Virus record (IMG/VR): IMGVR_UViG_3300007352_000013
Location: 65,436 to 129,435 of that record
Length of the DNA: 64,000 bases
From: a virus
Strand: one strand, 5' to 3'
In this document: piece after piece, positions 1-64,000 of the stretch
How positions within the stretch are numbered: position 1 is the first letter of the stretch
Layout: each line of letters opens with the position of its first letter
The notes under the pieces: model-generated
What the model was told of the DNA's origin: nothing
The model's input: only the letters and a program-made list of their open reading frames with translations
Database searches by the model: none
Made by a program: the position numbers and the translations under genes

Positions 1-249
1 TGCCAGAAACATATTGATAACGCTGTAAGTAAAACTATAAATCTTCCATCAACAGCAACAGAAAAAGATTTATCAGAAATGATTTTAAAACATATAAAAT
101 ATTTAAAGGGTATGACGATATATAAAGATGGATCAAAAGGAGAGAGTCCAGTGATGCCATTAAAGATTGAAGATGCAAAAAAATATATAGATAAATGTAA
201 ATCAGAGATAACAGATAATAGTTGTCCAACTGGAAAGTGTGAATTATAA
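1..249 (+). CDS. nrdJ: Ribonucleotide reductase large subunit, probably class II (B12-dependent), C-terminal fragment (partial)
   Basis: Frame 1 reads CQKHIDNAVSKTINLP...KGMTIYKDGSK...SCPTGKCEL*. The SKTINLP and KGxTIYxDGS motifs and the C-terminal Cys pair are typical. Absent from the ORF track. Confidence 0.75.
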   Translation, partial: CQKHIDNAVSKTINLPSTATEKDLSEMILKHIKYLKGMTIYKDGSKGESPVMPLKIEDAKKYIDKCKSEITDNSCPTGKCEL

Positions 250-250
250 A

Positions 251-1429
251 ATGAGTAATGAACGAAAAAAATTACAAGAAGCTATAGATGTAGTTGGAAA
301 ATATGGGTCTATAGCTAGCGCGGCTAGAGAATTGGGGATACCAAGAAAAACCTTGAGTTCAAGATATAATAAAGCGTTAGACAAAGGTTTTGTGTCTGGC
401 GCACCAATGCTTAGTCCAGATCAAGAAATAGGACTTGATAGTAAATTAAAATCAATCTCCAAAGAAAAGAGAGAATTACAGAAAAAATACGATGAGTTAT
501 TAAAAGTTCTTGAAAATAAAACAGGAGAATTAGATGCTGTAAGTAGATTCGCAACTATTGCTAATTCACTAGAATTTGATAAAATAAAAATAGTATCCGA
601 CAATAAACCGTCAGAAAGCACTGCCGTAATACTTTGTAGTGATCTTCATTATGAAGAAACTGTAGATCCAAAAACAGTAGATGGACTAAATGAATATAAT
701 ATTAAAATAGCCAAAGAAAGATTTAACAAGGTATTCCAGAATGGATTAAAGCTTGTAGATATGTCTAGAAGTAAATCAAATATAGATAATCTGGTATTGT
801 GGCTGGGGGGAGATTTAATAACAGGATATATTCATGAAGAACTCATGGAAAATAACGCCATGAGTCCAATTGAAGCTTCTATAGACGTATATAAGTTATG
901 CGTATCTGCTATAGATTTCTTAGTAGAAAATGGCGGATTCAAAAAAATAACCATTGTTACAAGCGTAGGAAACCATTCTCGCACGACAGAAAAGATGAGG
1001 GTATCTACAGCAGTAGAAAACAATTTTGAGTGGCTGATATATAACTTCTTGGTCACGCACTATGAAAAATCTGATACTGTTCGGTTTAAGCTTTCAAGAG
1101 GATACTTCAATTATCTAGATGTATATGGTTATTCTATACGATTTCATCATGGCAATTATATCCGTTACGCTGGTGGTGTTGGCGGTATTAGTGTGCCTAT
1201 TAATAAGGCAATAGCTCAATGGAATCAGGGAAAAACCGCCTCTATAGATGTATTTGGTCACTGGCACCAAAGATTATCCAGTAAAAATTTTGTTGTTAAT
1301 GGTTCTATTATAGGTTACAATCCGTATGCTATGTCTATTAAGGCGGCATTTGAAAAACCGCAGCAATCCTTTTTCTTGATCCATCCAGTATGGGGTAAAA
1401 CAGTAGAGGCCCCAATCTTTGTAGATTAA
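251..1429 (+). CDS. HTH-fused calcineurin-like metallophosphoesterase
   Basis: N-terminal HTH (SIASAARELGIPRKTLSSR), a coiled coil, then SDLH, GGD, GNH, HHG and GHWH metal motifs. ATG at 251 follows the RNR stop (track starts at 239). Confidence 0.8.
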   Translation: MSNERKKLQEAIDVVGKYGSIASAARELGIPRKTLSSRYNKALDKGFVSGAPMLSPDQEIGLDSKLKSISKEKRELQKKYDELLKVLENKTGELDAVSRFATIANSLEFDKIKIVSDNKPSESTAVILCSDLHYEETVDPKTVDGLNEYNIKIAKERFNKVFQNGLKLVDMSRSKSNIDNLVLWLGGDLITGYIHEELMENNAMSPIEASIDVYKLCVSAIDFLVENGGFKKITIVTSVGNHSRTTEKMRVSTAVENNFEWLIYNFLVTHYEKSDTVRFKLSRGYFNYLDVYGYSIRFHHGNYIRYAGGVGGISVPINKAIAQWNQGKTASIDVFGHWHQRLSSKNFVVNGSIIGYNPYAMSIKAAFEKPQQSFFLIHPVWGKTVEAPIFVD

Positions 1430-1432
1430 AAT

Positions 1433-1567
1433 ATGAAAGAACCATATATAATAGAACCAAAAATCAAAAAGCCTGAAGATTTTATCAGATATATAATGAA
1501 CTATAAAAAAGAAAGTACTCCTATCAAAGAAACAAAAACTATAAAGAAGAGGAAGATTGTATTGTAA
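1433..1567 (+). CDS. Small basic hypothetical protein (44 aa)
   Basis: MKEPYIIEPKIKKPEDFIRY...KRKIVL* fills the gap between flanking genes; below the track cutoff. Confidence 0.4.
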   Translation: MKEPYIIEPKIKKPEDFIRYIMNYKKESTPIKETKTIKKRKIVL

Positions 1568-1571
1568 TTGT

Positions 1572-2297
1572 ATGTTTAACATAATTACTTATTGCTCAAA
1601 AAACTATCATATAAAATTAAAAAGAACAATAAATTCTTGGTACAATCAAGATTCTGTTAAAAATATATTTGTTTATACAGATTTTTTGATAACTCAAAAA
1701 AGTAATAAAATAATTTATCAAAAGTTATTTGAAGGATCAGAGGATTTCGGGGAAAATTGTTCACGTAAAGTTCAATGTATATTACATTATTTCAATAATT
1801 TTATAACAAAAGATAAGCAAAACGACAATATATTATTTTTGGATATAGATTGTTTTATAGTTAAAGATATATCGAATCTATTTGATAAAGATTTCTATGT
1901 AGGTGTAACCGTATATCCAGAAATTAAAGAAAAATATAAAACAAATAATATTAGTTCTGGATTTATAGCTATTAAAAATAATGTAAAATCATTAGATCTT
2001 ATTCTTAAATGGAAGAAAAAACAAGATTTATTAAGCAAAGAAAGTCCATGCAGGGATCAAAAATCATTGTCAGAATCTATAACATCCATTAAAAAAGATC
2101 CATCATATAAATTATTATTATTAGATTCTAACGTATGGAATTTGCATCCGAGTACAGGTAATATCGGACACATCAAAGAATGGTATAAAAAAATAGAAAC
2201 CAACAACCCAAATATACTCCATTTTTCGTCTGGTGCAATAGATCATCAAGAAATAATTGATAATGCTTTGGAGGCTTGTAATGTTCAAAAGATATAA
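1572..2297 (+). CDS. GT-A fold nucleotide-diphospho-sugar transferase
   Basis: ILFLDIDC DxD motif, ISSGFIAIKN and DQKSL motifs, C-terminal ILHF. Start adjusted to ATG 1572. Confidence 0.65.
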   Translation: MFNIITYCSKNYHIKLKRTINSWYNQDSVKNIFVYTDFLITQKSNKIIYQKLFEGSEDFGENCSRKVQCILHYFNNFITKDKQNDNILFLDIDCFIVKDISNLFDKDFYVGVTVYPEIKEKYKTNNISSGFIAIKNNVKSLDLILKWKKKQDLLSKESPCRDQKSLSESITSIKKDPSYKLLLLDSNVWNLHPSTGNIGHIKEWYKKIETNNPNILHFSSGAIDHQEIIDNALEACNVQKI

Positions 2298-2409
2298 AAT
2301 TCCAGACGACGTAGGTTGGTTAGGGTGGTTCGAAGATATTTATGGTGATTGCATAGCTTTTGTTGGATTAGATAGAAAAATTATTTTTATGAAAGAATTA
2401 AAATGTTAA
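2281..2409 (+). CDS. Small hypothetical protein (42 aa)
   Basis: MFKRYKIPDDVGWLGWFEDIYGDCIAFVGLDRKIIFMKELKC* bridges the gap and overlaps both neighbours. Confidence 0.35.
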   Translation: MFKRYKIPDDVGWLGWFEDIYGDCIAFVGLDRKIIFMKELKC

Positions 2410-2612
2410 ATAACAATAGTCTTCAAGACATAGAAGAAATGGCGCACGATTTATATGGGTGTATGTGTCCCAACCTCATGATATTACTTGGTAAAATAGG
2501 AAATCAGCATCCAAATAATCCTATTACTTTAATGGGGGTTGATGCTGAAACATATTCTGCAATGTTAAACTTCGCTAATCATGTATTGGATAAATTGAGA
2601 GAATCAAAATAA
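2403..2612 (+). CDS. Hypothetical protein
   Basis: ORF coupled to the next gene by TAATG. Confidence 0.5.
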   Translation: MLNNNSLQDIEEMAHDLYGCMCPNLMILLGKIGNQHPNNPITLMGVDAETYSAMLNFANHVLDKLRESK

Positions 2613-3148
2613 TGTTAGATTGTTGTAGAAATAATAATGAATGTGATTGTAGTTGTCATGAAAGTAATGGTTCTATAATGCATTGTGTTCCATGTTGTTA
2701 TAAATGTCCTTCTTGTAAAATTAATATTCCAACTTATATGTTCGATAAGCATAAAAAGGTGTGTAATCAGAAAGGGTACGCTATTTTCGATAAAATTGGT
2801 GTAGTTGGTTCAAGAACATTCAATAATTATCAATATATGAAAAATATATTAGATAAATTATTTTCATGTAATAAAATAATAAGTGGTGGTGCTATTGGTG
2901 CCGATTCTTTGGCCGCTAGATATGCTAAAGAAAATAACATTGAACTGGAAGAATTTTTACCAGACTGGAACAGATATGGTAAGTCCGCTGGTTTTAAAAG
3001 AAATAAACAAATAGTTGATGCATCAGACATAATCGTGGCATTTTGGGATGGAGAATCTAGGGGAACAGCAAATACTATATCTTTAGCACATAAACAAAAT
3101 AAAACTGTTTATAGATATTGGCCAAAGGATAATCATATTTATGAGTAA
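2612..3148 (+). CDS. SLOG-superfamily (DUF2493/YspA-like) protein with Cys-rich N-terminus
   Basis: VVGSRTF, IISGGAIGADSLA, YGKSAGFKRN and VAFWDGESRGT motifs. Confidence 0.75.
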   Translation: MLDCCRNNNECDCSCHESNGSIMHCVPCCYKCPSCKINIPTYMFDKHKKVCNQKGYAIFDKIGVVGSRTFNNYQYMKNILDKLFSCNKIISGGAIGADSLAARYAKENNIELEEFLPDWNRYGKSAGFKRNKQIVDASDIIVAFWDGESRGTANTISLAHKQNKTVYRYWPKDNHIYE

Positions 3149-3377
3149 TGCAAGTAAAAGCTATATGATGTGCAGAATTTGCAATAACGATATTAATACC
3201 ATAAGACTTTTATGGACAGATTATTATCCAGAGGGCCATAGGCATTATGATGATCATGTTTGTTTGAAATGCGGAGCATATGCTAGTCAACCGGGAAGTA
3301 GTTTGTGTAAAAAATCTCTTATAGAGTATAGAAGAAAATATATAGGAATTATTAAAGGTGATACATGTCAAATTTAG
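3141..3377 (+). CDS. Small Zn-ribbon protein
   Basis: CRIC...CLKC and overlapping start/stop. Confidence 0.5.
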   Translation: MSNASKSYMMCRICNNDINTIRLLWTDYYPEGHRHYDDHVCLKCGAYASQPGSSLCKKSLIEYRRKYIGIIKGDTCQI

Positions 3378-4294
3378 AAATTCAATTCGCTTGGAGCGAA
3401 TCAAGAGTCAAGACACTAAGGGAGTGTGCTAGAAAATACTATCTGAACTACTTTCTTAGTTGGGAAGGTTGGTTAAAAAATTCTACCGAACAACAAAAAC
3501 AAGCTTATAGACTTAAAAATTTAACAACATTCCCTATGTTTGTTGGTACTGTTGTTCATAATGTTATAGAATGTGCGATAAAGGAATTCAGAACAAATAA
3601 TAAATGGCCTTCATTAAATACTTCTAAAGAAAAAGTGATTGAAGCATTAAGAAATGGGTGGATAGAATCAACAAATAAGGAATGGAAAACTAATGCTAAG
3701 AAGATAAACTTTTTTGAACACTATTATAATGAACCACCAACAAAACAAAAATTACAAGAATATAAAGAAAAATCAATTAGATGTATAGAAGCTTTTTATA
3801 AATGTTATATATTCGATATTATGTCTAAATTAGATAAAAATGATTGGATAGAAGCAGAAGAATTTCAAAAGTTTTCTATGAAAACCGGAGAAGAAGTATC
3901 AGTTAAACTTGACTGTGCATTTAAGCATGACGGTAAAGTGTATATTATTGATTGGAAAACTGGAAAACCAAATAAAGATATTGTAGATCAAGTTGTTACA
4001 TACAGCATGTATGCTCTTAAAAGGGGTTGGATAAAAGGGGTTAAAGACCTAATAATTATTCCAGTATTTCTTGGATTTTTTAATGACGATCCTGTTGGAT
4101 CGTTACCGATTATTGAGATAACAAAATCACATATAGAAAAACAAGTAAAAATAATTCAATCAGAATATCCTATGCTTACCGAGGCCCATAAAAATAGAGA
4201 TAATATAGATTTTTTTGAAAAAAGACAAGATACAAAAAAATGTAATTGGTGTCAATTCAAAGAGATTTGCCATCCAAAAGGAGTCAGACAATAA
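3365..4294 (+). CDS. PD-(D/E)XK exonuclease, RecB/AddB/Cas4-like
   Basis: WSESR..TLRECARKY, GTVVH, KLD..IIDWKTG and C-terminal CNWCQFKEIC motifs. Confidence 0.8.
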   Translation: MSNLEIQFAWSESRVKTLRECARKYYLNYFLSWEGWLKNSTEQQKQAYRLKNLTTFPMFVGTVVHNVIECAIKEFRTNNKWPSLNTSKEKVIEALRNGWIESTNKEWKTNAKKINFFEHYYNEPPTKQKLQEYKEKSIRCIEAFYKCYIFDIMSKLDKNDWIEAEEFQKFSMKTGEEVSVKLDCAFKHDGKVYIIDWKTGKPNKDIVDQVVTYSMYALKRGWIKGVKDLIIIPVFLGFFNDDPVGSLPIIEITKSHIEKQVKIIQSEYPMLTEAHKNRDNIDFFEKRQDTKKCNWCQFKEICHPKGVRQ

Positions 4295-4716
4295 TGGATG
4301 AAGTATTGCTTCGTACTGACGGCGGAATAAGAGTTGGTAAAATGGCACTAGGATATGTTGCATTTAATCCAAACAACGAAAATGAAATTTATTTTCAAGG
4401 TTCTAAAAGATGCGGATCTAATGGAACATCGAACATAAGTGAATATAGGGCATTAATAGAGGGTTTAGACAGATGTATCAAGGAAAAAGTTAAGATTGTT
4501 CATATAATACTTGATAGTCAATTGGTGGTTAAACAAGTAAATGGAAGTTTTAAAGTAACCAATCCAGAATTGAAGAAGCATAGAGATAAAGTATTGGAAT
4601 TATTGAATCAATTTGAAAATTATAGTATTAAATGGGAGCCGAGAAGTCACAATAAATTGGCTGATAGATTGGTAAATAATGTATTTGAAAATAAAAGAGG
4701 TAAAAATGATAAATAA
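4294..4716 (+). CDS. rnhA: Ribonuclease HI
   Basis: TDGG, SNISEYRALIEGL, LDSQLVVKQ and HNKLADRL motifs. ATG at 4294 overlaps the upstream TAA. Confidence 0.85.
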   Translation: MDEVLLRTDGGIRVGKMALGYVAFNPNNENEIYFQGSKRCGSNGTSNISEYRALIEGLDRCIKEKVKIVHIILDSQLVVKQVNGSFKVTNPELKKHRDKVLELLNQFENYSIKWEPRSHNKLADRLVNNVFENKRGKNDK

Positions 4717-5224
4717 GTTTATGTTTTCAGAAATATTATTATCTATTCTAATTCTTTTGGGTTTGGTTGGATGTGTTGGGAAAGAAGCGGTTAAAGCAGA
4801 AGCAAAAATTGCTGCTGTAGAAAACAACCTAAATAGGTTAGAAAAAGTATTAGATGCTAAAGTAGATATAGCTCAATTAGATAGAGTAGAACAAAATATA
4901 TTAAAATTAGATAAGACAATTAACAATTCTGGTGTTATTAAATACGGAGGCGCTGGTTGGGTTGTTATAGGTATGAGCATAATGGCCCTAATATTTGTTA
5001 TAGTAATAGCTGGACTAATAAAATTCTATCTAAAATCAAGGGATAGGACTAATTTACTTTCTTTGGTTACAAAAGCTATAAGTAAAGTAGACCCAAATAC
5101 ACAAACGAAAATAAAAGAAATGATAGAATACGAGACGTTATATGGAGGCCCTTTTGGTGTCAAGCACAAAAAGATGTTATCGGACTTCACTCGCCAAAAT
5201 GGTACATTTGTAAACAAAAAATAA
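4706..5224 (+). CDS. Lipoprotein with coiled coil and second TM helix (unimolecular-spanin-like topology)
   Basis: Hydrophobic signal ending LVGC, heptad coil, then TM segment GWVVIGMSIMALIFVIVIAGLI. GAGG upstream of ATG 4706. Confidence 0.55.
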   Translation: MINKFMFSEILLSILILLGLVGCVGKEAVKAEAKIAAVENNLNRLEKVLDAKVDIAQLDRVEQNILKLDKTINNSGVIKYGGAGWVVIGMSIMALIFVIVIAGLIKFYLKSRDRTNLLSLVTKAISKVDPNTQTKIKEMIEYETLYGGPFGVKHKKMLSDFTRQNGTFVNKK

Positions 5225-5243
5225 AACGTAAAATTGGTATAAT

Positions 5244-5438
5244 ATGGCAGAATTCATTCAGTACGATTCGAATTGTAGATATTGTAAAGGTACTGGAATG
5301 GTGGATTTAGTTATATCAAGCAAGCCGTGCTTGGATTGTAAAAAAGAAATGAATTATACAAATAATACAAATGATATTGATAATATGATTAAAATGACAG
5401 ATTGTGAATTTGAACAATCGGATGGACAAAATATATGA
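5244..5438 (+). CDS. Small CxxCxGxG Zn-finger protein
   Basis: CRYCKGTG...CLDC. Confidence 0.5.
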   Translation: MAEFIQYDSNCRYCKGTGMVDLVISSKPCLDCKKEMNYTNNTNDIDNMIKMTDCEFEQSDGQNI

Positions 5439-5755
5439 TAGATTTTAATGTAGATAGTAATAGAGATAGAGAAATCCTTGGACTTAAGGATCGTGGAATA
5501 ATAAGTGTTTGTTGCAATAAATGTAAAAATAATTTGGTAGATTTTCAAGTTACTAAAAACAATATAGATTTAGTAGAGGAAAATATAAATCCAATAAGCA
5601 CTAACGCATTAATTATTTGCGATATGTGTAAAACCAATAATTCAATTAATATAAAAGGCCAATTCTATATTGGTGCTGGACAAGAAAATATATCTCTGGA
5701 AACAAAAGATAGCGACCGAGATTATGATCTTATTATTTTGGCAAGATTAAAATAA
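5435..5755 (+). CDS. Hypothetical Zn-ribbon protein
   Basis: CNKC...CDMC; ATGA overlap. Confidence 0.55.
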   Translation: MIDFNVDSNRDREILGLKDRGIISVCCNKCKNNLVDFQVTKNNIDLVEENINPISTNALIICDMCKTNNSINIKGQFYIGAGQENISLETKDSDRDYDLIILARLK

Positions 5756-5756
5756 T

Positions 5757-6071
5757 ATGAATAAAAATGATATAAATATTGATATCAATGGAACACCGCA
5801 TAAATGGAATAAAAAAAGAACACTTAATGAAAAATGGTTAGCGCAAAAGAAAGGTTGTTCTTATTGGGTAACGGTATCTAGCGAGGGTTTTCTTTTTAAT
5901 CCATTAGATTTGAGTGAAAATATAGATAAAATAGATAAAGAAAGAGGAAAAAGATTTTATTCATTGCAAAAATGCGGCCCATTATGTTACAATTATTACG
6001 TTAATTTTCTTAGAACGAAACAAAGAACTCATTTGATATTGGCACAAAGAAGTTTTCAAGGGGGAGAATAA
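5757..6071 (+). CDS. Hypothetical protein
   Basis: Tightly packed ORF. Confidence 0.55.
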   Translation: MNKNDINIDINGTPHKWNKKRTLNEKWLAQKKGCSYWVTVSSEGFLFNPLDLSENIDKIDKERGKRFYSLQKCGPLCYNYYVNFLRTKQRTHLILAQRSFQGGE

Positions 6072-6490
6072 TGGAAAAAGAACATTTAGTATCTTTTACA
6101 AAACCGGATAATTTGGATGGCATATATTTTGAAGCCAAGTTGTCTAATGGTAAAACAATTTTTCAAGATAAAAGAGAAAATGAGCCACATGCTTGGGTAA
6201 GATTGTCACAATTTATTAGATCTAATCCACAATTAAAAATAGAATCATATAAAGTAATGAAGCGAAACGGAAAAATTTTTAATCTTCCAGATAATCAAAT
6301 GGGCTATGTATTTGGTTTGAAAAAAACAAAAGTATATTTAGCACCGGGAGGAGAATTAGATTTGGTTTGTTTTGGTCATTATGACGGAAAATTTTGTCAT
6401 ATGATTTGGATAAATAATAATGCTAAAGAAGTTTTAAGAGAAAAAAGAACTAAAGAAAGTGCGGGATTTTTTTTGATAGAAAATAATTAA
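6071..6490 (+). CDS. Hypothetical protein
   Basis: TAATG coupling with a GGAG SD. Confidence 0.6.
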   Translation: MEKEHLVSFTKPDNLDGIYFEAKLSNGKTIFQDKRENEPHAWVRLSQFIRSNPQLKIESYKVMKRNGKIFNLPDNQMGYVFGLKKTKVYLAPGGELDLVCFGHYDGKFCHMIWINNNAKEVLREKRTKESAGFFLIENN

Positions 6491-6491
6491 T

Positions 6492-6935
6492 ATGCATAAA
6501 GATTATAAATCACCAACAACTCCCGGTCTTGATATAGATTTCAAAAACTACGTTATAGAACTAGTATGTTTAAACGTAGATAAAAAATTGGGTCCAAAAT
6601 TTTGGAAGAATAATACGTATTGGTCTAATAAATATAAAAGAGAAATTAAAGGGTTTCATAATCTAAAAGAACATTTGATATTTTCTCTAGATAATCCACT
6701 AGTCCAAAAAATATTGATACAGATTATAAAATCAAAAAATATAAAATCATTATCAGCTACAAAGACAATAGAAAAGATAAGATATCATTTGAAAAACCAT
6801 TATACAAATGAAGTTAATGAAAGATCACAGATTGATATAGAAGAAAATATAAAAATAAATATGAATAAAAATTCTAAATTTATAGATGGAAACAAAAAAA
6901 ATAAAATATCATCAATAAGAGATATGGAAAAATAA
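6492..6935 (+). CDS. Hypothetical protein
   Basis: Tightly packed ORF upstream of recA. Confidence 0.6.
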   Translation: MHKDYKSPTTPGLDIDFKNYVIELVCLNVDKKLGPKFWKNNTYWSNKYKREIKGFHNLKEHLIFSLDNPLVQKILIQIIKSKNIKSLSATKTIEKIRYHLKNHYTNEVNERSQIDIEENIKINMNKNSKFIDGNKKNKISSIRDMEK

Positions 6936-7970
6936 ATGGCAAAAAGAAAAAATATAGAATCTGAAAGTTTTGAGGACTTTTTAAGTAGACAATATGGCAA
7001 AGGTGTATTGAGTACAGCTAGTGATATAGTAGAAAGAAAAAGAGAAATACTTCCAACTATTTTATCTTTAGATATAGCTCTATCCGGAGGAATCCCGTTT
7101 GGGGTTACATCTCTTATTTCTGGCAAACCAAAAGTTGGTAAAACATCTATATGTCTTCAAATTCTTAAAAATGCTATAGATAGAGGTAAACCCGCATTTT
7201 ATTTTGATATAGAAAGAAGATGTTCAAAATCTCTTATACAAACAATAAATGGATTGGACGCATCTAAATTAAATATAATTAAATCTACAGAAGATAAAAT
7301 ATTGAATGCTGAAGATTATCTTAATATCTTAGAAAGAACAATAAAAGACAACAAATATGCTGTTATAGTAGTTGATTCATTGGCTATGTTAAGCACTATG
7401 GCAGAACAGTCAGAAGATATAGGCAGCAATAAAGATATGAGTGGCCCACCAAAATTGTTATCATCATTTTTTAGAAGAACACAACAAATAATAGATAACA
7501 ATAATATTATATTGATTTTTATATCACAACTTATAACAAATAGAGATCCTAATGGTAAAAAATTTATAGAAAAAGGTGGAATGGGAATTCAATATGCAAC
7601 AAGCGTTTGGTTAAATTGCACATGGGCAAAAACTTGGGACAAAGATTCAAACACTAACGCCCCATTAGGACAGGATGTTCAAATAAGTGTGGTTTGTTCT
7701 GCATTGGGTCAACCATTTTTACCATGCAGTGTACCAATAAGATTTGGATTTGGTCCAGATGTTATAAAAGATATAGTTATAAATGCAGAAAACATTGGAC
7801 TTATAGAAAAATCAGGAAGTTGGTATATACTACCAATGTTTAAAGATGAAAATGGAGAAAAAATTAAATTACAAGGAATAAACCAAGTTTGTGAATATTT
7901 ATCTGAAAATATAGATAAGTCAGAAATCCTAGATAAAGAAATCAGAAATATGTTAATACCAAATATATAA
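6936..7970 (+). CDS. recA: RecA-family recombinase
   Basis: LSLDIALSGGIP, Walker A GKPKVGKT, Walker B VIVVDSLA, IFISQL, GGMGIQY and IEKSGSWY motifs. Confidence 0.9.
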   Translation: MAKRKNIESESFEDFLSRQYGKGVLSTASDIVERKREILPTILSLDIALSGGIPFGVTSLISGKPKVGKTSICLQILKNAIDRGKPAFYFDIERRCSKSLIQTINGLDASKLNIIKSTEDKILNAEDYLNILERTIKDNKYAVIVVDSLAMLSTMAEQSEDIGSNKDMSGPPKLLSSFFRRTQQIIDNNNIILIFISQLITNRDPNGKKFIEKGGMGIQYATSVWLNCTWAKTWDKDSNTNAPLGQDVQISVVCSALGQPFLPCSVPIRFGFGPDVIKDIVINAENIGLIEKSGSWYILPMFKDENGEKIKLQGINQVCEYLSENIDKSEILDKEIRNMLIPNI

Positions 7971-8329
7971 TGAAAATAAGATTATTAAACGGATCAGAAG
8001 AGAACATAAATCTTAAAAACTATATAATAGACAGGGATGGATTTTGTAAATCTAAATTTCAAAAAGATATCCGTGATCAATTAATAAAAAAATATCCCAA
8101 CGATATTATATGTGAAGAAGTTTATATAAGAGGTGAAAAATTTTATTTAGATTTTTTTATACCATCTTTAAAATTAATAATAGAAGTTAATGGCAGGCAG
8201 CACAAACAACATGTTAAATTTTTTCACAAAACAAAAAGGGATTTTCATGAACAGTTATCAACCGATAAACGTAAAAAGGATTGGGCTGATATAAACAATT
8301 TTAGAATACAAGAGATCAACTATGAATAG
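7970..8329 (+). CDS. Vsr/DUF559-like PD-(D/E)XK endonuclease
   Basis: YLDFFIP..LIIEVNGRQH and D..K..W...N motifs. Confidence 0.65.
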   Translation: MKIRLLNGSEENINLKNYIIDRDGFCKSKFQKDIRDQLIKKYPNDIICEEVYIRGEKFYLDFFIPSLKLIIEVNGRQHKQHVKFFHKTKRDFHEQLSTDKRKKDWADINNFRIQEINYE

Positions 8330-8738
8330 TTTTGATGCAGAATATAATAAGTATAATGATGATTTGATTAAATGGGAAAAATCCATTTGTTTATCAAGTA
8401 AAGAACCAGATAGAAATAAAGTAGAAGATATTTTAGGATACGATATATCAGATATAAGAAAATCTGATACTATGACATTAACAGAATATGTATTTATAAT
8501 ATCACAATATCTTATATTTCTTCAAAAAAAGAGTAATGAATGTGATACATTTCTAAAATGGATTAAAAATAATATATCCAAATTTTTTGGAGACGATAAG
8601 GCTAGAGCAGCAAGATTAGCTAATAAAGTAGAATTAAGACAGTCAAGAATAGCCTATCTCTCGCGTAGAATTGAATTTTATTGTCAAGCTATACAAGGAA
8701 TAGTTAGACAACGTAATGTGGAGCATAAAAATGGCTAA
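8322..8738 (+). CDS. Hypothetical helical protein (possibly a recombination mediator)
   Basis: All-alpha coiled coil two genes after recA; function inferred from position only. Confidence 0.4.
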   Translation: MNSFDAEYNKYNDDLIKWEKSICLSSKEPDRNKVEDILGYDISDIRKSDTMTLTEYVFIISQYLIFLQKKSNECDTFLKWIKNNISKFFGDDKARAARLANKVELRQSRIAYLSRRIEFYCQAIQGIVRQRNVEHKNG

Positions 8739-9261
8739 TGCGATAGAAAAAATAAGGAATGGTATAATAAAAACCGATTGGGGTTTAATTTGTTCTGCTT
8801 ATAAAGATTTAACAGGAGAAGTTTTAGAACCGCCTAATTCTAATGCAGATCATTACCGTAATACAATAAACAAAATAAAAGAAATATGTTTATCATATGA
8901 TTCACAAGAACCTTTTGTTTCAGAACAACAGCCCAGAAAACAGAAAAAGAAAACAATTCCCAAACCACCACCACCACCAGAAAACGAAACAACGACTAAT
9001 GGGGAACCTATTCCACCCCAATCAAATAAAACTAATATTTTTGGTAATAAGACTAATTTTATAACAGAAGAAGTTTCAGATGAAGAAATTAAAGAAACAA
9101 GAAAGAATTTCAAACAAAAAGAACATAGACCTCCTGTAACCATGTACGATATTATTTGTTGTATATGCGATAATCCATTTAAGAGTTTTATTCCATCGTC
9201 TGATGAAATAGGACAAAGATGTGGTAAATGCTTAAAGGATACAATTAAAAATGCAAAATAA
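8731..9261 (+). CDS. Hypothetical protein with Pro-rich linker and C-terminal Zn ribbon
   Basis: PKPPPPP, CCICD...CGKC. Start adjusted to ATG 8731. Confidence 0.6.
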   Translation: MANAIEKIRNGIIKTDWGLICSAYKDLTGEVLEPPNSNADHYRNTINKIKEICLSYDSQEPFVSEQQPRKQKKKTIPKPPPPPENETTTNGEPIPPQSNKTNIFGNKTNFITEEVSDEEIKETRKNFKQKEHRPPVTMYDIICCICDNPFKSFIPSSDEIGQRCGKCLKDTIKNAK

Positions 9262-10678
9262 AAATTTATTGAATGATTCTGGTTTAGAAAGATCTGTATT
9301 GTCCGGAATATTAAATCATGGATCTGATTTATTTATAGATATAGAAGATATTTTAGATACAAAAGATTTTTTTTATACCATTAATCAAAAAATATATTCT
9401 ATAATAAAATATCTTGTACATGATAAAGCAATTGAAAAATTTGATATCCCAACAATATTGGCTGGGGCAAAATTTATAAATGTTGATAAATTTGACGGCG
9501 ATAATAAAGCGTCAGAATATCTTGAGGCACTTTTCGACGGTTCTCCTACACAAGAAAATACAAAATCAATTGCAGTATATATATATAAGCTATCTTTAGC
9601 AAGACAGGCAAATAAATGTCTTAATAATATAATAGATGATGTTAATACAATAAACGGTAGTGAAAAAATAGATGATATATTAAAGAAAATAGAAGAACCG
9701 ATATTCGAATTTACTGATAAATTGAACTCTAATGATAATAGCCTAGTTCTTATTCATGATAATTTGAGCGAAAGATTACAGGAATTATCAAAAGAACCAA
9801 AAGATATAGTTGGATTACCTACTGGATTTTCAAATTGGGATTATTGTATAGGTGGTGGATTTCGTAGGGGTACAGTTAATGTTGTTGGTGCAAGAGCTAA
9901 AGTTGGTAAAAGTCATTTCTGTTTAAATATAGCAAGAAATATCGGCACCCTTGGGATTCCAGTTCTTTATCTCGATACAGAAATGAATCAAACAGAACAA
10001 CAAGACAGACTTACATCCCTTATATCTGGAATTGATTTCAATCTAATAGAAACTGGAAAATTTTCTACTATGGAAGAAGAAAGTAAAATTGTATGGGATT
10101 CTGTAGATTATATAAAAAAAATACCAATAACGCACACAAATATAGCCGGTGTTTCTATGGAACAGATTCTGTCATTAACCAGAAGATGGTTGGTAAAAAG
10201 TGTTGGTTTAAATGATAATGGATTAGCGAAACCGTGTATAGTAATTTATGATTATCTAAAATTAATGAATTCTAATGATCTAAAGGGTAATATACAAGAA
10301 ACTCAATTGTTAGGCTTTTTAATAACGGCACTTCATAATTTTGCTGTAAAATATGGTATACCGATATTGGCTACAGTACAATTAAATAGAGACGGAGTAG
10401 AAAAAGAAGGATCAGAGGTAATATCTGGATCTGATAGGATATTGTGGTTATGTAGTAATTTTTCAATTTTGAAACATAAATCACAAGAAGATTTTATAGA
10501 AGATCCGCCATCTAATGGAAGAATGAAATTGATAGTGTGTGATACAAGATTTGGTTCGGGTTTAGAAAAGGGTAATTATATAAACATTAAAGAAGATTTG
10601 TCTAAGGCAAAAATGGAAGAAGGAAGCCTATTTTCACAAATAGTATCTAAATCATTTAAAAATGAAAAAATAAAATGA
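9251..10678 (+). CDS. dnaB: Replicative DNA helicase
   Basis: ERSVLSG N-terminus, GLPTGF, GARAKVGKS Walker A, VIYDYL and VQLNR motifs. Confidence 0.9.
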   Translation: MQNKNLLNDSGLERSVLSGILNHGSDLFIDIEDILDTKDFFYTINQKIYSIIKYLVHDKAIEKFDIPTILAGAKFINVDKFDGDNKASEYLEALFDGSPTQENTKSIAVYIYKLSLARQANKCLNNIIDDVNTINGSEKIDDILKKIEEPIFEFTDKLNSNDNSLVLIHDNLSERLQELSKEPKDIVGLPTGFSNWDYCIGGGFRRGTVNVVGARAKVGKSHFCLNIARNIGTLGIPVLYLDTEMNQTEQQDRLTSLISGIDFNLIETGKFSTMEEESKIVWDSVDYIKKIPITHTNIAGVSMEQILSLTRRWLVKSVGLNDNGLAKPCIVIYDYLKLMNSNDLKGNIQETQLLGFLITALHNFAVKYGIPILATVQLNRDGVEKEGSEVISGSDRILWLCSNFSILKHKSQEDFIEDPPSNGRMKLIVCDTRFGSGLEKGNYINIKEDLSKAKMEEGSLFSQIVSKSFKNEKIK

Positions 10679-11838
10679 CTAGAAGATTTAATGATAAAGA
10701 AGTAGCATATATTCAGGACCGTGCCAATGAAAGAGTTGCAGAAATTTTAGATGCATTGGGCATAGAATATTCTGAAAGAGGAGATTATTTACAAGGCAAA
10801 TGCCCATGTCATGACGGAGATAATCCAAGATCATTTTATTGGGCAATAAGAACGAATCACTGGAGATGTAATACAAAGCATTGCGAAAAAGATGCAATAT
10901 CTGGAAAATCTTCAAGTATATTTGGATTAATACGCGGTGCAATGTCTAATAAAATACATGAAAAATTTTATTTTAATCAGGCCGTATTTTTTGCAGGCAA
11001 AATACTTGGCATAGGTGATATAAAATTTGATAAATCAACAAAAGAAGATATTGAAGTAAATAAAATAATAAAACAATATAAAAGAAAAAAAAATAAGGCA
11101 GTTGGATTAAATTTGACACCATTATCCAATGTTATTGAAGTTCTTGAAAAAGATGATTTTTATTATATACGCAGGGGGGTAACACAAGAAATAATAGATA
11201 GATATAATATATCGTATTGTAATAATAAATACAAAAGATTCTACAAAAGAGCATTTTTCCCGATTCTTGACGAAACTGGAAAATTCGTTGCTGGATTTTC
11301 TGCAAGAAGCATATATGATAAATGTCCTGAATGTAAACATTATCATGATACAAGATTTTCTTGCCCACAAAAAGAAAAATTATGCCATTATGTTAAATGG
11401 ATACATTCAAAAGGATTTAAATCTGAATTATATTTATATAATTATTGGTATGCAAAATATCACATAGCAAAATCTGGAACAGCAATAATATGCGAAGGGC
11501 CGGGTAATGTATGGGCGCTAGAAATGGCCGGAATAAATAATAGTGTGTCAATAATGGGTTCTAGCATGTCAAAGACACAAAGACAATTGCTGCAAAAAGC
11601 TGGTGCATTAACATTAATACCTGTATTCGATAATGACAAGGCCGGGGAAAATGCAAGAGATAAAATGCTTAAAGAATTAAATTATTATTTCAGAATAATA
11701 CCAGTAAATCTAACAGAAGTCAACGATGTAGCAGAAATGGAAAAATCTGATATAATAAATAAAATAGGATCTGTTTTAAAAAGTGAATCAAAAAAATTTC
11801 TATTAGAAGATGGAGAAGAATTATGTCAAACCCATTAA
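10675..11838 (+). CDS. dnaG: DNA primase (Zn-binding + TOPRIM)
   Basis: CPCH Zn-binding domain, FSARS, YLYN, IICEG and FDNDKAG TOPRIM motifs. Confidence 0.85.
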   Translation: MTRRFNDKEVAYIQDRANERVAEILDALGIEYSERGDYLQGKCPCHDGDNPRSFYWAIRTNHWRCNTKHCEKDAISGKSSSIFGLIRGAMSNKIHEKFYFNQAVFFAGKILGIGDIKFDKSTKEDIEVNKIIKQYKRKKNKAVGLNLTPLSNVIEVLEKDDFYYIRRGVTQEIIDRYNISYCNNKYKRFYKRAFFPILDETGKFVAGFSARSIYDKCPECKHYHDTRFSCPQKEKLCHYVKWIHSKGFKSELYLYNYWYAKYHIAKSGTAIICEGPGNVWALEMAGINNSVSIMGSSMSKTQRQLLQKAGALTLIPVFDNDKAGENARDKMLKELNYYFRIIPVNLTEVNDVAEMEKSDIINKIGSVLKSESKKFLLEDGEELCQTH

Positions 11839-12593
11839 TTATTTGTTTGTCTGGTAAAAAGCAATCTGGTAAAAACACTGCGGCAAATTATATTCTTGGT
11901 TCCTATTTATTATCAATGAGGCAAATAACTTGTTTTAGATTAGATAAATTTGGAATATTGCATTGTAATGCTAATAGTCATGAATTCGAAGTTAAAGAAG
12001 GTGAATTTAATACAATATTCAAAGACCTGAAGATTAAGGTTTACAGTTTCGCCGATTATTTAAAAGAATTTTGTATTGATGTGTATGGTCTTACATATGA
12101 ACAATGCTATGGAACAGATCAACAGAAAAATAGTCCAACAAATCTTAAATGGAGAGATATGCCAACCTATAACGAGAAACATGATACGAAATTTAGAGAA
12201 TATATGAATATGGACCCGCTTCCAGAATTTATGACAGCACGCCAAGTTTTACAATATTTTGGAACAGATATAGTAAGAAAAATGTTTAGCGATGCTTGGG
12301 TACGAGCTACTATAAATAAGATTAACAGAGAAAAACCAAAAATTGCTATTATAACAGATGGAAGATTTCCGAATGAAATAAGTGGTATAAATAGTGCTGG
12401 TGGAAAAACATTAAGATTGCTAAGAAATGTCAATAAAGATAATGATCAACATAAGTCTGAAATTGCTTTAGACGATTTTCCTCTTAACAAATACACTTTA
12501 GTTGTAGACAATCAAAATATGAGCATAGAGCAACAATGCGAGGCTTTAAAACCAGTAGTAAACGAATGGTTTAAAGAAATAGGAATTAAATGA
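11823..12593 (+). CDS. Deoxynucleoside monophosphate kinase
   Basis: SGKKQSGKN P-loop, SFADYLK, RQVLQYFGT, ITDGRFPNE and HKSE motifs. Confidence 0.85.
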   Translation: MSNPLIICLSGKKQSGKNTAANYILGSYLLSMRQITCFRLDKFGILHCNANSHEFEVKEGEFNTIFKDLKIKVYSFADYLKEFCIDVYGLTYEQCYGTDQQKNSPTNLKWRDMPTYNEKHDTKFREYMNMDPLPEFMTARQVLQYFGTDIVRKMFSDAWVRATINKINREKPKIAIITDGRFPNEISGINSAGGKTLRLLRNVNKDNDQHKSEIALDDFPLNKYTLVVDNQNMSIEQQCEALKPVVNEWFKEIGIK

Positions 12594-13450
12594 AAATTAC
12601 TACTTGTAGTCCAAATTCAATAAATATATATAGATCATGTTCATTTAAATATTATTTGAACTATATACTCGGCATTAAGATTCCTTCTGGTAAAGCCGCT
12701 GTGCTAGGAACAATAGTGCATCAAGTTTTTGAATGGATGGCTAGACTCAAAAAAGCTGGTAAAACACATATAGATTACGACTGGTTATTTGAACGCGCTT
12801 GGGAAGAAAATAAACATATAGAATTAAGAAAATTTACTAGTAGGGGTATAAGCGCAGATTTTAAAAAATGCAAAGAATCCATAAAAAAAGTAGTTGAAGA
12901 TAAATATTATAATCCATATAATATGAATATACTCGATATTGAAAAATGGTTTGAATTGGACATGGAAGGTGAAGAATGGTTTACTATAGATAATAAACCA
13001 TTCAAAATACGTGGATTTATTGATGCAATTAATATTATAGATGACAATACCATAGAAATAGTAGACTGGAAAAATGGACAACAAAAAGATCTTTCTAATA
13101 TGGAAGAAATAAATTTTGATAATATATCAAAAAAAATACAACCAAGAATATATCATTTGGCAGCGAGCATTCTTTATCCTCAATATAAGAATATTATTAT
13201 TACATTCTATTATATTAATGGGGATGGACCAATCAGTATAAGTTTATCGGAAGAAGATCTTGTTAATACTTTAACTGGTTTATATACTTTTTTTACTACG
13301 GTTAAAAAAGATAATCTAATAAAAAGAAATAGAAGCTGGCGTTGTAAAATGTGTCCATACAATAAAAATGATCTTTGTACAAGTATATGGTCGGATTTGA
13401 ATACATTCGGAGAACAATTCATTAAGGAAAAGTACGGCAAAAATGAATAA
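12590..13450 (+). CDS. PD-(D/E)XK exonuclease, Cas4/RecB-like
   Basis: CSFKYY, GTIVH, RGFID..IVDWKNG and C-terminal CKMC motifs. Confidence 0.8.
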   Translation: MKITTCSPNSINIYRSCSFKYYLNYILGIKIPSGKAAVLGTIVHQVFEWMARLKKAGKTHIDYDWLFERAWEENKHIELRKFTSRGISADFKKCKESIKKVVEDKYYNPYNMNILDIEKWFELDMEGEEWFTIDNKPFKIRGFIDAINIIDDNTIEIVDWKNGQQKDLSNMEEINFDNISKKIQPRIYHLAASILYPQYKNIIITFYYINGDGPISISLSEEDLVNTLTGLYTFFTTVKKDNLIKRNRSWRCKMCPYNKNDLCTSIWSDLNTFGEQFIKEKYGKNE

Positions 13451-15761
13451 CATTTATGTACCATTGCACTGTCACTCTCATTACAGTTTATTAGATGGTT
13501 TATCTACACCAACAAAGATAGCAGAAAGATGTAAAGAAATAGGATCTCCATGCGCAACATTAACGGATCATGGTGGAATAGCCGGATGGGTAGAACTTCA
13601 AAAATCATGTAAAAAATTTGGTATTAAACCAATATTCGGAAGCGAATTATATCTTTGTGAAAAAGATCCATCAATAAAAAATAAAGAAAATAATAAAAGA
13701 TATCATCTTACTGTCTTAGCAAGAAATCAGAATGGTATAGAAGATTTGATGAAACTTATTAGTGAAAGTAATCGTCCCGATTATTTTTACAGAAAACCCA
13801 GATTAGATCTTAAGAATATATATAATTTCACTAAAAATAGAAACATAATATGTCTTTCTGGCTGTTTAGCTGGTGAACTTTCTGAAAATATATTCTCTGA
13901 TATGAAGCAGGCGTGTATATATGGAGCGGATATAAAAAATATAGAGAGTGTAAGAAAATTATTGAAACCAAATTGGAAAGATATAGCCGAAAAAATAGTA
14001 GATAAATATATAAAAATATTTGGTAAAGAAAATTATTTCATAGAACTTCAGTCGGAAGGTATGATTTCTCAAATAGTAACTGTTGAATGTCTAAGGGAAC
14101 TTGCAAAAGCTTTGAACATACCAACAGTAGCAACTTTAGATAGTCATTATACGTGCAAAGGTGATGCAGACGATCAAAGAATATTATTATATTCCCAAAT
14201 GAGAACAACACAAGAAGAACAAGATAGATTACGTAAAAGTGGCGAAGATTCTATGGCATTTTTCTATCTTGATAATTTTTATATATTCTCATATGATGAA
14301 ATGAAAGAATTTTATGCAGATCATGAAATAGAACAAACATTAATAATATCTGATATGATTAAAACATCGTCATTAGGAAGGCAACCTTGCTTACCTAAAT
14401 ATAATACAGAAGAAAATATTACATCAGACAAACTTATAGAATCATTATGTATAAATGAAGCGAAAGAAAGATTTGCCAATTTTACACAAGATAAAAAGAG
14501 AGTATATTGGGAAAGACTCAAGAAAGAATTGTCTGTAATAGAAGAAGCAAAGTTGGCAGATTACTTCTTGATAGTATATGATGCTTGTAAATTTATAGAC
14601 GCACATAATGCACCAAGAGGTAAGGGCAGAGGGTCTGGCGCTGGAAGCTTGGTCAATTATCTATTAAATATAACGCAGATAGATCCTATAGAATATAATC
14701 TTTATTTCGAAAGATTCTATAACGTATCAAGATCAATCCCACCACATTTTGATGTCGGGCCAATAAAATTTACTCAATGGTTATCAGATAATTATGGCAA
14801 AATAAATAAACAACAAATAGAAGAAGCTAGATGTTATATTATAAACAGAATAAGAGATAATATAAGAAATCATAAACTTAGTGTAAATAATAAATTGTTA
14901 AAAGAAGAAAGAGACTGGATAGACAAAAATAATCCTAAAATGTGGTTGTATATATCATATTGTTCTAAACAATTAGAACCACCAAATCCTAATAATTCAC
15001 ACATAACAGAATTTTATAATTCAAAAATAGAAAAACTGGATGGTAAATATAAAGTTGAAATAAAAATAGATATTAATAAACCTGTGAAAATTAATGATGG
15101 CCATATAAGTCTACCGGATATAGATACTGATATAGGAGTTGAATTCAGAGAAAGGGTTGTTGAATATCTAATTAATAAATGGGGAGAAAATAAAGTTTCT
15201 CAAATGATAACATTTGGAAAATTAATGGGTAAGGCAGCTTTGAAAGAAGTGTTTAGAGCACAACCCGATCTCGTTAAACATCTGATGAAAGTTAAAGCAG
15301 AAAAAGAAGGAAAAGATCCTAATGATATAAATATTACACCATTGGATCTATGTAATGAAATAACGTCACTTATTCCGGACGAAGCAAGTATTATAGATGA
15401 ATTACAACATATGAGAGATGAAACCGACGAAGATTATACCATACTTAATTGGGCTATAGATAATATAGATAAAATGAAAGAATATTACCAATGGTATAAG
15501 CCATTATTCGATACTGCTATACGATTAGAAGGAACTAAAAAGAGTCAATCAAAACATCCTGCTGGACTTGTTATATCCGATGTTCCAATAAATCAATTAG
15601 TTCCAATGGTTTATGAACCTAAGAATAAAACTAGAGTGGTTGGTTTTGAAATGGGCGCAGCAGAGTATATGGGATGCGTTAAGTTTGATTTCTTGGGTGT
15701 TGTAGCCTTAGACAAAATGTGGTACGCACAAAGTTTAATAAATGGCGTTACAAATGGGTAA
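13443..15761 (+). CDS. dnaE: DNA polymerase III alpha, N-terminal half (PHP + palm + thumb)
   Basis: LHCHSHYSLLDG, TDHG, YRKPRLD, GRGSGAGSLV..L.IT.IDP, LPDIDTD, HPAGLVIS and KFDFLG motifs; stops right after the third catalytic Asp. Confidence 0.92.
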   Translation: MNNIYVPLHCHSHYSLLDGLSTPTKIAERCKEIGSPCATLTDHGGIAGWVELQKSCKKFGIKPIFGSELYLCEKDPSIKNKENNKRYHLTVLARNQNGIEDLMKLISESNRPDYFYRKPRLDLKNIYNFTKNRNIICLSGCLAGELSENIFSDMKQACIYGADIKNIESVRKLLKPNWKDIAEKIVDKYIKIFGKENYFIELQSEGMISQIVTVECLRELAKALNIPTVATLDSHYTCKGDADDQRILLYSQMRTTQEEQDRLRKSGEDSMAFFYLDNFYIFSYDEMKEFYADHEIEQTLIISDMIKTSSLGRQPCLPKYNTEENITSDKLIESLCINEAKERFANFTQDKKRVYWERLKKELSVIEEAKLADYFLIVYDACKFIDAHNAPRGKGRGSGAGSLVNYLLNITQIDPIEYNLYFERFYNVSRSIPPHFDVGPIKFTQWLSDNYGKINKQQIEEARCYIINRIRDNIRNHKLSVNNKLLKEERDWIDKNNPKMWLYISYCSKQLEPPNPNNSHITEFYNSKIEKLDGKYKVEIKIDINKPVKINDGHISLPDIDTDIGVEFRERVVEYLINKWGENKVSQMITFGKLMGKAALKEVFRAQPDLVKHLMKVKAEKEGKDPNDINITPLDLCNEITSLIPDEASIIDELQHMRDETDEDYTILNWAIDNIDKMKEYYQWYKPLFDTAIRLEGTKKSQSKHPAGLVISDVPINQLVPMVYEPKNKTRVVGFEMGAAEYMGCVKFDFLGVVALDKMWYAQSLINGVTNG

Positions 15762-16365
15762 AATAATTGATTTAACAGGTAAAATATTCGGCAGATTAAA
15801 AGTTATAAAATTCTTTGGTAAAGATAAACAAAATCATGCTATTTGGACTTGTAAATGTGTATGTGGGAATACAAGGATGATACTTTCTAATAGTTTAAAA
15901 AGTGGCAAAACAAAAAGTTGTGGATGTCTATCTTCGGAAATAGCTTCTAAAAATATGACAAAACACGGATTGAGTTGTATTAAAACATACCATATATGGA
16001 AAGGTATAAAAAATAGATGTAATAATCCAAATAATCCATCTTATTATAATTATGGAGGACGTGGTATCAAGGTTTGTGAAAGATGGATGAAATTTGAAAA
16101 TTTCTTTGAAGACATGGGAGAACCACCAACAAATAGGCACAGTATAGATAGAATAAATAATAATAAAGGTTATTCCAAGTCAAATTGTAGATGGACAACA
16201 AAAGATAAGCAAGTCAGAAATACAAGACACAATTATAATATAAAATATAAGGGAAAAACCAAATGTCTAAAAGATTGGGCGAATGAATTGAATATTCCAT
16301 ATGTGACAATATGGTATAGATTGCGCAAATTTAATTGGACAGTAAAAAGAGCTTTTGTTAAATAA
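15754..16365 (+). CDS. HNH homing endonuclease
   Basis: GKIFGRLKV, CKCVCG, TKSCGC, YGGRGIKVCERW and SIDRINNNKGY motifs; overlaps the dnaE-N stop. Confidence 0.85.
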   Translation: MGKIIDLTGKIFGRLKVIKFFGKDKQNHAIWTCKCVCGNTRMILSNSLKSGKTKSCGCLSSEIASKNMTKHGLSCIKTYHIWKGIKNRCNNPNNPSYYNYGGRGIKVCERWMKFENFFEDMGEPPTNRHSIDRINNNKGYSKSNCRWTTKDKQVRNTRHNYNIKYKGKTKCLKDWANELNIPYVTIWYRLRKFNWTVKRAFVK

Positions 16366-16391
16366 TAGTAAATTTTATAGGTAATTATTAT

Positions 16392-16994
16392 ATGAATAGA
16401 ATGCAACAATTAGTAATGGAATTTCACAAAAAATTCGGACATACTAATAATAATAAACCAACATTAACAAACAAAGAACTTAATAAATTTAGAGAGAATT
16501 TGCTAGACGAAGAAATTCAGGAGCTTAAGGATGCAATAAATGCCGGTGATTTAGTTGAGATTGCCGATGCTTTGGGGGATGCACTATATGTTATATTCGG
16601 CACTTGTTGTTCACATGGTATAGATATAGAACCAATTTTTGAAGAAGTGCATAGATCTAATATGAGCAAAAGTTCTTCTGGAAGCAATTGTATAAAACAA
16701 AAAAAGGGTAAGAATTATTTTAAACCAAATATAAAATTAGTTCTTAATAAACAATTAATGAAGTGTAAAAATTGTAAATCAAATAATCTTATTCCTGATC
16801 ATGCATGTCTATATATTGATGCTGTTGATTTAGATCATCGTCCATATTATTGTTATGACTGTTGTAATAGCAGTATTAAAAGGGCAGGGATAAAATCGCC
16901 AATATATTGTGAACATACTAATCAAATGCCCGCAAATTGTCCGTGCTTAAACGATTGTTATTGCAAAAATCATTCGTGTAAACAAATTGGATAA
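16392..16994 (+). CDS. MazG-like/all-alpha nucleoside triphosphate pyrophosphohydrolase with Cys-rich C-terminal extension
   Basis: EFHKKFG, LLDEEIQEL, EIADALGDALYV and EVHRSNMSK motifs. Confidence 0.8.
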   Translation: MNRMQQLVMEFHKKFGHTNNNKPTLTNKELNKFRENLLDEEIQELKDAINAGDLVEIADALGDALYVIFGTCCSHGIDIEPIFEEVHRSNMSKSSSGSNCIKQKKGKNYFKPNIKLVLNKQLMKCKNCKSNNLIPDHACLYIDAVDLDHRPYYCYDCCNSSIKRAGIKSPIYCEHTNQMPANCPCLNDCYCKNHSCKQIG

Positions 16995-16998
16995 TATA

Positions 16999-17778
16999 AT
17001 GAATCAATTTAATTTTAATTGGAATTGTACTAATAAAGAATTGGTAATTTATGTTCCTAACTTTGGTCGTAAGCATCTACTAATTCCTACATTGAAAAGA
17101 TTTAAAACTATCGTGCCATATACCAAATGGATGTGGCTGGTAGTTAACGATGGTATTGACGAAGATATGTCTGATCTTGATAAGGAATTTAATCTTAAAT
17201 GGTTTACTTTTCAAAGAGAACCAGCCAATGAACGAAATGGATGTATGATTAGAAATATGTGTATAAAGAACTGTATGAGTAAATGGCTTTGTACTAAAGA
17301 CCCGGAAATAATCATAGAAGGCGATATTATATCTAAAATTTTAGATATTAAAGATGATATAGTTTATAGACCAAGAGGAATGATTGAATTGTTTGAACAA
17401 AACACCCAACAAATAATAGATAATCCATTTTTAGATTTAACTGAATTACCAATATTGAGACAGTGGGAAGCTAATGATAAAAGGAATCAGGCTTTCCATG
17501 CTGGTTGTGCTATAAGAACACAAAGACTGAAAGATATGCGAGGATATGACGAGGGATATAGTGCAGGATATGGTTTTGAGGATTGGTCAATGCTTGAAAG
17601 ACTTAAAAAATCAACAAGAGTTATTATAGATAATGATATACAAACTTATCATATCGGTCATCCAATTATAAGAAAGTTCCACAAGACTATAGTAAATAAT
17701 GAATCTATCTATAAAAAAGATTTACAAAATTTAAATATTATAGCCAATAAAAATGTTGAATGGGGTTATGGAGAATAA
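16999..17778 (+). CDS. GT-A (GT2/GT7-like) glycosyltransferase
   Basis: VPNFGR, RNMCIK, KDPE and GYDEGY..GYGFED motifs; paralog of 19727. Confidence 0.75.
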   Translation: MNQFNFNWNCTNKELVIYVPNFGRKHLLIPTLKRFKTIVPYTKWMWLVVNDGIDEDMSDLDKEFNLKWFTFQREPANERNGCMIRNMCIKNCMSKWLCTKDPEIIIEGDIISKILDIKDDIVYRPRGMIELFEQNTQQIIDNPFLDLTELPILRQWEANDKRNQAFHAGCAIRTQRLKDMRGYDEGYSAGYGFEDWSMLERLKKSTRVIIDNDIQTYHIGHPIIRKFHKTIVNNESIYKKDLQNLNIIANKNVEWGYGE

Positions 17779-17784
17779 AAATAA

Positions 17785-18423
17785 ATGCTAAATTTGTCTG
17801 GATTAAAATTTGGAAGATTAATAGCAAAAAATATAGTTGGATTAACAAAAGATAAAAGATGTCTTTGGCTGTGTGTTTGCGATTGCGGCAATACTAAAAT
17901 ATGTACATCTAAAAATTTAAAGGATGGATGCACTAAAAGTTGTGGTTGCTTAAAAAAGGAAACTGATATAAAAAATGGAAAAGCAAATAAAAAACATGGA
18001 TATAAAGGCACTAGAACATATAACATATGGAGAGATATGCTTGATAGATGTAAAAATGAAAAAAATATAAGTTATAAAAACTACGGTGGTAGAGGAATTA
18101 AAGTTTGCGATAGATGGGATATTTCTGAAGGAGGTTCTTTCGAGAATTTTATTAAAGATATGGGTGAAATTCCAAAAGGATTGACTATTGATAGAATTGA
18201 CAACAACGGGAATTATTGTCCAGAAAATTGTAAATTATCTACAAGAAAACAGCAAAGTAGGAATACTAGAAAAAATCATTTAATAACTTTTGGCGGTAAA
18301 ACTCAATGCTTATCTGCTTGGGCAGAAGAATACAACATATGTTTACAAACATTATGGTATAGAATAAAAAGGGGATTATCAATTAAAGATGCTATTAATA
18401 TCCGGAAAGATAATTATGAATAA
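17785..18423 (+). CDS. HNH homing endonuclease
   Basis: LSGLKFGRL, CDCG, TKSCGC, YGGRGIKVC and TIDRIDNNGNY motifs. Confidence 0.85.
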   Translation: MLNLSGLKFGRLIAKNIVGLTKDKRCLWLCVCDCGNTKICTSKNLKDGCTKSCGCLKKETDIKNGKANKKHGYKGTRTYNIWRDMLDRCKNEKNISYKNYGGRGIKVCDRWDISEGGSFENFIKDMGEIPKGLTIDRIDNNGNYCPENCKLSTRKQQSRNTRKNHLITFGGKTQCLSAWAEEYNICLQTLWYRIKRGLSIKDAINIRKDNYE

Positions 18424-19018
18424 AAATATAATAATAGGATTAGGAACGGGACGATGCGGCACCGTTACTTTAGCACATTTGTTAAATAAACAGCCAAATT
18501 TTAGTGTCACGCATGAATTTAATCCTACTTTTTGGGAATTTGATTACGGGTCTTTGATATTCCTTTTGAATAAACTAGAAAAAAGAACGCAGAATAATAT
18601 TGGTGATATAGCCTATTATCATCTTAATTATTGTGAGCATATATTAGATAAAATTAATAATGTTAAATTTCCTATAATGATTAGGAACAAAGAAGATGTT
18701 GTTAAAAGTTACATGAAGTGGACTAACGGACGTAATCATTGGTCAAAAGAAAGATCTAGAAATGAAAAAGAAGACAAATATTGGGATAAAACTTATCCAA
18801 AGTATAATTTACCAAAAATAGAAGCACTTAATAAATATTATGACGATTACTACACAAAGTGCAATGATTTAATAAATAAGTATCCAAATAAATTCAAGTT
18901 ATTTGAAATGCTTGAAACATTTAATACTGAATCTGGACAAAATAATTTATTAGATTTTATTGGTATAAATGAGAATGACAGGATATTAGATATTGGAATT
19001 AGGAAAAATGCTTCTTGA
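18416..19018 (+). CDS. PAPS-dependent sulfotransferase
   Basis: GLGTGRCGT 5'-PSB loop and IRNKEDVVKSY 3'-PB motif. Confidence 0.7.
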   Translation: MNKNIIIGLGTGRCGTVTLAHLLNKQPNFSVTHEFNPTFWEFDYGSLIFLLNKLEKRTQNNIGDIAYYHLNYCEHILDKINNVKFPIMIRNKEDVVKSYMKWTNGRNHWSKERSRNEKEDKYWDKTYPKYNLPKIEALNKYYDDYYTKCNDLINKYPNKFKLFEMLETFNTESGQNNLLDFIGINENDRILDIGIRKNAS

Positions 19019-19730
19019 TAAAGTAACATTATTAATAAAAACATTTGAAAGACCAGACTGTTTAAAAAAATTGCTTAATAGCATATATAAATATTATAAA
19101 AATATTCCAATAATAGTAGTAAACGATGGCGTTCCAATAAATGACATTCCAAATGTATTTCAAATCAATGTTGACTTCGATATGGGCGCTTCATATTGTA
19201 GAAATCTGGGATTATCAATGGTTAATACACCCTATGTTGTCACGCTCGATGACGATTTTATATTTAATGAAAGAACCAAATTAGAGACATGGTTAGATAT
19301 ACTTGAAAATACTTCTATTGATTTGATTTCTGGCGACGTAACAAATACGAGATATGAAGCTTGTTTTAAATTAGAAAATAAAATTTTACAATTTGTTAGA
19401 AAAAATAAAGGTATAGAATCTGGTTATCCGTTATATGATATAGTTCTTCAGTTTTGGATGGCAAGAACAGAAAAAATAAGATCTTTTGGTGGATGGTGCA
19501 ATGAATTTAAAACAATAGATCATATGCCCTTTTTTATAAATGCTTTTAACAAAATTAAGATAGCGTATTGTAATAGCGTATACGTAGACCATAAACAAGA
19601 AAGAACAAAAGAATATAATAGATTTAGACAAGATAGATCTCAAATGTATTTTGATTTGATTTTAGATAAATTTAATTTAAATAAAATAATAGGATATTGG
19701 GGCAATGTTGTTTCGGAAAAAAGAAAATGA
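19008..19730 (+). CDS. GT2 glycosyltransferase
   Basis: IKTFERP, VNDG, GASYCRN and TLDDD motifs. Confidence 0.8.
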   Translation: MLLDKVTLLIKTFERPDCLKKLLNSIYKYYKNIPIIVVNDGVPINDIPNVFQINVDFDMGASYCRNLGLSMVNTPYVVTLDDDFIFNERTKLETWLDILENTSIDLISGDVTNTRYEACFKLENKILQFVRKNKGIESGYPLYDIVLQFWMARTEKIRSFGGWCNEFKTIDHMPFFINAFNKIKIAYCNSVYVDHKQERTKEYNRFRQDRSQMYFDLILDKFNLNKIIGYWGNVVSEKRK

Positions 19731-20542
19731 TATCATTTAAAAATTTCGATTGGAAACAAACAAATAAAGAACTTGTATTATTAATCCCAAATTTTGGTCG
19801 TGGAAAATATGTAAGACAAACATTAAATAATCTTATAGAAACTTCTATTTCAAAAGACAGATGGGTAATTTTGCTTATTAATGATTCTATACATGAAGAT
19901 TTTAGCGATTTAGAAAATGAAAATATTTTATATTTTACTGTAGAAAGAAATAGTAAACATGAAAGGGGTGATGCTTTCATGAGAAATATTTGTATTAAAT
20001 ATTCACAATCAAAATTGCTGGCACAAAAAGACCCTGAAATTTTTTATACTAATGATTTTATAAAAGGATGTTTTAACAATCAGGGTGTATTGTATAGATG
20101 TGGTGGTATGGCACATTTAGCCAAAGAACAAGACACACATAATTATCTTGATAATAATATTGATGTTAATAAATTGATTAAAAATTCTGATAAATATCCA
20201 ATAACAGAAAGATTTGTTTATTGGCATTTCGGTCATTGCGCACCAATAGAATGTTTTAGAAAATTAAATGGATACGATGAAGATTTTAAATATTATGGAT
20301 ATGTAGATACGAATATGTGGGATAGACTAATGAAGTCCGGATTAAAACAACGTATTGATCCAACCTGTAACCCCATACACTTATGGCATCCAAAACCCCA
20401 TTTTAAAACTCACGAAAGAGACATAAAGAGATACGAAGCTATGGGTAAGCTTTATAATAACAAAATAAATCAAGATATAGTTGCTAATATTAATGTCGAA
20501 TGGGGCGAGGGCGATACCTTATATTTACCGGAGATAATATAA
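19727..20542 (+). CDS. GT-A (GT2/GT7-like) glycosyltransferase
   Basis: IPNFGRG, RNICIK, KDPE and GYDEDF..YGYVD motifs; paralog of 16999. Confidence 0.75.
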   Translation: MISFKNFDWKQTNKELVLLIPNFGRGKYVRQTLNNLIETSISKDRWVILLINDSIHEDFSDLENENILYFTVERNSKHERGDAFMRNICIKYSQSKLLAQKDPEIFYTNDFIKGCFNNQGVLYRCGGMAHLAKEQDTHNYLDNNIDVNKLIKNSDKYPITERFVYWHFGHCAPIECFRKLNGYDEDFKYYGYVDTNMWDRLMKSGLKQRIDPTCNPIHLWHPKPHFKTHERDIKRYEAMGKLYNNKINQDIVANINVEWGEGDTLYLPEII

Positions 20543-21276
20543 TGAATAATGTAATAATACTTGGAGCCGGTAGAAGCGGAACAAGTGCAATAGCCGGTTC
20601 TTTTCTTGGTGACTTTAATCGTGGAGGCACTTTGCATTTACCGAATGATGCAAATCCAAGGGGCTTTTTTGAATCAAACAATGTTAATAGAATAAACGAC
20701 GATTTACTCTGGATGTGTAAAGCAGTTAGAACAACAAGGGGTTTAAAACAAGGATGGTTGACGGCACTTGATAAAAGCCATTTACTTTGTGAAACAACAA
20801 AAAACATAGAAGATAGAATAGAAAATACGATAGAAAACAAACCCGTATTATTAAAAGATCCAAGATTTTCTTACACTCTTCCTGTATGGTTAAGATATTT
20901 ATCAAATTTGAAGATTGTGTGCGTATTCAGAAATCCTCAACAATTTCTATCAAGTTTATTATATCATTGTAAAACACAACAATATCTTAAAGAAATAGTT
21001 GTTGATCCAGAATTTTTCCAAGAAGTTTGGATTTCTATGTACAAATATATTTTAAAGTATTACATTAGATTAAATATTTTATTTATAAATTATTCAGAAA
21101 TATTATATGGAGATGGGCTTAAAAAGTTATCGGACTTTACCGGATACAAAACGAATTGCAATTTTCCAGAAAAAACTCTACAAAGATCGAACAATAATCA
21201 ACAAGTAGCGTATAATTTATTAGAAGTTTACGAAGAACTTTGTAATCTTGCTAATTGTCCAGAAGTTTTGAGATAA
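20542..21276 (+). CDS. PAPS-dependent sulfotransferase
   Basis: ILGAGRSGTS, NPRGFFE, LKDPR and VFRNP motifs. Confidence 0.75.
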   Translation: MNNVIILGAGRSGTSAIAGSFLGDFNRGGTLHLPNDANPRGFFESNNVNRINDDLLWMCKAVRTTRGLKQGWLTALDKSHLLCETTKNIEDRIENTIENKPVLLKDPRFSYTLPVWLRYLSNLKIVCVFRNPQQFLSSLLYHCKTQQYLKEIVVDPEFFQEVWISMYKYILKYYIRLNILFINYSEILYGDGLKKLSDFTGYKTNCNFPEKTLQRSNNNQQVAYNLLEVYEELCNLANCPEVLR

Positions 21277-21279
21277 AAT

Positions 21280-22356
21280 ATGTTTATAAAAACTATACCT
21301 CAATTCCAACCATTGAATAGACGTAAAGATGCTAAAGCTGTTTATAAAGCTATACGTAAAGGGAATTTAGGTCCGGGTGCCGTTTGTTTAAAATTAGAAG
21401 AACGGATTAAACAATTAACGGGGGCAAAACATTGCCTAACAACCACGAGCGGAACAACAGCCCTTATAATGGCCATAGAAGCCCTAGATTTGCCCAGGGG
21501 TTCAACGATCTTGTTTCCAAGCTATACTTTCCTTGCCGGAGCTAATGCGGCCCGTTTTATGGGTTATAAAGTAAAGCTTATAGATATACATCCAGACACG
21601 ATATGTATGAGCGCACTAGAATTAGAAGAAAAAATTAATAAAAATGTCAGTTGTGTAATATTTGTAAATCATAACGCCAGATCGCGTTATCATGGATTTG
21701 GCATAGATTACGCTAAATCAATATGTGAGAAACATAATATTCCAATAATAGAAGATTCGTGTCAGTCTATTGGGGTTAAAAATGCTGGTAGGACCGGAAA
21801 TATAGGGGTGTTCTCTTTCAGTGTTCCAAAACTTATTACGGGCGGACAAGGTGGAGCTATTATAACTGATGACGATAAACTTGCTAAGAGACTTTCTGAA
21901 ATAAGAGATCATGGTGACAATTGGCGAAAAAATCGTATTCATAAAAATATTGGTGTTAACTTTCGTTATAATGATATCCAAGCGAGTTACGTATTATCTC
22001 AATTGAATGATATTCAGGAATTATTAACTAAAAGGTGGATGCTATGCAATGAGTATAGTAAATACATAAATATAGAAAGTTTTGATTGTATAACATTTTC
22101 TAATGAAACCCCTTGGATGGTAATATATAAATCTAAGAATGCTGATAAAATAATAGAAGCATTAGCCGAAAAGAAAATACAAGCAGTTAAATATTACAGA
22201 CCAATTAATGAGAATAAACCATATAAAACAAGATTAAAATTTCCAGTGGCCGAACAGATGGCACACGAATTAGTATATTTGCCGTCAAGCTTAAATTTAT
22301 CAAAGAAACAAATAAGAAAAATATGTAATATTATTTTAAAAGTAGAAAGGAATTAA
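21280..22356 (+). CDS. DegT/DnrJ/EryC1/StrS PLP sugar aminotransferase (perosamine-synthase-like)
   Basis: TSGTTAL, PSYTF, EDSCQS and FSFSVPKLITGGQGG (PLP Lys) motifs. Confidence 0.88.
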   Translation: MFIKTIPQFQPLNRRKDAKAVYKAIRKGNLGPGAVCLKLEERIKQLTGAKHCLTTTSGTTALIMAIEALDLPRGSTILFPSYTFLAGANAARFMGYKVKLIDIHPDTICMSALELEEKINKNVSCVIFVNHNARSRYHGFGIDYAKSICEKHNIPIIEDSCQSIGVKNAGRTGNIGVFSFSVPKLITGGQGGAIITDDDKLAKRLSEIRDHGDNWRKNRIHKNIGVNFRYNDIQASYVLSQLNDIQELLTKRWMLCNEYSKYINIESFDCITFSNETPWMVIYKSKNADKIIEALAEKKIQAVKYYRPINENKPYKTRLKFPVAEQMAHELVYLPSSLNLSKKQIRKICNIILKVERN

Positions 22357-22358
22357 TA

Positions 22359-22583
22359 ATGAATGTTTTGGCGATAGTTGTTTTTTGGATATTATCTTTT
22401 TGTTCACCAATTTTGATTGCACACCCATGTTATTGTCCAGATAGTGATCTACAAGCATCTTTCCCCTGTGATTGTAGTAGAGTCAGAGATGAAATGAATG
22501 AGTGTGGTGAATGTTTTATGGATATAGGTATATGTGGCGATGTTACAGATGAAGAATGCGGTTGGTATTTATTAGCCTATTAA
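22359..22583 (+). CDS. Small secreted Cys-rich peptide
   Basis: Hydrophobic signal-like N-terminus; 9 Cys in 74 aa, acidic. Confidence 0.5.
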   Translation: MNVLAIVVFWILSFCSPILIAHPCYCPDSDLQASFPCDCSRVRDEMNECGECFMDIGICGDVTDEECGWYLLAY

Positions 22584-22596
22584 TAAGAGGAAGATT

Positions 22597-23583
22597 ATGG
22601 GTAAGAAAAGGGCATTAATATTCGGTATAACTGGTCAAGACGGTTCTTATTTAGCTGAACATTTGCTTGAATTGAATTATGACATATTTGGAACAGTGAG
22701 GCGGAATTCTGTTCCGGAAAGCCAAGGTACTAGAATAGACCATCTTTCTGGTTTAATAACAACATCATATGCAGATTTAAGCGACAATTCATCTATAGAA
22801 AGAATTATTAAAGATTGTCATCCAGATGAAATATATAATTTAGCAGCACAATCACATGTAAGAATAGGTGCCGATATTCCATTATATACAGTACAGACCA
22901 ACGCTCTTGGAGTGGCTAACATTTTAGAAGCTTATAGAAAATTCGCACCAAATGCCAAGTTCTATCAGGCATCTTCTAGTGAAATGTTCGGTAACAATGT
23001 TGATAAAGATGGATTCCAAAGAGAAACAACGCCTATGGAACCAGTTTCAGTTTATGGATGCACCAAATTATTCGCATTCAATCTCGTTAAATATTATCGT
23101 CGAGCATTTAATCTATTCGCTTGCAATGGCATTCTGTTCAATCACGAATCGCCACGTAGAGGAAGTAATTTTGTTACATCTAAAGTAGTTAAAACGGCAG
23201 TAGAAATTTCATTGGGTATTAGTGATAAATTAATTCTTGGAAATCTTGATAGCTATAGGGATTGGGGTCATAGCTATGATTACGTCAGAGCTATGAAATT
23301 GATTCTTGATGAAAATGGACCAAATGATTTTGTTGTTGCAACAGGAGAAACGCATTCTGTTAGAGAAATGTGCGAATATGTTTTTAATAGATTAGATTTA
23401 GATTATAGAGATTATATTGAAATAAATCCGGCATTTTATAGACCAGAAGAATTAAAATATTTAAAGGGTGATAGCACAAGAGCCAGAAATATTCTTGGAT
23501 GGAAACCAAAATTTACTTTCCAAACTATGTTGGATGATATGATCTATCATTGGCAAAAAGAATTAGTTACCAAAAGGAATTAA
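22597..23583 (+). CDS. gmd: GDP-mannose 4,6-dehydratase
   Basis: GITGQDGSYLAE, NLAAQSHV, YQASSSEMFG, YGCTK, NHESPRRG and RDWGH motifs. Confidence 0.95.
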   Translation: MGKKRALIFGITGQDGSYLAEHLLELNYDIFGTVRRNSVPESQGTRIDHLSGLITTSYADLSDNSSIERIIKDCHPDEIYNLAAQSHVRIGADIPLYTVQTNALGVANILEAYRKFAPNAKFYQASSSEMFGNNVDKDGFQRETTPMEPVSVYGCTKLFAFNLVKYYRRAFNLFACNGILFNHESPRRGSNFVTSKVVKTAVEISLGISDKLILGNLDSYRDWGHSYDYVRAMKLILDENGPNDFVVATGETHSVREMCEYVFNRLDLDYRDYIEINPAFYRPEELKYLKGDSTRARNILGWKPKFTFQTMLDDMIYHWQKELVTKRN

Positions 23584-23584
23584 T

Positions 23585-23875
23585 ATGTCTAAAATTAGAG
23601 TATATGATCGTGAAATAAATAATATAGTTAATTACCTTAATAAGCTTTTAGAATTAGATCGTGCAGCTATTAATAAATTATTTTTAGATAATTATGTTGT
23701 AGTTAATAAAAATATAATGAATCATAAATATGCCCAAGTAAGAATGGATGGTAAATTTGGAATCCTCGGTTTAATAAATGGAATTATTATTCCGCACAAT
23801 AGAGTTATTTATATGGATTTGGACGAAAAAGAAAATATAATAAAATTTAGATCGAGTAAATACAAAAATGATTAA
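23585..23875 (+). CDS. Hypothetical protein
   Basis: Packed ORF; GILGLING motif. Confidence 0.55.
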   Translation: MSKIRVYDREINNIVNYLNKLLELDRAAINKLFLDNYVVVNKNIMNHKYAQVRMDGKFGILGLINGIIIPHNRVIYMDLDEKENIIKFRSSKYKND

Positions 23876-23901
23876 TAGAATTATCACAAAAGGAAAATAT
23901 A

Positions 23902-24276
23902 ATGGCTGGGAAAGGCGATAGATATAGACCAGTTAATAAAGAAGTTTATGATAAAAATTTTGAATGTGTATTTGGTATTAAAAAATTAAATATTATGTCC
24001 AATGAAGATCGTGAAGAATTAATTTATGACAGAGATGGAAAAATTGGTAGAAATATATCTTCGGACGGATATGACAGTAGAAACATTCATGAAGCGAGCC
24101 AAATTGCTTCGGGCAAAAAGAGACGCCGTAAAGCAAAAACATTCTGGATCGGCCCCGGCTACAGAGGCGAATATAGTTGTCCACACGGAGTAGGACACGG
24201 AAATCATATTCATGGATGCTGTCAAGAACGATGTTGCACAAGAGAAGACTTTCCATTGAGGAATAAAAATGGCTAG
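23902..24276 (+). CDS. Hypothetical protein (GKGDRYRP N-terminus, CPHGVGH C-terminus)
   Basis: ORF with AGGA SD; His/Cys-rich end. Confidence 0.5.
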   Translation: MAGKGDRYRPVNKEVYDKNFECVFGIKKLNIMSNEDREELIYDRDGKIGRNISSDGYDSRNIHEASQIASGKKRRRKAKTFWIGPGYRGEYSCPHGVGHGNHIHGCCQERCCTREDFPLRNKNG

Positions 24277-24682
24277 ATATATTTATTCTAAGGTTGATCC
24301 AACTAAACTTTTACATATTATACATGACATAACAGAAACAAAAGAACAAAGAGAAGATCTTGTTCCACCCAATAATTTTCTTCAAATAGCAACTATACCA
24401 TTAAAAGCAAATCAAACATTTAAGGCTCACAAACATATATGGAATAACTTTAATGGTCCCAAAATCGCGCAAGAATCGTGGATAGTTATTCGCGGAAGAG
24501 TTGAAGCTACTTTATACGACATAGATAATACTATATTGGAAAAAGTTATACTACACGAGGGTCATTTATCTATTACATTAGAAGGCGGTCATAATTATAT
24601 GGCTTCACCTGAAGGTGCATTTGTTTATGAAGTAAAAACAGGGCCGTATCAAGGAATAGAGTTGGATAAGGAATTTATTTAA
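24269..24682 (+). CDS. WbuC-like cupin-fold metalloprotein
   Basis: HKH, QESW, GGHNY and EVKTGPY motifs. Confidence 0.7.
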   Translation: MARYIYSKVDPTKLLHIIHDITETKEQREDLVPPNNFLQIATIPLKANQTFKAHKHIWNNFNGPKIAQESWIVIRGRVEATLYDIDNTILEKVILHEGHLSITLEGGHNYMASPEGAFVYEVKTGPYQGIELDKEFI

Positions 24683-25062
24683 TGAAAATTTATATAGCAA
24701 CTAAAAAACAAGATGCAGCCGTAGCATTAAGAAGAAAATTAAAAGAAATTTTTCAAGATAAAGTTAGTTTTGTTAGTTCATGGATAGATCAAGAAAGCTA
24801 TGGAAATACTCCTATATGCCAAAAAATGGCTATTGCCGAAAGATGTGAAAACGATGTTAAACAATGCGATTTATTAATAAACATAGCTGATGAAGTAAAT
24901 ACGCACGGAGGAAAGCACGTAGAACTAGGAATAGCTCTGGCTTTAGGGAAAAAAATAATGGTTTTGGGTAGAAAAGAGAATATCTTCCATCATCATAAAT
25001 CTGTTATATTTTTCGAAACAGATGATAAATTGATTGATAAAATGAAAGAAATGATTCACTAA
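24682..25062 (+). CDS. Nucleoside 2-deoxyribosyltransferase / dNMP N-glycosidase-like protein
   Basis: KIYIA, DVKQCD and GGKHVELGIALALGK motifs. Confidence 0.7.
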   Translation: MKIYIATKKQDAAVALRRKLKEIFQDKVSFVSSWIDQESYGNTPICQKMAIAERCENDVKQCDLLINIADEVNTHGGKHVELGIALALGKKIMVLGRKENIFHHHKSVIFFETDDKLIDKMKEMIH

Positions 25063-25091
25063 ATGGCTTAAGATATCTGCGAGAAAAAGAA

Positions 25092-25631
25092 ATGCTAAAA
25101 TTACATTTAGGCGCTGGAAAACGAGATTTTGGAGAAGGATGGTTCAATGTTGATATAGCCGATTTTCCTCATATTCATCACAAAGATATAACTAAACTTC
25201 CATTCGAAGACAATTCTGTCGATCTTATCTATTCTGCACATACCATAGAATACTTTGATAGACAAGAGATTATCCCAATTTTACAAGAATGGAAACGTAC
25301 TCTCAAACCAAATGGAATACTTCGTCTAGCTGTACCAGATTTTGAAACTATGTGTATGCTTTATTTTTCACAAATGTATCCAATAGAAAATTTCTTGGGT
25401 CCATTATACGGAAAAATGGATGTAGGTGATAAAAAAATATATCATAAAACATGTTATGATTTCAAAAGTTTATCGACATTATTAATGTCTATTGGAATGA
25501 AAAATATAAGAAGATATAAGTGGAGAAATACTGAACACGCACAATTTGACGATCATTCTCAAGCATATCTTCCGCATATGGATAAAGTAAATGGGGTGTG
25601 TTTAAGTCTAAATGTTGAATGTGAAAAATAA
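25092..25631 (+). CDS. Class I SAM methyltransferase (Methyltransf_11-like)
   Basis: LHLGAG, LPFEDNSVDLIYSAH and LKPNGILRLAVPD motifs. Confidence 0.8.
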   Translation: MLKLHLGAGKRDFGEGWFNVDIADFPHIHHKDITKLPFEDNSVDLIYSAHTIEYFDRQEIIPILQEWKRTLKPNGILRLAVPDFETMCMLYFSQMYPIENFLGPLYGKMDVGDKKIYHKTCYDFKSLSTLLMSIGMKNIRRYKWRNTEHAQFDDHSQAYLPHMDKVNGVCLSLNVECEK

Positions 25632-26260
25632 TGGAAATAATTCAGAGATTAAAAGACATAATAAAAAAGCCAAATCCACTAATTATAGAAATAGGATGCT
25701 GGAATGGTAGAGACACAGAATTATTTTTGAATATATTCCCTGAATGTAAGATATTTGGATTTGAACCAGACCCAAGGAACATAGAAAAAATAAAAAAAAG
25801 AATAAATAATCGAAGATTCGAATTAATAGAAGAAGCTATAAGTGATAAAGATGGGATTATAACTTTTTATGAAAGTCATGGAATAGCTAATGGGGAAAGT
25901 GATTGGAGCGCTTCTAGCTCTTTGAATAAACCCAAAAAACATTTAGATATAAATCCCCATATTACTTTTGGAAATGGAGTTAAAGTTTTTGGAAGAAAAT
26001 TAGATAATTTCATAGAAAAAAAACAAATAAAAAATATAGACTTAATTTGGGCCGACGTTAATGGTGCAGAATATAAGATGATAAATGGTGCTTTAGAAAC
26101 CATGAAAATAACAAAATTTCTATATACCGAATTCAGCGAAAAGGAAATATACGAAGAAAGCATCACTAAAGAAAAAATTAAAAGCATGTTACCTAATTTC
26201 AAAGAAATATTTACCCACAAAAATAACGTATTATTGGAGAATAAATTATTATCTACATAA
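25631..26260 (+). CDS. FkbM-family methyltransferase
   Basis: EIGCWNG, FEPDPRN and DLIWADVNGAE motifs. Confidence 0.85.
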   Translation: MEIIQRLKDIIKKPNPLIIEIGCWNGRDTELFLNIFPECKIFGFEPDPRNIEKIKKRINNRRFELIEEAISDKDGIITFYESHGIANGESDWSASSSLNKPKKHLDINPHITFGNGVKVFGRKLDNFIEKKQIKNIDLIWADVNGAEYKMINGALETMKITKFLYTEFSEKEIYEESITKEKIKSMLPNFKEIFTHKNNVLLENKLLST

Positions 26261-27195
26261 CAACACAACATGAACGGGGTGTCAAAAATCGTTACAATAG
26301 TGATGGCGCTATTGGTCATCATTTCTTAAATTGGTTAAAGGGTCCGGTTTTGGCGCAAAGATATGGTTTAAGATATGTATATAATAATATAGTTCCAGAT
26401 TATATGGGTACGCAATGGAACGAATTCTTGGGTTTAGATAAAAGAGTTCCTTCCAAACTTAATGAATTAGGAGTTCCGGTTTACTCCATTAGTGACATAA
26501 AAAATTGTCAAATAGTAGATATCCCACAAATAGAATGGAACGCATCATATACCCATCCAATAATTATTGAATATATTAATAAATACAAATATGCATCAAT
26601 AAATGAAGATGAAAATATTTTATTAAGAACATCACCCGGACGTGGATTTTATATAGATTGGCAATATTGGCTTAATAATGATTTAAGAGAAAAATATGAT
26701 TTTGCTAGACAAGAAAATCCTGTTGAGCTACATAATGCTGATGATTTTTATATGGTTTGTATTCATTGGAGAAGGGGAGATATAAATAATAAAGATCAGC
26801 CGGAAAGATGGATCACTAATGAACGATATTATAAATTAATAAATAATATTAAAAATACATTAGATAATTTATATATAAGATATAAGATACAAATAATTTC
26901 AGAAGGTGAACAAAAAGATTTTGGATGCGTAAATGATATAGACAATATAGAATTCGTATTAAATGAAAACCCGATAATATCATTCCATAGAATGATTATA
27001 TCCGATATTCTTATTAATGCAAAATCTGCATTTTCTGTTTGTGCAGCATATTTTCATAAGGGTCCAAAGCTTTGTATTCCATTTAGTATATATTGGCAGC
27101 AAACTCATCCAGATAATGATAACTTTAAAGATCTTATATGGATAAATGAGAGTATGGATTTTCATATTAAAACATTGGATATATTGTTAGGATGA
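26248..27195 (+). CDS. GT11 (alpha-1,2-fucosyltransferase)-like glycosyltransferase, non-ATG start
   Basis: IHWRRGD motif and SAFS. The frame stays open upstream of the track start 26350 and carries GAIGHHFLNW, matching GIGHQFLNW of the paralog. Probable start at ATT 26248. Confidence 0.7.
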   Translation: MIYITTQHERGVKNRYNSDGAIGHHFLNWLKGPVLAQRYGLRYVYNNIVPDYMGTQWNEFLGLDKRVPSKLNELGVPVYSISDIKNCQIVDIPQIEWNASYTHPIIIEYINKYKYASINEDENILLRTSPGRGFYIDWQYWLNNDLREKYDFARQENPVELHNADDFYMVCIHWRRGDINNKDQPERWITNERYYKLINNIKNTLDNLYIRYKIQIISEGEQKDFGCVNDIDNIEFVLNENPIISFHRMIISDILINAKSAFSVCAAYFHKGPKLCIPFSIYWQQTHPDNDNFKDLIWINESMDFHIKTLDILLG

Positions 27196-27773
27196 AAATA
27201 TTAGTGGGCTGTGAATTTTCTGGAGTCGTTCGTAGTGCTTTTGCAGCAAAGGGTCACGATGCTTGGTCTTGTGATTTGCTAGATACAGAAGTTAATGGTA
27301 ATCATATAAGGGGTGATCTTTTAAAGATACTAGATAACGGTTGGGATTTGGCTATATTCCATCCACCATGCACATATTTGTGTAGTAGTGGTTTGCATTG
27401 GAACAAAAGAAAACCAGAAAGACAAAAATTAACAGAAGAAGCTTTAGAATTTGTTAGAAAATTATTGAATGCGCCTATAGAAAAAATAGCGTTAGAAAAC
27501 CCAATAGGTTGTATTTCGACAAGAATAAGAAAGCCGGATCAAATTATACAACCGTTTCAATTCGGCCATTCGGAGAGTAAATCAACTTGTTTATGGTTAA
27601 AAAATCTACCATTATTAAAACCCACTAAAATATTGGATACACCAGAATGTGGATATTGGAACAACCAAACTCCTTCTAGACAAAATAAGTTAGGACCATC
27701 TGATAATAGGTGGAAATTAAGATCAATAACCTATCAGGGTTTTGCCGACGCTATGGCGAATCAATGGGGATAA
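27192..27773 (+). CDS. Short phage-type DNA cytosine-C5 methyltransferase
   Basis: LVGCEFSG motif I, HPPCTYL catalytic PC, ENPIG and K.TCLWL motifs. Confidence 0.8.
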   Translation: MKILVGCEFSGVVRSAFAAKGHDAWSCDLLDTEVNGNHIRGDLLKILDNGWDLAIFHPPCTYLCSSGLHWNKRKPERQKLTEEALEFVRKLLNAPIEKIALENPIGCISTRIRKPDQIIQPFQFGHSESKSTCLWLKNLPLLKPTKILDTPECGYWNNQTPSRQNKLGPSDNRWKLRSITYQGFADAMANQWG

Positions 27774-27774
27774 A

Positions 27775-28743
27775 ATGAATAGATATATAACTGTTAAACC
27801 ACATGGTGGATTTGCGGGAATTGGTCATCAATTTCTGAATTGGTTAGTTCCTTACGTGCTTGCGCAAAGATATGGTCTTAAATTCGTTCATCAAAATTTC
27901 GTTGGAGAAACAGACGGTACTTTTGCTCCAAGGGGTTCTAACGCTAATCAAATAACTAGACCAGTAAAAGAATGGAATAATTTTCTAAATTTAGGAGAAG
28001 GTGAAATAACATTACAAGATTTAAATATACATAGCTTAACAGAAATAAATCTACCGTATATAGATCAAGAAAAAGCAACTTGGAATAATATAGAATTTTC
28101 GTCTTTATTAGAAAATGATCTTCGTACAATTGGCAAATTTTGTGGAACATTGTATAGAGTATCGGAAGATATAGATGGACAATTTGTACACATAGATTGG
28201 GATTTTTATAAAAGTAATAATCTAAAGAAAAAATATAATAACTCACAACAGGTAAAGAATTTCAAATGTTATTTTGATGAAGGATGTACAAATGTAGCCA
28301 TACATATCAGAAGAGGTGACGTTACAGAGAATACACCGTACAGAAGATGGCAAAATCTAGGTTATTATCTTGGAATAATAGATAATTTATCAAATATAAA
28401 AGAACTAAAGAATGTAGTTTTTCATATCTATTCTTGGGATATGTCTAAGGAAGAAAGAGATGTATTGTTTTTGCATAGTATTTTCGGGAAAAGAGAGATA
28501 GAATTACATATAGACGAAGATGTTTTTTCAACATTCTACCATATGACAAAAGCAGATATATTTGTGTCTGGCCAAGGTGCATTTTCTTTAATGGCTAATT
28601 ACTTGACCGATGCAGTGAAATTAACAACACCATTTTATATGCATTGGAAAGATTTTCCAGAAGATATTCATGATATAATAGAAGTTAGACCAGATAGTTC
28701 TTTTAATCAAAAAAAACTTTTAAAAGCATTGGGAAATAAATGA
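27775..28743 (+). CDS. GT11-like glycosyltransferase
   Basis: AGIGHQF, AIHIRRGD and GAFS motifs; paralog of 26248. Confidence 0.75.
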   Translation: MNRYITVKPHGGFAGIGHQFLNWLVPYVLAQRYGLKFVHQNFVGETDGTFAPRGSNANQITRPVKEWNNFLNLGEGEITLQDLNIHSLTEINLPYIDQEKATWNNIEFSSLLENDLRTIGKFCGTLYRVSEDIDGQFVHIDWDFYKSNNLKKKYNNSQQVKNFKCYFDEGCTNVAIHIRRGDVTENTPYRRWQNLGYYLGIIDNLSNIKELKNVVFHIYSWDMSKEERDVLFLHSIFGKREIELHIDEDVFSTFYHMTKADIFVSGQGAFSLMANYLTDAVKLTTPFYMHWKDFPEDIHDIIEVRPDSSFNQKKLLKALGNK

Positions 28744-29312
28744 AAAAATTAGACTGGAGAGAGGTTGAGGGTTGGTTTTCTGAAGCTGACGCCGCTTTCG
28801 TATCAGATATATTGAAAGATACTCGCAACGGAACCGTAGTAGAAATAGGATTATTTTATGGTCGAGCTAGTGCTGTTATGATGCCACTGGCCCTTGATAA
28901 TGGAAATCAGTATTATGCAATCGATAATTTTTATGGTGGTGTAGACGAAACAACACCAGCTTCAAAAATTCAAAGATCAGACGGCGCTAAAGTTATGGCA
29001 AAATTTATATCTAATATGAAGGCTTTAGGAATAAATCGTTCCGATTACGCTTTATATAAATCCAATAGTATTGAAGCTTCAGTTTATTTACCCGACGAAT
29101 CTGTAGATTTTTGTTTTATAGATTCGGATCATGCTTATGAATCGGTGAAACTAGATTTAGAAACTTGGTGGAAAAAAATCAAAATTAATGGTATATTAGG
29201 GGGCCATGATTACAACAATCCGGATGTTAGAAGAGCTTTGGACGAATTCGTTAAAGACAAAAATGTGACCGTACAAACCGGGGGAAATTGTTGGAATCTT
29301 ATAAAAAAATAA
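28740..29312 (+). CDS. Class I SAM methyltransferase (Methyltransf_24-like, probable sugar O-methyltransferase)
   Basis: VEIGLFYGRAS, FIDSDHAYE and GILGGHDY motifs. Confidence 0.8.
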   Translation: MKKLDWREVEGWFSEADAAFVSDILKDTRNGTVVEIGLFYGRASAVMMPLALDNGNQYYAIDNFYGGVDETTPASKIQRSDGAKVMAKFISNMKALGINRSDYALYKSNSIEASVYLPDESVDFCFIDSDHAYESVKLDLETWWKKIKINGILGGHDYNNPDVRRALDEFVKDKNVTVQTGGNCWNLIKK

Positions 29313-29473
29313 ATAGACTATTCGATGATGCTCCTAGTAATAAAGAGGTTTTAGAAATAAAAAGAAGGAATAAAAACGGAGAATCTGTCGCTAAAATTAA
29401 AAAAGATATGAATATACATCCAAAATTTATAACAGATATAATAAAGAAGTATAAATGGAAAAAACTAAAATAA
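29288..29473 (+). pseudogene. Remnant of the C-terminal HTH domain of an HNH-type endonuclease
   Basis: EVLEIK..G.S...I...MNI....ITDI....W pattern; no nuclease core and no good ATG. Confidence 0.45.
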
Positions 29474-31212
29474 AATTTGCTAATTGTGACTGTATCGTTG
29501 AACCGGGAAAATTTGATGTAAATAAAATTCCAACAAATTGCCCAGCTACTTTTGCGCTCATTTCTTCTGGTTTTACAACTGGAATTTTTCAACTCGAAAG
29601 TAGATTGGGAATGGATTGGGCTAAGAAGGTACAGCCACAGAATATAGAAGAGATTGCAGCTTTATCTGCATTATTAAGGCCCGGCGCTTTAGAGAGTGGA
29701 CAATCCGAGGAATATGTAGATATAAAATTTGGTAGAAAACAACCTTCGTATTTACATCCGGCATTAAAAGATATTTTGTCAAGTACATATAATTCTATGA
29801 TTTATCAAGAACAGGCATTGGCCATAGCGAAAGAAATAGCCGGATTTACTATGGAAGAAGCAGATAATTTAAGAAAAGCTGTTGGAAAAAAGATTCCAGA
29901 ATTGATGGCTTCTTTAAAACAAAAATTCATAGACGGAGCATTAAATAATAAGGTAACTAAAAATGTTGCAGAACAAATATTCGATTGGATTGAGAAAAGT
30001 CAGCGATATTCGTTTAATAAATCTCATGCAATTGCTTATGGAATATTAAGTTATAATACGGCTTGGATGAAATGTCATTTCCCATTAGAATTTTTTACAA
30101 GCTATTTAACGTATTCGGATTATAAAGCTGATACGATGGATGAAATTTATAGATTGGTTCAGGATGCTCGTTTATTTGGAATAGAAGTTTTGCAACCGGA
30201 TATAAAAGAATGTAATGTAAAATTTAAGATGACAGATGATAAAATAAAATTTGGATTATCTAATATAAAGGGGGTTGGTCCATCTGCAATAGAAAAAATT
30301 ATAAAGAACGGAAAAGAATCATTATCAACTTGGCAAGGATTTTTAAAATCTTTACCAGCATTACATAGAAATGTTGGAATAGCACTTATAAAATCTGGAT
30401 CTTGTGATTGTTATAATAAATCAAGATCACAAATGATCAAAGAACTAGAATGTATATTTGGCACTCAGATTAAAGATGAAAATGGCAAAACAAAAGAAAT
30501 CAGAGGTTTAACAGAAAGAGAAAGAAAATGGTTTTTTCATAAACTTGGTGATGAAAAGTCTGTTATAGATGTATTAAATGAAATGACAAATAAAGTAAAT
30601 GAGATGTCAACTAGATCATTAGGCGGAATGAATAAGGGTGAAATAATAGATTTCACGAAAGAATATACCGGATTAAAAGACGAAGATTTAATTGGAAAGA
30701 CAAAATTCGATGTTATAAATATACTTAAAAAATATGGATACGAAACAAATAGAGATAATAAACCTCTTTCAAATATAAAAAGAATATCTATTATAAAAGA
30801 AAAAATAAAAGAACTACAAGAAATATCAGAAGATACTAATTTGGGAAAAGCTACTGCTGAAAAATACTTTTTAGGAATCTCTTTATCATGCTCGCCAGCA
30901 GATGACGCAGATGACGAATGTGCAACTCATACATGTCTAGATTTGGCAAAAGCTTTAAATGGAGAAAATTTTTCAATTTGTGCTGTAATAGATAATGTAA
31001 AACATACCAAAACTAAAAGAGGTAAAAATATTGGGGCGGCAATGTGTTTCTTAACCATTTCTGATTCTACCTACAGTATAGATCATGCGGTGGTTTTTCC
31101 CGATTCATATGAAAAATTAAGCAAATACTGTAAAGATGGTATGATTTGTTTGCTACAGGGTTATAAAAAGAATGGATCTATAATTATTGAAAATATAAGA
31201 AAATTAATTTAA
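29455..31212 (+). CDS. dnaE: DNA polymerase III alpha, C-terminal half (fingers, HhH, OB)
   Basis: TGIFQLES, SALLRPGALESG, MIYQEQ, ADNLRKAVGKK, YSFNKSHA, FGLSNIKGVG and EKYFLG motifs. Confidence 0.92.
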   Translation: MEKTKIKFANCDCIVEPGKFDVNKIPTNCPATFALISSGFTTGIFQLESRLGMDWAKKVQPQNIEEIAALSALLRPGALESGQSEEYVDIKFGRKQPSYLHPALKDILSSTYNSMIYQEQALAIAKEIAGFTMEEADNLRKAVGKKIPELMASLKQKFIDGALNNKVTKNVAEQIFDWIEKSQRYSFNKSHAIAYGILSYNTAWMKCHFPLEFFTSYLTYSDYKADTMDEIYRLVQDARLFGIEVLQPDIKECNVKFKMTDDKIKFGLSNIKGVGPSAIEKIIKNGKESLSTWQGFLKSLPALHRNVGIALIKSGSCDCYNKSRSQMIKELECIFGTQIKDENGKTKEIRGLTERERKWFFHKLGDEKSVIDVLNEMTNKVNEMSTRSLGGMNKGEIIDFTKEYTGLKDEDLIGKTKFDVINILKKYGYETNRDNKPLSNIKRISIIKEKIKELQEISEDTNLGKATAEKYFLGISLSCSPADDADDECATHTCLDLAKALNGENFSICAVIDNVKHTKTKRGKNIGAAMCFLTISDSTYSIDHAVVFPDSYEKLSKYCKDGMICLLQGYKKNGSIIIENIRKLI

Positions 31213-31217
31213 TAATT

Positions 31218-31226
31218 TGTTATAAT
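31218..31226 (+). promoter_or_regulatory. Extended -10 promoter (TGnTATAAT) for ssb
   Basis: TGTTATAAT in the intergenic gap, followed by an AAGGAG SD and GTG start. Confidence 0.5.
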
Positions 31227-31257
31227 AGTTGTTAACTAATTTTAAAGGAGAATAATT

Positions 31258-31728
31258 GTGGAATTGAAAGTGTACGGCGTAGGAAATGTAACAGTAGATC
31301 CAGAAGTTCGTCAAGTTGGAGCCAATAAAACATCGGTATGTTCTGCCAATCTAGCTTTTAATAGACGATTTAAGAGTGGAGATGATTGGAAAGATGAAGT
31401 TTGTTTCATTCAGGCAAAACTATGGGGTGGGCAGGCAGATAGATTTGCAGAAAAATGCAAGAAGGGTACTCCGGTTTTGATTGAAGGATATTTAGTACAA
31501 GAATCTTGGACAGATAAAAAGGATGTTAAACATAACACGTTAGTTGTTAGAGTAACTAATTTTACTGTATGTGAAAAAAATAATATTGATAAACCATCGG
31601 CAAAGCCAGTAGTAAAAACAACTCCTGCTAAATCTGAAGTTCCACAAAATACAAAAACTAAACCGGCAGCACAACCAAGTAAGCCAAAACCAAAGCCCGT
31701 AGAAGAAAGCGACGATATTCCATTTTAG
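31258..31728 (+). CDS. ssb: Single-stranded DNA-binding protein
   Basis: GNVTVDPEVR OB fold, KGTPVLIEG, Pro/Lys linker, acidic tail SDDIPF. Confidence 0.93.
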   Translation: MELKVYGVGNVTVDPEVRQVGANKTSVCSANLAFNRRFKSGDDWKDEVCFIQAKLWGGQADRFAEKCKKGTPVLIEGYLVQESWTDKKDVKHNTLVVRVTNFTVCEKNNIDKPSAKPVVKTTPAKSEVPQNTKTKPAAQPSKPKPKPVEESDDIPF

Positions 31729-31736
31729 AAAATATA

Positions 31737-33443
31737 ATGAATAAGAAAAAACGTATACTATTTGTCGGCGAGGCTAGTTATCTCGGCACTGGTTTTAGTA
31801 CATACTGGAATGAAGTGCTTAAAAGATTGCATGAAATGGATCTATTCGATATAGCCGAATTGGGATCTTATTCAGAAGATGGAGATCCAAGAATAAAATA
31901 TGTACCTTGGAAATTCTATCCAGTTATGCCAAATAGAAACGATCAAGCAGGACAACACATATATAAATCTGATGTCTTGAATCAATTTGGAAAATGGAGA
32001 TTCGAAAATGTATGTCTGGATTTTAAACCAGATATAGTTTGCGATATACGTGATCAATGGATGACAAGCTGGATATTACAATCACCATATAGAAATAATT
32101 TTAAATTTTATCATCTTTTAACTATAGACGGCATTCCACAAAGAATACAATGGTTAGACGATTATAGAAGAAATGATGGTTGTTTAACATATTCACAGTG
32201 GGCTATGGATGTTATGAAAAAAGATGGTATAGAAGGAACTAATTTGATAACAGTAGCCTCTCCGGGAGCGGACATAGATACATTTTGTCCGCCTCCGGAC
32301 AAAGGACAACACAAAGCTAAAATGGGCATTGATCCAAATTCTATTATAGTTGGTATGGTTTCAAGAAATCAAAAAAGAAAATTATTCTACGATCTTATAG
32401 AAGCATTTTCACAATGGATATATAAAGCAAAAACAAAAGGACATTTTGATTCTATAAAGAAAACATTCTTGTGGCTACACACAAGTTATCCAGATGTTGG
32501 ATTTGATATAGGAAGGGCAATATCTGAATTCAAGGTCGGAAATAAAGTTATAATGACATATATGTGCAATAGTTGTGGTGCTGTATATCCATCATTTTTC
32601 TCGGGAGAATTGTCTATATGTAGAAAATGCAAACAAAAAACAGCACATGCACCAAATGCCAATTCTAATGTTCCAAGAGAAGTTCTTGCTAATATAATGA
32701 AATGCTTTGATCTTGGAGTTCAGTACACAATTAGTGAAGGCTGGTCAATGACAGTGACAGAGCAAAATGCATGCGGGGTTCCTGTTATGGCAACTGATTA
32801 TTCCGCAATAAAAGATCATCTTAAAAATCCTGCAAATATATCAATTAATGTTGGTAAATATTTTTATGAATCAATAATGGAAACCGAACAAAGAAGGGCT
32901 TTGCCAGATAATAATGATTTTATAAATAAATTGGATAATTTTATTAAATTAAATGATGAAAAAAGAAAAGAATTATCTAAAAAGGCTAGACAATATATAA
33001 TTGAGGATACTGATGTTTATGGACAAAAAGAAAAATTACCAAGATATAGTTGGGATAGAACAGCAGCAATATGGAAAAATGTTTTAAATGAATGTGAAAT
33101 ATTTGATGAAAATACAACATGGTTTAATCAACAACCAAAGTTAATAGAAAATAGTAAAAAAATAATACCAGAAAATTTAGATAATTTAGAATTTGTAAAT
33201 TGGATTATAGAAAATATATATAATAAACCAGAATTGATTAATGGCTGGATGGCTATGGAATGGACAAAGGCTTTAAATGTAGGATACAAATTTGATGGAT
33301 TACAACAAATAAAAGTAGATAGAAATATGGTTATAAAATATTTTACAAAATTGGTAGAAATTTACAATAAAGCAGAGATAAAAAGAGCATTGTTTCTCCA
33401 GAGACAGTCTAAGCCAGATTCTTTGGAAATAGGCGTATTTTAA
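31737..33443 (+). CDS. GT-B (GT4-like) glycosyltransferase with inserted Zn ribbon
   Basis: SYLGTGF, VSRNQKRK, EGWSMT.TEQNACG.PV motifs; CNSC...CRKC insertion. Confidence 0.8.
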   Translation: MNKKKRILFVGEASYLGTGFSTYWNEVLKRLHEMDLFDIAELGSYSEDGDPRIKYVPWKFYPVMPNRNDQAGQHIYKSDVLNQFGKWRFENVCLDFKPDIVCDIRDQWMTSWILQSPYRNNFKFYHLLTIDGIPQRIQWLDDYRRNDGCLTYSQWAMDVMKKDGIEGTNLITVASPGADIDTFCPPPDKGQHKAKMGIDPNSIIVGMVSRNQKRKLFYDLIEAFSQWIYKAKTKGHFDSIKKTFLWLHTSYPDVGFDIGRAISEFKVGNKVIMTYMCNSCGAVYPSFFSGELSICRKCKQKTAHAPNANSNVPREVLANIMKCFDLGVQYTISEGWSMTVTEQNACGVPVMATDYSAIKDHLKNPANISINVGKYFYESIMETEQRRALPDNNDFINKLDNFIKLNDEKRKELSKKARQYIIEDTDVYGQKEKLPRYSWDRTAAIWKNVLNECEIFDENTTWFNQQPKLIENSKKIIPENLDNLEFVNWIIENIYNKPELINGWMAMEWTKALNVGYKFDGLQQIKVDRNMVIKYFTKLVEIYNKAEIKRALFLQRQSKPDSLEIGVF

Positions 33444-34618
33444 TGAATAAATTAATTTATATATCTCCCTATAAAGATGGTACAGGATATTCTCACGCAG
33501 CAATAGATAATATTTTGTGTTTAGATTCAATAGGCATTAATATTGTATGCAGACCAATAAGAATGTCTGAACCAAAATTTAGAGAAACATCAATAATAAA
33601 ACATCTGGAAAAAAAAGATTTAAAAAATATAAGTCATTTGATACAACTCAATCTTCCACATACTTTTGAAAGAAAGAATGGTATTAAAAATATAGGATCA
33701 TTTTATTGGGAAACTACAAATTTCAATAGTTCTTCATGGGCAAAGTCATGTAATTTTATGGATGAAATATGGGTGCCTAATATACAACAAAAACAGGCAT
33801 GTATAAACAGTGGTGTAGAAGTTCCTTTAAAAATAATAAATCATCCATACAATACAAAAAAAAATAATGAATCACCTAAAAAATTAGAAATACCAATCCT
33901 TAAAAATAAATGTGTATTCTATTTTATAGGAGAAATGATTAAAAGAAAAAATTTAGCAGCCTTAATAAGAGGGTATTATTCTGCTTTTTATAATAATGAA
34001 AATGTCGCATTGGTTATAAAAACAAATGCTCCAAATAGTAATCAGCAACAAACAATGTCTTTGATGCACAAATTCATTGAAGACATAAAATTGTCAATGC
34101 ATATACATAAAAATAATGAAAATTATCCTAAGATATTGGTAATTTCCGATACGTTAAAAGAAGAGCAAATTGCTCAATTGCATGCTTCGTGTGATATATT
34201 TGTTTCTCCTTCTCATGGTGAAGCTATCTGTTTACCAGCTATGGACGCAATGTATTATGGAAATCCACTAATAGTTAGTAATTGGGGAAACTTCCCAGAA
34301 CTATGTTATGGTCAAGCGCACAAATATTGGGAACCAACTAAAGATCAATTTAAATATCCGGGTGAAATTGATTGTGGATGGTTAATAAATGGTGGACTTA
34401 CATATTGTTTTGGGATGATAAATGGATTCTACGATCTTTATACAGGTCTAGAAAAATGGTTTGAAATAGATTTATGCGATTTTGTACACAAATTACAATC
34501 GGCATATAATGAATGGTCCAATGGTTCTATTACTAAAAGAAAAGAATCTGCAAGACAAAGAATAGAATCGTTTTCTTATGATGTTATAGGTGAACAAATT
34601 AAAAGGGCTTTGGAGTAA
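33443..34618 (+). CDS. GT-B (GT4-like) glycosyltransferase
   Basis: GTGYS, KRKNL, CDIFVSPSHGEAICLP.MDAM..G motifs. Confidence 0.8.
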   Translation: MNKLIYISPYKDGTGYSHAAIDNILCLDSIGINIVCRPIRMSEPKFRETSIIKHLEKKDLKNISHLIQLNLPHTFERKNGIKNIGSFYWETTNFNSSSWAKSCNFMDEIWVPNIQQKQACINSGVEVPLKIINHPYNTKKNNESPKKLEIPILKNKCVFYFIGEMIKRKNLAALIRGYYSAFYNNENVALVIKTNAPNSNQQQTMSLMHKFIEDIKLSMHIHKNNENYPKILVISDTLKEEQIAQLHASCDIFVSPSHGEAICLPAMDAMYYGNPLIVSNWGNFPELCYGQAHKYWEPTKDQFKYPGEIDCGWLINGGLTYCFGMINGFYDLYTGLEKWFEIDLCDFVHKLQSAYNEWSNGSITKRKESARQRIESFSYDVIGEQIKRALE

Positions 34619-35619
34619 TGGGAACTATATTGGGATCAACATTAAGGGGTATAAATAGACCCGAAAATGATAAACTTAATATTTTAATGCTAAATACTTG
34701 TGAAAAATTTCAAAGCTGTTTAGCTAAAACTGGTCATAATTTTTATTTAGTTAAATCTAATGGATATAAACCTTGGAATACTAATATAAGAAATATACCG
34801 ACGAATTATGTAGAAGTAACAGTAGAAGAACTTAATTTTATAGATATAGATATAGTTTTATGTCAAGATAGAGTTAAACATTATGGATTTCTTGCTAATT
34901 TAGCTATAAGATTATCATGTCCTATAATTGTTGTTGATTATGATTTACCAATTCCGGAATATAATCAATTTCAAATTCAAACTATGGCCGATATACCATC
35001 TAATTGTAATATTGTTTCATCAAAATTCGTAGCAGAAAGATGGGGATTAGATGTTAATGATACTGAAGTAATACCAAAATCAATTGATACCGAATTATTT
35101 AATGGATGGGTTGGTGGAGATAATAAGATATTAAGCGTAGTAGATTTTTATGGTAATAGAAAAAATATAACCGGATTTGATCTTTGGGAAAAGATAAACA
35201 AACAATTCAAAACTAATCCTGTTGGAAATTCTCCGGGATTTTCCAATCAAACAAAGAACCAAAATGACTTAATAGACGTATATAATAAGGCTGCTGTTTT
35301 TTTAAATACGTCCAATTGGCTTTCAACGCCGTATGAAATATTAGAAGCCATGTCATGTGGATGTCCAGTTGTTACAACAAAAACAACTGATATAGTAAAT
35401 TTGATAGTTAATGGTGAAAATGGATTTATAACTAATAATTATAACGAAATGGTAGAATATATAAATTCTTTACTAAAAGATAATAAACTATCACAAAAAA
35501 TAGGTAATGCAGGAAGGGAAACGATTTTAAGTAAATATAATATAGACGATTTTGTTGAAAAATGGAATAAAGTTTTCTATTCAGTTATAGATAATGTTTG
35601 TGTTTTATTTGGTGATTAA
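34618..35619 (+). CDS. GT-B (GT4-like) glycosyltransferase
   Basis: FLNTS, EILEAMSCGCPVV and NGENGF motifs. Confidence 0.8.
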   Translation: MGTILGSTLRGINRPENDKLNILMLNTCEKFQSCLAKTGHNFYLVKSNGYKPWNTNIRNIPTNYVEVTVEELNFIDIDIVLCQDRVKHYGFLANLAIRLSCPIIVVDYDLPIPEYNQFQIQTMADIPSNCNIVSSKFVAERWGLDVNDTEVIPKSIDTELFNGWVGGDNKILSVVDFYGNRKNITGFDLWEKINKQFKTNPVGNSPGFSNQTKNQNDLIDVYNKAAVFLNTSNWLSTPYEILEAMSCGCPVVTTKTTDIVNLIVNGENGFITNNYNEMVEYINSLLKDNKLSQKIGNAGRETILSKYNIDDFVEKWNKVFYSVIDNVCVLFGD

Positions 35620-36356
35620 TGATTGCTAGCCCATGTAATAAGTGCTGTTTTTTTAAAGATAATAAATGTTTACAAAATAAATTTTTTGTAACAAATAAAA
35701 ACTGTTCGTTCGCACCTGGATTTTGTCAATTTTACAGATCATATAAATGGTCAGAAAATAAAGATAAAAATCAATTAATCCAATTAGTACATGACGAGTT
35801 AGATTTTCGTTATGATATAATAGTTATGTACACGGAGAATAATAGTGAATTGCTAGATATAAGAATAAATGAAATAATAGAAAATGAAAAGAATAGATGC
35901 AATAAAATAATAATTTGTGATGTTAGAAAACTTAAAACAGAACAAGAAAAAACAGATATAATAGAATGGTTTAGAAAGAGATTAAAATCAGACCAAAAAA
36001 TACCAATAATTCTTCATGTAGTTTTGAATTCTGAAGAAAAAATGAGTGAAACAATAAAAAATATCAATAATCAAATCACTCAAAAATATTTTTGCGTTGT
36101 TCCTTATTATGCATCTATGAAAAATAATATCTCTTTAGATATTTCAAAAGACAAAAATTGTAGATACGTATTCTGGTCGTTTATTCGAAAGATTGGATCT
36201 TCATTTATGATTCCATATAGTTCAATTTATGGTATATATATAAATGATGCATATAAAAAAATGATTACTAATAGCAAGACTTTTCATGAAAATTTAAGAG
36301 AAGAAGAAGTATCTACTGGAATACTTTTATCTAAACAATTGGAATTTTATATATAA
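35619..36356 (+). CDS. Hypothetical protein, Cys-rich N-terminus
   Basis: Coupled ORF after the GT cluster. Confidence 0.55.
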   Translation: MIASPCNKCCFFKDNKCLQNKFFVTNKNCSFAPGFCQFYRSYKWSENKDKNQLIQLVHDELDFRYDIIVMYTENNSELLDIRINEIIENEKNRCNKIIICDVRKLKTEQEKTDIIEWFRKRLKSDQKIPIILHVVLNSEEKMSETIKNINNQITQKYFCVVPYYASMKNNISLDISKDKNCRYVFWSFIRKIGSSFMIPYSSIYGIYINDAYKKMITNSKTFHENLREEEVSTGILLSKQLEFYI

Positions 36357-36901
36357 TGTCTAAAAAGATAAAAAACTCACAACATAAGCAGGCTTTAAAA
36401 AGAAAGGGTAATGCAGAATTAACGCTTAGTTTGATAGATATGAGTTTGGATAGTAAATTATTATCTATAATTATAATACTTAAAGATCTTAAGGAAAATA
36501 AGATAAATTTACAATGCTTTAATCAAATAAATAAAATATCAAAAGAATTTGTTGGTATTGATTTCGGAATAATTTCTCATGAAATTAATAATTCACCAAT
36601 TATAACATGTCCGATATTGAATCTGCCAATGATAAAACAGTTAACACATCCGATTATAAGCACTAATATTTCAACAACAACAACCGCGTTATTAAGTAAA
36701 TCTGATAAAATATATTATTATATATTTGACGATGAATTCATACCAGCAAAAATAAAAAATAATAAAAGAATAAAATATGTTGCATGTAATAATGAAATAT
36801 TTGATAAAATAAATAAAGATAAAGAAATAGAAAATTCGCAAATGATAGAAGATTTTAATATGATAGAATTTATTAAACTTATAAATAAGGATTTAAAATG
36901 A
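36356..36901 (+). CDS. Hypothetical protein
   Basis: Coupled ORF; possibly a degenerate GT-B half. Confidence 0.5.
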   Translation: MSKKIKNSQHKQALKRKGNAELTLSLIDMSLDSKLLSIIIILKDLKENKINLQCFNQINKISKEFVGIDFGIISHEINNSPIITCPILNLPMIKQLTHPIISTNISTTTTALLSKSDKIYYYIFDDEFIPAKIKNNKRIKYVACNNEIFDKINKDKEIENSQMIEDFNMIEFIKLINKDLK

Positions 36902-37725
36902 AGAAAAAAGAAATATTAGATCAATTAATAACAAAGGGATTCAAATCGGAAGAATTAGAAAATCTTAGTCTTAAAGAATTGAAAGCTATGCTAGACCAAG
37001 AAATTGTCGGTGATCAATCTTTGTGTTCAATAAGAGAAGTTTCGCCAGAAGAAAATGGTTTACCATTACCAGAAGCGGTTTTCGATCTTATTACAGATAA
37101 GAATGTCGAAGATTGTAAGCCTATGGAAAAGCCACTTATTAATGACAAAGAATGGACACAATACGTTATGTCTTTGTTTGACGACGATGAACTTGAGGGT
37201 GATAGTCCAAGACTAGAAGGTTTGCGGCGTGTTACCGGTCAACTTTTGGGGCAGATACTCGAAGAAGGTTGCGAATTGGTTATGTCACCAAATCAAGACA
37301 ATGGGTTCAGAGCATGCGCTAAAGCTTGGATAGTAATAAATAATGGATTTGGGCAATCTGTGAGATTCGAAGCCTTGGCCGATGCATGTCCAGAAAATTG
37401 CACCGGAGAATTTGTAATATATCCTACCGCAATAGCAGACACAAGAGCTAAGGCCAGATGTTATAGAAACGCATTAAGACTTAAGAGAGTATTAGCAGCA
37501 GAAGAAAAATGTGGAGACATTTCTATATCAATTACAAATCCAGACAATATTCACGCAGGGCAAATTTCTGCCATAACATTGTTATCTGGAAGACACAATA
37601 TAGATCCGATTAAACTTGCTAACGAATTATTTCCTGGCAAAGATATAAAATCTATTAAAGTATTGAATTTTAATGAGGCACAATCTGTTTTGAGAAAGTT
37701 AAATGAATTGAGAGCTAATAAATAA
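36898..37725 (+). CDS. Hypothetical protein, possibly a Rad52-like annealing protein
   Basis: LEGLRRV, FEALADA and ADTRAKARCYRNAL core; C-terminal helical domain. Family call uncertain. Confidence 0.4.
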   Translation: MKKKEILDQLITKGFKSEELENLSLKELKAMLDQEIVGDQSLCSIREVSPEENGLPLPEAVFDLITDKNVEDCKPMEKPLINDKEWTQYVMSLFDDDELEGDSPRLEGLRRVTGQLLGQILEEGCELVMSPNQDNGFRACAKAWIVINNGFGQSVRFEALADACPENCTGEFVIYPTAIADTRAKARCYRNALRLKRVLAAEEKCGDISISITNPDNIHAGQISAITLLSGRHNIDPIKLANELFPGKDIKSIKVLNFNEAQSVLRKLNELRANK

Positions 37726-37729
37726 AGAA

Positions 37730-38011
37730 TTATTTATTTCTATTTGATTCTTCTATTCTTAGAACTATAGCACGTAACACTTCCACCTGTATTTTTAGTT
37801 CTGATACGGACGATATTAAAGATTGGTTTATGTCATATAGTTTTCCGTCTATTATTGATTGAATTTTTGCTATATTATTTGTATTTTCATTTATTCTTTG
37901 CTCTGTATTCGCCTTGCTAAAACCCAAAGCATAAACTGTGCTGGCCATACCTATTACAACTCCTAAAAATGGCCCAATAATATTTGTTAAAAAATCAGAA
38001 TTTAATTTCAC
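37730..38011 (-). CDS. Membrane protein with TM + coiled coil (holin-like/XhlA-like)
   Basis: MKLNSDFLTNIIG... reads on the reverse complement (GTG at 38011, TAA at 37732-37730); the track strand label is wrong. Confidence 0.55.
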   Translation of the reverse strand: MKLNSDFLTNIIGPFLGVVIGMASTVYALGFSKANTEQRINENTNNIAKIQSIIDGKLYDINQSLISSVSELKIQVEVLRAIVLRIEESNRNK

Positions 38012-38014
38012 AAA

Positions 38015-38350
38015 CTAACTCCCCAATATAACTTCGTATAATTTATTTTCCCAATCGTCATTTCTTGTAAGAACAAGGTATTTCATTTTATGTTTTTCAT
38101 AAAATTGAACTTTTTTAGAAGCACGTTTATCAGCAGAACAAGACGACATTGATCTTACCTGCATAAGACCATCCCATTCTAACCACAAATCATAGTCTGG
38201 CAAATAGAAATCACATTTTTGTTTTGATGGTTTTGGGAGTTGTTTATGTGGTTCAAAATTAATAGAACGAGTAAATAACCAATCTGCTATAGTAGCTTCT
38301 TGGGCCGAGTCATATTCTATACCGTCTAATCCAAATTTCTTTTTGTACAT
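38015..38350 (-). CDS. PD-(D/E)XK endonuclease-like protein
   Basis: YDSAQE, CDFYLPDYDLWLEWDG motifs; on the - strand (track labels +). Confidence 0.6.
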   Translation of the reverse strand: MYKKKFGLDGIEYDSAQEATIADWLFTRSINFEPHKQLPKPSKQKCDFYLPDYDLWLEWDGLMQVRSMSSCSADKRASKKVQFYEKHKMKYLVLTRNDDWENKLYEVILGS

Positions 38351-38401
38351 AATATTTCCTAATCTTTTATACACTAAAATGAACTGAAATTAATGTTAAC
38401 A

Positions 38402-38432
38402 AATAAAAAAGGCCCGGAGATTAATCGGGCCT
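38402..38432 (-). terminator. Intrinsic terminator
   Basis: AGGCCCG-loop-CGGGCCT followed by a U-tract on the - strand, downstream of the 39093 gene. Confidence 0.75.
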
Positions 38433-38466
38433 AATTTTATTTTATTTTATTTTATTTATTAATCGT

Positions 38467-39093
38467 TTATAGATATTCCAAAGAGACATAACAACCGAAT
38501 AGGGTCTTACTTCCTATGCTATCTGGACTTGCACTCATAGTAAAATACCAGTCATGTCTTGTATCTGTAGTATCGACACCAGATGGACTTAGACCAGATG
38601 TTCCAGGACTTGCCAATAATGTTAATGTAGTTCCAGAACCTGCAAGATCGAACCAGCCATCATTGGCGGCATCTGCTGCACCAGTTGACTGATTTACACC
38701 GGAGAAACCGTTTACAATCTGATTCACTTGACAAGTCACACCAGACGGATCGCTGTCCGGATTTGACCTGTCGAATATTCTTAGTTGTCCATTTTGTGTT
38801 TTAACAGCACTATCGAATGTAAATCTAACATTTAATGTACCAGATATCGTTGGAAAAGCCGTAAAATCAATAGTTGGTCCACCATTAATTTGAACACCAG
38901 ATGTAGTTCCTACATATTTATTATTAGTTAATTGTCCACCATTAATAGTTCCATTAGAATTTGTTATAAATGTAGTATCCTGATACGATGCAACTTGAAC
39001 CGAAGACCCAAATGTAGATCCGTAAAAACCAACGCCACTAGCGCCAAGATCAGTAGCGCCATCACCAGAAAAGAAACCAATTGCAGCAGCCAT
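38467..39093 (-). CDS. Virion/tail-associated protein, paralog A
   Basis: MAAAIGFFSG reads on the reverse complement (track labels +); shares SPGTSGL.P.G...DTRHDWY with 39568. Confidence 0.65.
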   Translation of the reverse strand: MAAAIGFFSGDGATDLGASGVGFYGSTFGSSVQVASYQDTTFITNSNGTINGGQLTNNKYVGTTSGVQINGGPTIDFTAFPTISGTLNVRFTFDSAVKTQNGQLRIFDRSNPDSDPSGVTCQVNQIVNGFSGVNQSTGAADAANDGWFDLAGSGTTLTLLASPGTSGLSPSGVDTTDTRHDWYFTMSASPDSIGSKTLFGCYVSLEYL

Positions 39094-39133
39094 ATATCAT
39101 ATCTCCTTTAAAAAATGTTAATTGTCTATTAAA

Positions 39134-39187
39134 TTATACACAATAATTTTGGTAAAAAAATAAATTAGGCATAAAAAATGTGTATAA
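39134..39187. promoter_or_regulatory. Divergent pair of GTGTATAA boxes
   Basis: - strand box at 39134-39141 and + strand box at 39180-39187, upstream of divergent genes. Confidence 0.55.
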
Positions 39188-39219
39188 TATAATATATTTC
39201 TATACCAAAGGAAAATAAA

Positions 39220-39573
39220 ATGAATAATAAAAACATACAAAATGGCAATATCAATCTTATAATTGGACCAACTAGAGAAAGTGAAGCTAGACGCCTAAGA
39301 TCGGAGGGGTGTTCTTTAAGTGAAATAAGTAGAGCATTAGATATTCCAGTAACGTCATTAAGAAGAATAACTAGCGATATTAAATTAACAGAAGAACAAA
39401 AAATTAAATTATTGACTAAAAAAAGAAAAAGATCAAGAAAAGTTATAAGATTAAATTATAATGATGGTAATATTATAATAGATGGAAAAATAAATTTAAA
39501 AGTATCTAAAAGAAAAAGATTTCATCACAATCTAGAAGAATTAATTATTAGGTATATATTAGAACAATTATAA
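39220..39573 (+). CDS. HTH DNA-binding protein
   Basis: ARRLRSEGCSLSEISRALDIPVTSLRRI; lone + gene within the tail module. Confidence 0.65.
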   Translation: MNNKNIQNGNINLIIGPTRESEARRLRSEGCSLSEISRALDIPVTSLRRITSDIKLTEEQKIKLLTKKRKRSRKVIRLNYNDGNIIIDGKINLKVSKRKRFHHNLEELIIRYILEQL

Positions 39574-40191
39574 AAATTCTGTTTCAAAATATAAACCAAA
39601 CTGTTTATCACCAAATTCTTCTGGTGTAACACTTATTGCTACGTACCAATCGTGTCTAGTATCTAGTGTCAAACTGCCATTTGGTCTTAAACCACTCGTT
39701 CCCGGAGAACTTATAAGGTTTAAAAATGTTGATCCATGCGTATCTATCCACGTAGAATCGCCCAGCCCAACATCATCCTGAACTTCACTGGGATGTCTTA
39801 TTTCTGCGCAATAACACGTTAGTCCAGAGGGATCATTATTTATATTAGGTGTTGTTCCACTTATAGATCCATCATATATGTATACTTTTGCAGATAATGT
39901 TCTTACAGAAGATGGGTGTTCAAATCGTATATTTAACGAAGCTAGCGTATTCGGCAAATCAGTTAATTTTATACCAGATCCAGTTTGTCCGTGGATTAAA
40001 CCCGAACTTGATATTCTTTTAATATTATTACACTCAAAACCCTCTTCTGTTCCAACAGAATTTGTCACAAATGTTCTTCCATTAAATTGTCCTATTAGTA
40101 CCGGAGAACCAAATCCATCATCTCCATAAAATCCTATTCCAGAACCATCTGGTAGTAATTGATTTTCTCCTAAATATATAGAAACAGACAT
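39568..40191 (-). CDS. Virion/tail-associated protein, paralog B
   Basis: GIGFYG, LNIRF, PSGLTC and DTRHDWY motifs shared with 38467. Confidence 0.65.
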   Translation of the reverse strand: MSVSIYLGENQLLPDGSGIGFYGDDGFGSPVLIGQFNGRTFVTNSVGTEEGFECNNIKRISSSGLIHGQTGSGIKLTDLPNTLASLNIRFEHPSSVRTLSAKVYIYDGSISGTTPNINNDPSGLTCYCAEIRHPSEVQDDVGLGDSTWIDTHGSTFLNLISSPGTSGLRPNGSLTLDTRHDWYVAISVTPEEFGDKQFGLYFETEFL

Positions 40192-40215
40192 AAAACCTCC
40201 TTATTAATTATACAC

Positions 40216-41805
40216 CTATAGCTGTATAAAGCTTGTTAATAAATTTACATTACCACCATTAATATTCAAATTAAGCGTTAATTGTTCATAGCCATTAAAA
40301 AATGGTTGTCCTATATCTATTAATACTTTAGATTTAACTATTATTCTAGACCTTATAGTATGTAATCCATTACCAATTATATGTGTTTTAGTGAAACTAA
40401 AATCTGTTGAAGTTGGTAAAATATCAAATACCGAGCTTGCTTCTGGCGGTACTCCATCCTGTAAAGTTTTTGATATATAAAAATTATCTTGATTCTCTAT
40501 ACTTTGAACAATATTGTCATCCAAGTCATACCACTTTCTATCCCAACCAAATTTATTAGTTAAAGAATTTATAAAAGATACTTGTCTAGAAACATTTCTA
40601 TGATTTAATGGAGAATTTATATCATCTATTGTAGTTATATTGCCATCTACAGATATTTCTATATTATCTTTTTGAAAAGTATTTAAAACTATATCACATA
40701 TCAAATAAGAAACATATACTATACCACCGGCAGAATCCCAAGATGGTCTTGGCGACGATGATGTATCTATTGTATAATAATATTTTAATCCATTAATTTG
40801 GACAGGTAATACGTTTATAACAGAATTCAATTCTGTCAAAGATCTGTATTCGTATTGAATATCATTTGCTTTATGGAAAAGGGTAGATCCAGTCATTAAT
40901 TTTAACGAATCAGAAACAGACATTGATTTGCATTTATTTAAATATTCATACTCTCCAAAAAATCCAGCATCTTCAACAAAAATTGTACTATTATCCCCTT
41001 GCGGAAAATTTGAGTTATCATTAATTGGATTAGGTAAACTACTTATCAAAGTATTTTCAGTACCCCAAGGTCCATCACTAGTTAATTCTATAACAACTTG
41101 TGATTCTAAATTAAATGCTTGATTAGCAAGACTAGAATAAAATCCTTGATATATTTCTGCTAATCCATAATATGATTCTAATGAAACATTTCTAAATAAT
41201 GTCTCAAGATCTATATTTGTTGACGTTGGTGTGTGTTTCGTTCCTCCAAAAACAAAAGGCTCTCCAGTTCTTGGATTCAATACTAATTCACCATCTTCAA
41301 CAAACGCATTTAAATAATCGCTTGGAATTTCAGTATATATTGGATATAAGTTGGACAAATTTATAGTTATATTGCTGATAGTTCCATCAAAAGTTCCGTC
41401 TACGAATTTTAATAATGGTAAATTTATTGTTACTCCCGGTGTTATAGAGAATGATTCCAAAGCGTCTCTAGAAGCTTTTATTATACTAAGACCATAGGAC
41501 ATTCTTCCATATGTATCTAAAATGCCCAGTATATGACCGGGATTTCTATAATTTATTCCCGGATTTCCAATTCCAAAACCAGAATCATATGGATCATCAC
41601 CAGAAGCAGCCATCGTATAAGGCGTAGCCACTGGATTTTGATATAATGATGTATCAAACGAAAATCCCGGTATAACAAATGTACTAGGATTAGGATATAG
41701 TGGGCCTTGATATCCTCCGCAAAAAATTCCAGCATCAGGTGTAAACGGAGTATATCCATGAACCATTGTGAGCATAGATGGGACATTTTTTATATTACTT
41801 GCCAT
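40216..41805 (-). CDS. Tail/baseplate-associated protein
   Basis: Acidic, beta-rich; lies in the post-tape-measure cluster. Confidence 0.55.
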   Translation of the reverse strand: MASNIKNVPSMLTMVHGYTPFTPDAGIFCGGYQGPLYPNPSTFVIPGFSFDTSLYQNPVATPYTMAASGDDPYDSGFGIGNPGINYRNPGHILGILDTYGRMSYGLSIIKASRDALESFSITPGVTINLPLLKFVDGTFDGTISNITINLSNLYPIYTEIPSDYLNAFVEDGELVLNPRTGEPFVFGGTKHTPTSTNIDLETLFRNVSLESYYGLAEIYQGFYSSLANQAFNLESQVVIELTSDGPWGTENTLISSLPNPINDNSNFPQGDNSTIFVEDAGFFGEYEYLNKCKSMSVSDSLKLMTGSTLFHKANDIQYEYRSLTELNSVINVLPVQINGLKYYYTIDTSSSPRPSWDSAGGIVYVSYLICDIVLNTFQKDNIEISVDGNITTIDDINSPLNHRNVSRQVSFINSLTNKFGWDRKWYDLDDNIVQSIENQDNFYISKTLQDGVPPEASSVFDILPTSTDFSFTKTHIIGNGLHTIRSRIIVKSKVLIDIGQPFFNGYEQLTLNLNINGGNVNLLTSFIQL

Positions 41806-41812
41806 GTTTATA

Positions 41813-44542
41813 TTATCCAGTTATAGGAGGAGCAAATACTTGTGGAGTCTGTTCTATATATGGAACTTGTGGCCTATGTTCTCCTTCAGAAAATATACTA
41901 ACAGTAACTCTTGTTCCAGGCAATAAATATCCAAAACTATCCTCTGGTTCCGCAAGATTTCTAACATTGTGCCATTCTGATAAAAAGTAACTTTCTGTTA
42001 TATTTAATCCACCAGCAAATGTTTGCGGATCAATATCTGCATAATTTAATCTTCTAACAAAATAAAATGGACCAGTAGAACTTTCTTTTCCAACGATAAC
42101 ACCAAGTCCGCCTTCTGGTTTTTTATATATATATGATTTTTCCGCATCGCTAAGTCCAACCTGTTCTAAATCGTGAGGAAGTTCATATTCATCTATAACC
42201 GGATCTATTTGTGCTGCCGCGTCAGATTCACCACTCTCCAAAACTGGATCATCTGGCATAGTACCTATTTCATCTCTTGGTTTTTCTACTATTGGTTCTG
42301 ATTTTATATAATAAATAGTTTTTATACCTTCTACAGAAAATGAAACAGATATTCTACTTATTTTAGCACCATCTGGAAAAATTGTTCCATCAAAAGCTTC
42401 TTTTCTAGGAAGCCCAGCGACTTCAAGTGTTCCAAAAGATTGAGATACTGGTGCTAAAGATGATAAGGAATTTATATTCTTAGAAATATAATCTTTCATT
42501 TGTTCTATTGATTCAGACCTGCTGAATGTTCCATTATTACTAAATCTTTCCGGAACTAAACGATCATCGACTATATTAACTATTTTATATTTTGGATCAT
42601 TCAATGCATTTATAAATACATTACTTTGTTCATCTATTATTTCACCATCTAAAACTATAAATGGACCATATCTTTCTTGTGTATTAATAGATGAAAAGAA
42701 AAAATTATCAAGTGTATCAGCCATACTCAAAACAGTAACAGATCCGCTTTCTCCATCTCCGGTTACTATTGTTTTAGAAACCATCATGGCTTGTCCCGGT
42801 ATGGTTATTATAAAATATCCTTTGTATTTTTTAACACTAACTTTTATAAAATGTCTACTATCCGATTCTATATGATTAATTGATGATACTATTTTTGATG
42901 ACCAACCATAAGATGTCAACCCAATATTCCTAGGAAGATCTGGTAATTCTATATATGAAGGCCATCTACCATCTGTATTTCTAAAATTTTCTTGAGCATT
43001 TGCATCATTTACTAATGGATGTGCTCCGGATGGAAAAGCATAAAATACAACTTCTGTTCCGGACGGCACTGGTCTTTCTATTAAAGCTTGATCCAAATTT
43101 GATGTTTCTAAAGATATTTGAGTACCTATTTCTAATTGAATTTCATCAATAGAAGGATAATTTTGTCCACCGATACCATTCAATGCTTCGTCTATCAAAT
43201 CTAATAATGTATCGCCAGCAAGTGGATCTGAAATTTGATTTAGACTAGCACCAGCATCTTCAATAATTCTATTTTCTTCACTATCAGTTAGTTCTGTATG
43301 TATAATAAAATAATCAGAAACAAAATTTCTAAATAATGTTCCTGGGTCTCTGTACGGATCGCCCAATTGTCTTTCCGGTAATGAATTAAAATATATCAAT
43401 AAAGCTTCGCAAAAGTCCGTCATTGCCTGTTGTTCATTGGCAATATCTTGCAATTGTTCTTGTGTATATTCTGCAATTTCTGTATAAGTATCTGCATTTA
43501 CTATATATTGTCTACCCCATAAATTCATAAATTTACGAAGTTCTATATCCTCGTCTACAATATTTTCATCGTTTAATATTTGCACCATTTTAGAAAATTT
43601 CTCTGGTGTTCCTAATAAAGATCCGTCAGAATCGAATCCCCAAAATTGTCTTATGTCACTAGATGTAAAATTAAGAAGATTAGATGTATAACCACCTTTA
43701 ACTACGTGTATAATTTTTTGTGTAAGAAAATCTGTTTTTGGTATTCCATCTCCATGTTGCTGAACGAAATTTTCTGTTATCGTATAACCCTTTCTATAAC
43801 TTATTATTTTATCGTTATCGGCATCAGCAATGGCATCCAATATATTATCAAAAGCACTAGATAAACTACTTGATTCTTCAATTAATCCAGTTTTAACAAA
43901 TGAAATACCTATATTACCATTCAATAAAGAAAAATCTAATGAATAATCGAAATTATTTGACCTAGTGAAGTCTTCTATTGCATCTAATAATGTAGTTTCA
44001 CCAGAACGAACCTCTACGAATCTTTCCTCATTTATATCTGGATCTAATCCATCGAAGTTAAAAAATATGGTATTTTCCGCCATTTGAAAAATTTGATCGT
44101 CAAATAATCTAAAAATACTTTGAATAGATGGACCAAATGTTTTGCCATTTATTATTTGTGTTGGAACTAATATGTTATTATTTATTAATTGTGGTGAATC
44201 TACATATGAAGCTTCTACTATTTTAAACGAGTTCAAAAATATACTACCATTCGAAGTTAATACAACTGTGAATATAGAATTACCATTTATATCAATAAGC
44301 GTTTCTTCCCAAGAAACTACTGAGGCTATTATATTCAATTCACCAAAATGTAAATTGGTTAGTGGAGCAACGCCATTAGTAAAATCAAGATTTCTTAATT
44401 CAAAAATTTGGCCAGAATCTTGAATTAACGTTAATGTATATTTTACTTCCTTGTCGTCTAAATCCAAACTTAAACTTTTTATAGTTAATCCGAAAACGGT
44501 TCTTTGACCAGACGGAACAATATCACTTAATGCAGTAGCCAT
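41813..44542 (-). CDS. Baseplate hub/central tail protein
   Basis: 909 aa, acidic; typical position third after the distal-tail-like gene. Confidence 0.5.
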   Translation of the reverse strand: MATALSDIVPSGQRTVFGLTIKSLSLDLDDKEVKYTLTLIQDSGQIFELRNLDFTNGVAPLTNLHFGELNIIASVVSWEETLIDINGNSIFTVVLTSNGSIFLNSFKIVEASYVDSPQLINNNILVPTQIINGKTFGPSIQSIFRLFDDQIFQMAENTIFFNFDGLDPDINEERFVEVRSGETTLLDAIEDFTRSNNFDYSLDFSLLNGNIGISFVKTGLIEESSSLSSAFDNILDAIADADNDKIISYRKGYTITENFVQQHGDGIPKTDFLTQKIIHVVKGGYTSNLLNFTSSDIRQFWGFDSDGSLLGTPEKFSKMVQILNDENIVDEDIELRKFMNLWGRQYIVNADTYTEIAEYTQEQLQDIANEQQAMTDFCEALLIYFNSLPERQLGDPYRDPGTLFRNFVSDYFIIHTELTDSEENRIIEDAGASLNQISDPLAGDTLLDLIDEALNGIGGQNYPSIDEIQLEIGTQISLETSNLDQALIERPVPSGTEVVFYAFPSGAHPLVNDANAQENFRNTDGRWPSYIELPDLPRNIGLTSYGWSSKIVSSINHIESDSRHFIKVSVKKYKGYFIITIPGQAMMVSKTIVTGDGESGSVTVLSMADTLDNFFFSSINTQERYGPFIVLDGEIIDEQSNVFINALNDPKYKIVNIVDDRLVPERFSNNGTFSRSESIEQMKDYISKNINSLSSLAPVSQSFGTLEVAGLPRKEAFDGTIFPDGAKISRISVSFSVEGIKTIYYIKSEPIVEKPRDEIGTMPDDPVLESGESDAAAQIDPVIDEYELPHDLEQVGLSDAEKSYIYKKPEGGLGVIVGKESSTGPFYFVRRLNYADIDPQTFAGGLNITESYFLSEWHNVRNLAEPEDSFGYLLPGTRVTVSIFSEGEHRPQVPYIEQTPQVFAPPITG

Positions 44543-44550
44543 ACCATCTC

Positions 44551-46275
44551 CTAATCAATAATATACGATCTAGTTCTAGTATATTTTTTATTTGTTGGAG
44601 AATAATTTTCTTTATCATCCTGTAATATCCAAGTAGACAGAAAGCCTATGGCATTTTCTATTATTGATACAACCGTAGTATTATCCGGCTTAATATCATT
44701 GTTTACACTTGTCAATGTGGCTGTCACTATTTGTTGGGTTGTAGTTTCCATATCCTGAATAATTGGACCACCAATTCTTCCCGGAATAGGTATTATTGCA
44801 ATTATTTGATGTGGATATTGTATATCTATTGATATTTCAAATTTATCAAAACCATCAGTTATATTCTTCCATGAATAACTAAATCTAACGCTTCCTTGAA
44901 TTTCATTAACAGATATAGATTTAGATGAAAATTCATCTGATATTTGAATCCCAGATGGAAGTCCGCTTCCAACCAATTCTATAGCTTTCAATCTAGCATC
45001 AGATTCACTCAATATTGCCGATCTAGCATTTGTTAATTTTTCAGCACTAGTTTCACCGTTACCCCTTATATCGCATGACAAAGAAAGATTGTATAGACCG
45101 TTTGATGTATCAAGGGATAGATTTGCTTCACAAGTTCTTGTGAACAATTCTTGGCCGAACTCGTCGGTTGTCCAGTTAAAAGAGAAATTAATTGTTGCAT
45201 CGGTATTATTTATTGATACATTCTTTTGAGATGGAGTTGATCCTAATATGAAATCTTCTAATAAAGAACCCAATATAGTTTCTGTTTCTAGTTTTGCCTG
45301 AGAGTTTGTTGGAACAGCATTCTTGGCATTAGTAATGGCTAATATTCCACCGGTACTTTCTCCATCTGATAGTCCGGTTATTTTACCCTGATAACTTACA
45401 TCTATTGTACCGGCAGTATTCTTATTTATAGAAAATGATTTTTCTATAAAATAATTACTTGGTGATAATATCCATCTTTCTGTTATAGAATAATCACCAT
45501 TATAATTTGTTAAATTAGTATTTTTAACATAAGAACCACCTATTAATCCGCTTACACCTATAACGGAAAACATAACGTCTGGATTAACAGCACCAACCAC
45601 TCTATTGTCGCACCATCTTTTTGCATGTTTCCAAGATTCGCCGCCAGAAGTTTCTCCTACGCCCGAAAATGGAATTCCAGTTTCATCATATCCTAATATA
45701 CCTTGTGCAGACACGGTATGAGAAACATCATATACGACACCGCTTTGACCCAATTTTTCTTCGAAACTCCATTGTTCTTGTCCAGACCTTATAAGTTCAA
45801 CCTCAAGATCATCTTCTACGTCTTGCGATAATCCGGCTATAAAAATCCAATCTGCCTCTAATGTTATTGTATATTCTTTTCTGTCTACCCATTGACCTTC
45901 TGTAAAATTTACAGAAACAATTCTTGGGTTACATCTTATAATGGCAGGAGAACCACCGGCATATATTTCTAGCAATTTTCCGTTCGTGCTAAAAAGATTG
46001 CGAATAGCCTCTTCTTTTTTAATAAGATGCGAAAATGCAGTATCATTATCGCCAAAAGTTTCATCTGGCGGTTCACCAGATAGTATCCAAAAAGCATCTT
46101 CTGGTGATACGAATGTTCCACTAGGAGAACCCCTAAAAGGTAGAAGGGTACCGGTTAATGTTAAATTATAAACAACACCAACTTTTGTTCCATCTCCGGT
46201 ATTAGTATAATTCTTGTTAATGGAGACAAGAGGTGCTGGAATTATAGCTTTTGAATCATATATTACTCTAGCCAT
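44551..46275 (-). CDS. Distal tail/baseplate structural protein
   Basis: IIPAPLVSI N-terminus and repeated beta-rich modules; structural context. Confidence 0.5.
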   Translation of the reverse strand: MARVIYDSKAIIPAPLVSINKNYTNTGDGTKVGVVYNLTLTGTLLPFRGSPSGTFVSPEDAFWILSGEPPDETFGDNDTAFSHLIKKEEAIRNLFSTNGKLLEIYAGGSPAIIRCNPRIVSVNFTEGQWVDRKEYTITLEADWIFIAGLSQDVEDDLEVELIRSGQEQWSFEEKLGQSGVVYDVSHTVSAQGILGYDETGIPFSGVGETSGGESWKHAKRWCDNRVVGAVNPDVMFSVIGVSGLIGGSYVKNTNLTNYNGDYSITERWILSPSNYFIEKSFSINKNTAGTIDVSYQGKITGLSDGESTGGILAITNAKNAVPTNSQAKLETETILGSLLEDFILGSTPSQKNVSINNTDATINFSFNWTTDEFGQELFTRTCEANLSLDTSNGLYNLSLSCDIRGNGETSAEKLTNARSAILSESDARLKAIELVGSGLPSGIQISDEFSSKSISVNEIQGSVRFSYSWKNITDGFDKFEISIDIQYPHQIIAIIPIPGRIGGPIIQDMETTTQQIVTATLTSVNNDIKPDNTTVVSIIENAIGFLSTWILQDDKENYSPTNKKYTRTRSYIID

Positions 46276-46287
46276 ACGTACCTCTTA

Positions 46288-48675
46288 TTAAAACCCTCTA
46301 ATAAATAAATTAAAATCAACTTCACTGAAACCTATGCCATCAGTAAATAAATTTATACTGTTATTTATTATATCTATAATTCCATATAATATTAGATTCA
46401 AACTATCATTAATTACGAAAATTCCTTCTACAAACAAATTGCAATCACTAATTATAGAAGCAAAATTACCATTTATAAAAAGATCTATATTATTGGTAGA
46501 ACCATCCGGAACTCTTAAGAATAAAGTCCAATAATCATTTATAGGAACTGCATCAATTTGTCCTGGAAAATCAGGAATTCTTTCTATAAATAAATTTATA
46601 GAATCATTAATAGACGGATCAATAGTGGTTATATATAAATCTATATCATTATTTTTTATAGTATTAGAATTTAAAAATAATGTCCAGTATCCATTATTGG
46701 AAATATTTCCTTGTTCGGTTTTCAAAAATAATGAATAATAATTATTATCAAATGGTGGATAATCACTATCTAATATAGAACTTTTAATGAATAAATCTAA
46801 GTCATTACCAGTATATGATAGATTTATACCACTAGGAGAACCGTATATAAATAATATTCTACTTGTGGCTAAATCATTATCTTCACCATTTAAAAATAAA
46901 TTCCAATAATCAAAATCGCCTTGTCCAGATATAAATAGATCAATAGATCCGCTTGTAGATCCAGAAGAATCTTCTATTCCAAATACAAGCCATTTCTTAC
47001 CAGTTGGTTCGACGGATGTAAAATTCAAAATCCATCCATCCGATGTCATACTATCAAAAACAGCTTCGAATGATGGCAAACCACTATGATTAGGAAAATT
47101 TATCGCCTGATTATCGAATAATATTCTATTATCGGTTATCGTCGATGATCTTTCAGATATACTATGACAGTATTCTTTATTATTAGTAAAAACAGATAAA
47201 CCATAGGCACCAGCTTCATCAAAATCTTCCAATATATTTATACCAGAAACTTGTGTTAATAACTGCATCACAAATAATGGTTTAAACAAAGGATTATTAA
47301 AAGAATTAATTCCAGATATCGTAGGAGAATCTATTATGCCTACATAATGTTTTCTATTATCAGCATATTTAAATGCTAAATAACTTACTGATGTTGAACC
47401 ATTACTTATAACAGTATTTGCTACAAATCCAGAAGGAGTAAATCCAGATACAGACACAGAATTAACTATGCTGCTTAATGTTATTCTACTTGCGATTAAT
47501 CCACTATATATTACAAGGGATGGACTTCCTATAGATGCATTATCAGAATTCCTATAAGTAACCAACCCCTGCGATAATGTATTGCCATTATCTGCAAATC
47601 CTATACAAAACGTTCCCAAATCTTGAACGGTATCGTCTAATGCAAAACTAAATCCATTAGATAATGTTACCAATTGATCTGGTTCAAATCCAGTGTTTAC
47701 ATCAACAGATTGTCCTACAGTTCCCGATGATGTAAATGTACCAAGAATTGCCTGAAAAGATTCGCCCCCAAAAAATATTGCTGTAATAAGATAATTTTCT
47801 GGCGGTGCCATATCCCAATTTATTCTAATACCATCTGTTATTAAAGAATCAAATGTTGCAGATGCTATAACCGTACTCGTACTTCTATCCGGTAAATATA
47901 TTAAATGATTTCCTCCTATAGAATGCGTATTTGTATTAGCAACATTTTCTTCAGATGAAAAACCAATTGATCTAGAAGATAGGCCGTCAGTTATACCTAT
48001 ACCATAATTTATTCCACTAATATCAACGCCATTAACCGTTGCATTTCCAATAATTAATATGGCAGCTTTAACATCACCAAAATCTGGTATTGTTATATCT
48101 TGCATTCCGGATGAAGCAGATTGAACTTGCGTAATATCAACTTTTACATTACTAGAAATTGGCATCGGTGCGCTAGTAAATAAATCTATATCTGAAGATA
48201 TATTAAGTGGGCCAGACACAAAAAGATCTATCGAATTTGATATTGGACTGAAACCATTAATAAATAAATCTTTATTGTCATTTATAGTCTGTAAATTAAA
48301 TATAAAAAGATCTATGCTATTTACTATCGTATCATTACCATTTATAAATAGATTTGAGTTATTAGCAAAAACGTTTATAGTTGTTATAAATAGTGTTATA
48401 TCATCGGATATTAATTCTTTTCCAGAAATAAATAAATCTGTGTCATTTACTACGATATCATAACCATTTGTAAATAGATTTACATTATCTGTTAAAATCT
48501 CTCTACCACGAATAAATAAATCTAAATTTCCAGTTATAGACGGAAATGAAGCGCCACTAATTGCTAAATTTATAGATCCACTAAAAGTATTAAATTCTAG
48601 AAATAGTCTATTACTACCATCTTCTAACAGATATCCGTCTACTGAACTATTACCTAATAAATATTTGCCTATCAT
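46288..48675 (-). CDS. Tail fibre/adhesin-like protein with IDLFIxG repeats flanking a central domain
   Basis: About ten ~15-aa repeats on each side of a ~390-aa globular domain; YLLEDGS N-terminus. Confidence 0.55.
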   Translation of the reverse strand: MIGKYLLGNSSVDGYLLEDGSNRLFLEFNTFSGSINLAISGASFPSITGNLDLFIRGREILTDNVNLFTNGYDIVVNDTDLFISGKELISDDITLFITTINVFANNSNLFINGNDTIVNSIDLFIFNLQTINDNKDLFINGFSPISNSIDLFVSGPLNISSDIDLFTSAPMPISSNVKVDITQVQSASSGMQDITIPDFGDVKAAILIIGNATVNGVDISGINYGIGITDGLSSRSIGFSSEENVANTNTHSIGGNHLIYLPDRSTSTVIASATFDSLITDGIRINWDMAPPENYLITAIFFGGESFQAILGTFTSSGTVGQSVDVNTGFEPDQLVTLSNGFSFALDDTVQDLGTFCIGFADNGNTLSQGLVTYRNSDNASIGSPSLVIYSGLIASRITLSSIVNSVSVSGFTPSGFVANTVISNGSTSVSYLAFKYADNRKHYVGIIDSPTISGINSFNNPLFKPLFVMQLLTQVSGINILEDFDEAGAYGLSVFTNNKEYCHSISERSSTITDNRILFDNQAINFPNHSGLPSFEAVFDSMTSDGWILNFTSVEPTGKKWLVFGIEDSSGSTSGSIDLFISGQGDFDYWNLFLNGEDNDLATSRILFIYGSPSGINLSYTGNDLDLFIKSSILDSDYPPFDNNYYSLFLKTEQGNISNNGYWTLFLNSNTIKNNDIDLYITTIDPSINDSINLFIERIPDFPGQIDAVPINDYWTLFLRVPDGSTNNIDLFINGNFASIISDCNLFVEGIFVINDSLNLILYGIIDIINNSINLFTDGIGFSEVDFNLFIRGF

Positions 48676-49295
48676 TAACCAACCTTTTTAACAATTAGGC
48701 ATGTACCAGATTTTATTGTAATATTACCATTTGCAGCACTTTCTGCGCCAACAAATAATTGCAAAGTTCCTAAATCCGTTATGATTGCTGTTCCACTTAT
48801 TCTATATAATAAATCAGAATTTATAGTATCAACACTAGCTTGTGGACCTAAAGTGGTATTTTTTGTTCTTGTGGTATTAACACAATATATGGCACCGGCA
48901 GCCCCACTTCTTTCTTGGTCTGACGATGAATTAGCCTGAGTATTTAAACTTCCCGGATGAAACATATTATAAATGAACATAGTTGTAGTACCAGTATGAT
49001 TTACGGCAAGTTTTATACTTTGTGTTGTATTGGCAAACTGAGCACGGACATAATATTCAAATGTATACATTCCGGATGGAATTATTACATCCATTCCGGA
49101 TACTCTTACCATAGACGTACTTGAAGTTGGTGATTCATCGTTTGATAATGAAACTAATATACCACTAGTATTTGTAAATATTGATATTTGTGAAAGAGTT
49201 ATCTTTTCCGATATTCCGGATGATTCTATAGCAAATTCATCTAAAGAAATACCAGAAGGTACTAAATCCAAAGAACTAATTGTTGGACCAGCCAT
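48675..49295 (-). CDS. Ser/Thr-rich tail protein, tandem paralog 2
   Basis: Shares RVSGMDV, EYYxRAQFA and VNHTGTTT with 49297. Confidence 0.6.
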   Translation of the reverse strand: MAGPTISSLDLVPSGISLDEFAIESSGISEKITLSQISIFTNTSGILVSLSNDESPTSSTSMVRVSGMDVIIPSGMYTFEYYVRAQFANTTQSIKLAVNHTGTTTMFIYNMFHPGSLNTQANSSSDQERSGAAGAIYCVNTTRTKNTTLGPQASVDTINSDLLYRISGTAIITDLGTLQLFVGAESAANGNITIKSGTCLIVKKVG

Positions 49296-49296
49296 A

Positions 49297-49914
49297 TTAT
49301 CCCACCTTAGTAAGAATTAAACACGTTCCTTGTTTTATCGTTATTAGATTTCCGGCAACTTCAGACGCCTGATACAATTCTAGCGTGCCAGCTACTGTAA
49401 CAACAGCCAATCCCGTTATTCTAAACATTATATCTGCATTAATACTATCTACACTTACTTCTGGTCCAAGTAATGTATTGACTGTTCTTGTTGCTTGAAA
49501 TGCCCATATTTGACCAGTAGTAGTATTTGCTTCTTGATCTATAGCACCAGTAGATGCAGTTACACCAGCATCCGGAAAAAATAAATTATACATAAAACTA
49601 GTTGTAGTTCCTGTATGATTTACGGCAAATTTAGGACTATTGCTCGCTTCTGCAAATTGTGCTCTTATATAATATTCAAAAACATATATGCCAGATCCAA
49701 CAGTTACATCCATGCCAGATACTCTTACAGGAGTTGTTAGTCCATTTGCAACAGCATCATTTGAAAGTGAAATATGAACACCACTTATATTGGTAAATTG
49801 GGATATCTGATCTAATGTAATTTTTTTGGATGTACCACCATCGTTTATAGCAAATTCTTGCGATCCAATACCAGAGGCCGTTAAAGTTAAATTACTTATT
49901 TTTGTATCTGCCAT
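49297..49914 (-). CDS. Ser/Thr-rich tail protein, tandem paralog 1
   Basis: MADTKISNL N-terminus; clear paralog of 48675. Confidence 0.6.
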   Translation of the reverse strand: MADTKISNLTLTASGIGSQEFAINDGGTSKKITLDQISQFTNISGVHISLSNDAVANGLTTPVRVSGMDVTVGSGIYVFEYYIRAQFAEASNSPKFAVNHTGTTTSFMYNLFFPDAGVTASTGAIDQEANTTTGQIWAFQATRTVNTLLGPEVSVDSINADIMFRITGLAVVTVAGTLELYQASEVAGNLITIKQGTCLILTKVG

Positions 49915-49922
49915 ATATCACC

Positions 49923-52900
49923 TTACCCCAAAGCATTCTTAGCATTACTGAATGCAAGAGCGGCGTCCGTACTTCCTGCCGATCTTTCTAATTCACTCAA
50001 AACATCAAATATAACACTTTTAGCTATATCTCTTGCAACAACCTGAAGTCTATCGCCTATACCATCTATTTCATCTGGAATACCAGTGATATTTACATTA
50101 ACTTGTTGAACCGCATCCAAAGTTAAATTAACACCTTTTGCCAAAGCATCTTCTGTTTTAGATAATTGATTAGAAAGATTAGAAATATTGGTATTTGCAT
50201 CTGCTAATACTTCAGAATTCTTATTTGTTGCTTCTTGCACATCATTAAGTCCATCTATTTTCACTTCTTGCGTCTTATCTTTTGAAACTATCTGTTCTTG
50301 GTTTTCTGTTTGCGTTTGAACAGCAGCAACTAATTCTGATATTTTTTCGCTTATAGTTTTTATAAAATCACTGGACGGAACATCTTGAGTGGCCTGTACC
50401 ACAGCATTACCTATGTTGTCTGGCGAAACTTTTGACTGATCAATAAATGATTGCAAATTAGTTATTACAGAACCAAATAAATCAGAAAAAGTAATCAACG
50501 AAGCAGAGGCCGAATCTAAGTTTATAGCAGATGACTGTAAATTTGTAATATCTAATGGTTGTCCCAATTGTTCCACCGGATTCAACGGAATTTGTGGAGT
50601 ATTATTAATTGGTGATAAAAATTGTTTTGCTTCTGGAGACAAATTAATAATTAATTTCGATTGTGTCTCTTGATCTAATGTTAATTTAAGATTTTTTTGA
50701 ATATCTTCTACTGAAGTTCCAAGAAAAGCCAACGGATTTGTTGCTATATTTGGATTATTAACATTATTTACTGCTATTTGAGCTATTGTATTTTTTATAG
50801 CTTCGGTAAATTGGCCCTGATCAAATGGTGCTCTAGATACATTGGCTGCATCATCTAAAAATTGTGTTCCCAAAATAGAATCAGATACAAATTTTGAAAA
50901 TAATCCTATTGCAGTTCCTGCATCGACTATATTTTGAGAAAAATTTCTTTGATTTTCTAATTGACTTTGGAAAATATCTTGAACTTCATTTTTCAATAAA
51001 TTGGATTCTGTTGTATTAGTTTGTGGTAAAAACCTAATATTTGATTCATTTTGTTGTAAGTTGCTGAAACCCTTTATTATAGTGGCTTCAAATTTATCGA
51101 CACTTTTACTAAATTTTACATTAGCTGATTCAAATATCCTACTTGATTCTGTCGCTGCATCTAATTCTGTTAGCTTTGCTGCAACACCAGATATTTCTTT
51201 TATTGTATCTAATTGATCTTTAACCTGTTTGGCCTGAAGTGTATCTACATCATCCCCTCCTATTTTTGAAGCAGCTATATCAGATATTTTTCCAACTTCT
51301 GCAAATGCCTTTTTAATTTCTCTTACTTTAATAGACGCTTCTGTAAATTGATCTGTTAATTGGCCAATATTAGATGCATTTTCTTTAGTGGCTTGTCTTA
51401 ATTCTGCTTCTAATTTATTTCTTTCTTCAATTGCCGGAGCTAATTCTTGAAAAAGTAATTTAGAAATAACTAAGCCCTGATCTATTCTGCTTATAGCATC
51501 TTGTGCTTCATCTATATTATCAGACACCCTTAGTCCAGTTATTCCCAACCCCTCTAACGTATCACTTAATGATTGCAATATAGTTGCCGGTCTAACAGAT
51601 TCAGATGTTATTATTTGTGCTTCTAAATCTCTTGCTTTGTTTTGTGCATTGGATAATCTTAATTGTGCTTCTATTAAACCCTGAACCTGTTCTACAACTT
51701 GATTACTAACATCACCAAATCCACCAAGTGCATTTTTTATAATATTCTTTAATTTATCTGGATCTATACCAATTTGACTGTTTATTAAGGATTGTTCTAT
51801 TTCCGATGATATTAAACCAGCAGACGATCTTATGGCATCCTGTGCCTCTGGCGGTAAACCTTCTGATTTAGATAAGAATTCATTAACAAAATTATTTATT
51901 ATATCAGAAGCAGAAATTCCACCTATACCAACTTGTTTTTCTATATCGCCTAAAGAAATTATTAAAGAATTTGTGAAATCCGATATAGCCCTTTGGGTTA
52001 CAAGAATTTTTTGTGTTGCCGTATCTAATGTATCAAATCCTGTACCCAAATCCAAATTACCAGATTCTATAGATCTCCTAACAGCTTCTGGAGTAACCGT
52101 AGTAGATATTTGTGGTGTTTCTATTTTTCCTATTGTTGAAGTTAAACTATCAAAAGAAGATATTGATGAATCTATTGATTCTACTGTTTTACTAATAACA
52201 TTTGATAATCTTGTTAATTCTGACCCCAATGCTTGTGGCAATATTATACTTCTTAAATTTTCGGCTATTCTTTTTGTTGAATCTACAATTAATTTTTCGG
52301 CAGCATCTCTTTCGGCTTGCAGTCTCAGATCCGGTATTACCTTAAATCCACCAATAGATTGTATAATTCTTTCTCTTATTTTAACAGATAAAGCCTTTAC
52401 ATCTATTATATTACTAAATGGCTCTAAAGTTTTTTCTATTTTACCTTCTAATCCGGACTGAAAATTTGTTCCAAATTCTGTTATAGATTCTTTTACTATA
52501 TCGGACAATAATTTTGGATTATCTCCTATTATTTGTTTTATTATTTTATCTGCATCAGAATTTGTTATAGTAACATTACCTTTTATTTCATTTGATAAAT
52601 CTAATCCTAAACCTTTGGATATATCTCCGGTAAAAATTGATTTTAGTCTTTCTGAAAATGTTTTAGCGACACCCTTAAATGTATTTGGATCAAATTCATC
52701 AGCAATAGAAGAAAATGTAGATGCTAGTGGACCGGTTATTTTAGAAATAGCATTCTCTAAACCGAATTTATCTCCAGATTGTATATCTACATTTAATGAA
52801 TTTATTTCTTTTTCTGCTTTAGAAACTAATTCGTCTATATTTACAGACGTTTGACTTGTTATAGCATTAACAGCACCTATTCCTAATGCGCTGATACCAA

Positions 52901-54683
52901 GTAGTTTTCCGCCTAAAGCACCAAGACCTTTAAATAATCCGGTAATAGATTGACCAGTTAAAATTGATGCAAGACCCAAAAGTGTTGTTGCTGTTTGTAA
53001 AGCACCAGATCCTAATTTTACTATACTGTTGTCTGTTTTTTCAAAACTATCAGATAATTTACCAGCTATTAAATTTAATCCTAACAACGCTCCTAATTGA
53101 CCAATTTGTGAACCAATTATAGCTCCTGCACCAGAAACAGTTCTTGCGCCAGCACCTCCTACTGGAATAACATTTTGTCCAGGTCCAGCAACAGATCTTG
53201 CGCCATTACCAAAAAATCCGCCAAGTTGTGGAAGACCACCAAGACTTATAGAAGATAAGGATGTAGCCAATCCCTTAACAGCAGACGCAGCAACTCCAAA
53301 TACTTTAAGTCCAGCAGCAATACTAATTAATTGAACAAATAATGGTAATACTGGTTTTATAGCATCTAATACAGTTACTAATGCATTACCTAATGTTAAA
53401 GCACCTTCTATAAATGGTACGAAAATTGGTTCTGCTAAAGACTGTGCTAATTCATTAAATCTAGCAACTAATAAATCTATCTGTGTACTTATTTTTTCTA
53501 GACCTTTAGCAGCACTCTCCGATACGGCACCAGCAGACGCCCTAGAAACCGCTAAAACATTTTGTGTTAAATCTGGATTTTGTAATCCTGCGAATACTCT
53601 ACCTATATTTCTTAAGCCGCCTAACTGTGTACCTATTGCAGCCTGTTGTTCTTTACTTGATTGATTAAATACTTCTCCTACATTTTTAAATATATCTATA
53701 AGACCAAGAAGTTCACCCTTTTGATCCCTAACAGACACACCTATACTTTCTAAAAATGTTAGTGTTGCTGGTTGTGCTAGTCTTGTACTAATAGTCTTTA
53801 ATGATGTCGCAATAGCTTCAGCACTTTCTCTGGTAGTAGCCCTTATTGTAGTAAAAATAGCCAAAAATTCATCAAGATCTCCACCCAATGCAGAAAATGT
53901 ACCACCAGCACGTCTCAAACCTTCAATTAAGTCGGCAGATTCAACGGCGAATCTATCTGCTACTCTAGTTAATTTATCAAGAACATCTATTGGTTCTAAT
54001 CCGGCTTTACCAAATTGACTTAATGAAGCTATTATACCTTCTGTAGCCTGATTTATATCTTTGAATGTTGGCAGTAATGGAACTTTTGATAATGGCTCTA
54101 AGAATTTAGCAAAATCTTGTGGTCCACTAAGAAAACCGGCTTGAGCTAAGGTTAGTGCCGATTCAGATATTTGTTTTATAGATGTTCCTGTATCTACAGA
54201 CAATCTTATTATTTCTTTTCTAAGAGCATCTATATCTTCTTGCGGCTGTCTTAAAACTTGACTCAATTTTATCATAGCCGCATCTAATTCTATGATAGAT
54301 TGTGTAGCCTGTCCTATAACAGCAAGACCAGCAAATGGAATAGCGGTTGCTATAACGAATGCAGAATATCTGGCACCTGCTAATGCCACTCTATTTGCGT
54401 AGTTGTCGAATAAACTAGCACCACTACGAATAGCAGCATTGCTAGCAGTAGTTGTGGCTACTGATTTTATTTGTGCAGAACTGACATTATTTAATGCTAC
54501 TGCGGCGGTTGCGGCAGCTTTTGCTGTAGAACCTAATGCAGCATTTGTTTGGTTAACACCCTGTGCTCCAACATTAACCTGTGCAGAAGAACCGGCAACT
54601 GAAGATAGTTGTTGTTTAACATTATTTAAACCAAGTATTTCCTGTATTTGTAAGTTAACATCAAGAACAAATGGTTGTGCCAT
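49923..54683 (-). CDS. Tail tape measure protein (TP901-like core)
   Basis: 1586 aa, Ala/Gly/Ser-rich and helical; DKLTRVADRFAV, RESAEAIATSLKTI motifs. Confidence 0.88.
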   Translation of the reverse strand: MAQPFVLDVNLQIQEILGLNNVKQQLSSVAGSSAQVNVGAQGVNQTNAALGSTAKAAATAAVALNNVSSAQIKSVATTTASNAAIRSGASLFDNYANRVALAGARYSAFVIATAIPFAGLAVIGQATQSIIELDAAMIKLSQVLRQPQEDIDALRKEIIRLSVDTGTSIKQISESALTLAQAGFLSGPQDFAKFLEPLSKVPLLPTFKDINQATEGIIASLSQFGKAGLEPIDVLDKLTRVADRFAVESADLIEGLRRAGGTFSALGGDLDEFLAIFTTIRATTRESAEAIATSLKTISTRLAQPATLTFLESIGVSVRDQKGELLGLIDIFKNVGEVFNQSSKEQQAAIGTQLGGLRNIGRVFAGLQNPDLTQNVLAVSRASAGAVSESAAKGLEKISTQIDLLVARFNELAQSLAEPIFVPFIEGALTLGNALVTVLDAIKPVLPLFVQLISIAAGLKVFGVAASAVKGLATSLSSISLGGLPQLGGFFGNGARSVAGPGQNVIPVGGAGARTVSGAGAIIGSQIGQLGALLGLNLIAGKLSDSFEKTDNSIVKLGSGALQTATTLLGLASILTGQSITGLFKGLGALGGKLLGISALGIGAVNAITSQTSVNIDELVSKAEKEINSLNVDIQSGDKFGLENAISKITGPLASTFSSIADEFDPNTFKGVAKTFSERLKSIFTGDISKGLGLDLSNEIKGNVTITNSDADKIIKQIIGDNPKLLSDIVKESITEFGTNFQSGLEGKIEKTLEPFSNIIDVKALSVKIRERIIQSIGGFKVIPDLRLQAERDAAEKLIVDSTKRIAENLRSIILPQALGSELTRLSNVISKTVESIDSSISSFDSLTSTIGKIETPQISTTVTPEAVRRSIESGNLDLGTGFDTLDTATQKILVTQRAISDFTNSLIISLGDIEKQVGIGGISASDIINNFVNEFLSKSEGLPPEAQDAIRSSAGLISSEIEQSLINSQIGIDPDKLKNIIKNALGGFGDVSNQVVEQVQGLIEAQLRLSNAQNKARDLEAQIITSESVRPATILQSLSDTLEGLGITGLRVSDNIDEAQDAISRIDQGLVISKLLFQELAPAIEERNKLEAELRQATKENASNIGQLTDQFTEASIKVREIKKAFAEVGKISDIAASKIGGDDVDTLQAKQVKDQLDTIKEISGVAAKLTELDAATESSRIFESANVKFSKSVDKFEATIIKGFSNLQQNESNIRFLPQTNTTESNLLKNEVQDIFQSQLENQRNFSQNIVDAGTAIGLFSKFVSDSILGTQFLDDAANVSRAPFDQGQFTEAIKNTIAQIAVNNVNNPNIATNPLAFLGTSVEDIQKNLKLTLDQETQSKLIINLSPEAKQFLSPINNTPQIPLNPVEQLGQPLDITNLQSSAINLDSASASLITFSDLFGSVITNLQSFIDQSKVSPDNIGNAVVQATQDVPSSDFIKTISEKISELVAAVQTQTENQEQIVSKDKTQEVKIDGLNDVQEATNKNSEVLADANTNISNLSNQLSKTEDALAKGVNLTLDAVQQVNVNITGIPDEIDGIGDRLQVVARDIAKSVIFDVLSELERSAGSTDAALAFSNAKNALG

Positions 54684-54693
54684 AACGATACCT

Positions 54694-55518
54694 CTAAATT
54701 TCTATTTGTTCGCCGGTTTCATCATCTATAAATGGTTTTGGTTCAATAATATAAAAGTCACCATTTTTATCTATCAAATTACCATTTTTATCTATTAAAT
54801 CACCATTTTCATTTATATATCTATTTTCTTCATTAATTCTACGGCCATCCTTGTCGGTGAACTCGCCTTTGCTATTTATATATCTTCCCATATCGTCAAC
54901 AAATCCTGCTTTTTTCAACCATTGAATTTCAAATAAATTAGACTTTATATCATCTTGTAATCCATACAACATTTTAGCAAGTATTGTTGCGCCACCTATA
55001 GCAGCGGGTTCCGAACTTTTATCAATATAATCATCCAAACTTTTAAAATATGGTTCATTGGTAGGATCTATTAATATACATTTACTTGCAAGAAAATTAA
55101 ATCTATGATTTTCTGCAACAGATTCTACGGTCAAAGAATCATATTGCTGTCTCTTATTATATAATTTAATCATATTGTTTCTTAATTCTGACATTTTTAT
55201 TGCCAATTGTTTACCTTCTGATTTTTTTAATCCCCCTTTTTTAAGCATCAATTCACACGCCCTAATTTCAAGACCTAATTTTTCCATAGTGAGTGCATCA
55301 TCTTTTGTCCATATGCCCAATTTATTCAAATGAGATTCTAATTCTGATCTCATCAATAATCTTTCATCTGTTTTCATAGCTTGTCTAATTAATGATGACA
55401 TTTTATAATTATATTGGAGATTGGCGTCTTGTATAATCTTATGATTTGGATACATTACAACAAGACATATATCGTTACCATTATCATTACAAGAAAATTT
55501 TTCCTTAATTTGTTCCAT
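54694..55518 (-). CDS. Tail assembly chaperone-like protein with C-terminal DxNG repeats
   Basis: Directly upstream of the tape measure; ...INENGDLIDKNGNLIDKNGDF. Confidence 0.45.
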   Translation of the reverse strand: MEQIKEKFSCNDNGNDICLVVMYPNHKIIQDANLQYNYKMSSLIRQAMKTDERLLMRSELESHLNKLGIWTKDDALTMEKLGLEIRACELMLKKGGLKKSEGKQLAIKMSELRNNMIKLYNKRQQYDSLTVESVAENHRFNFLASKCILIDPTNEPYFKSLDDYIDKSSEPAAIGGATILAKMLYGLQDDIKSNLFEIQWLKKAGFVDDMGRYINSKGEFTDKDGRRINEENRYINENGDLIDKNGNLIDKNGDFYIIEPKPFIDDETGEQIEI

Positions 55519-55894
55519 TTTTATCTCCTTTATTTCCGACGAAAGTTATAGTATATCCTTTAAAATCAATATTATGCAAATCAATTTCAGATTCAAAACC
55601 CCTTAATTGATTATTTCCTTTATCTAGAATATCTCTTCTTACCTGTTCCCATCTTACTCTATTAGCCCTCTGCACATCTGTTAATTTTTCGTCTGGCAAT
55701 CCATGACCCCACAATTCTTGACCCCAAACCTTTTCAAATTCTGATATAGCAAAAATAAAACATGTAGTAAACTTTTTCTTTGCTATAGATTTAAGTCTAT
55801 TTTTTATATATTCTAAAAATTTTATTTCTGATTCTCTTTTTTGTATTTTCTTAAGATTATATAATTTTTCAGCAGAATTATTTTCCTCTACCAT
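55505..55894 (-). CDS. Hypothetical tail-region protein
   Basis: Coupled ORF. Confidence 0.55.
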   Translation of the reverse strand: MVEENNSAEKLYNLKKIQKRESEIKFLEYIKNRLKSIAKKKFTTCFIFAISEFEKVWGQELWGHGLPDEKLTDVQRANRVRWEQVRRDILDKGNNQLRGFESEIDLHNIDFKGYTITFVGNKGDKNGTN

Positions 55895-56973
55895 TATTTT
55901 TTTCCTTTCGCAATAGATTGCTTACTAAATTGTATCCTGATTTCTTCTTTACCTTCTGGGGTATCCTGTTCTTTTATTTCACCTTTTTCTGTTAATATTT
56001 TTTGTTTTGCTTTTATTTTTATTCTAGAAGATGCATCGTTCATACTATATACATCTTTGGAAGATGCGTTGTCTGTAACAATAAATGTTTCTTTTCTTCC
56101 CGGCTTATTATTGTCATTAATAATATTATTTATATTATTTTTATTAGATTGAGCCTCCATTTTATCTGATTGTCTAATAAACCAAGAATCCAATAGGTCG
56201 TCGTCGTCTATTATTTTGTTTGATGGTCTATCTGATGATTCTGATATATTATCATAAACTTTAGACCAATATACCAAACCCCTCTGATTGTCTGTCCACT
56301 GCATTGGCGGTATATCAAATATATTCATTTCTTTACTTGTTGTCCATATCATTTTCCAATAATTAGATCTTGCTAAGAACCTCAATGTTTTAGAACCAAT
56401 TCTTGATTCTTCAAAAAATAATCTACACAACCTATTTATTAACGACAAATCTTGATAATTTTCAAAATCAAAATCATTTTGCCATAATGGTTTATCGTCT
56501 AACGTATAAACTATTTTAGATATTAGATATCTTTGTTGTTGCATTATACTGTAATTTTCTGCACTATTTATCATTAACTTATTTTTTTCGTCTATTAACT
56601 TATAAAGTGTTTTTTCCGCTTTTCTAAGCATAAGTCTTGCTTGTTCAAGTTTTTTGTTATTTAATATGAAATCAAGTAATCCCTTCGTTATCTTATGTAT
56701 ATCATCTTTTATGGATTCTATTTTTATATTATTTTCTACAGACCATTGGCCAGTTTCCACGAGCCAACACATCAATTCCTTTTCGGTTAGAATATCCATT
56801 ATAATAGCATTATTATATTCGTTTTCATAAATAAAAGTAGAGTTGGCTTTATTTATATCGGTTGGTGGATAAAGTAGTAATTTAATTATAGAATTATCTA
56901 TTAATTTTTGTTCTGTAAGTATTTTACCACAAGATATTTTATAAATCATTCTTTCTACTTGAAATGAATCCAT
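55894..56973 (-). CDS. Hypothetical tail-region protein (possible chaperone)
   Basis: Helical; DDDDLLDSWFI motif; preceded by a GTGTATAA box. Confidence 0.55.
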   Translation of the reverse strand: MDSFQVERMIYKISCGKILTEQKLIDNSIIKLLLYPPTDINKANSTFIYENEYNNAIIMDILTEKELMCWLVETGQWSVENNIKIESIKDDIHKITKGLLDFILNNKKLEQARLMLRKAEKTLYKLIDEKNKLMINSAENYSIMQQQRYLISKIVYTLDDKPLWQNDFDFENYQDLSLINRLCRLFFEESRIGSKTLRFLARSNYWKMIWTTSKEMNIFDIPPMQWTDNQRGLVYWSKVYDNISESSDRPSNKIIDDDDLLDSWFIRQSDKMEAQSNKNNINNIINDNNKPGRKETFIVTDNASSKDVYSMNDASSRIKIKAKQKILTEKGEIKEQDTPEGKEEIRIQFSKQSIAKGKK

Positions 56974-57046
56974 ATTTTATTCCCAACACAATAAAAGTGC
57001 CGAAAATCCTAAAGCTATCCTATTTAGATTTATACACAATTAAAAT

Positions 57047-57100
57047 ACCCCCCGTTATTTTAGCTTATCTTAGGTGGTCTAAGATAGAGGCTCGGAGGGT
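57047..57100 (-). ncRNA. Candidate structured RNA or long hairpin
   Basis: ACCCUCCG/CGGGGGGU, AGC/GCU and UAUCUUAG/CUAAGAUA nested stems in an intergenic gap. Confidence 0.4.
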
Positions 57101-57128
57101 CTACTGACTTTTTATATACAATATGTTA

Positions 57129-57431
57129 TTATTCTATTATTTTATATTCTTTTTTATTTATTATTTCAACCTTTTTAATTAATGATAATTTTTCCTCGAA
57201 ACAATCGTCACAAATACAGGCTATGTATTTATAATTTTCATGATCAAGAAGATTCTCTATTTGATCATATCTTGAGCCATATCCAAAACCTATTTCCGCT
57301 GTCCCACCCTCTATATTTGGATGCACCCCTGAATTATCATACTTATCATCGTCAGAACATAAACAAATATTTATTAACCGCTTACCGCATATTATACAAA
57401 ACCAATCGTTATTCCATAAAGTTTTTTTCAT
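57129..57431 (-). CDS. Hypothetical Zn-binding protein
   Basis: CIICG...CICDDC. Confidence 0.55.
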   Translation of the reverse strand: MKKTLWNNDWFCIICGKRLINICLCSDDDKYDNSGVHPNIEGGTAEIGFGYGSRYDQIENLLDHENYKYIACICDDCFEEKLSLIKKVEIINKKEYKIIE

Positions 57432-58052
57432 CTATCTTTTCCTTTTAATCGGTTTAGTCAAAGATTTTTCTATACTCCAATTTAATTTAGATAATCTTAA
57501 CCATAAAATTTTTGGACTTATATTATACTCTTCTGCCCAAGCTGATAAACATTGTATTCTACCATTGTAACATATTAATCTATTATGTCTAGTATTTCTT
57601 GCTTGTTCAACTCTAGTAGCCCATTTACAATTATTCAATTCATAATTACCGTCATTGTTTATTCTTTCTAGAGTCATTCCGTTTTTAGGGATACCAATAT
57701 CTTTAAGAAAATTTTCAAATTTTAGCCATCGTTCGCAAACTTTGATTCCTCTTCCTCCATAATTTTTATAATCTTTATTGTTCTGATTTGTGCATCTTTG
57801 AATCATAGTATACCAAATATTATTAATATTAGTCTTTGAATGTCCGTGAGTTGTAAAGTTTATCTTGCAATTGTTAATTCTAGTTTCGGTGTTTAGACAT
57901 CCACAGCTTTTAGTATGGCCATTTCTAAGACTATCTTGCCTAACCAAAATGTAATTTCCACAATCGCATTTACATAACCATTTTACTCTATTATTATTTA
58001 TTCGTTCTATGGGCGTTAATCTACTAAATCTTTGTCCTGTTAAGTTTAACAT
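57432..58052 (-). CDS. HNH homing endonuclease
   Basis: LTGQRFSRL, CKCDCG, TKSCGC, YGGRGIKVCERW and TLERINNDGNY motifs; third paralog. Confidence 0.85.
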   Translation of the reverse strand: MLNLTGQRFSRLTPIERINNNRVKWLCKCDCGNYILVRQDSLRNGHTKSCGCLNTETRINNCKINFTTHGHSKTNINNIWYTMIQRCTNQNNKDYKNYGGRGIKVCERWLKFENFLKDIGIPKNGMTLERINNDGNYELNNCKWATRVEQARNTRHNRLICYNGRIQCLSAWAEEYNISPKILWLRLSKLNWSIEKSLTKPIKRKR

Positions 58053-58053
58053 G

Positions 58054-58233
58054 TCAAGTGGCTATTTTCGATATATGTGGCGGTTTTTTCATCGGAGGAA
58101 ATTGTTCATAAATTTCTCTTTTTGATAGTTTTCCTAATTGCCTTAACCATTTATCTTCAGATTCTGGACTCCAAGGATTTGGCGAATTTATTGATTCTAA
58201 TATATTTTTGTCTATTTTAGTTTTCTTTTTCAT
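58054..58233 (-). CDS. Small hypothetical protein (59 aa)
   Basis: MKKKTKIDKNILESINSPNPWSPESEDKW...; ATGA overlap with the upstream gene; not in the track. Confidence 0.45.
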   Translation of the reverse strand: MKKKTKIDKNILESINSPNPWSPESEDKWLRQLGKLSKREIYEQFPPMKKPPHISKIAT

Positions 58234-58535
58234 TTACAATTCTCTCTATAATTTCTCCAAACTTCTTTTCTAAATTCTTTATCAGAAATAAATGATAAAG
58301 CATCTCTTAGCGCCATTTTTCTTCCGGTAGATTTACTAAAATTATCTGGGGGTCTACATACAGACACCCCTATAGATACTTCATTATCATTTCTAATTAT
58401 TTTTGCCGCAGTACACCTTCTACCATATTCGTCATGTATTTTGAATCCTTCAAAAAGCATATCTTCTTCTGATACGGTATCGTAAAAAAATACTATTTCT
58501 ACTTTTTCATTATTGTATTCGAATCTAATTGCCAT
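58230..58535 (-). CDS. Hypothetical phage protein
   Basis: CTAAKI...GVSVCRPPDNFSKSTGRKMAL motif. Confidence 0.6.
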   Translation of the reverse strand: MAIRFEYNNEKVEIVFFYDTVSEEDMLFEGFKIHDEYGRRCTAAKIIRNDNEVSIGVSVCRPPDNFSKSTGRKMALRDALSFISDKEFRKEVWRNYRENCK

Positions 58536-58857
58536 TTCCTTCCTCCATAATTCCTGTAACAAGCCATTTTAAATGTTTAGGATTAATATCTTCAAAACTC
58601 AAATTTAATGATTGACAAACGATATCAATCCATTCACCAGATGTTTTATCATCATACCCCATCTTTTTTAATACAGGAATGACAGGGGTTATTAATGTTT
58701 CATCGGATGAAAAGCCTCTTTCGTTTATTGATATTAACAGACTCGTATCTATACCATTCTCTATAGCCTTTGATAATGTTTTTTTTGCAGCTTCAAAAAA
58801 ATCTTCTGCATCAACAATATTATTAAAGCTTGCGGTGGTGCAATAGAATTTAGGCAT
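58525..58857 (-). CDS. Hypothetical protein
   Basis: Overlapping ORF. Confidence 0.55.
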   Translation of the reverse strand: MPKFYCTTASFNNIVDAEDFFEAAKKTLSKAIENGIDTSLLISINERGFSSDETLITPVIPVLKKMGYDDKTSGEWIDIVCQSLNLSFEDINPKHLKWLVTGIMEEGNGN

Positions 58858-59383
58858 ATGTAAATACCCCCTGTAAGTTGCGATAAAATCCTTTATAATC
58901 TAAACCATAGCCAATTACAAATTCATCCGGTATATTAAACCCGATATAATCTGGTTTTATATCGGTTTTATTTTTATTCAATAAAAGTGCAAATTCTAAA
59001 TTAGCTGGTCCTAAAGCCATTATTGTTTTTTCTATCATATTAATTGTATTACCAGTATCAAGAATATCATCTACCACTATTACATTGGCATTCTTTATAT
59101 TACATGATGATAACTCTTTTAACGGACTACTAATAGACCTAGATTTATACACTCCGTCATAAGTCTTTATTTTGACAGTAAATATTTCTAACTTGGTTTC
59201 AATATTCTTTATTAGATCGAATAGAAATGGGCCAGCCCCATCCATCACACCTATTAATACTAATCTATTCAAATCCGACGTATATTTGTCAGAAATTTCT
59301 TTTCCTATTTCCTTTATCCTGTTATCTATTTCTTCTATAGATATCAATGGTTTTATTCTGTCAGACCACAATTCGTTGAGCAT
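58850..59383 (-). CDS. hpt: Hypoxanthine-guanine phosphoribosyltransferase
   Basis: IDNRIKEIG, LIGVMDGA, VIVVDDILDTGNT PRPP loop and FVIGYGLDY motifs. Confidence 0.9.
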   Translation of the reverse strand: MLNELWSDRIKPLISIEEIDNRIKEIGKEISDKYTSDLNRLVLIGVMDGAGPFLFDLIKNIETKLEIFTVKIKTYDGVYKSRSISSPLKELSSCNIKNANVIVVDDILDTGNTINMIEKTIMALGPANLEFALLLNKNKTDIKPDYIGFNIPDEFVIGYGLDYKGFYRNLQGVFTYA

Positions 59384-59562
59384 GTATGATATTTCCTATC
59401 TAATCTAACCAAACATTGAAATAATTGTTCAAAAGTTTCACCAGTTATATATCCTTGATTCATTTGAAAATGGAAATAAAAAAATAGTTCATTCCAAGCA
59501 GAATCTTGCATGTCCCTTTCTTGATTTTTATATATAACTTTGTCGCAATCAACGCATCTCAT
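59353..59562 (-). CDS. Hypothetical protein
   Basis: AAGGAG SD upstream. Confidence 0.45.
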   Translation of the reverse strand: MRCVDCDKVIYKNQERDMQDSAWNELFFYFHFQMNQGYITGETFEQLFQCLVRLDRKYHTCSTNCGLTE

Positions 59563-59577
59563 ACATCACTCCTTAAA

Positions 59578-59604
59578 TCAGAAATAGCCCACCTTTCGGT
59601 GGGC
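59578..59604 (-). terminator. Intrinsic terminator-like GNRA hairpin
   Basis: GCCCACC-GAAA-GGUGGGC followed by UAUUUCU. Confidence 0.65.
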
Positions 59605-59634
59605 CATCTCTGTGGTTACTTTTGTTTCTTTTAA

Positions 59635-59913
59635 TTATTCGGGTTGCGTTTGTGACGGAACATCAACGCCAAATCCAAAATCAAAAACTCTTGGTTGACG
59701 ATCTTCTAAACGTGCATCGCCACCCAATGTTACAACGCCAAGGGTTACTGAACGATGACCATTTTCTGGATTAACAGAAAAACCACGATATGCATGCGCT
59801 TCTGTTCTCACATCTAGTCTGCCACGACCAACCTTAGCCGTAGTAATTGAAGCACAACCAGCTATACACGAAAGGATTAGACCAACGCCCAAAATACTAA
59901 CGATACGATTCAT
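59635..59913 (-). CDS. Small lipoprotein
   Basis: MNRIVSILGVGLILSCIAGC lipobox; AGGAG SD; start adjusted to ATG 59913. Confidence 0.65.
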   Translation of the reverse strand: MNRIVSILGVGLILSCIAGCASITTAKVGRGRLDVRTEAHAYRGFSVNPENGHRSVTLGVVTLGGDARLEDRQPRVFDFGFGVDVPSQTQPE

Positions 59914-59960
59914 TTTGTTTCTCCTAAAAGTTAAAGTTTCCACCATATTATACCCAATTT

Positions 59961-60254
59961 TTACGATTTTGTTTCTAAATTATTTAAATAATTTGCAATA
60001 ATGTCACAATGACAAGCTTTGGGCTTACAAAAACAACCCAACACTTTACCTTTTAAAGCTAAAATTCTTTCTTTGAAATCCGGATCAGTCTCTAATCTTT
60101 TATAAAAATATTCTCTATAAGGTTCTATAGCAGACCCTCGTATTCCGTTTATTATACGAAATGGGTTCCCGAAATACCCATCTTTACCATGACCGGCACG
60201 ACCGCAATATACATCATACGGTTCTTTCTTAAGGTTTACTACAGTTGTTTTCAT
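59961..60254 (-). CDS. DUF4326-like protein
   Basis: VVNLKKEPYDVYCGR, FGNPF and LGCFCKPKACHCD motifs. Confidence 0.8.
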   Translation of the reverse strand: MKTTVVNLKKEPYDVYCGRAGHGKDGYFGNPFRIINGIRGSAIEPYREYFYKRLETDPDFKERILALKGKVLGCFCKPKACHCDIIANYLNNLETKS

Positions 60255-60357
60255 GTTTACACCCGTTCCGTCGTATATTTACATCTTCTATATAAAACCA
60301 AACCATACAACCAACAAATGCTATTATAAATGGAGAAAAACATAATATAACATCCAT
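60229..60357 (-). CDS. Single-TM peptide (42 aa)
   Basis: MDVILCFSPFIIAFVGCMVWFY...; TAATG coupling; not in the track. Confidence 0.4.
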   Translation of the reverse strand: MDVILCFSPFIIAFVGCMVWFYIEDVNIRRNGCKHENNCSKP

Positions 60358-60563
60358 TACTTCATACCTCTTTTATCGGCGTTTAAAACATTATCTGTAT
60401 AACAATTGTCTTTTTTAACATTCTCTACAATAGGAAATATTTCTATGTCATGCTTAGAAACATAACCATAATCTTCTAAAGATCTAAATTCTGCAATTAT
60501 AGATTCACCATTTTGTAATTTTTCTATTTGTTCTTTTGTTAAATATAAAGTATCATATACCAT
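60357..60563 (-). CDS. Hypothetical protein
   Basis: ATG at 60563 with GGA upstream. Confidence 0.45.
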   Translation of the reverse strand: MVYDTLYLTKEQIEKLQNGESIIAEFRSLEDYGYVSKHDIEIFPIVENVKKDNCYTDNVLNADKRGMK

Positions 60564-60573
60564 AAATCGTTTC

Positions 60574-60939
60574 CTATATCCACAAATCTTTAAAATATTT
60601 ACCAAATAAATTAAAACCTTTTTGAACTCTTTTATAATCTATCTCCTGAATATCTTCATCCCATTGCCTTACTTCGCAGTCAAATGCATAAATCATATGA
60701 TCCAATATATTTTTCCATTTTTGCATAGTTAAACCATGAGGGTGGCAAAAAGTAGTTTCTTTAAAAAGTTTCAATCTTGGTAATATAAATTTAGCCATAG
60801 TATAATCAAGATTAAAAATATCTATACTTTTAAATCCATATTTTCGTCTAAAGTTTAATTCTCTAAATAATTTTTTAAGTTTGCTAAAAAACATAGTAAC
60901 AATACATATTGGACAAAATTGTTCTTCACAATATTTCAT
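60574..60939 (-). CDS. Hypothetical phage protein
   Basis: DIFNLDYT.A..ILPRL..FK...HP...W..IL..M..AF...GF.LFG.YF.DLW; GGAG SD. Confidence 0.65.
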   Translation of the reverse strand: MKYCEEQFCPICIVTMFFSKLKKLFRELNFRRKYGFKSIDIFNLDYTMAKFILPRLKLFKETTFCHPHGLTMQKWKNILDHMIYAFDCEVRQWDEDIQEIDYKRVQKGFNLFGKYFKDLWI

Positions 60940-60956
60940 AAAATCTCCAAAAAAAA

Positions 60957-61023
60957 TAGGGCTAAAGGCGGTTTTAGATTCACGACTAGAAAGGAGGTGA
61001 TTTTTATCTGCTCAGTAGCCCCA
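60957..61023 (-). ncRNA. Candidate anti-Shine-Dalgarno hairpin RNA (16S 3'-end mimic)
   Basis: Contains AUCACCUCCUUUCUA (60987-61001) closed by UGGGGCUA/UAGCCCUA and followed by U8. Confidence 0.5.
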
Positions 61024-61029
61024 TACATA

Positions 61030-61785
61030 TTATACGTTCGGCTCTAATTTTTGTTCTTGATGAGGACAGATTCCGTTATTTTTAGCACGACCGCAGTTAC
61101 AATTATAGCAGGCTACTTGAAACATGTTTTCTGGAAAATTATTATTTATTATCCATCTACATATTTCTTTGTTAATATCTTTTCTATGTTTATAGCCATC
61201 ATTATTTATATGATCAATTGTTAAGAATTTAATTTTTGTTTCACCACAACAAAAGCATTTTCCACCATAATGGTTTATAACTCTTTCTTTTTGTGATCTT
61301 CTTGATTTATAACCATTTTTACTATTGATATCTTTACATACAGAACATAGAGTCCCATCTATATCTTTTTCACTACCACAATGAGTGCATAAATTTAAAA
61401 TTTTTAATTCATCATATTTTTTCTTATCTTTGGACTTCATATATTTTTGACATTCATTACAATGCACAGAATCCGTTTCTTTAGAGCCGCCACACCTTAC
61501 GCAAATGTTTGATTCTTGCCTTTCTGTATATAAAGATTTGTTGTATTTATTAGAATATTGGGCAGCTTTTTTACCACAAAATTCACAACTTTTCATACCG
61601 TCTCTTGCTGGTTTTCCGCAACGTAAACATGAATTATTATTTCTTAATTTTTCTCTTCTTTTTTCGCTTTTAGTTTTAGATTTATCTAAATGATATTGAC
61701 ATAAGCTTCTTCCTTCTACAACTTTAACTCCGCATCTAATACAAAGACCAGCCAATCTTCTTGCTTCTATAGTTTCTTTTTTCAT
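61030..61785 (-). CDS. Zn-finger-repeat protein with C-terminal HNH-like nuclease
   Basis: Four CxxCG...CxxC/H repeats, then CFCCG, LTIDHINNDG and CYNCN. Confidence 0.7.
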   Translation of the reverse strand: MKKETIEARRLAGLCIRCGVKVVEGRSLCQYHLDKSKTKSEKRREKLRNNNSCLRCGKPARDGMKSCEFCGKKAAQYSNKYNKSLYTERQESNICVRCGGSKETDSVHCNECQKYMKSKDKKKYDELKILNLCTHCGSEKDIDGTLCSVCKDINSKNGYKSRRSQKERVINHYGGKCFCCGETKIKFLTIDHINNDGYKHRKDINKEICRWIINNNFPENMFQVACYNCNCGRAKNNGICPHQEQKLEPNV

Positions 61786-61837
61786 AGCATCACCGCTTTA
61801 TTATACTATAGAAGTTTAGTTTTGTTCCAATTAAAAT

Positions 61838-61865
61838 AAAAAAAGCTAAGATTTCTCTTAGCTTT
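61838..61865 (-). terminator. Intrinsic terminator after the tail tube gene
   Basis: AAAGCUAAG-AGAAAU-CUUAGCUUU followed by a U-tract. Confidence 0.7.
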
Positions 61866-61893
61866 CCTTATTTATTATGTTTTACTTTATATT

Positions 61894-62925
61894 TTACAGA
61901 CCTGCGGGGTCTTGATCTTGAGTGACAGTTAAAGAATTAAAGTTTGAATAATTGTAAGAAACTTGAACATTGCCGCCCGTCGCATCTCCACCACCATAAG
62001 TTACACTTGATAACTTATTTCTTGTTCCAAGATTAAATTTTGTACTATCGTTTAGATAAATTACTATTTGTTGATCGGTAAGATTAGTTCCTCCTGGCGG
62101 ATCAGCTAAAGCATCTACTAAATCGCCTTCGCTTGATGTAACGTTTATAGCACAAGTAACTTCAACCGGGAAGGTAACAAACCTATGATATGGCCCACGA
62201 CGACCCAACTCAAATAATTCATCTCTACCCAAATCTGTAGAAATAGTTACCGTTTGAATATGTGCATTGAATACACCATTTACATCAAGATTAAATCCGC
62301 TTGGATCAATACCAGGAATATCTAGCGGCCAAATACTTCCACTAGCTCCAGAACCCATTATAACGTCTTCTCGTCTTTGAACACCACTAGCAGCGAACGG
62401 AGAATCTGTACCATCAAATCCTACTGGTGTAAATCCATTACCACTTGCATACCATACTTTATCATTACCAACTAATGTAATATCTTCGGTGCAGTTTCCA
62501 TCTATATTAAGTGTGTATGTTAAAGACGAAACATACATACCGGACATACCAACCATTTGCAATGGTGTACCGGAAGCGTTATCGAAAGTATCGGGATAAA
62601 TGTTTAATGCTACATAGCATCGTTCATTTGAACGTCCAACAAGAGTTGGTGATACAGCCAAAGGCGTAGCAAGATGATATAGCAAAGGATACCCGTCAAG
62701 AACCTTTTGCGCTGTAAGTTCTATAGCGGGAATACCTTCTATATTCTCGTAAAGTTCCAATTGACCAAGTTCGAATACCTGTTCCAAATTGAATGTAGTA
62801 TTTATACTTACACTCTGAACACCATGAACGGTATTAAAACCAGAAGGAGCGCCTCCAGAAGCCGAAACATCATGCGGTGCTATACCCAAACCTTGAATTG
62901 CGTAAAATATGCGATTATTTGCCAT
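61894..62925 (-). CDS. Major tail tube protein
   Basis: GVQSVSINTTFNLEQVFELGQ and RDELFELGRRGPY two-lobed repeat; own promoter box and terminator; elevated GC. Confidence 0.7.
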   Translation of the reverse strand: MANNRIFYAIQGLGIAPHDVSASGGAPSGFNTVHGVQSVSINTTFNLEQVFELGQLELYENIEGIPAIELTAQKVLDGYPLLYHLATPLAVSPTLVGRSNERCYVALNIYPDTFDNASGTPLQMVGMSGMYVSSLTYTLNIDGNCTEDITLVGNDKVWYASGNGFTPVGFDGTDSPFAASGVQRREDVIMGSGASGSIWPLDIPGIDPSGFNLDVNGVFNAHIQTVTISTDLGRDELFELGRRGPYHRFVTFPVEVTCAINVTSSEGDLVDALADPPGGTNLTDQQIVIYLNDSTKFNLGTRNKLSSVTYGGGDATGGNVQVSYNYSNFNSLTVTQDQDPAGL

Positions 62926-62995
62926 TATTTAACTCCATTAAATTTACCGTAAAATACCTTATCCAATATAATTTATACACAAAATTATACGGTAT

Positions 62996-63928
62996 TTATA
63001 TGCCTCCAAAATCAATTTCTACTTTATATTTTACAATAGCCCTAAAAAGCTTTGTATTTAAGGAATTCAATTTTTTACACGACCCCTCAAGTATTCTTAA
63101 TTTTTTATAAGGATACTGATCCATCAAATCAATCCAATTGGTTGCTCCCAATACAATATCGCCATATTGGTCAAATGGTAATTGAATATTATTAAGATCA
63201 AACATTATAAAAGCAGAACGATTATTATAATCTAACCAATCCATTAAAAGATTTCTATCATAAGAATTATCAGCAAAAATATGTAATGTTATTATTCTTG
63301 TTTTTATTTGACCACCACCAAGCTGTAATCCACGACCATCACCAGAATCAACTGATATAAAAATTGATGGAAGCCATATTTGATGATCTTTTGATGGTGT
63401 ACCCGATGGAACGGTATCTGTTAGAAATTCTTCAACCGAATTCAACATAAGAGTTTGAAATTCTTCAGAATCGGCAAATCCAACATAAACAGATCTAGAT
63501 GTATATTCAGTCCTAATATCATCGTCGGGATTTTGACTTTCTTCAAATATAATTCTTCCATGTCTATAATCTGTATGATGTCTATACTGTCCTACATCAG
63601 AGGATGGGATAAAAGTTCCATTAACATACACGCCGGATACCCTGAATGGAACAATCCCACCACTCATTGGTGTTACGCCAGATTCCCAAACCCATTCTCT
63701 ACCAACACCATTCCATACACAGTTTATAGGATATCTTTCATCTACAACCGGATAAAGTTTGGATTCATTTTCAGCAAAATAACTATCCTGATCATATAAA
63801 TACAAATTATATCCACCATGATGAAGTAATCCCCAATCTATCCATGCTTTTATATTATATAATAATTGATCAGTTAATTCGTAACCGCCATAACCACCAA
63901 CACCAATTCCTTTTAAAGTAAGTGACAT
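62996..63928 (-). CDS. Tail completion/terminator-like structural protein
   Basis: Upstream of the tail tube; LPSIFI, GLQLGGG and LHIFA motifs. Confidence 0.5.
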   Translation of the reverse strand: MSLTLKGIGVGGYGGYELTDQLLYNIKAWIDWGLLHHGGYNLYLYDQDSYFAENESKLYPVVDERYPINCVWNGVGREWVWESGVTPMSGGIVPFRVSGVYVNGTFIPSSDVGQYRHHTDYRHGRIIFEESQNPDDDIRTEYTSRSVYVGFADSEEFQTLMLNSVEEFLTDTVPSGTPSKDHQIWLPSIFISVDSGDGRGLQLGGGQIKTRIITLHIFADNSYDRNLLMDWLDYNNRSAFIMFDLNNIQLPFDQYGDIVLGATNWIDLMDQYPYKKLRILEGSCKKLNSLNTKLFRAIVKYKVEIDFGGI

Positions 63929-63999
63929 TATATTATCCTCTCTATTAATATTTCTGCTGCTCTTTGAGCTACATTTGGTTGTCCTATTGCAAATTCAAT
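63928..63999 (-). CDS. C-terminus of an upstream structural gene (partial)
   Basis: IEFAIGQPNVAQRAAEILIERII*, TAATG-coupled to 63928. Confidence 0.45.
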   Translation of the reverse strand: MEFAIGQPNVAQRAAEILIERII

Positions 64000-64000
64000 G

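Follow-up and report, generated by a model that had tools for sequence, protein, structure and literature searches.

How is a phage replicated when its gene for the DNA polymerase III alpha subunit (dnaE) lies in two pieces 13,693 bp apart? Textbooks present Pol III alpha as a bacterial replicase made of a single chain, and the natural split forms known to us are all intein-dependent. We addressed the question in an uncultured, long-tailed phage with a genome of ~170 kb. Its record (G000) holds 129 kb of sequence and is ~77% complete, with ~40 kb (~23%) missing; the window is the 64,000-nucleotide stretch of DNA that was analyzed. For comparison we used the relatives G001-G004, G006-G009, L036, L037 and L041-L044, together with family clusters from JGI, ENA, NCBI and Logan. 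The nearest deposited phage shows no more than ~38% identity to either dnaE half. As argued below, the replicative polymerase of this phage is probably a DnaE-type Pol III alpha composed of two non-covalently associated polypeptides. All features lie on the + strand unless stated otherwise.

Anatomy of the two dnaE halves

An initial annotation had read two ORFs as the halves of a DnaE, and both are present with the termini it quoted: an N-half of 772 aa at 13443..15761 and a C-half of 585 aa at 29455..31212. The assignment to DnaE was confirmed by an HMM check, and the domain content of both halves was established from Pfam, alignment to Taq Pol III alpha, AF2 models and structure alignment. 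The N-half carries PHP, palm and thumb (Pfam PHP, E 4e-38; DNA_pol3_alpha, E 2e-64) and covers Taq residues 8-628 by sequence alignment. The C-half carries fingers, the HhH/beta-binding region and an OB fold (DNA_pol3_finger, E 2e-47; HHH_6, E 9e-16; OB, weak) and covers Taq residues 642-961. Each half is modeled by AF2 as a complete, confident fold by itself (pLDDT 93.4 and pTM 0.89 for the N-half; 94.0 and 0.87 for the C-half). The modeled N-half, residues 1-772, superposes on residues 2-578 of E. coli alpha (Z 38.0, rmsd 3.8, 562 aligned), and residues 2-585 of the C-half on 577-1074 (Z 22.3), with C-half residues 1-362 matching 576-910 (Z 18.5). The C-half stops where the tau-binding domain starts in E. 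coli.

The catalytic residues are invariant in both halves. D559 and D561 (P-D-I-D-T-D) and D749 (K-F-D-F-L-G), the counterparts of E. coli D401, D403 and D555, align with the Taq motifs and are invariant in 62 N-halves. In the same set, the PHP metal ligands H9, H11, D18, H43, E68, H88, C141 and D233 are at least 90% conserved, and a ninth, H235, is invariant. Likewise, the C-half motifs FQLES, RPG, YQEQ, LRKAxGKK and KSHA are invariant in 81 C-halves. Both halves are evidently under strongly purifying selection: C-half dN/dS is about 0.05 between G000 and G001, and dN in this comparison is 0.14-0.16, which is given alone for the N-half since its dS is saturated. Another feature of the N-half is a clade-specific palm insertion of ~120 residues (432-550; 14736..15092) that precedes the P-D-I-D-T-D motif. 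The Taq alignment skips from N-half residue 430 to 551, and the insertion is missing from the N-halves of G006-G009. It is confidently modeled by AF2 as a helical bundle with a beta-hairpin.

One could propose that the two proteins form no polymerase, one or both having taken other roles (for example as a PHP nuclease and a DNA/clamp-binding factor), with replication left to the host Pol III or to a polymerase encoded in the missing ~23%. The record is indeed incomplete, and a search of its 129 kb found neither a phage clamp or clamp loader nor a DEDD exonuclease. Against this proposal, the three catalytic aspartates and the dNTP-binding motifs of the fingers are invariant family-wide, the halves are invariably found together in a replication module with primase/helicase on one side and SSB on the other, and the contiguous sisters in this clade are typical DnaEs of full length. 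We therefore consider it unlikely. There is no intact dnaE elsewhere in the ~77% of the genome on record: the 129 kb hold one N-half, one C-half and no other polymerase, PolA and PolB included. G002, G003 and G009 also have one N-half and one C-half each.

The break and the search for a joining element

The gap between the halves spans 15762-29454, and the two ORFs have separate start and stop codons. By sequence and structure alignment, the halves meet near residue 577 of E. coli alpha, at the palm/fingers boundary, without gap or overlap, in agreement with the initial annotation. Junctions were mapped by motif anchoring and structure, and inteins in G003 and G008 distort the MAFFT --addfragments alignment there. 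The N-half ends ~17 residues past the K-F-D-F-L-G motif that bears the third catalytic Asp. Across the family these tails run from ~17 to 38 residues, that of G000 being among the shortest, and we identified no element for docking between the subunits that is conserved.

Since inteins are common in the family at other sites, and a short Cys-bearing beta-hairpin opens the C-half, a cryptic or degenerate split intein might join the halves post-translationally, or a dead intein might clasp them. However, neither half contains an intein or Hint domain (Pfam, E<=0.01), whereas the identical search finds inteins in G003, G008, P0127, P0123 and P0030, at other sites. In the structure alignment, ~6 residues at the end of the N-half and no more than ~18 at the beginning of the C-half stay unaligned, far below the size of an intein half. 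Moreover, a Cys/Ser nucleophile is lacking at the junction in the N-half tail, and there is no H-N ahead of a +1 Cys. Finally, 28 of 91 stand-alone C-halves lack the hairpin and share the identical split site. An intein is thus a very unlikely means of joining or clasping the halves, and their description as intein-free stands.

The hairpin itself lies in an N-terminal extension of the C-half (residues 1-29; 29455..29541), defined by alignment and AF2 model, with C11-x-C13 and then C29 at the start of the fingers. Its strands comprise residues 6-7 and 14-15 (pLDDT 79-92). Of the stand-alone C-halves, 59 have both C-x-C and the third Cys, and four are mixed. The Cys-x-Cys...Cys hairpin is confined to stand-alone C-halves, and at the new N-terminus it may cap or stabilize the exposed end.

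Rejoining could instead take place at the level of nucleic acid: the RNA could be spliced or trans-spliced, or the 13.7 kb could be excised during development in the style of the skin element. The two ORFs share one orientation, and the stretch between them has no convincing + strand terminator, which would be compatible with such a route; promoter and terminator scans returned fewer matches than in shuffled sequence and are uninformative. Yet no group I or II intron or other Rfam family was detected in the window, and no recombinase or integrase is found among the 21 gap genes, which are ordinary, conserved and under selection. The longest word common to the two junctions is 9 nt, vs. a control mean of 8.9, i.e., at chance level. 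In addition, the halves have separate starts and stops and non-homologous ends, and even the shortest gap among the relatives, of 389 bp, retains a stop and a new start. Nucleic-acid rejoining is, on this evidence, highly improbable.

Cargo of the break and its history

The initial annotation had described the gap as filled with about 20 unrelated genes. Its length is correct and it contains 21 ORFs, all co-oriented with the dnaE halves, but the genes are no random set: they form a coherent sugar-modification cassette with two HNH genes, a MazG-like gene and a DNA-methyltransferase-like gene. The first is a free-standing HNH homing endonuclease at 15742..16365 (phrog_374, E 5e-74), with a probable start at 15754 that overlaps the dnaE-N stop codon. 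It has paralogs at 17785-18423, the second HNH, which lies within the cargo, and at 57432-58052 on the - strand. No counterpart occurs at the same position in G001, G002 or G004; the gene is therefore not ancestral and, as judged from gene content, is a recent arrival rather than the cause of the split. The rest of the cargo (16392..29312) is collinear in G001-G003 and missing from G004. Sugar-linked genes comprise four glycosyltransferases, two sulfotransferase-like genes, a DegT aminotransferase and a GDP-mannose 4,6-dehydratase. There are also four methyltransferases (one of them DNA-MTase-like), a MazG/PRA-PH-like gene, a nucleoside 2-deoxyribosyltransferase-like gene and five unknowns. 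By the ORF map, a spacer of 142 nt (29313..29454) precedes dnaE-C and is crossed by a TTG-initiated frame of 61 codons (29288-29473), which has a weak match in the HTH tail of a phage protein (phrog_4538, E 4e-4) and may be the remnant of a homing endonuclease.

The surroundings of the break are conserved, in the order RecA, DnaB, primase, PDDEXK, dnaE-N, gap, dnaE-C, SSB and glycosyltransferase cluster. The PD-(D/E)XK nuclease gene (12590..13450; Pfam PDDEXK_1, E 1e-21; phrog_69) overlaps the start of dnaE-N by 8 nt and is the family-wide upstream neighbor, found in the same place in L036, L037 and L044. Downstream, dnaE-C is followed by the SSB gene (31258..31728), an order shared with L036, L037, L041 and L042, and this in turn by the family-wide glycosyltransferase cluster (31737-35619). 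A DEDD exonuclease is frequent cargo in the gaps of relatives and is missing in G000: there is no Pfam RNase_T match to a DEDD/DnaQ exonuclease in the 129 kb, and a profile of the inter-half exonucleases of G006, G008, G009 and L037 has no match in the window. The PD-(D/E)XK nuclease encoded upstream of dnaE-N is unrelated to DEDD/DnaQ. The small ORFs of G002/G003 and G009 also have no counterpart in the window.

When the C-half was compared with its 150 closest representatives from clustering at 50% identity, 136 were stand-alone proteins, 132 of which start at the same break. More than 110 clusters consist of an N-half only with the same break, and hundreds of clusters drawn from JGI, ENA, NCBI and Logan have the split. 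At all 11 relatives' loci that were inspected the gene is split; the gaps range from 0.39 to 18.2 kb with varying cargo, and those of G004 and L044 hold cargo unrelated to that of G000. One break with such different contents bears out the earlier suggestion of an insertion hotspot. Judged by these sequence comparisons, the split is ancient and family-wide, and not peculiar to this phage. Because G000 is a single metagenomic contig, an assembly chimera or sequencing artifact at a junction has to be considered. The same architecture and collinear cargo nevertheless occur in G001 (77-80% identity), G002 and G003, which were assembled independently from other samples, and the hundreds of split clusters speak against an artifact as well. 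We regard its probability as close to nil.

One-piece forms also exist. In one sister pair, L041 is split and L042/L043 (two assemblies) are contiguous, with a linker of 17 residues at the very point occupied in the split form by a stop, a gene and a start. The closest contiguous relatives of the G000 protein share ~38-42% identity with it. Sister lineages with one contiguous dnaE are well supported, and the junction is therefore best seen as a linker that tolerates either state and was opened or closed more than once. Proteins of 1,396 aa that looked like N-half-exonuclease-C-half fusions were rejected as such; they are contiguous DnaEs carrying an intein.

A probable replicase in two pieces and its known counterparts

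All computational tests support the two-subunit C-family replicase proposed in the initial annotation, and we infer that the two DnaE proteins physically assemble and are active. The halves would associate non-covalently and build one active site, to which the N-half would bring the PHP domain for proofreading, the thumb and the palm with its three catalytic aspartates. From the C-half would come the fingers, which bind dNTP and template, the HhH region for duplex and clamp binding, and the OB fold. The cut would fall in a linker on the protein surface, between palm and fingers, that tolerates the open or the closed state. Once opened, the gene would offer an intergenic space in which other genes could settle: in many relatives a DEDD exonuclease and, in G000, a sugar-modification cassette that was presumably inherited vertically, with the HNH homing endonucleases as probable recent arrivals. 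A further idea is that the two-piece state is functional itself and not a tolerated scar. The Cys-x-Cys...Cys element would then be a metal-dependent cap or clasp evolved to dock or stabilize the open end of the fingers, and the placement of the C-half 13.7 kb downstream, behind the modification cassette, would delay completion of the replicase. We think this doubtful. If it were true, repeated fission and fusion would reflect selection on the timing of replicase assembly and not insertion tolerance alone, and the replicase would be complete only after the sugar- and DNA-modification enzymes had been made.

With the two-subunit replicase as the preferred reading, a very large clade of uncultured phages would run Pol III alpha as two proteins cut between palm and fingers, with one-piece sisters. 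Such split and one-piece sisters offer a natural system for studying fingers-palm closure, domain contacts and engineered split sites in C-family polymerases. The broken essential gene would also act as a stable "safe harbor" that gathers cargo such as exonucleases, sugar pathways and homing endonucleases. On the practical side, annotation pipelines that expect a DnaE of ~1,150 aa will mislabel the halves as fragments or pseudogenes. Of note in G000 are its very long gap, the missing exonuclease and the Cys-x-Cys hairpin of the C-half, which co-varies with the third Cys. No description of a palm/fingers two-piece DnaE was found in our literature search, whose coverage of subscription journals was thin.

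Compared with the single-chain DnaEs of Taq (2HPI/3E0D), E. coli (2HNH/5FKU) and M. tuberculosis (5LEW/7PU7), the phage enzyme has the same domains in the same order (PHP-palm-thumb-fingers-HhH-OB), with structural Z scores of 38-42 (N-half) and 22-24 (C-half), and it keeps the catalytic triad, PHP ligands and fingers motifs. It differs from them in consisting of two polypeptides, and in having the palm insertion and the Cys hairpin and no tau-binding C-terminal domain. Phage enzymes in two pieces have precedents. In Aeh1, NrdA-a/NrdA-b was cut by mobile DNA (mobE) and is reassembled non-covalently (PMC3045599), and the polymerase of phage 25/44RR is cut into gp43A and gp43B, which assemble non-covalently (PMC2988022, citing Petrov et al., 2010). 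As in these systems, an essential replication enzyme of G000 is divided between two ORFs, each separately started and terminated, with non-homologous tails and neither intein nor intron, and a free-standing endonuclease gene lies at the break. In contrast, the phage DnaE belongs to the C family, its split appears ancient and common to hundreds of lineages with the HNH gene not causal, and its gap holds 13.7 kb and 21 genes instead of a lone endonuclease gene or a short spacer that is not translated. The fractured genes known from marine phage-like loci likewise have a free-standing endonuclease between the pieces, with intein halves at their ends (Dassa et al., 2009; PMC2677866). The G000 locus resembles these in its endonuclease, and resembles them and the cyanobacterial split-intein DnaE in having dnaE in two pieces. 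Unlike the intein-free phage DnaE, however, those systems have intein halves with all splicing residues that yield one covalent chain, and their described break points differ from ours. A parallel in layout comes from T4-like "group 2.2" jumbo phages, in which a Pol III alpha-type module occurs as two stand-alone proteins from distant genes that are predicted to reconstitute the enzyme (Iyer et al., 2021; PMC7824862). That version comprises only the core nucleotidyltransferase and a template-binding subdomain, is devoid of PHP and the remaining domains, and stands beside a family B replicase, whereas the G000 DnaE possesses PHP, thumb, HhH and OB in a record in which no PolB or PolA was found.

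A polymerase gene in two halves

In the phage studied here (G000), dnaE is divided between two genes. Its source contig is a linear viral IMG/VR record of 129,435 bp with ~30% G+C and ~77% completeness (CheckV), of which the window is the 3′ half. dnaE-N (13443-15761, plus strand) encodes 772 aa with Pfam matches to PHP (E 4e-38) and the Pol III alpha core (E 2e-64), and dnaE-C (29455-31212, plus strand) encodes 585 aa with fingers, HhH, and a weak OB match. By alignment, the N-half covers residues 8-628 of Taq Pol III alpha and the C-half 642-961. Each half was also modeled alone with AlphaFold2 from family alignments (N-half, pLDDT 93.4, pTM 0.89; C-half, pLDDT 94.0, pTM 0.87). Structure alignment placed N-half residues 1-772 on E. 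coli alpha 2-578 (2HNH; Z 38.0, rmsd 3.8, 562 aligned) and the C-half on 576-910 (2HNH, Z 18.5) and 577-1074 (5FKU, Z 22.3), indicating that the predicted halves abut at approximately residue 577, the palm/fingers boundary, with neither loss nor duplication. The genes lie exactly 13,693 bp apart. The initial annotation had described a dnaE split into two ORFs with this interval and abutting halves, and the ORFs, Pfam matches, and Taq and structure alignments bear out all of these particulars. One N-half and one C-half are present in the record, as in each of three related phages (G002, G003, and G009), and no PolA, PolB, or beta clamp was found in its 129 kb at ~77% completeness.

Sequence conservation shows that selection acts on both halves as parts of a polymerase. 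Among 62 N-halves, D559, D561, D749, and the PHP ligands show either no variation or at least 90% conservation, and 81 C-halves have invariant fingers motifs. Between G000 and its relative G001, dN is 0.16 for the N-half and 0.14 for the C-half with dS saturated, and the C-half dN/dS is 0.05. The likely proofreader of G000 is its PHP domain, in which 9/9 metal ligands are kept; a DEDD exonuclease, common in relatives with short gaps, was not found in the 129-kb record. Directly before the catalytic P-D-I-D-T-D, the palm carries an insertion of ~120 residues (N-half 432-550; window 14736-15092), confidently modeled as a helical bundle plus hairpin with several near-invariant Trp/Asn. It occurs in the G000-G004 clade and is missing from G006-G009.

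Search for a joining element

The split had also been called intein-free, and this description holds: a Pfam search of both halves gave no match to an intein or Hint domain, and the ~6 (N-half) and at most 18 (C-half) unaligned residues at the broken ends are far too short for intein halves. A dead intein serving as a clasp does not fit this locus either. Detection works in these DnaE relatives, since the same search found inteins in the C-halves of G003 (L030:411-3122, minus strand) and G008 (L034:5966-8119) and in P0127 and P0123. N-halves, too, can have an intein within PHP, as P0030 does. Across the family (P0122-P0271), large insertions occur in ~50 of 136 stand-alone C-halves at three recurrent sites (query ~80, ~144, and ~190); those tested proved to be inteins that contain an HNH or LAGLIDADG domain, and certain proteins carry two. 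No group I or group II intron or any other Rfam family was found in the 64-kb window, and no recombinase among the 21 genes of the gap. The longest repeat shared by the junctions was 9 nt vs. a control mean of 8.9, which is not beyond chance.

Distribution of the split and contents of the gap

A search of 5.8 billion proteins for N-half relatives returned as top matches proteins of the N-half-only form (745-810 aa, PHP and core only). Over 110 clusters at ≥50% identity were recovered, with contigs that reach ~180 kb and come from marine samples and marine sediment. Among the best 150 50%-identity representatives for the C-half, 136 had no N-half homology, and 132 of these start at the same break. 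All 11 relatives with examined loci keep the halves apart, in one orientation and within the same module. Sequence comparison thus shows the split to be a family trait rather than a local accident. The gap holds one 135-aa gene in L041 (389 bp), one unknown gene in L036 (635 bp), a DEDD exonuclease with a 67-aa ORF in G009 (786 bp) or by itself in G006 (864 bp), an exonuclease and more small ORFs in G008 (3.9 kb), and UDG, an exonuclease, and a SIS-domain protein in L037 (4.1 kb). Sugar genes other than those of G000 occupy G004 (8.5 kb) and L044 (9.7 kb), while G002 (11.8 kb) and G001 (13.2 kb) have the same cassette as G000 and G003 (18.2 kb) adds several (~9) homing-endonuclease-like genes to it. 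The cassette is collinear in G000-G003, with identities similar to those of dnaE itself, and G004 has none of it; this comparison of differing cargo upholds the earlier view of the break as an insertion hotspot. In G000 the expansion of the gap is extreme.

The gap of G000 contains 21 ORFs, all co-oriented. Although the initial annotation regarded them as unrelated genes, they are not a random set, but a sugar-modification cassette with mobile endonucleases. An HNH homing endonuclease (15742-16365; phrog_374, E 5e-74) whose start overlaps the N-half stop is joined by a second HNH paralog (17785-18423), a MazG/PRA-PH-like pyrophosphohydrolase (16392-16994), four glycosyltransferases, two sulfotransferase-like proteins, a DegT/DnrJ aminotransferase, a GDP-mannose 4,6-dehydratase, four methyltransferases, including one DNA-MTase-like (27192-27773), a nucleoside 2-deoxyribosyltransferase-like protein (24682-25062), and five unknowns. 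The HNH gene at the break is recent and not what caused the split, because HNH genes come and go among relatives. A third phrog_374 paralog lies at 57432-58052 (minus strand). G003 has extra phrog_374 copies and several HNH_3/NUMOD4-like genes in and around its gap (L030/L031), and these additions account for its ~18-kb spacing. Directly 5′ of the C-half, G002 (L029:2219-2419, minus strand) and G003 (L030:3153-3359, minus strand) have a Cys-rich, Zn-ribbon-like ORF of 66-68 aa that G000 and G001 lack. In G000, a 61-codon frame with a TTG start (29288-29473) crosses the spacer and reaches into the C-half start; its weak match to the C-terminal part of phage protein family phrog_4538 (E 4e-4) may mark it as the relic of a homing endonuclease.

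The surrounding module runs SbcD-like nuclease, RecA/UvsX, DnaB, primase, dNMP kinase (11823-12593), PD-(D/E)XK nuclease, and dnaE-N, and after the gap dnaE-C, SSB, and further glycosyltransferases. That last cluster (31737-35619) is kept family-wide (L036, L037, L041, and L042). Together with the kinase and the MazG-, deoxyribosyltransferase-, and DNA-MTase-like genes within the replication module, it makes it conceivable that phage DNA, and not a surface glycan, is what the sugar genes modify. In a structural module (38467-63928, minus strand), a tape-measure protein of 1,586 aa shows that the phage is long-tailed; 7/8 tested large proteins neighboring it had no PHROG match, and the virion lineage is therefore poorly sampled.

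The junction and its relation to known systems

In a tree built on C-half regions from which inteins had been removed, contiguous DnaEs branch from within the split ones, with well-supported split/fused sister pairs P0204/P0173 (support 1.0) and P0228/P0184 (support 0.998). Genomic context was checked for one pair. L041 has the order dnaE-N, 135-aa gene, dnaE-C, whereas L042/L043, two independent assemblies, have a single 1,396-aa dnaE with an intein elsewhere in the protein; downstream glycosyltransferase genes are common to both. The fused form has a ~17-residue linker exactly where the split form has stop, gene, and start, with flanks 69% and 55% identical. The nesting and the linker show that the junction is a permissive linker at which the gene has opened or closed on more than one occasion. 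These natural sister phages are a ready pair for gauging the cost of the split.

Most stand-alone C-halves, including that of G000, open with a beta-hairpin of the form F-x-C-x-C-x-(F/V) and also have Cys, where others have Asp, immediately ahead of the P-x-T-W helix. Of the 91 sequences that could be scored, which are related, so that counts are not independent events, 59 had both features, 28 neither, and 4 were mixed. The hairpin occurs in no contiguous relative, and most of these have no Cys at the Asp/Cys position. Its pLDDT of 79-92 in the isolated C-half model suggests that it packs onto the C-half itself as a cap. N-half tails after the catalytic motif are variable (17-38 residues), often acidic, and among the shortest in G000.

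The two-gene, intein-free DnaE is real, and we consider it highly probable that its products work as a non-covalent two-subunit replicase. We found no description of this split in the full texts searched, and no deposited phage closer than ~38% identity. It falls outside the split-intein/fractured-gene class (PMC2677866), since it lacks the defining intein halves. It also differs from the minimal split Pol III of T4-like jumbo phages, a module without PHP that occurs alongside PolB (PMC7824862). By analogy, it would resemble phage enzymes that endonucleases have fragmented and whose pieces come together again without splicing, namely Aeh1 NrdA-a/b, in which novel tails are essential (PMC3045599), and phage 25 gp43A/B, which co-purify and are active (PMC2988022).

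What the first reader, a model, noticed from the sequence alone, without database searches (positions are those of the whole stretch)
16999..29312. Phage-encoded pathway for a sulfated, methylated amino-deoxysugar glycan nested inside dnaE
Seen: Gmd, a DegT PLP aminotransferase, a WbuC cupin, 3 GT-A and 2 GT11-like transferases (HxRRGD), 2 PAPS sulfotransferases and 3 SAM methyltransferases (type 11, FkbM, type 24) lie co-directionally and tightly coupled. Known: Gmd plus a DegT-family Per enzyme makes GDP-perosamine from GDP-mannose, and GT11 enzymes use GDP-sugars. No GDP-fucose synthase (Fcl), flippase or Wzy polymerase is in the window. Inference: the lack of export machinery argues against O-antigen seroconversion and for cytoplasmic glycosylation of virion proteins (the tail proteins are Ser/Thr-rich) or of DNA. 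A sulfated phage glycan would be unusual.
Basis: partly seen in the sequence, partly recalled or inferred. Interest (0 to 1): 0.78.

Follow-up and report, generated by a model that had tools for sequence, protein, structure and literature searches.

The report
Phage glycan-building island inside split dnaE
An uncultured phage of about 170 kb carries a real, conserved set of about 20 sugar-making, sugar-transferring, methylating and sulfating genes with no export machinery, probably used to coat its own particle, but the target is unproven and the scan has met sister clusters before.

Summary
The gene inventory is confirmed, with corrections. Between dnaE-N (13443-15761) and dnaE-C (29455-31212) lie Gmd, a Lys-type DegT aminotransferase, a small cupin, 3 GT-A enzymes, 2 GT11-like enzymes (HxRRGD), 2 sulfotransferases and 3 sugar-type methyltransferases. 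All are co-directional and mostly overlap.

The GT-B trio is the conserved core. It follows dnaE-C and ssb in about 60 of 73 related IMG/VR loci. The slot before dnaE-C holds at least three alternative sugar cassettes. Here a sulfotransferase plus HNH replaces the LicD and cytidylyltransferase genes of the three closest relatives.

No polytopic membrane protein exists in this 129-kb contig or in a complete 168-kb relative. No ThyA-like hydroxymethylase, Fcl, ManC or APS kinase was found.

Best reading (0.45): a cytoplasmic, clade-variable glycan placed on virion proteins, as in Megavirinae and mycobacteriophages. Rivals are host-envelope remodelling (0.25) and DNA glycosylation (0.1). GDP-perosamine is plausible but not shown. 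The scan has noted similar clusters in at least 9 other genomes.

The parts
13443..15761 (+). dnaE N-terminal half (PHP + pol III alpha core), 772 aa
   Evidence: PF02811 and PF07733. The same break point, at 768-787 aa, occurs in 4 relatives.
15742..16365 (+). HNH homing endonuclease
   Evidence: phrog_374, E 5e-74. Absent at this place in G001.
16392..16994 (+). MazG/PRA-PH-like NTP pyrophosphohydrolase
   Evidence: PF01503, E 1.3e-20. Also present in G001 and G003.
16987..17778 (+).
   Evidence: Weak Glyco_transf_7C hit. Paralogue of 19697, E 1e-40. Conserved at 61-77% in 3 relatives.
17785..18423 (+). HNH homing endonuclease inside the island
   Evidence: phrog_374, E 4e-71.
18389..19018 (+). 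Sulfotransferase-like protein, unique to this phage among its relatives
   Evidence: Sulfotransfer_3 at 22.4 bits, below cut-off. Motifs GRCGT and RNKEDVVKS. ESM Atlas score 0.97 and TM 0.92-0.94 to sulfotransferase clusters. No homologue in the related loci.
18993..19730 (+). GT2-family GT-A glycosyltransferase
   Evidence: PF00535, E 8.5e-10; FKRP_N 27.2 bits.
19697..20542 (+). GT-A glycosyltransferase 2
   Evidence: Glyco_transf_7C at 25.2 bits, above cut-off. Duplicated in G002 and G003.
20500..21276 (+). Sulfotransferase
   Evidence: PF00685 at 25.8 bits, cut-off 22. Motifs GAGRSGTS and FRNPQQFLSS. Conserved in 3 relatives.
21280..22356 (+). DegT-family sugar aminotransferase with the PLP lysine present
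   Evidence: PF01041, E 1.5e-68. PDB and NCBIfam hits do not settle the specificity. Homologues carry JGI's automatic label 'perosamine synthetase'.
22359..22583 (+). 74-aa ORF with an N-terminal hydrophobic segment and a Cys-rich tail; function unknown
   Evidence: Hydropathy 2.19 at residue 1; sequence. No room for it in G001, where DegT and Gmd overlap.
22597..23583 (+). GDP-mannose 4,6-dehydratase (Gmd)
   Evidence: PF16363, E 2.9e-106. It is the only SDR of the epimerase family in the contig.
23585..24276 (+). Two small ORFs of unknown function (96 and 124 aa)
   Evidence: No Pfam or NCBIfam hits. Only part of the 124-aa ORF recurs in relatives.
24269..24682 (+). Small cupin, WbuC-like, with conserved HxH..E..H
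   Evidence: TIGR04366 at 34.6 bits, cut-off 42. Invariant H54, H56, E69 and H108. Travels with DegT and Gmd in an unrelated 595-kb phage.
24682..25062 (+). Nucleoside 2-deoxyribosyltransferase / CMP N-glycosidase-like protein
   Evidence: PF05014, E 7.4e-9. Best PDB hit is CMP N-glycosidase 4jen, E 0.0013. Found only here and in G001.
25092..25631 (+). Class I SAM methyltransferase (Methyltransf_11)
   Evidence: PF08241, E 1.7e-11. Conserved in 3 relatives.
25631..26260 (+). FkbM-family methyltransferase
   Evidence: PF05050, E 4e-13; TIGR01444, E 9e-21.
26350..27195 (+). GT11-like transferase (HWRRGD)
   Evidence: Paralogue of 27742, E 4e-25; motif.
27192..27773 (+). Phage mini DNA C5-cytosine-methyltransferase-like protein; probably not a sugar gene
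   Evidence: phrog_757, E 5e-64. Atlas clusters are named DNA cytosine methyltransferase and are 78-100% viral. No Pfam or PDB hit.
27742..28743 (+). GT11-family transferase (HIRRGD)
   Evidence: PF01531 at 25.2 bits, cut-off 23.9. Conserved in 3 relatives and duplicated in G003.
28740..29312 (+). Methyltransf_24 (TylF-like class) methyltransferase
   Evidence: PF13578, E 4e-17.
29455..31212 (+). dnaE C-terminal half (finger, HhH, OB), 585 aa
   Evidence: PF17657 and PF14579.
31258..31728 (+). Single-strand DNA-binding protein
   Evidence: PF00436, E 2.3e-21.
31737..33443 (+). Core GT-B (GT4-like) glycosyltransferase with a CxxC..CxxC insert and a C-terminal helical domain (GTB1)
   Evidence: PF00534. 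AF2 pLDDT 92.9. Foldseek best match is chlorovirus NY2A GT 3OY2, followed by MshA, GlgM and BshA. 73 related loci found.
33443..34618 (+). Core GT-B glycosyltransferase 2
   Evidence: PF00534, E 3.3e-11. Conserved next to GTB1.
34618..35619 (+). Core GT-B glycosyltransferase 3
   Evidence: PF00534, E 1.8e-17. PDB hits are GT4 enzymes (BshA-like, TarM, PglA).
35619..37725 (+). Three conserved ORFs of unknown function (245, 181 and 275 aa) that follow the GT-B trio in relatives
   Evidence: No Pfam or PHROG hits. Conserved order in relatives.

Best explanation
The island is one of several interchangeable sugar cassettes of an uncultured clade of phages of about 165-180 kb. It works together with a conserved trio of soluble GT4 transferases encoded just after dnaE-C and ssb.

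Shown:
- Host GDP-mannose would be the substrate of the phage Gmd, because no ManC is encoded.
- A Lys-type DegT aminotransferase and a small metal-site cupin always accompany Gmd.
- Eight soluble glycosyltransferases (3 GT-A, 2 GT11-like, 3 GT-B), three sugar-type methyltransferases and two sulfotransferases are encoded.
- No membrane, flippase, polymerase or initiating enzyme is encoded.

Inferred:
- Gmd makes GDP-4-keto-6-deoxymannose. The cupin and DegT convert it to a GDP-linked 3- or 4-amino-6-deoxyhexose (perosamine-like or mycosamine-like), which may be N- or O-methylated.
- The GT-B trio lays a conserved inner glycan on a cytoplasmic acceptor, and the cassette enzymes extend and cap it with methyl and sulfate groups. 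The sulfate donor would be host PAPS.
- The acceptor is most likely a virion protein (tail fibre or capsid). This would give a clade-variable surface coat like the fibril glycans of Megavirinae or the capsid and tail glycans of mycobacteriophages.
For: Conservation: the same cassette in the same order lies between the dnaE halves of three relatives.

Core trio: GTB1-GTB2(-GTB3) follows dnaE-C and ssb in about 60 of 73 IMG/VR loci. About 18 GTB1 homologues carry intein-sized insertions, which is typical of conserved core genes.

Cassette diversity: at least three alternative sugar cassettes occupy the same slot, as at serotype loci.

No export route: no polytopic membrane protein in the own contig, in the complete DTR-bounded relative G005 or in G003.

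Precursor dependence: Gmd is the only SDR, and there is no ManC and no APS kinase.

Module mobility: cupin, DegT and Gmd also travel together in an unrelated 595-kb phage.

Fold: the GTB1 model's best structural match is a chlorovirus GT, followed by retaining GT4 enzymes.

Cultured relatives: the only cultured phages with a GTB1 homologue are Synechococcus siphophages. In S-CBS4 the gene sits with a second GT and a SAM methyltransferase between the portal and the head protease and major head genes.

Gene families: the sulfotransferase's nearest Atlas clusters are 83-95% viral.

Position: the GT-B block abuts the fibre-like genes, which are divergently oriented.

Precedents: Megavirinae clade-specific clusters of 6-33 genes for fibril glycans (PMC10117803), and glycans on mycobacteriophage capsid and tail tube (as cited in PMC12619734).
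Against: No direct evidence names the acceptor. The island is embedded in the replication module (dnaE, ssb, dNMP kinase, MazG) and not in the structural operon. Soluble peripheral GTs are also the rule in host O-antigen pathways. The contig is only 77% complete. The virion proteins have no PHROG or Pfam matches, so no capsid or fibre protein could be identified securely. The aminotransferase's regiospecificity and nucleotide preference are not established. The cupin assignment is below cut-off and its structure model failed.
Confidence: 0.45

Rival explanations
1. Host-envelope remodelling. The soluble phage transferases act at the inner face of the membrane on the host's own undecaprenyl-linked or lipid A-core intermediates. 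The host's initiating transferase, flippase or ABC transporter and ligase then export the altered O-antigen or capsule, for example to block superinfection or to change adsorption of competitors.
For: The gene content (Gmd, DegT, GT2, GT4, GT11, FkbM, LicD in relatives) is that of bacterial O-antigen and capsule loci. O-antigen GTs normally lack TM helices. Terminal methyl or phosphate caps are known chain terminators in ABC-dependent O-antigen synthesis (own knowledge). Cyanomyoviruses carry Gmd and GDP-fucose synthase genes annotated as LPS-type (PMC9602691 listed). The genes sit with the replication (presumably early) genes. The best cellular Gmd match, 63%, lies in a polysaccharide-type locus of a Sediminibacterium MAG.
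Against: The GT-B trio is a core gene set of a whole lytic-looking clade and is invaded by inteins, which is unusual for a moron. The sulfotransferase family is virus-dominated, not host-like. No integrase was looked for or seen near the island. The phage would need a compatible host acceptor for eight transferases across many hosts.
Confidence: 0.25
2. DNA hypermodification. The GT-B trio, co-transcribed with dnaE-C and ssb, glycosylates phage DNA, and the cassette elaborates the sugar to evade restriction.
For: The genes sit among replication genes. GTB1 has a CxxC..CxxC insert. A dNMP kinase, a MazG-like pyrophosphatase, a C5-methyltransferase-like gene and a nucleoside-deoxyribosyltransferase-like gene lie in or near the island. 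Cassette diversity would also fit a restriction arms race. Phage DNA glycans are known to be diverse (Pyle 2024, cited in PMC12619734).
Against: No ThyA-like hydroxymethylase is present in this contig or in four 100%-complete relatives. There was no Tet/JBP hit, though the control was silent, so this counts for little. The GTB1 fold matches GT4 retaining enzymes and a chlorovirus GT, and no T4 alpha- or beta-glucosyltransferase appears in the listed matches. Eight GTs plus sulfation and methylation far exceed any known DNA glycan. GT11-type enzymes act on glycan acceptors (own knowledge).
Confidence: 0.1
3. The pathway makes a soluble or lipid-anchored glycoconjugate that is neither virion-bound nor a host-envelope polymer, for example a glycosylated phage non-structural protein or a small-molecule glycoside acting inside the infected cell.
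For: All enzymes are soluble. GT4 neighbours of GTB3 include small-molecule transferases such as BshA and MshA. A nucleoside-deoxyribosyltransferase / CMP N-glycosidase-like gene of the kind used in nucleoside antibiotic pathways lies in the island.
Against: Eight transferases imply an oligo- or polysaccharide. Serotype-like cassette switching suggests exposure to outside selection.
Confidence: 0.08

Closest known systems
Megavirinae (Mimivirus, Moumouvirus, Tupanvirus) fibril glycosylation gene clusters (Notaro et al. 2022, PMC10117803)
   Same: Both are virus-encoded and independent of host export. Both combine nucleotide-sugar pathways for rare bacterial-type amino and deoxy sugars with many glycosyltransferases and methyltransferases. 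Cluster content differs from clade to clade (6-33 genes there; about 20 genes and at least 3 cassette types here).
   Different: Those are giant viruses of amoebae with chemically proven glycans on fibrils. This is a tailed phage known only from metagenomes, with no chemistry. Here the donor is GDP-mannose-derived rather than mostly UDP-sugars, and sulfotransferases are present.
Mycobacteriophage virion glycosylation (Freeman et al. 2023, as cited in PMC12619734; the paper is not held in the library)
   Same: Phage-encoded soluble glycosyltransferases (with methyltransferases, from my own recall) modify virion proteins in the cytoplasm without a lipid carrier or export.
   Different: Those phages carry one to a few GT genes beside the structural genes and no nucleotide-sugar pathway or sulfotransferase. 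Here there are eight GTs, a sugar-nucleotide module and a position in the replication module. Glycosylation of the virion is not shown here.
Cyanomyovirus 'LPS / cell-envelope' sugar genes (e.g. S-SCSM1, S-CAM7, P-SSM2: Gmd plus GDP-fucose synthase)
   Same: They carry a phage Gmd (44-48% identical to this one) with further sugar genes in large lytic phages, and their target is also unknown.
   Different: Those phages pair Gmd with Fcl/WcaG to make GDP-fucose. Here Fcl is absent, and Gmd is paired with DegT and a cupin, with sulfotransferases and GT11-like enzymes.
Bacterial GDP-perosamine O-antigen loci (Gmd + Per, e.g. Vibrio cholerae O1, E. coli O157, Caulobacter)
   Same: Gmd sits next to a DegT-family aminotransferase. 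The transferases carry the GDP-binding HxRRGD motif.
   Different: The aminotransferase is no closer to solved perosamine synthetases than to C3 aminotransferases. There is no PerB-type N-acyltransferase, no ManB/ManC, and no Wzx/Wzy, Wzm/Wzt or initiating transferase.
T-even phage DNA glucosylation (alpha- and beta-glucosyltransferase on 5-hydroxymethylcytosine)
   Same: GT-B fold transferases are encoded among the replication genes of a large lytic phage.
   Different: No hydroxymethylase was found. The fold neighbours are GT4 enzymes, not GT63 or GT72. There are far more enzymes than a DNA mono- or disaccharide would need.

Membership tests
GDP-perosamine pathway (Gmd + Per) | GDP-mannose 4,6-dehydratase with an SDR catalytic set | tested here: met
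   PF16363, E 2.9e-106; TIGR01472 at 349 bits (below its equivalog cut-off of 415). GxxGxxG, S-E and YxxxK are visible in the sequence.
GDP-perosamine pathway (Gmd + Per) | Aminotransferase orthologous to perosamine synthetase (C4 amination of GDP-4-keto-6-deoxymannose) | tested here: inconclusive
   The PLP lysine is present. PDB scores: scyllo-inositol AT 130 bits, WbpE (C3) 117, perosamine synthetase 104 bits over residues 34-261 only. The NCBIfam best hits PseC and LegC are far below cut-off. The label 'perosamine synthetase' on homologues is JGI's automatic name.
GDP-perosamine pathway (Gmd + Per) | GDP-mannose supply (ManB/ManC) and an N-acyltransferase (PerB-like) | tested here: not met
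   No NTP_transferase in the 129-kb contig. No acyltransferase family among the island's Pfam or NCBIfam hits. The contig is 77% complete.
Wzx/Wzy- or ABC-transporter-dependent O-antigen/capsule locus | Initiating phosphoglycosyl transferase, flippase, polymerase or ABC permease (polytopic membrane proteins) | tested here: not met
   A hydropathy scan finds no protein with three or more TM segments other than one small protein (97 aa) and the 1586-aa putative tail protein. This holds for the own contig. Complete relative G005 has only two small proteins (86 and 121 aa), and G003 only two small proteins plus its 1552-aa counterpart of the tail protein.
T4-type DNA glucosylation | A 5-hydroxymethyl-pyrimidine-forming enzyme (ThyA-like hydroxymethylase) | tested here: not met
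   PF00303 is absent from the own contig and from 4 of 5 complete relatives. The single hit is in the most distant one.
T4-type DNA glucosylation | Transferase of the T4 AGT/BGT structural families | tested here: not met
   The Foldseek top matches of the GTB1 model are a chlorovirus GT and GT4 enzymes (MshA, GlgM, BshA, PimB'). No T4 enzyme appears among the listed matches.
Virus-encoded virion glycosylation system (Megavirinae / mycobacteriophage type) | Own nucleotide-sugar pathway plus soluble GTs, with no dependence on export machinery | tested here: met
Virus-encoded virion glycosylation system (Megavirinae / mycobacteriophage type) | Clade-specific variation of the glycan gene set | tested here: met
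   Cassette types A, B and C occupy the same slot before dnaE-C. Within type A, LicD and cytidylyltransferase are swapped for a sulfotransferase.
Virus-encoded virion glycosylation system (Megavirinae / mycobacteriophage type) | Glycan chemically demonstrated on virion proteins | not testable with these tools
   No isolate, virion preparation or proteome exists for this clade. The only cultured phages with a distant GTB1 homologue are S-CBS4 and S-EIVl.
PAPS-dependent sulfotransferases | 5'-phosphosulfate-binding loop and 3'-phosphate-binding motif; family HMM; fold | tested here: met
   20500: PF00685 above cut-off, with GAGRSGTS and FRNPQQFLSS. 18389: below the Pfam cut-off, but it has GRCGT and RNKEDVVKS, and the Atlas model matches sulfotransferase clusters at TM 0.92-0.94. 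Use of PAPS as donor is inferred, not tested.
GT11 (alpha-1,2-fucosyltransferase-like, GDP-sugar dependent) | HxRRGD motif and the family HMM | tested here: met
   27742: PF01531 at 25.2 bits (cut-off 23.9), HIRRGD. 26350: HWRRGD, and a paralogue at E 4e-25. The donor sugar is not tested.
WbuC-family cupin | Family HMM above cut-off | tested here: not met
   TIGR04366 at 34.6 bits against a cut-off of 42. The cupin metal motif is conserved. The AF2 model is unusable, pLDDT 36. It works like a small cupin, but membership in WbuC is not established.

The most novel reading that the evidence does not exclude
This clade of tailed phages decorates its virions with a complex glycan. The inner part would be built by a conserved, intein-targeted GT-B trio. 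The outer part would be set by serotype-like cassettes exchanged at a fixed slot in a split dnaE. In this phage a homing-endonuclease-linked swap replaced a LicD/cytidylyltransferase (phospho-alcohol) decoration with sulfation. If so, this would be the first sulfated, methylated amino-deoxysugar glycan on a bacteriophage particle.
Probability: 0.3. Interest if true: 0.75.

Novelty: new variant of a known kind. Interest (0 to 1): 0.55.

Why it matters
Virus-made glycans are established for giant viruses and, in simple form, for mycobacteriophages. A tailed-phage clade with about 20 glycan genes would extend 'viral glycobiology' to ordinary aquatic and sediment phages. The relevant features are eight soluble transferases, sulfation, and cassette switching at a fixed locus. 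It would also suggest that phage particles have serotypes of their own, with consequences for adsorption, for defence or decoy interactions, and for particle stability. The conserved GT-B trio gives a handle for finding such phages (73 loci in IMG/VR). The cupin-DegT-Gmd module gives a compact pathway that can be tested in vitro. The value is limited because the acceptor is unknown, no isolate exists, and the scan has already reported sister clusters.

Tried and rejected
- Megablast of 20.5 kb against GenBank phages gave no match.
- PHROGs and Pfam on ten putative virion proteins and the three ORFs after the GT-B trio gave no hits, so the capsid and fibre proteins could not be named.
- AF2 of the cupin with a 4-sequence alignment gave pLDDT 36, which is unusable, so no fold search was made. 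A PDB profile search for the cupin found only chance-level hits (E 0.75).
- PDB sequence searches for GTB1 and for the C5-methyltransferase-like protein found nothing.
- The promoter and terminator scan of 13000-32900 found no more sites than shuffled sequence, so no operon boundaries could be drawn.
- The Tet_JBP family search found nothing, but its control was silent, so it counts for little.
- No tRNA in the window.
- Sequencing-run search: no RNA holder is listed. Two DNA runs hold only a 0.10-0.11 share of words.
- Host inference is unresolved. Shine-Dalgarno-like G enrichment at -11 to -8 (AGGA in 29% of upstream regions against 5% background) argues against a typical Bacteroidota host, although the best cellular Gmd hit is in a Sediminibacterium MAG.
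- Literature searches for phage sulfotransferase with tail-fibre or virion glycosylation returned no relevant paper. Freeman 2023 is not held.
- The idea that the HNH at 15742 caused the dnaE split is rejected. Relatives without that HNH have the same break.
- The idea that 18389 is a remnant of the relatives' 390-aa cytidylyltransferase-methyltransferase is rejected. There is no similarity between them.

Full report
**Where the window lies**

The window is bases 65436-129435 of a 129,435-bp IMG/VR viral contig. CheckV rates it 77% complete. GC content is about 30%. There is no nucleotide match in 50,697 GenBank phage records. Protein matches of the DnaE half to known phages are at most about 33% identical. 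This is an uncultured lineage.

**The observation**

- Gmd (22597-23583) and the DegT aminotransferase (21280-22356) are unambiguous (PF16363, E 2.9e-106; PF01041, E 1.5e-68). DegT keeps the PLP lysine, so it is an aminotransferase.
- The three GT-A enzymes are 16987/16999-17778, 18993-19730 and 19697-20542. The first is weak alone but is a clear paralogue of the third (E 1e-40).
- The two GT11-like genes are 27742-28743 (above the Pfam cut-off) and its paralogue 26350-27195 (E 4e-25). Both carry HxRRGD.
- Sulfotransferase 20500-21276 passes PF00685. 18389-19018 is below cut-off, but it has both PAPS-binding motifs, and the ESM Atlas places it among sulfotransferase clusters (score 0.97, TM 0.92-0.94).
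- The three methyltransferases pass.
- The cupin hits WbuC only below cut-off.

- an HNH homing endonuclease at 17785-18423 (phrog_374);
- a phage-type mini DNA C5-methyltransferase-like gene at 27192-27773 (phrog_757, E 5e-64);
- a nucleoside-deoxyribosyltransferase / CMP-N-glycosidase-like gene at 24682-25062;
- three small ORFs.

The island is flanked by dnaE-N (13443-15761), a second HNH gene and a MazG-like gene on one side, and by dnaE-C (29455-31212) on the other.

**What the relatives show**

Four IMG/VR phages with 56-77% identical DnaE-N have the same dnaE break.

Three of them (G001-G003) carry the same cassette in the same order between the halves. The order is GT-A, GT2, GT-A, sulfotransferase, DegT, Gmd, cupin, MT11, FkbM, GT11. 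In place of this phage's HNH plus sulfotransferase 18389, all three have a LicD-family gene and a 390-aa cytidylyltransferase-methyltransferase fusion. This phage has therefore exchanged a phospho-alcohol type decoration for a second sulfotransferase, next to a homing endonuclease.

The fourth relative (G004) has a different sugar cassette in the same slot. It holds a HAD phosphatase, a GatZ-like protein, a mannose-6-P-isomerase-type cupin, a nucleotidyltransferase/kinase, TylF, an FkbM-like protein, GT32 and a GT1-like protein.

A third cassette type holds a PfkB kinase, two methyltransferases, a sulfotransferase-like protein and two GT-like proteins (L105).

Directly after dnaE-C and ssb come three GT4-type GT-B transferases (31737, 33443, 34618) and three unknown ORFs. 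All are conserved in all five phages, including the one with the other cassette.

A search with an alignment of the first GT (GTB1) found 73 IMG/VR loci, many on contigs of 130-180 kb. In about 60 of them the order is dnaE-C, (ssb, sigma-like gene), GTB1, GTB2.

Several clades have dnaE-N and dnaE-C adjacent with no cassette between them. More distant ones have an unsplit 1095-aa DnaE and keep their variable sugar genes downstream of the GT-B genes. The nesting in dnaE is therefore a clade-specific position, not a functional link.

About 18 GTB1 homologues are 895-1567 aa, with the break near residue 101. These are intein-sized insertions, as expected for a conserved core gene.

An AF2 model of GTB1 (pLDDT 92.9) is closest to the putative glycosyltransferase of chlorovirus NY2A (3OY2). 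Next come retaining GT4 enzymes (MshA, GlgM, BshA, PimB'). No T4 DNA glucosyltransferase is among the listed matches.

Among GenBank phages only Synechococcus siphophages S-CBS4 and S-EIVl have a homologue, at 25% identity. In S-CBS4 it lies with a second GT and a SAM methyltransferase between the portal and the head protease and major head genes.

**Export, precursors and DNA modification**

- A hydropathy scan of all 240 ORFs of the contig finds no polytopic membrane protein of transporter, polymerase or initiating-transferase size. The same holds for the complete, terminal-repeat-bounded 168-kb relative G005 and for G003, which carries the same cassette.
- Gmd is the only epimerase/dehydratase-family SDR, so there is no Fcl or Rmd.
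- There is no NTP_transferase (ManC) and no APS kinase. GDP-mannose and PAPS must come from the host.
- No ThyA-like hydroxymethylase is present here or in four 100%-complete relatives.

**The sugar**

Gmd should give GDP-4-keto-6-deoxymannose (established chemistry of the family).

The aminotransferase is about equally distant from solved C3 and C4 enzymes. Its homologues are named 'perosamine synthetase' only by JGI's automatic annotation.

A small cupin with invariant HxH..E..H accompanies DegT and Gmd in all four phages. It also does so in an unrelated 595-kb phage, LR756511.1, at 51%, 49% and 60% identity for cupin, DegT and Gmd. The three genes therefore form a mobile module.

The product is thus a GDP-linked amino-6-deoxyhexose. 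Perosamine (4-amino) is plausible. A 3-amino sugar made through a cupin ketoisomerase is equally open.

MT11 and FkbM follow in all four phages and may methylate the sugar or the glycan.

**Interpretation**

The data fit a cytoplasmic assembly line with a conserved inner part (the GT-B trio) and exchangeable outer cassettes.

The virion reading (0.45) is favoured by:
- the lack of any export route;
- the core-gene status of the trio;
- the virus-dominated gene families;
- the serotype-like cassette switching;
- the precedents in Megavirinae (PMC10117803) and in mycobacteriophages (cited in PMC12619734).

Host-envelope remodelling through the host's own carrier and exporters cannot be excluded (0.25). 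DNA glycosylation is unlikely (0.1). The Ser/Thr richness of the tail-like proteins is real but uninformative.

**Novelty**

Earlier notes of this scan describe similar clusters in at least nine other genomes. One follow-up on a 168-kb sediment phage reached the same 'virion coat likely, target unproven' verdict. No paper describing phage sulfotransferases in such clusters was found.

I rate this a new variant of a known kind (virus-encoded glycosylation). It is of moderate interest until the acceptor is shown.

Noticed in passing
L101-L105, L107-L109, L112, L117, L118, L128-L130, L148, L151, L157 (GTB1 homologues); window 31737-33443 is intein-free: About 18 of about 62 homologues of the core GT-B transferase are 895-1567 aa instead of about 570 aa. 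The alignment breaks near residue 101 (FKPDIV|C). These are intein-sized insertions, up to three in one gene. A glycosyltransferase is an unusual intein host.
   Followed up: partly
L009:411-3122 (G003 dnaE-C, 903 aa) versus window 29455-31212 (585 aa): The dnaE-C half of relative G003 carries an in-frame insertion of roughly 300 aa between query residues about 109 and 80-585. This is probably an intein, in a gene that is itself split without an intein.
   Followed up: no
window 15742-16365 and 17785-18423: Two paralogous HNH homing endonucleases (phrog_374) are present. One overlaps the end of dnaE-N. The other sits exactly where the relatives have LicD and the cytidylyltransferase-methyltransferase. 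This suggests endonuclease-associated cassette exchange. G003 is riddled with a different endonuclease family.
   Followed up: partly
window 22359-22583: A 74-aa ORF with a strongly hydrophobic N-terminus and a Cys-rich tail is wedged between DegT and Gmd. In G001 those two genes overlap, so there is no room for it. The ORF appears to be special to this phage.
   Followed up: no
L136:5788-9075 and the other loci L131-L159: More distant clade members have an unsplit 1095-1140-aa DnaE followed by a sigma-like gene, GTB1 and GTB2. The dnaE split therefore arose within the family. Some clades (L110, L113, L117) keep the two halves adjacent.
   Followed up: partly
L186 (LR756511.1, 595-kb uncultured phage) 12055-14984: A cupin (51% identical), a 172-aa ORF, DegT (49%) and Gmd (60%) lie together in an unrelated huge phage of 40.7% GC. 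The cupin-DegT-Gmd module is mobile among large phages.
   Followed up: partly
P0001 (identical to window 21280-22356): The identical DegT protein is on record on two contigs, the longer of 172,525 bp. A complete or near-complete assembly of this phage probably exists in a public metagenome.
   Followed up: no
window 11823-13450: A T4 gp1-like dNMP kinase (PF21448) and a PD-(D/E)XK nuclease lie directly upstream of dnaE-N.
   Followed up: no
window 38467-39093 / 39568-40191 and 48675-49295 / 49297-49914: Two pairs of paralogous Gly/Ser/Thr-rich proteins of about 206 aa (20-26% Ser+Thr) lie on the minus strand next to the GT-B block. The first pair is conserved in relatives (t208, t207). They would be natural candidates to test as glycan acceptors.
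   Followed up: no
L185 (Synechococcus phage S-CBS4) 7049-9415: In this cultured siphophage a distant GTB1 homologue, a 'galactosyl transferase' and a SAM methyltransferase sit between the portal and the head-protease and major-head genes. It is a tractable system for testing virion glycosylation by this GT family.
   Followed up: no

What the first reader, a model, noticed from the sequence alone, without database searches (positions are those of the whole stretch)
60957..61023. Hairpin RNA displaying a perfect copy of the 16S rRNA anti-Shine-Dalgarno tail
Seen: the - strand intergenic sequence right after the Zn-finger/HNH stop reads UGGGGCUA-CUGAGC-AGAU-AAAA-AUCACCUCCUUUCUA-GUCGUGA-AUCU-AAAACCGCCUU-UAGCCCUA-U8. 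The outer 8-bp stem, AGAU/AUCU and UCAC/GUGA pairs would leave CUCCUUUC in the apical loop, followed by a terminator-like U-tract. Known: AUCACCUCCUUUCU(A) is the 3' end of 16S rRNA in many bacteria, e.g. Bacillus-type GGAUCACCUCCUUUCU. On the + strand this is the maximal SD AGAAAGGAGGTGAT, but no ATG/GTG/TTG follows at a usable spacing. Inference: a small RNA or 3'UTR product that occludes host SD sites, or an antisense 30S decoy, either of which would be an unusual translational-takeover device. Many phage genes here are translationally coupled and might escape it. It could also act in cis on the GGAG of gene 60939.
Basis: partly seen in the sequence, partly recalled or inferred. Interest (0 to 1): 0.8.

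Follow-up and report, generated by a model that had tools for sequence, protein, structure and literature searches.

The report
Phage leader RNA copying 16S tail
A small group of uncultured ~170-kb phages keeps a short folded RNA, set between its own promoter and a terminator, whose exposed loop repeats the last nine bases of the ribosome's 16S rRNA tail (all fifteen in this genome), so it probably pairs with ribosome-binding sites; this is untested.

Summary
AUCACCUCCUUUCUA lies at 60987-61001 on the - strand. It is the only exact copy in the 129-kb record (4e-4 expected), and the next-best match is 9 nt. It sits in a hairpin followed by U8.

The hairpin is not an HNH 3'UTR. A conserved promoter (AGAACA-N17-TATAAT), overlapped by the last HNH codons, fires into it, and a G-run at the stem base marks the predicted start.

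Two related lineages without any HNH (L251 type, L276 type) have the same promoter, hairpin, U-tract and downstream p121-family gene. A fourth (L069) has the HNH and the hairpin.

All four share:
- an outer stem with compensatory changes
- a CUGA/CUU junction
- an unrelated inner stem
- a large apical loop

Three of the four loops contain the identical 9-mer UCCUUUCUA, although capsid third-codon positions are only about 50% identical. This 9-mer complements the Shine-Dalgarno type this phage uses most. The full 15-nt copy is specific to this genome, and L069's loop differs.

Best reading: a roughly 65-75-nt promoter-to-terminator leader or small RNA with an anti-RBS, 16S-tail-like loop. No transcript, target or host is known. 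There is no Rfam match. Unchecked notes from this scan describe similar 16S-tail RNAs in other large phages.

The parts
61052..61057 (-). -35-like hexamer AGAACA of the promoter that fires into the element
   Evidence: It lies 17 nt upstream of TATAAT. The same G/C-N-AACA-N17-TATAAT arrangement follows the capsid terminator in about 12 related phage contigs. It is orthologous to the single promoter of L251 and L276, which have no HNH.
61029..61034 (-). -10 box TATAAT, which contains the TAA stop (61030-61032) of the HNH-like gene
   Evidence: GTAYAAT is conserved at the DNA level at the HNH 3' end in L069, L107, L109-L113, although the protein C-termini read differently there. The same box is present in the HNH-free L251 and L276.
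60949..61022 (-). Predicted RNA: from the G-run that starts 7 nt after the -10 box to the end of the U-tract (about 74 nt)
   Evidence: In all four lineages a G-run begins 7-8 nt after the -10 box, at the base of the outer stem. The start and end are inferred, not mapped.
61016..61024 (-). 5' arm of the outer stem (AUGGGGCUA; GGGGCUA if transcription starts at 61022)
   Evidence: 100% paired in G000, L251 and L069, with two pairs changed on both sides and one GC-to-GU change. L276 has GGCUAAA/UUUAGCC, with four further compensatory positions when anchored on CUGA/CUU (aligned by eye).
61012..61015 (-). Invariant CUGA junction on the 5' side of the internal loop
   Evidence: Identical in all four lineages.
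60987..61001 (-). Exact 15-nt copy of the single-stranded 16S rRNA 3' tail (AUCACCUCCUUUCUA)
   Evidence: It is unique in the genome, with 4e-4 copies expected by chance.
60987..60995 (-). Conserved apical-loop 9-mer UCCUUUCUA
   Evidence: Identical in the apical loops of G000, the L251 type (4 samples) and the L276 type (4 samples). The inner stems and other loop bases are unrelated, and capsid third-codon identity is 49-52%. It complements the SD segment most used by this phage's genes.
60956..60967 (-). CUU junction (60965-60967) and 3' arm of the outer stem, UAGCCCUAU (60956-60964)
60949..60956 (-). U8 tract (intrinsic-terminator-like tail; the first U can pair with A61024)
   Evidence: A U-tract follows the stem in all four lineages: U8, U7, U5, and U5-A-UU.
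60574..60948 (-). Weak SD (GGAG, 60945-60948) and the p121 gene (start codon ATG at 60937-60939), the downstream gene in three of the four lineages
   Evidence: The homologs in L251 (110 aa) and L276 (109 aa) start 10-12 nt after the U-tract. Function is unknown: phrog_11543 and viral hypothetical clusters.
61030..61785 (-). Zn-ribbon-rich, HNH-like gene inserted upstream. It is not part of the RNA unit, but its last codons overlap the promoter.
   Evidence: It is present after the capsid gene in G000, L069, L003, L004, L009, L011, L012 and L015, and absent in L251, L276 and many others. Pfam gave only weak zinc-ribbon hits; the HNH motif was read by eye.

Best explanation
This is a small non-coding RNA unit of a subclade of uncultured ~170-kb phages. 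A sigma-70-like promoter (AGAACA-N17-TATAAT) starts transcription at a G-run. The first 7 nt pair with the sequence just before a U-tract, so the RNA is closed by a terminal stem that doubles as an intrinsic terminator.

Inside the stem lie an invariant CUGA/CUU junction, a variable inner stem, and a 10-20-nt apical loop. Terminated transcripts would be a free RNA of about 65-75 nt. Read-through transcripts carry the same structure as the 5' leader of the p121-family gene.

The functional part is the exposed pyrimidine loop UCCUUUCUA. It is identical to the 3' end of the 16S rRNA tail, and in this genome it extends to the whole 15-nt tail. I infer that it acts as an anti-ribosome-binding-site element: it pairs with purine-rich UAGAAAGGA(GG)-type Shine-Dalgarno regions of mRNAs and competes with the 30S subunit for them, in the manner of C-rich-loop small RNAs.

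Shown from sequence: the element, its conservation, the covariation, and the linkage of promoter and U-tract. Inferred: transcription start, termination, pairing partners, and effect on translation.
For: 1. The exact 15-mer is unique, with 4e-4 copies expected; the next-best match is 9 nt.
2. Four lineages share the architecture. The outer stem is 100% paired with compensatory changes (L276). CUGA and CUU are invariant. The inner stems have unrelated sequences that still pair. Fold z-scores are -5.5 (L251), -2.9 (L069), -2.1 (L276) and -1.8 (G000).
3. UCCUUUCUA is identical in three apical loops, while capsid third-codon positions are only 49-52% identical and the interiors only 36-66% identical in forced global alignments.
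4. The promoter is conserved across the clade after the capsid terminator. It is orthologous in the HNH-free L251 and L276. It is conserved as DNA where the HNH reading differs. A G-run starts 7-8 nt after the -10 box in all four.
5. A U-tract follows the stem in all four. In L069 no gene follows for about 140 nt, so there the unit stands alone.
6. SD matches upstream of this phage's genes peak on the AAAGGA part of the template, and many read (U)AGAAAGG(A) 5-6 nt before ATG. That is the complement of the conserved loop.
7. The loop is predicted to be unpaired.
8. Unpaired UCCC-type loops of RsaE and RNAIII bind SD sequences and block initiation (PMC2790875). The loops of phage P1/P7 c4 RNA pair with an RBS (PMC12197685).
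Against: - No transcript evidence: no sequencing run was listed.
- The host is unknown, so its 16S tail is inferred only from the phage's SD usage.
- L069's loop (UAGGGGUUUU) lacks the motif.
- There are only four lineages, three of them close, so covariation statistics are weak (57 of 500 shuffles reach the observed score).
- No specific target was found. The best TIR match (gene 39568-40191) is no better than flank-shuffled controls (49 of 200) and is not mirrored in L069.
- Pairing with its own SD is no better than with shuffled sequence.
- The canonical CCUCC core is present only in this genome.
- A non-specific anti-SD RNA would need to be very abundant to affect translation globally.
Confidence: 0.5

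Rival explanations
1. It is only a transcriptional device: a promoter-proximal terminator or attenuator, and a 5'-end-protecting stem for the p121 operon. This would be comparable to lambda pR'-tR' (6S RNA), where a short terminated transcript is extended only when an antiterminator acts. On this view the loop is a protein or RNAP contact, or filler, and its likeness to the 16S tail has no translational meaning.
For: The order promoter, stem, U-tract, gene is conserved. Other relatives also have simple hairpins right after the same promoter (L011, L108, L107, L111). The terminal stem and U-tract are the best-conserved parts.
Against: A plain terminator or stabiliser needs no 29-49-nt interior. 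It also does not explain an identical 9-mer in three otherwise unalignable loops, or the extension to a 15/15 copy of the 16S tail (4e-4 expected). No Q- or N-like antiterminator gene was looked for.
Confidence: 0.25
2. It is a 16S-tail decoy for a protein rather than for mRNA. The loop would imitate the free 3' end of 16S rRNA to bind or divert a factor that recognises it. From my own knowledge, candidates are Era (which binds GAUCACCUCC), bS21, S1, 3'-end maturation RNases, or an rRNA-cleaving toxin such as a MazF that cuts UCCUU.
For: In this genome the match starts and ends exactly at the limits of the single-stranded mature tail, with no 16S-like flanks (no SSU rRNA hit). The conserved part is the very 3' terminus.
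Against: Only this genome contains the Era-type AUCACCUCC part. No partner protein is evident: no bS21 gene was found in the record. The idea rests entirely on recalled knowledge.
Confidence: 0.1
3. It is a + strand feature: an orphan or decayed ribosome-binding site, or a STAB-SD-like 30S-binding site on an antisense transcript. The - strand likeness to 16S would then be a by-product.
For: In IMG/VR the same 15-mer is an ordinary RBS in at least 59 of 81 occurrences examined, with a start codon 3-5 nt after GTGAT. About 10 occurrences lack a start codon.
Against: - There is no start codon within 20 nt in G000, and none in L251.
- All neighbouring genes are on the - strand.
- The scan listed no + strand promoter within about 180 nt upstream of the SD, and none was seen by eye.
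- The promoter and U-tract are oriented for the - strand.
- The longest genuine SD in this phage is 9 nt.
- A relic would not stay identical in three lineages while its surroundings changed.
Confidence: 0.07
4. It is a small protein-coding gene: the 30-codon ORF 60936-61028 (- strand). It starts one base after the HNH stop and ends in an ATGA overlap with the p121 start, so it could couple translation of HNH to p121.
For: The ORF and both tight junctions exist.
Against: The corresponding frames are 6-8 codons long in L251 and L069. The compensatory stem changes alter the peptide (Leu to Ser) but keep the pairing. No SD precedes its ATG. The ATG lies upstream of the predicted transcription start.
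Confidence: 0.03

Closest known systems
C-rich-loop anti-SD small RNAs of Bacillota (RsaE/RoxS, RNAIII hairpins, LhrC)
   Same: They are short RNAs with a terminator hairpin, in which an unpaired, conserved pyrimidine or C-rich motif pairs with Shine-Dalgarno regions and blocks 30S binding (PMC2790875; PMC4132741).
   Different: There is no sequence or Rfam relation. The unit is phage-encoded. The motif is UCCUUUCUA, the extreme 3' end of the 16S tail, rather than UCCC. In this genome it is a full 15-nt copy of the tail. It also doubles as a 5' leader. No target is known.
c4 antisense RNA of phages P1/P7
   Same: It is a phage-encoded RNA of about 77 nt lying directly upstream of its target genes in the same operon, and its loops pair with an RBS region (PMC12197685).
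   Different: The c4 loops are specific complements of the icd/ant leader. Here complementarity to the downstream gene's own TIR is only 3-4 nt and no better than shuffled sequence. There is no Rfam C4 match.
Lambda pR'-tR' short terminated transcript (6S RNA) and other promoter-proximal terminators
   Same: A promoter fires directly into an intrinsic terminator placed ahead of a gene block, giving a short RNA unless the terminator is read through (established knowledge).
   Different: The unit is much shorter. No Q-binding or pause elements and no antiterminator gene have been identified. Those systems have no counterpart to a conserved 16S-tail-like loop.
STAB-SD / orphan Shine-Dalgarno stabilisers (Bacillus thuringiensis cry3A leader)
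   Same: They use the SD:anti-SD interaction outside a normal initiation site (my own knowledge).
   Different: Those display the SD (purine) strand and bind the 30S subunit. This RNA displays the anti-SD (pyrimidine) strand, so it cannot pair with 16S and would compete with it instead.

Membership tests
Intrinsic (Rho-independent) terminator | G+C-rich stem immediately followed by a U-tract | tested here: met
   A 7-9-bp stem with 3-4 G-C pairs is followed by U8. A stem plus U5-U8 is present in all four lineages.
Intrinsic (Rho-independent) terminator | Simple hairpin with a short loop (3-8 nt) | tested here: not met
   The stem encloses 29-49 nt with its own junction, inner stem and 10-20-nt loop. 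The consensus scan did not list it, whereas it listed the capsid terminator at 61842-61865.
Anti-SD (UCCC/C-rich loop) regulatory small RNAs | Conserved unpaired pyrimidine or C-rich motif complementary to SD sequences | tested here: met
   UCCUUUCUA is identical in 3 of 4 apical loops and predicted to be unpaired. It is the complement of the phage's commonest SD segment.
Anti-SD (UCCC/C-rich loop) regulatory small RNAs | Discrete transcript with its own promoter and terminator | tested here: inconclusive
   The promoter motif and U-tract are conserved in sequence, but no RNA data were available.
Anti-SD (UCCC/C-rich loop) regulatory small RNAs | Demonstrated pairing with the TIR of target mRNAs and inhibition of initiation | not testable with these tools
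   The in-silico target search gave nothing beyond generic SD pairing.
Any curated RNA family (RsaE, C4, tRNA, tmRNA, group I intron, SSU rRNA fragment) | Match to an Rfam covariance model or a tRNA scan | tested here: not met
   No Rfam hit on the element even at E up to 10 over 58000-64000. No tRNA or tmRNA was found in the window.
P1/P7 c4-type cis-encoded antisense RNA | Loops specifically complementary to the RBS region of the gene downstream in the same operon | tested here: not met
   The duplex with its own TIR is -8.1 kcal/mol against -7.1 +/- 2.7 for shuffles (159 of 500 as good). Only 3-4 nt of SD pairing exist in each lineage.
Ordinary or decayed + strand ribosome-binding site | Start codon 3-8 nt after the SD, heading an ORF on that strand | tested here: not met
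   No ATG, GTG or TTG lies within 20 nt in G000 or L251. By contrast, 59 of 81 IMG/VR occurrences of the 15-mer do have a start codon heading an ORF.

The most novel reading that the evidence does not exclude
Large phages encode a dedicated mimic of the free 3' tail of host 16S rRNA: a tiny promoter-to-terminator RNA whose loop competes with ribosomes for Shine-Dalgarno sequences, or diverts a factor that recognises the tail. This would reprogramme which mRNAs are translated during infection. This family would be its smallest and most literal example, with a 15/15 copy. Together with the unchecked notes of similar RNAs in other big phages, it would point to a widespread, undescribed class of phage translation-control RNAs.
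Probability: 0.3. Interest if true: 0.85.

Novelty: new variant of a known kind. Interest (0 to 1): 0.62.

Why it matters
Phage control of host translation is known mainly through proteins. RNA-level competition for the SD:anti-SD contact by a phage-encoded copy of the 16S tail has not, to my knowledge, been described (it is absent from Rfam, and two targeted full-text searches found no such description).

This element is short, sharply delimited and has one conserved 9-nt loop. It is therefore easy to synthesise and test by toeprinting, gel shift or reporter assays. If the loop does occlude UAGAAAGGA-type ribosome-binding sites, it would show how a phage can tune or shut off classes of mRNAs using about 70 nt of RNA.

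If it does not, the unit is still a clean example of a conserved promoter-proximal terminator and leader, and of how a homing HNH gene can insert by overlapping a resident promoter.

Tried and rejected
- Rfam (E up to 10) and ARAGORN found nothing on the element.
- Public sequencing runs: none was listed, so no RNA holder could be examined.
- Cis sequestration of the p121 SD is no better than with shuffled sequence.
- Specific trans target: the TIR of gene 39568-40191 pairs with 31 of 39 nt of the interior. However, flank-shuffled RNAs keeping the 15-mer do as well in 49 of 200 trials, and the L069 ortholog shows nothing. Rejected as evidence.
- HNH-linked element: rejected, because L251 and L276 lack the HNH, and 23 further HNH relatives plus P0002-P0008 have no such hairpin.
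- Captured 16S rDNA: rejected, because the flanks are not 16S-like and there is no SSU hit.
- A genome-wide GGAACA...GTATAAT promoter class within G000 has only a few copies, and GTATAAT is not enriched (49 found against 64 expected). The promoter claim therefore rests on cross-genome conservation.
- Model R1 found no further copies in 13 related IMG/VR genomes. R1 also missed the L276 type, so this negative result is weak. The syntenic regions were also read by eye.
- Pattern scans of IMG/VR and JGI metagenomes yielded only L069 and L251 as real members.
- Host identification: capsid relatives sit in MAGs labelled Phycisphaerales, Heimdallarchaeota and Saccharimonadales. This is not informative.

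Full report
**What is there**

The window is the last 64 kb of a 129,435-bp IMG/VR virus record estimated at 77% complete. On the - strand, the stop of a Zn-ribbon-rich, HNH-like ORF (61030-61785) is followed by about 90 nt and then the gene 60574-60939 (p121).

The 15-mer AUCACCUCCUUUCUA lies at 60987-61001. It is the only exact copy in the record. A first-order Markov model expects 4e-4 copies, and the next-best match to the template on either strand is 9 nt.

- outer stem 61016-61024 with 60956-60964
- AGAU with AUCU
- UCAC with GUGA

It leaves CUCCUUUCUA largely unpaired. The stability is unremarkable (z -0.7 to -1.8). Rfam and ARAGORN give nothing.

**Context: a promoter, not a 3'UTR**

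Downstream of the capsid-like gene (61894-62925), about 20 related phage contigs share one layout. After the capsid stop come a G+C hairpin with a T-run, then a promoter-like motif of the form G/C-N-AACA, 17 nt, TATAAT. A few bases later come the SD and the next gene.

In this genome the motif occurs twice. One copy is ahead of the HNH gene (around 61800-61828). The other is at 61029-61057, where the HNH stop codon TAA lies inside TATAAT.

The -10 box at the HNH 3' end is kept as DNA in L069, L107 and L109-L113, even though the proteins read through it in different ways. A run of G begins 7-8 nt after the box in every case. That is where a start is expected, and it is the first base of the outer stem.

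**Relatives**

Pattern scans and a covariance model found the element in L069 (IMG/VR) and in L251 (a JGI metagenome contig). Searching with the homolog of the downstream protein brought a fourth lineage, L276-L279. The L251 type was found again in further samples (L280-L283).

L251 and L276 are the closest relatives, with capsids 84-87% identical in protein. They have no HNH gene. Their layout is capsid, terminator, AGAACA/CGAACA-N17-TATAAT, element, U-tract, p121 homolog.

So the element belongs to the promoter and the p121 leader. The HNH gene is an insertion whose end overlaps a resident promoter. In L069 the element follows the HNH, and no gene starts for about 140 nt.

**Conservation**

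All four lineages share these features:
- a terminal stem of 7-9 bp
- an invariant CUGA on the 5' side and CUU on the 3' side
- an inner stem of unrelated sequence
- a 10-20-nt apical loop
- a U-tract

In the three-sequence alignment, every cell of the outer stem pairs. Two pairs are changed on both sides and one changes from GC to GU. With so few sequences, 57 of 500 shuffles do as well. L276 keeps the stem as GGCUAAA/UUUAGCC, which adds four compensatory positions when anchored on CUGA/CUU (aligned by eye).

Fold z-scores are -5.5 (L251), -2.9 (L069) and -2.1 (L276).

The key result is the loop. G000, L251 and L276 all contain UCCUUUCUA in the apical loop. Meanwhile the rest of the interior is 36-66% identical in forced alignments, and capsid third-codon positions are 49-52% identical. 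Nine unchanged bases in three lineages at that divergence are very unlikely without selection.

L069's loop reads UAGGGGUUUU and lacks the motif. The full 15-mer, including the CCUCC core, is private to this genome.

**What the motif matches**

UCCUUUCUA is the 3' end of the common bacterial 16S tail (my own knowledge...GAUCACCUCCUUUCUA). The host is unknown, but the phage's own genes point to such a tail. Matches of 5 nt or more to the SD template occur upstream of 73 of 168 ORFs, against 30 of 168 internal controls. Coverage peaks on AAAGGA, and many sites read (U)AGAAAGG(A) 5-6 nt before ATG. The conserved loop is therefore the complement of the SD type this phage uses most.

**Mechanism**

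I favour a promoter-to-terminator RNA that also serves as the p121 leader, with a loop that acts as an anti-RBS element. This resembles the unpaired UCCC loops of RsaE and RNAIII that bind SD sequences (PMC2790875) and the loops of P1/P7 c4 RNA (PMC12197685).

This step is inferred, and several checks did not add support:
- Pairing with its own TIR is no better than chance.
- The best candidate target (gene 39568-40191, 31 pairs) is not significant against flank-shuffled controls.
- That candidate is not mirrored in L069.
- No RNA data could be obtained.

**Rivals**

- A pure attenuator or stabiliser explains the stem and U-tract, but not the conserved 9-mer or the 15/15 match.
- A protein decoy (Era, bS21, S1, RNases, toxins) is possible but rests on recall. 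No bS21 gene is present in the record.
- A + strand orphan RBS has a fair prior, since at least 59 of 81 IMG/VR copies of the 15-mer are ordinary RBSs. It fails here on start codon, strand context and conservation.
- The 30-codon ORF across the element is not conserved.

**Novelty and score**

The working principle, a pyrimidine loop against SD sequences, is known in bacterial small RNAs. New here are a phage-encoded unit that reproduces the 16S tail itself, its conservation as UCCUUUCUA, and its dual position as a terminated leader. I rate it a new variant of a known kind, with interest 0.62.

Unchecked notes from this scan list similar 16S-tail RNAs in other large phages. I did not test them, and they do not enter the score.

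Noticed in passing
window 61800-61828 and 61029-61057 (- strand); L003-L018 about 60-110 nt after the capsid stop: There is a clade-wide promoter-like motif (G/C-N-AACA, 17 nt, TATAAT) directly after the capsid terminator. It is duplicated on both sides of the HNH gene in this genome. The HNH gene is an insertion polymorphism, present in about 9 of 21 close relatives, and its last codons overlap the resident promoter.
   Followed up: partly
L069 6718-6925: The 8-mer GATATGGG occurs both just before the element and just after its U-tract, which may be a duplication of the start region. It is followed by a 42-aa Zn-ribbon remnant ORF (6797-6925) resembling the N-terminus of the HNH protein.
   Followed up: no
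L069 6740-6765 versus window 60965-60985 (- strand): The reverse complement of L069's apical hairpin shares a 10-mer (AUCUAAAACC) with the 3' half of this genome's interior. This may come from loop inversion or an ancestral longer hairpin. It is unexplained.
   Followed up: no
window 39568-40213 (- strand): A conserved 207-aa protein (64-70% identical in relatives, with a paralog nearby) has the strongest SD in the genome (AAGGAGGU), directly behind a GTGTATAAT box. Orthologs carry TGTGTATAAAT-like boxes, reminiscent of a late-promoter motif. Its TIR pairs with 31 of 39 nt of the element's interior, but that is not significant.
   Followed up: partly
L129 8484, L135 3011, L141 4283 (IMG/VR contigs); also L117 2639: Other phage contigs carry the exact 15-nt perfect SD with no start codon behind it. 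Three of them are related contigs in which it follows a small hairpin. These are possible orphan-SD RNA elements.
   Followed up: no
G000 record 61558-61695 (+), about 3.8 kb before the window start: There is a weak Sigma70_r2 match (22.9 bits, just under the cut-off) in a 167-aa frame. It may be a phage sigma-like factor.
   Followed up: no
window 60936-61028 (- strand): A 30-codon ORF spans the element. It starts one base after the HNH stop and ends in an ATGA overlap with the p121 start. It is not conserved in L251 or L069.
   Followed up: yes
L264, L265, L266 (genome contigs): Capsid relatives (44-72% identity) sit in MAGs labelled Phycisphaerales, Candidatus Heimdallarchaeota (a 4.9-Mb 'chromosome') and Saccharimonadales. 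These are probably binned or mis-assembled phage DNA and give no reliable host signal.
   Followed up: no
window 63633-63666 (+): There is a sub-threshold RAGATH-5-like match (23.9 bits against a gathering score of 50, E 1.2) inside the 62996-63928 gene region. It is probably chance.
   Followed up: no
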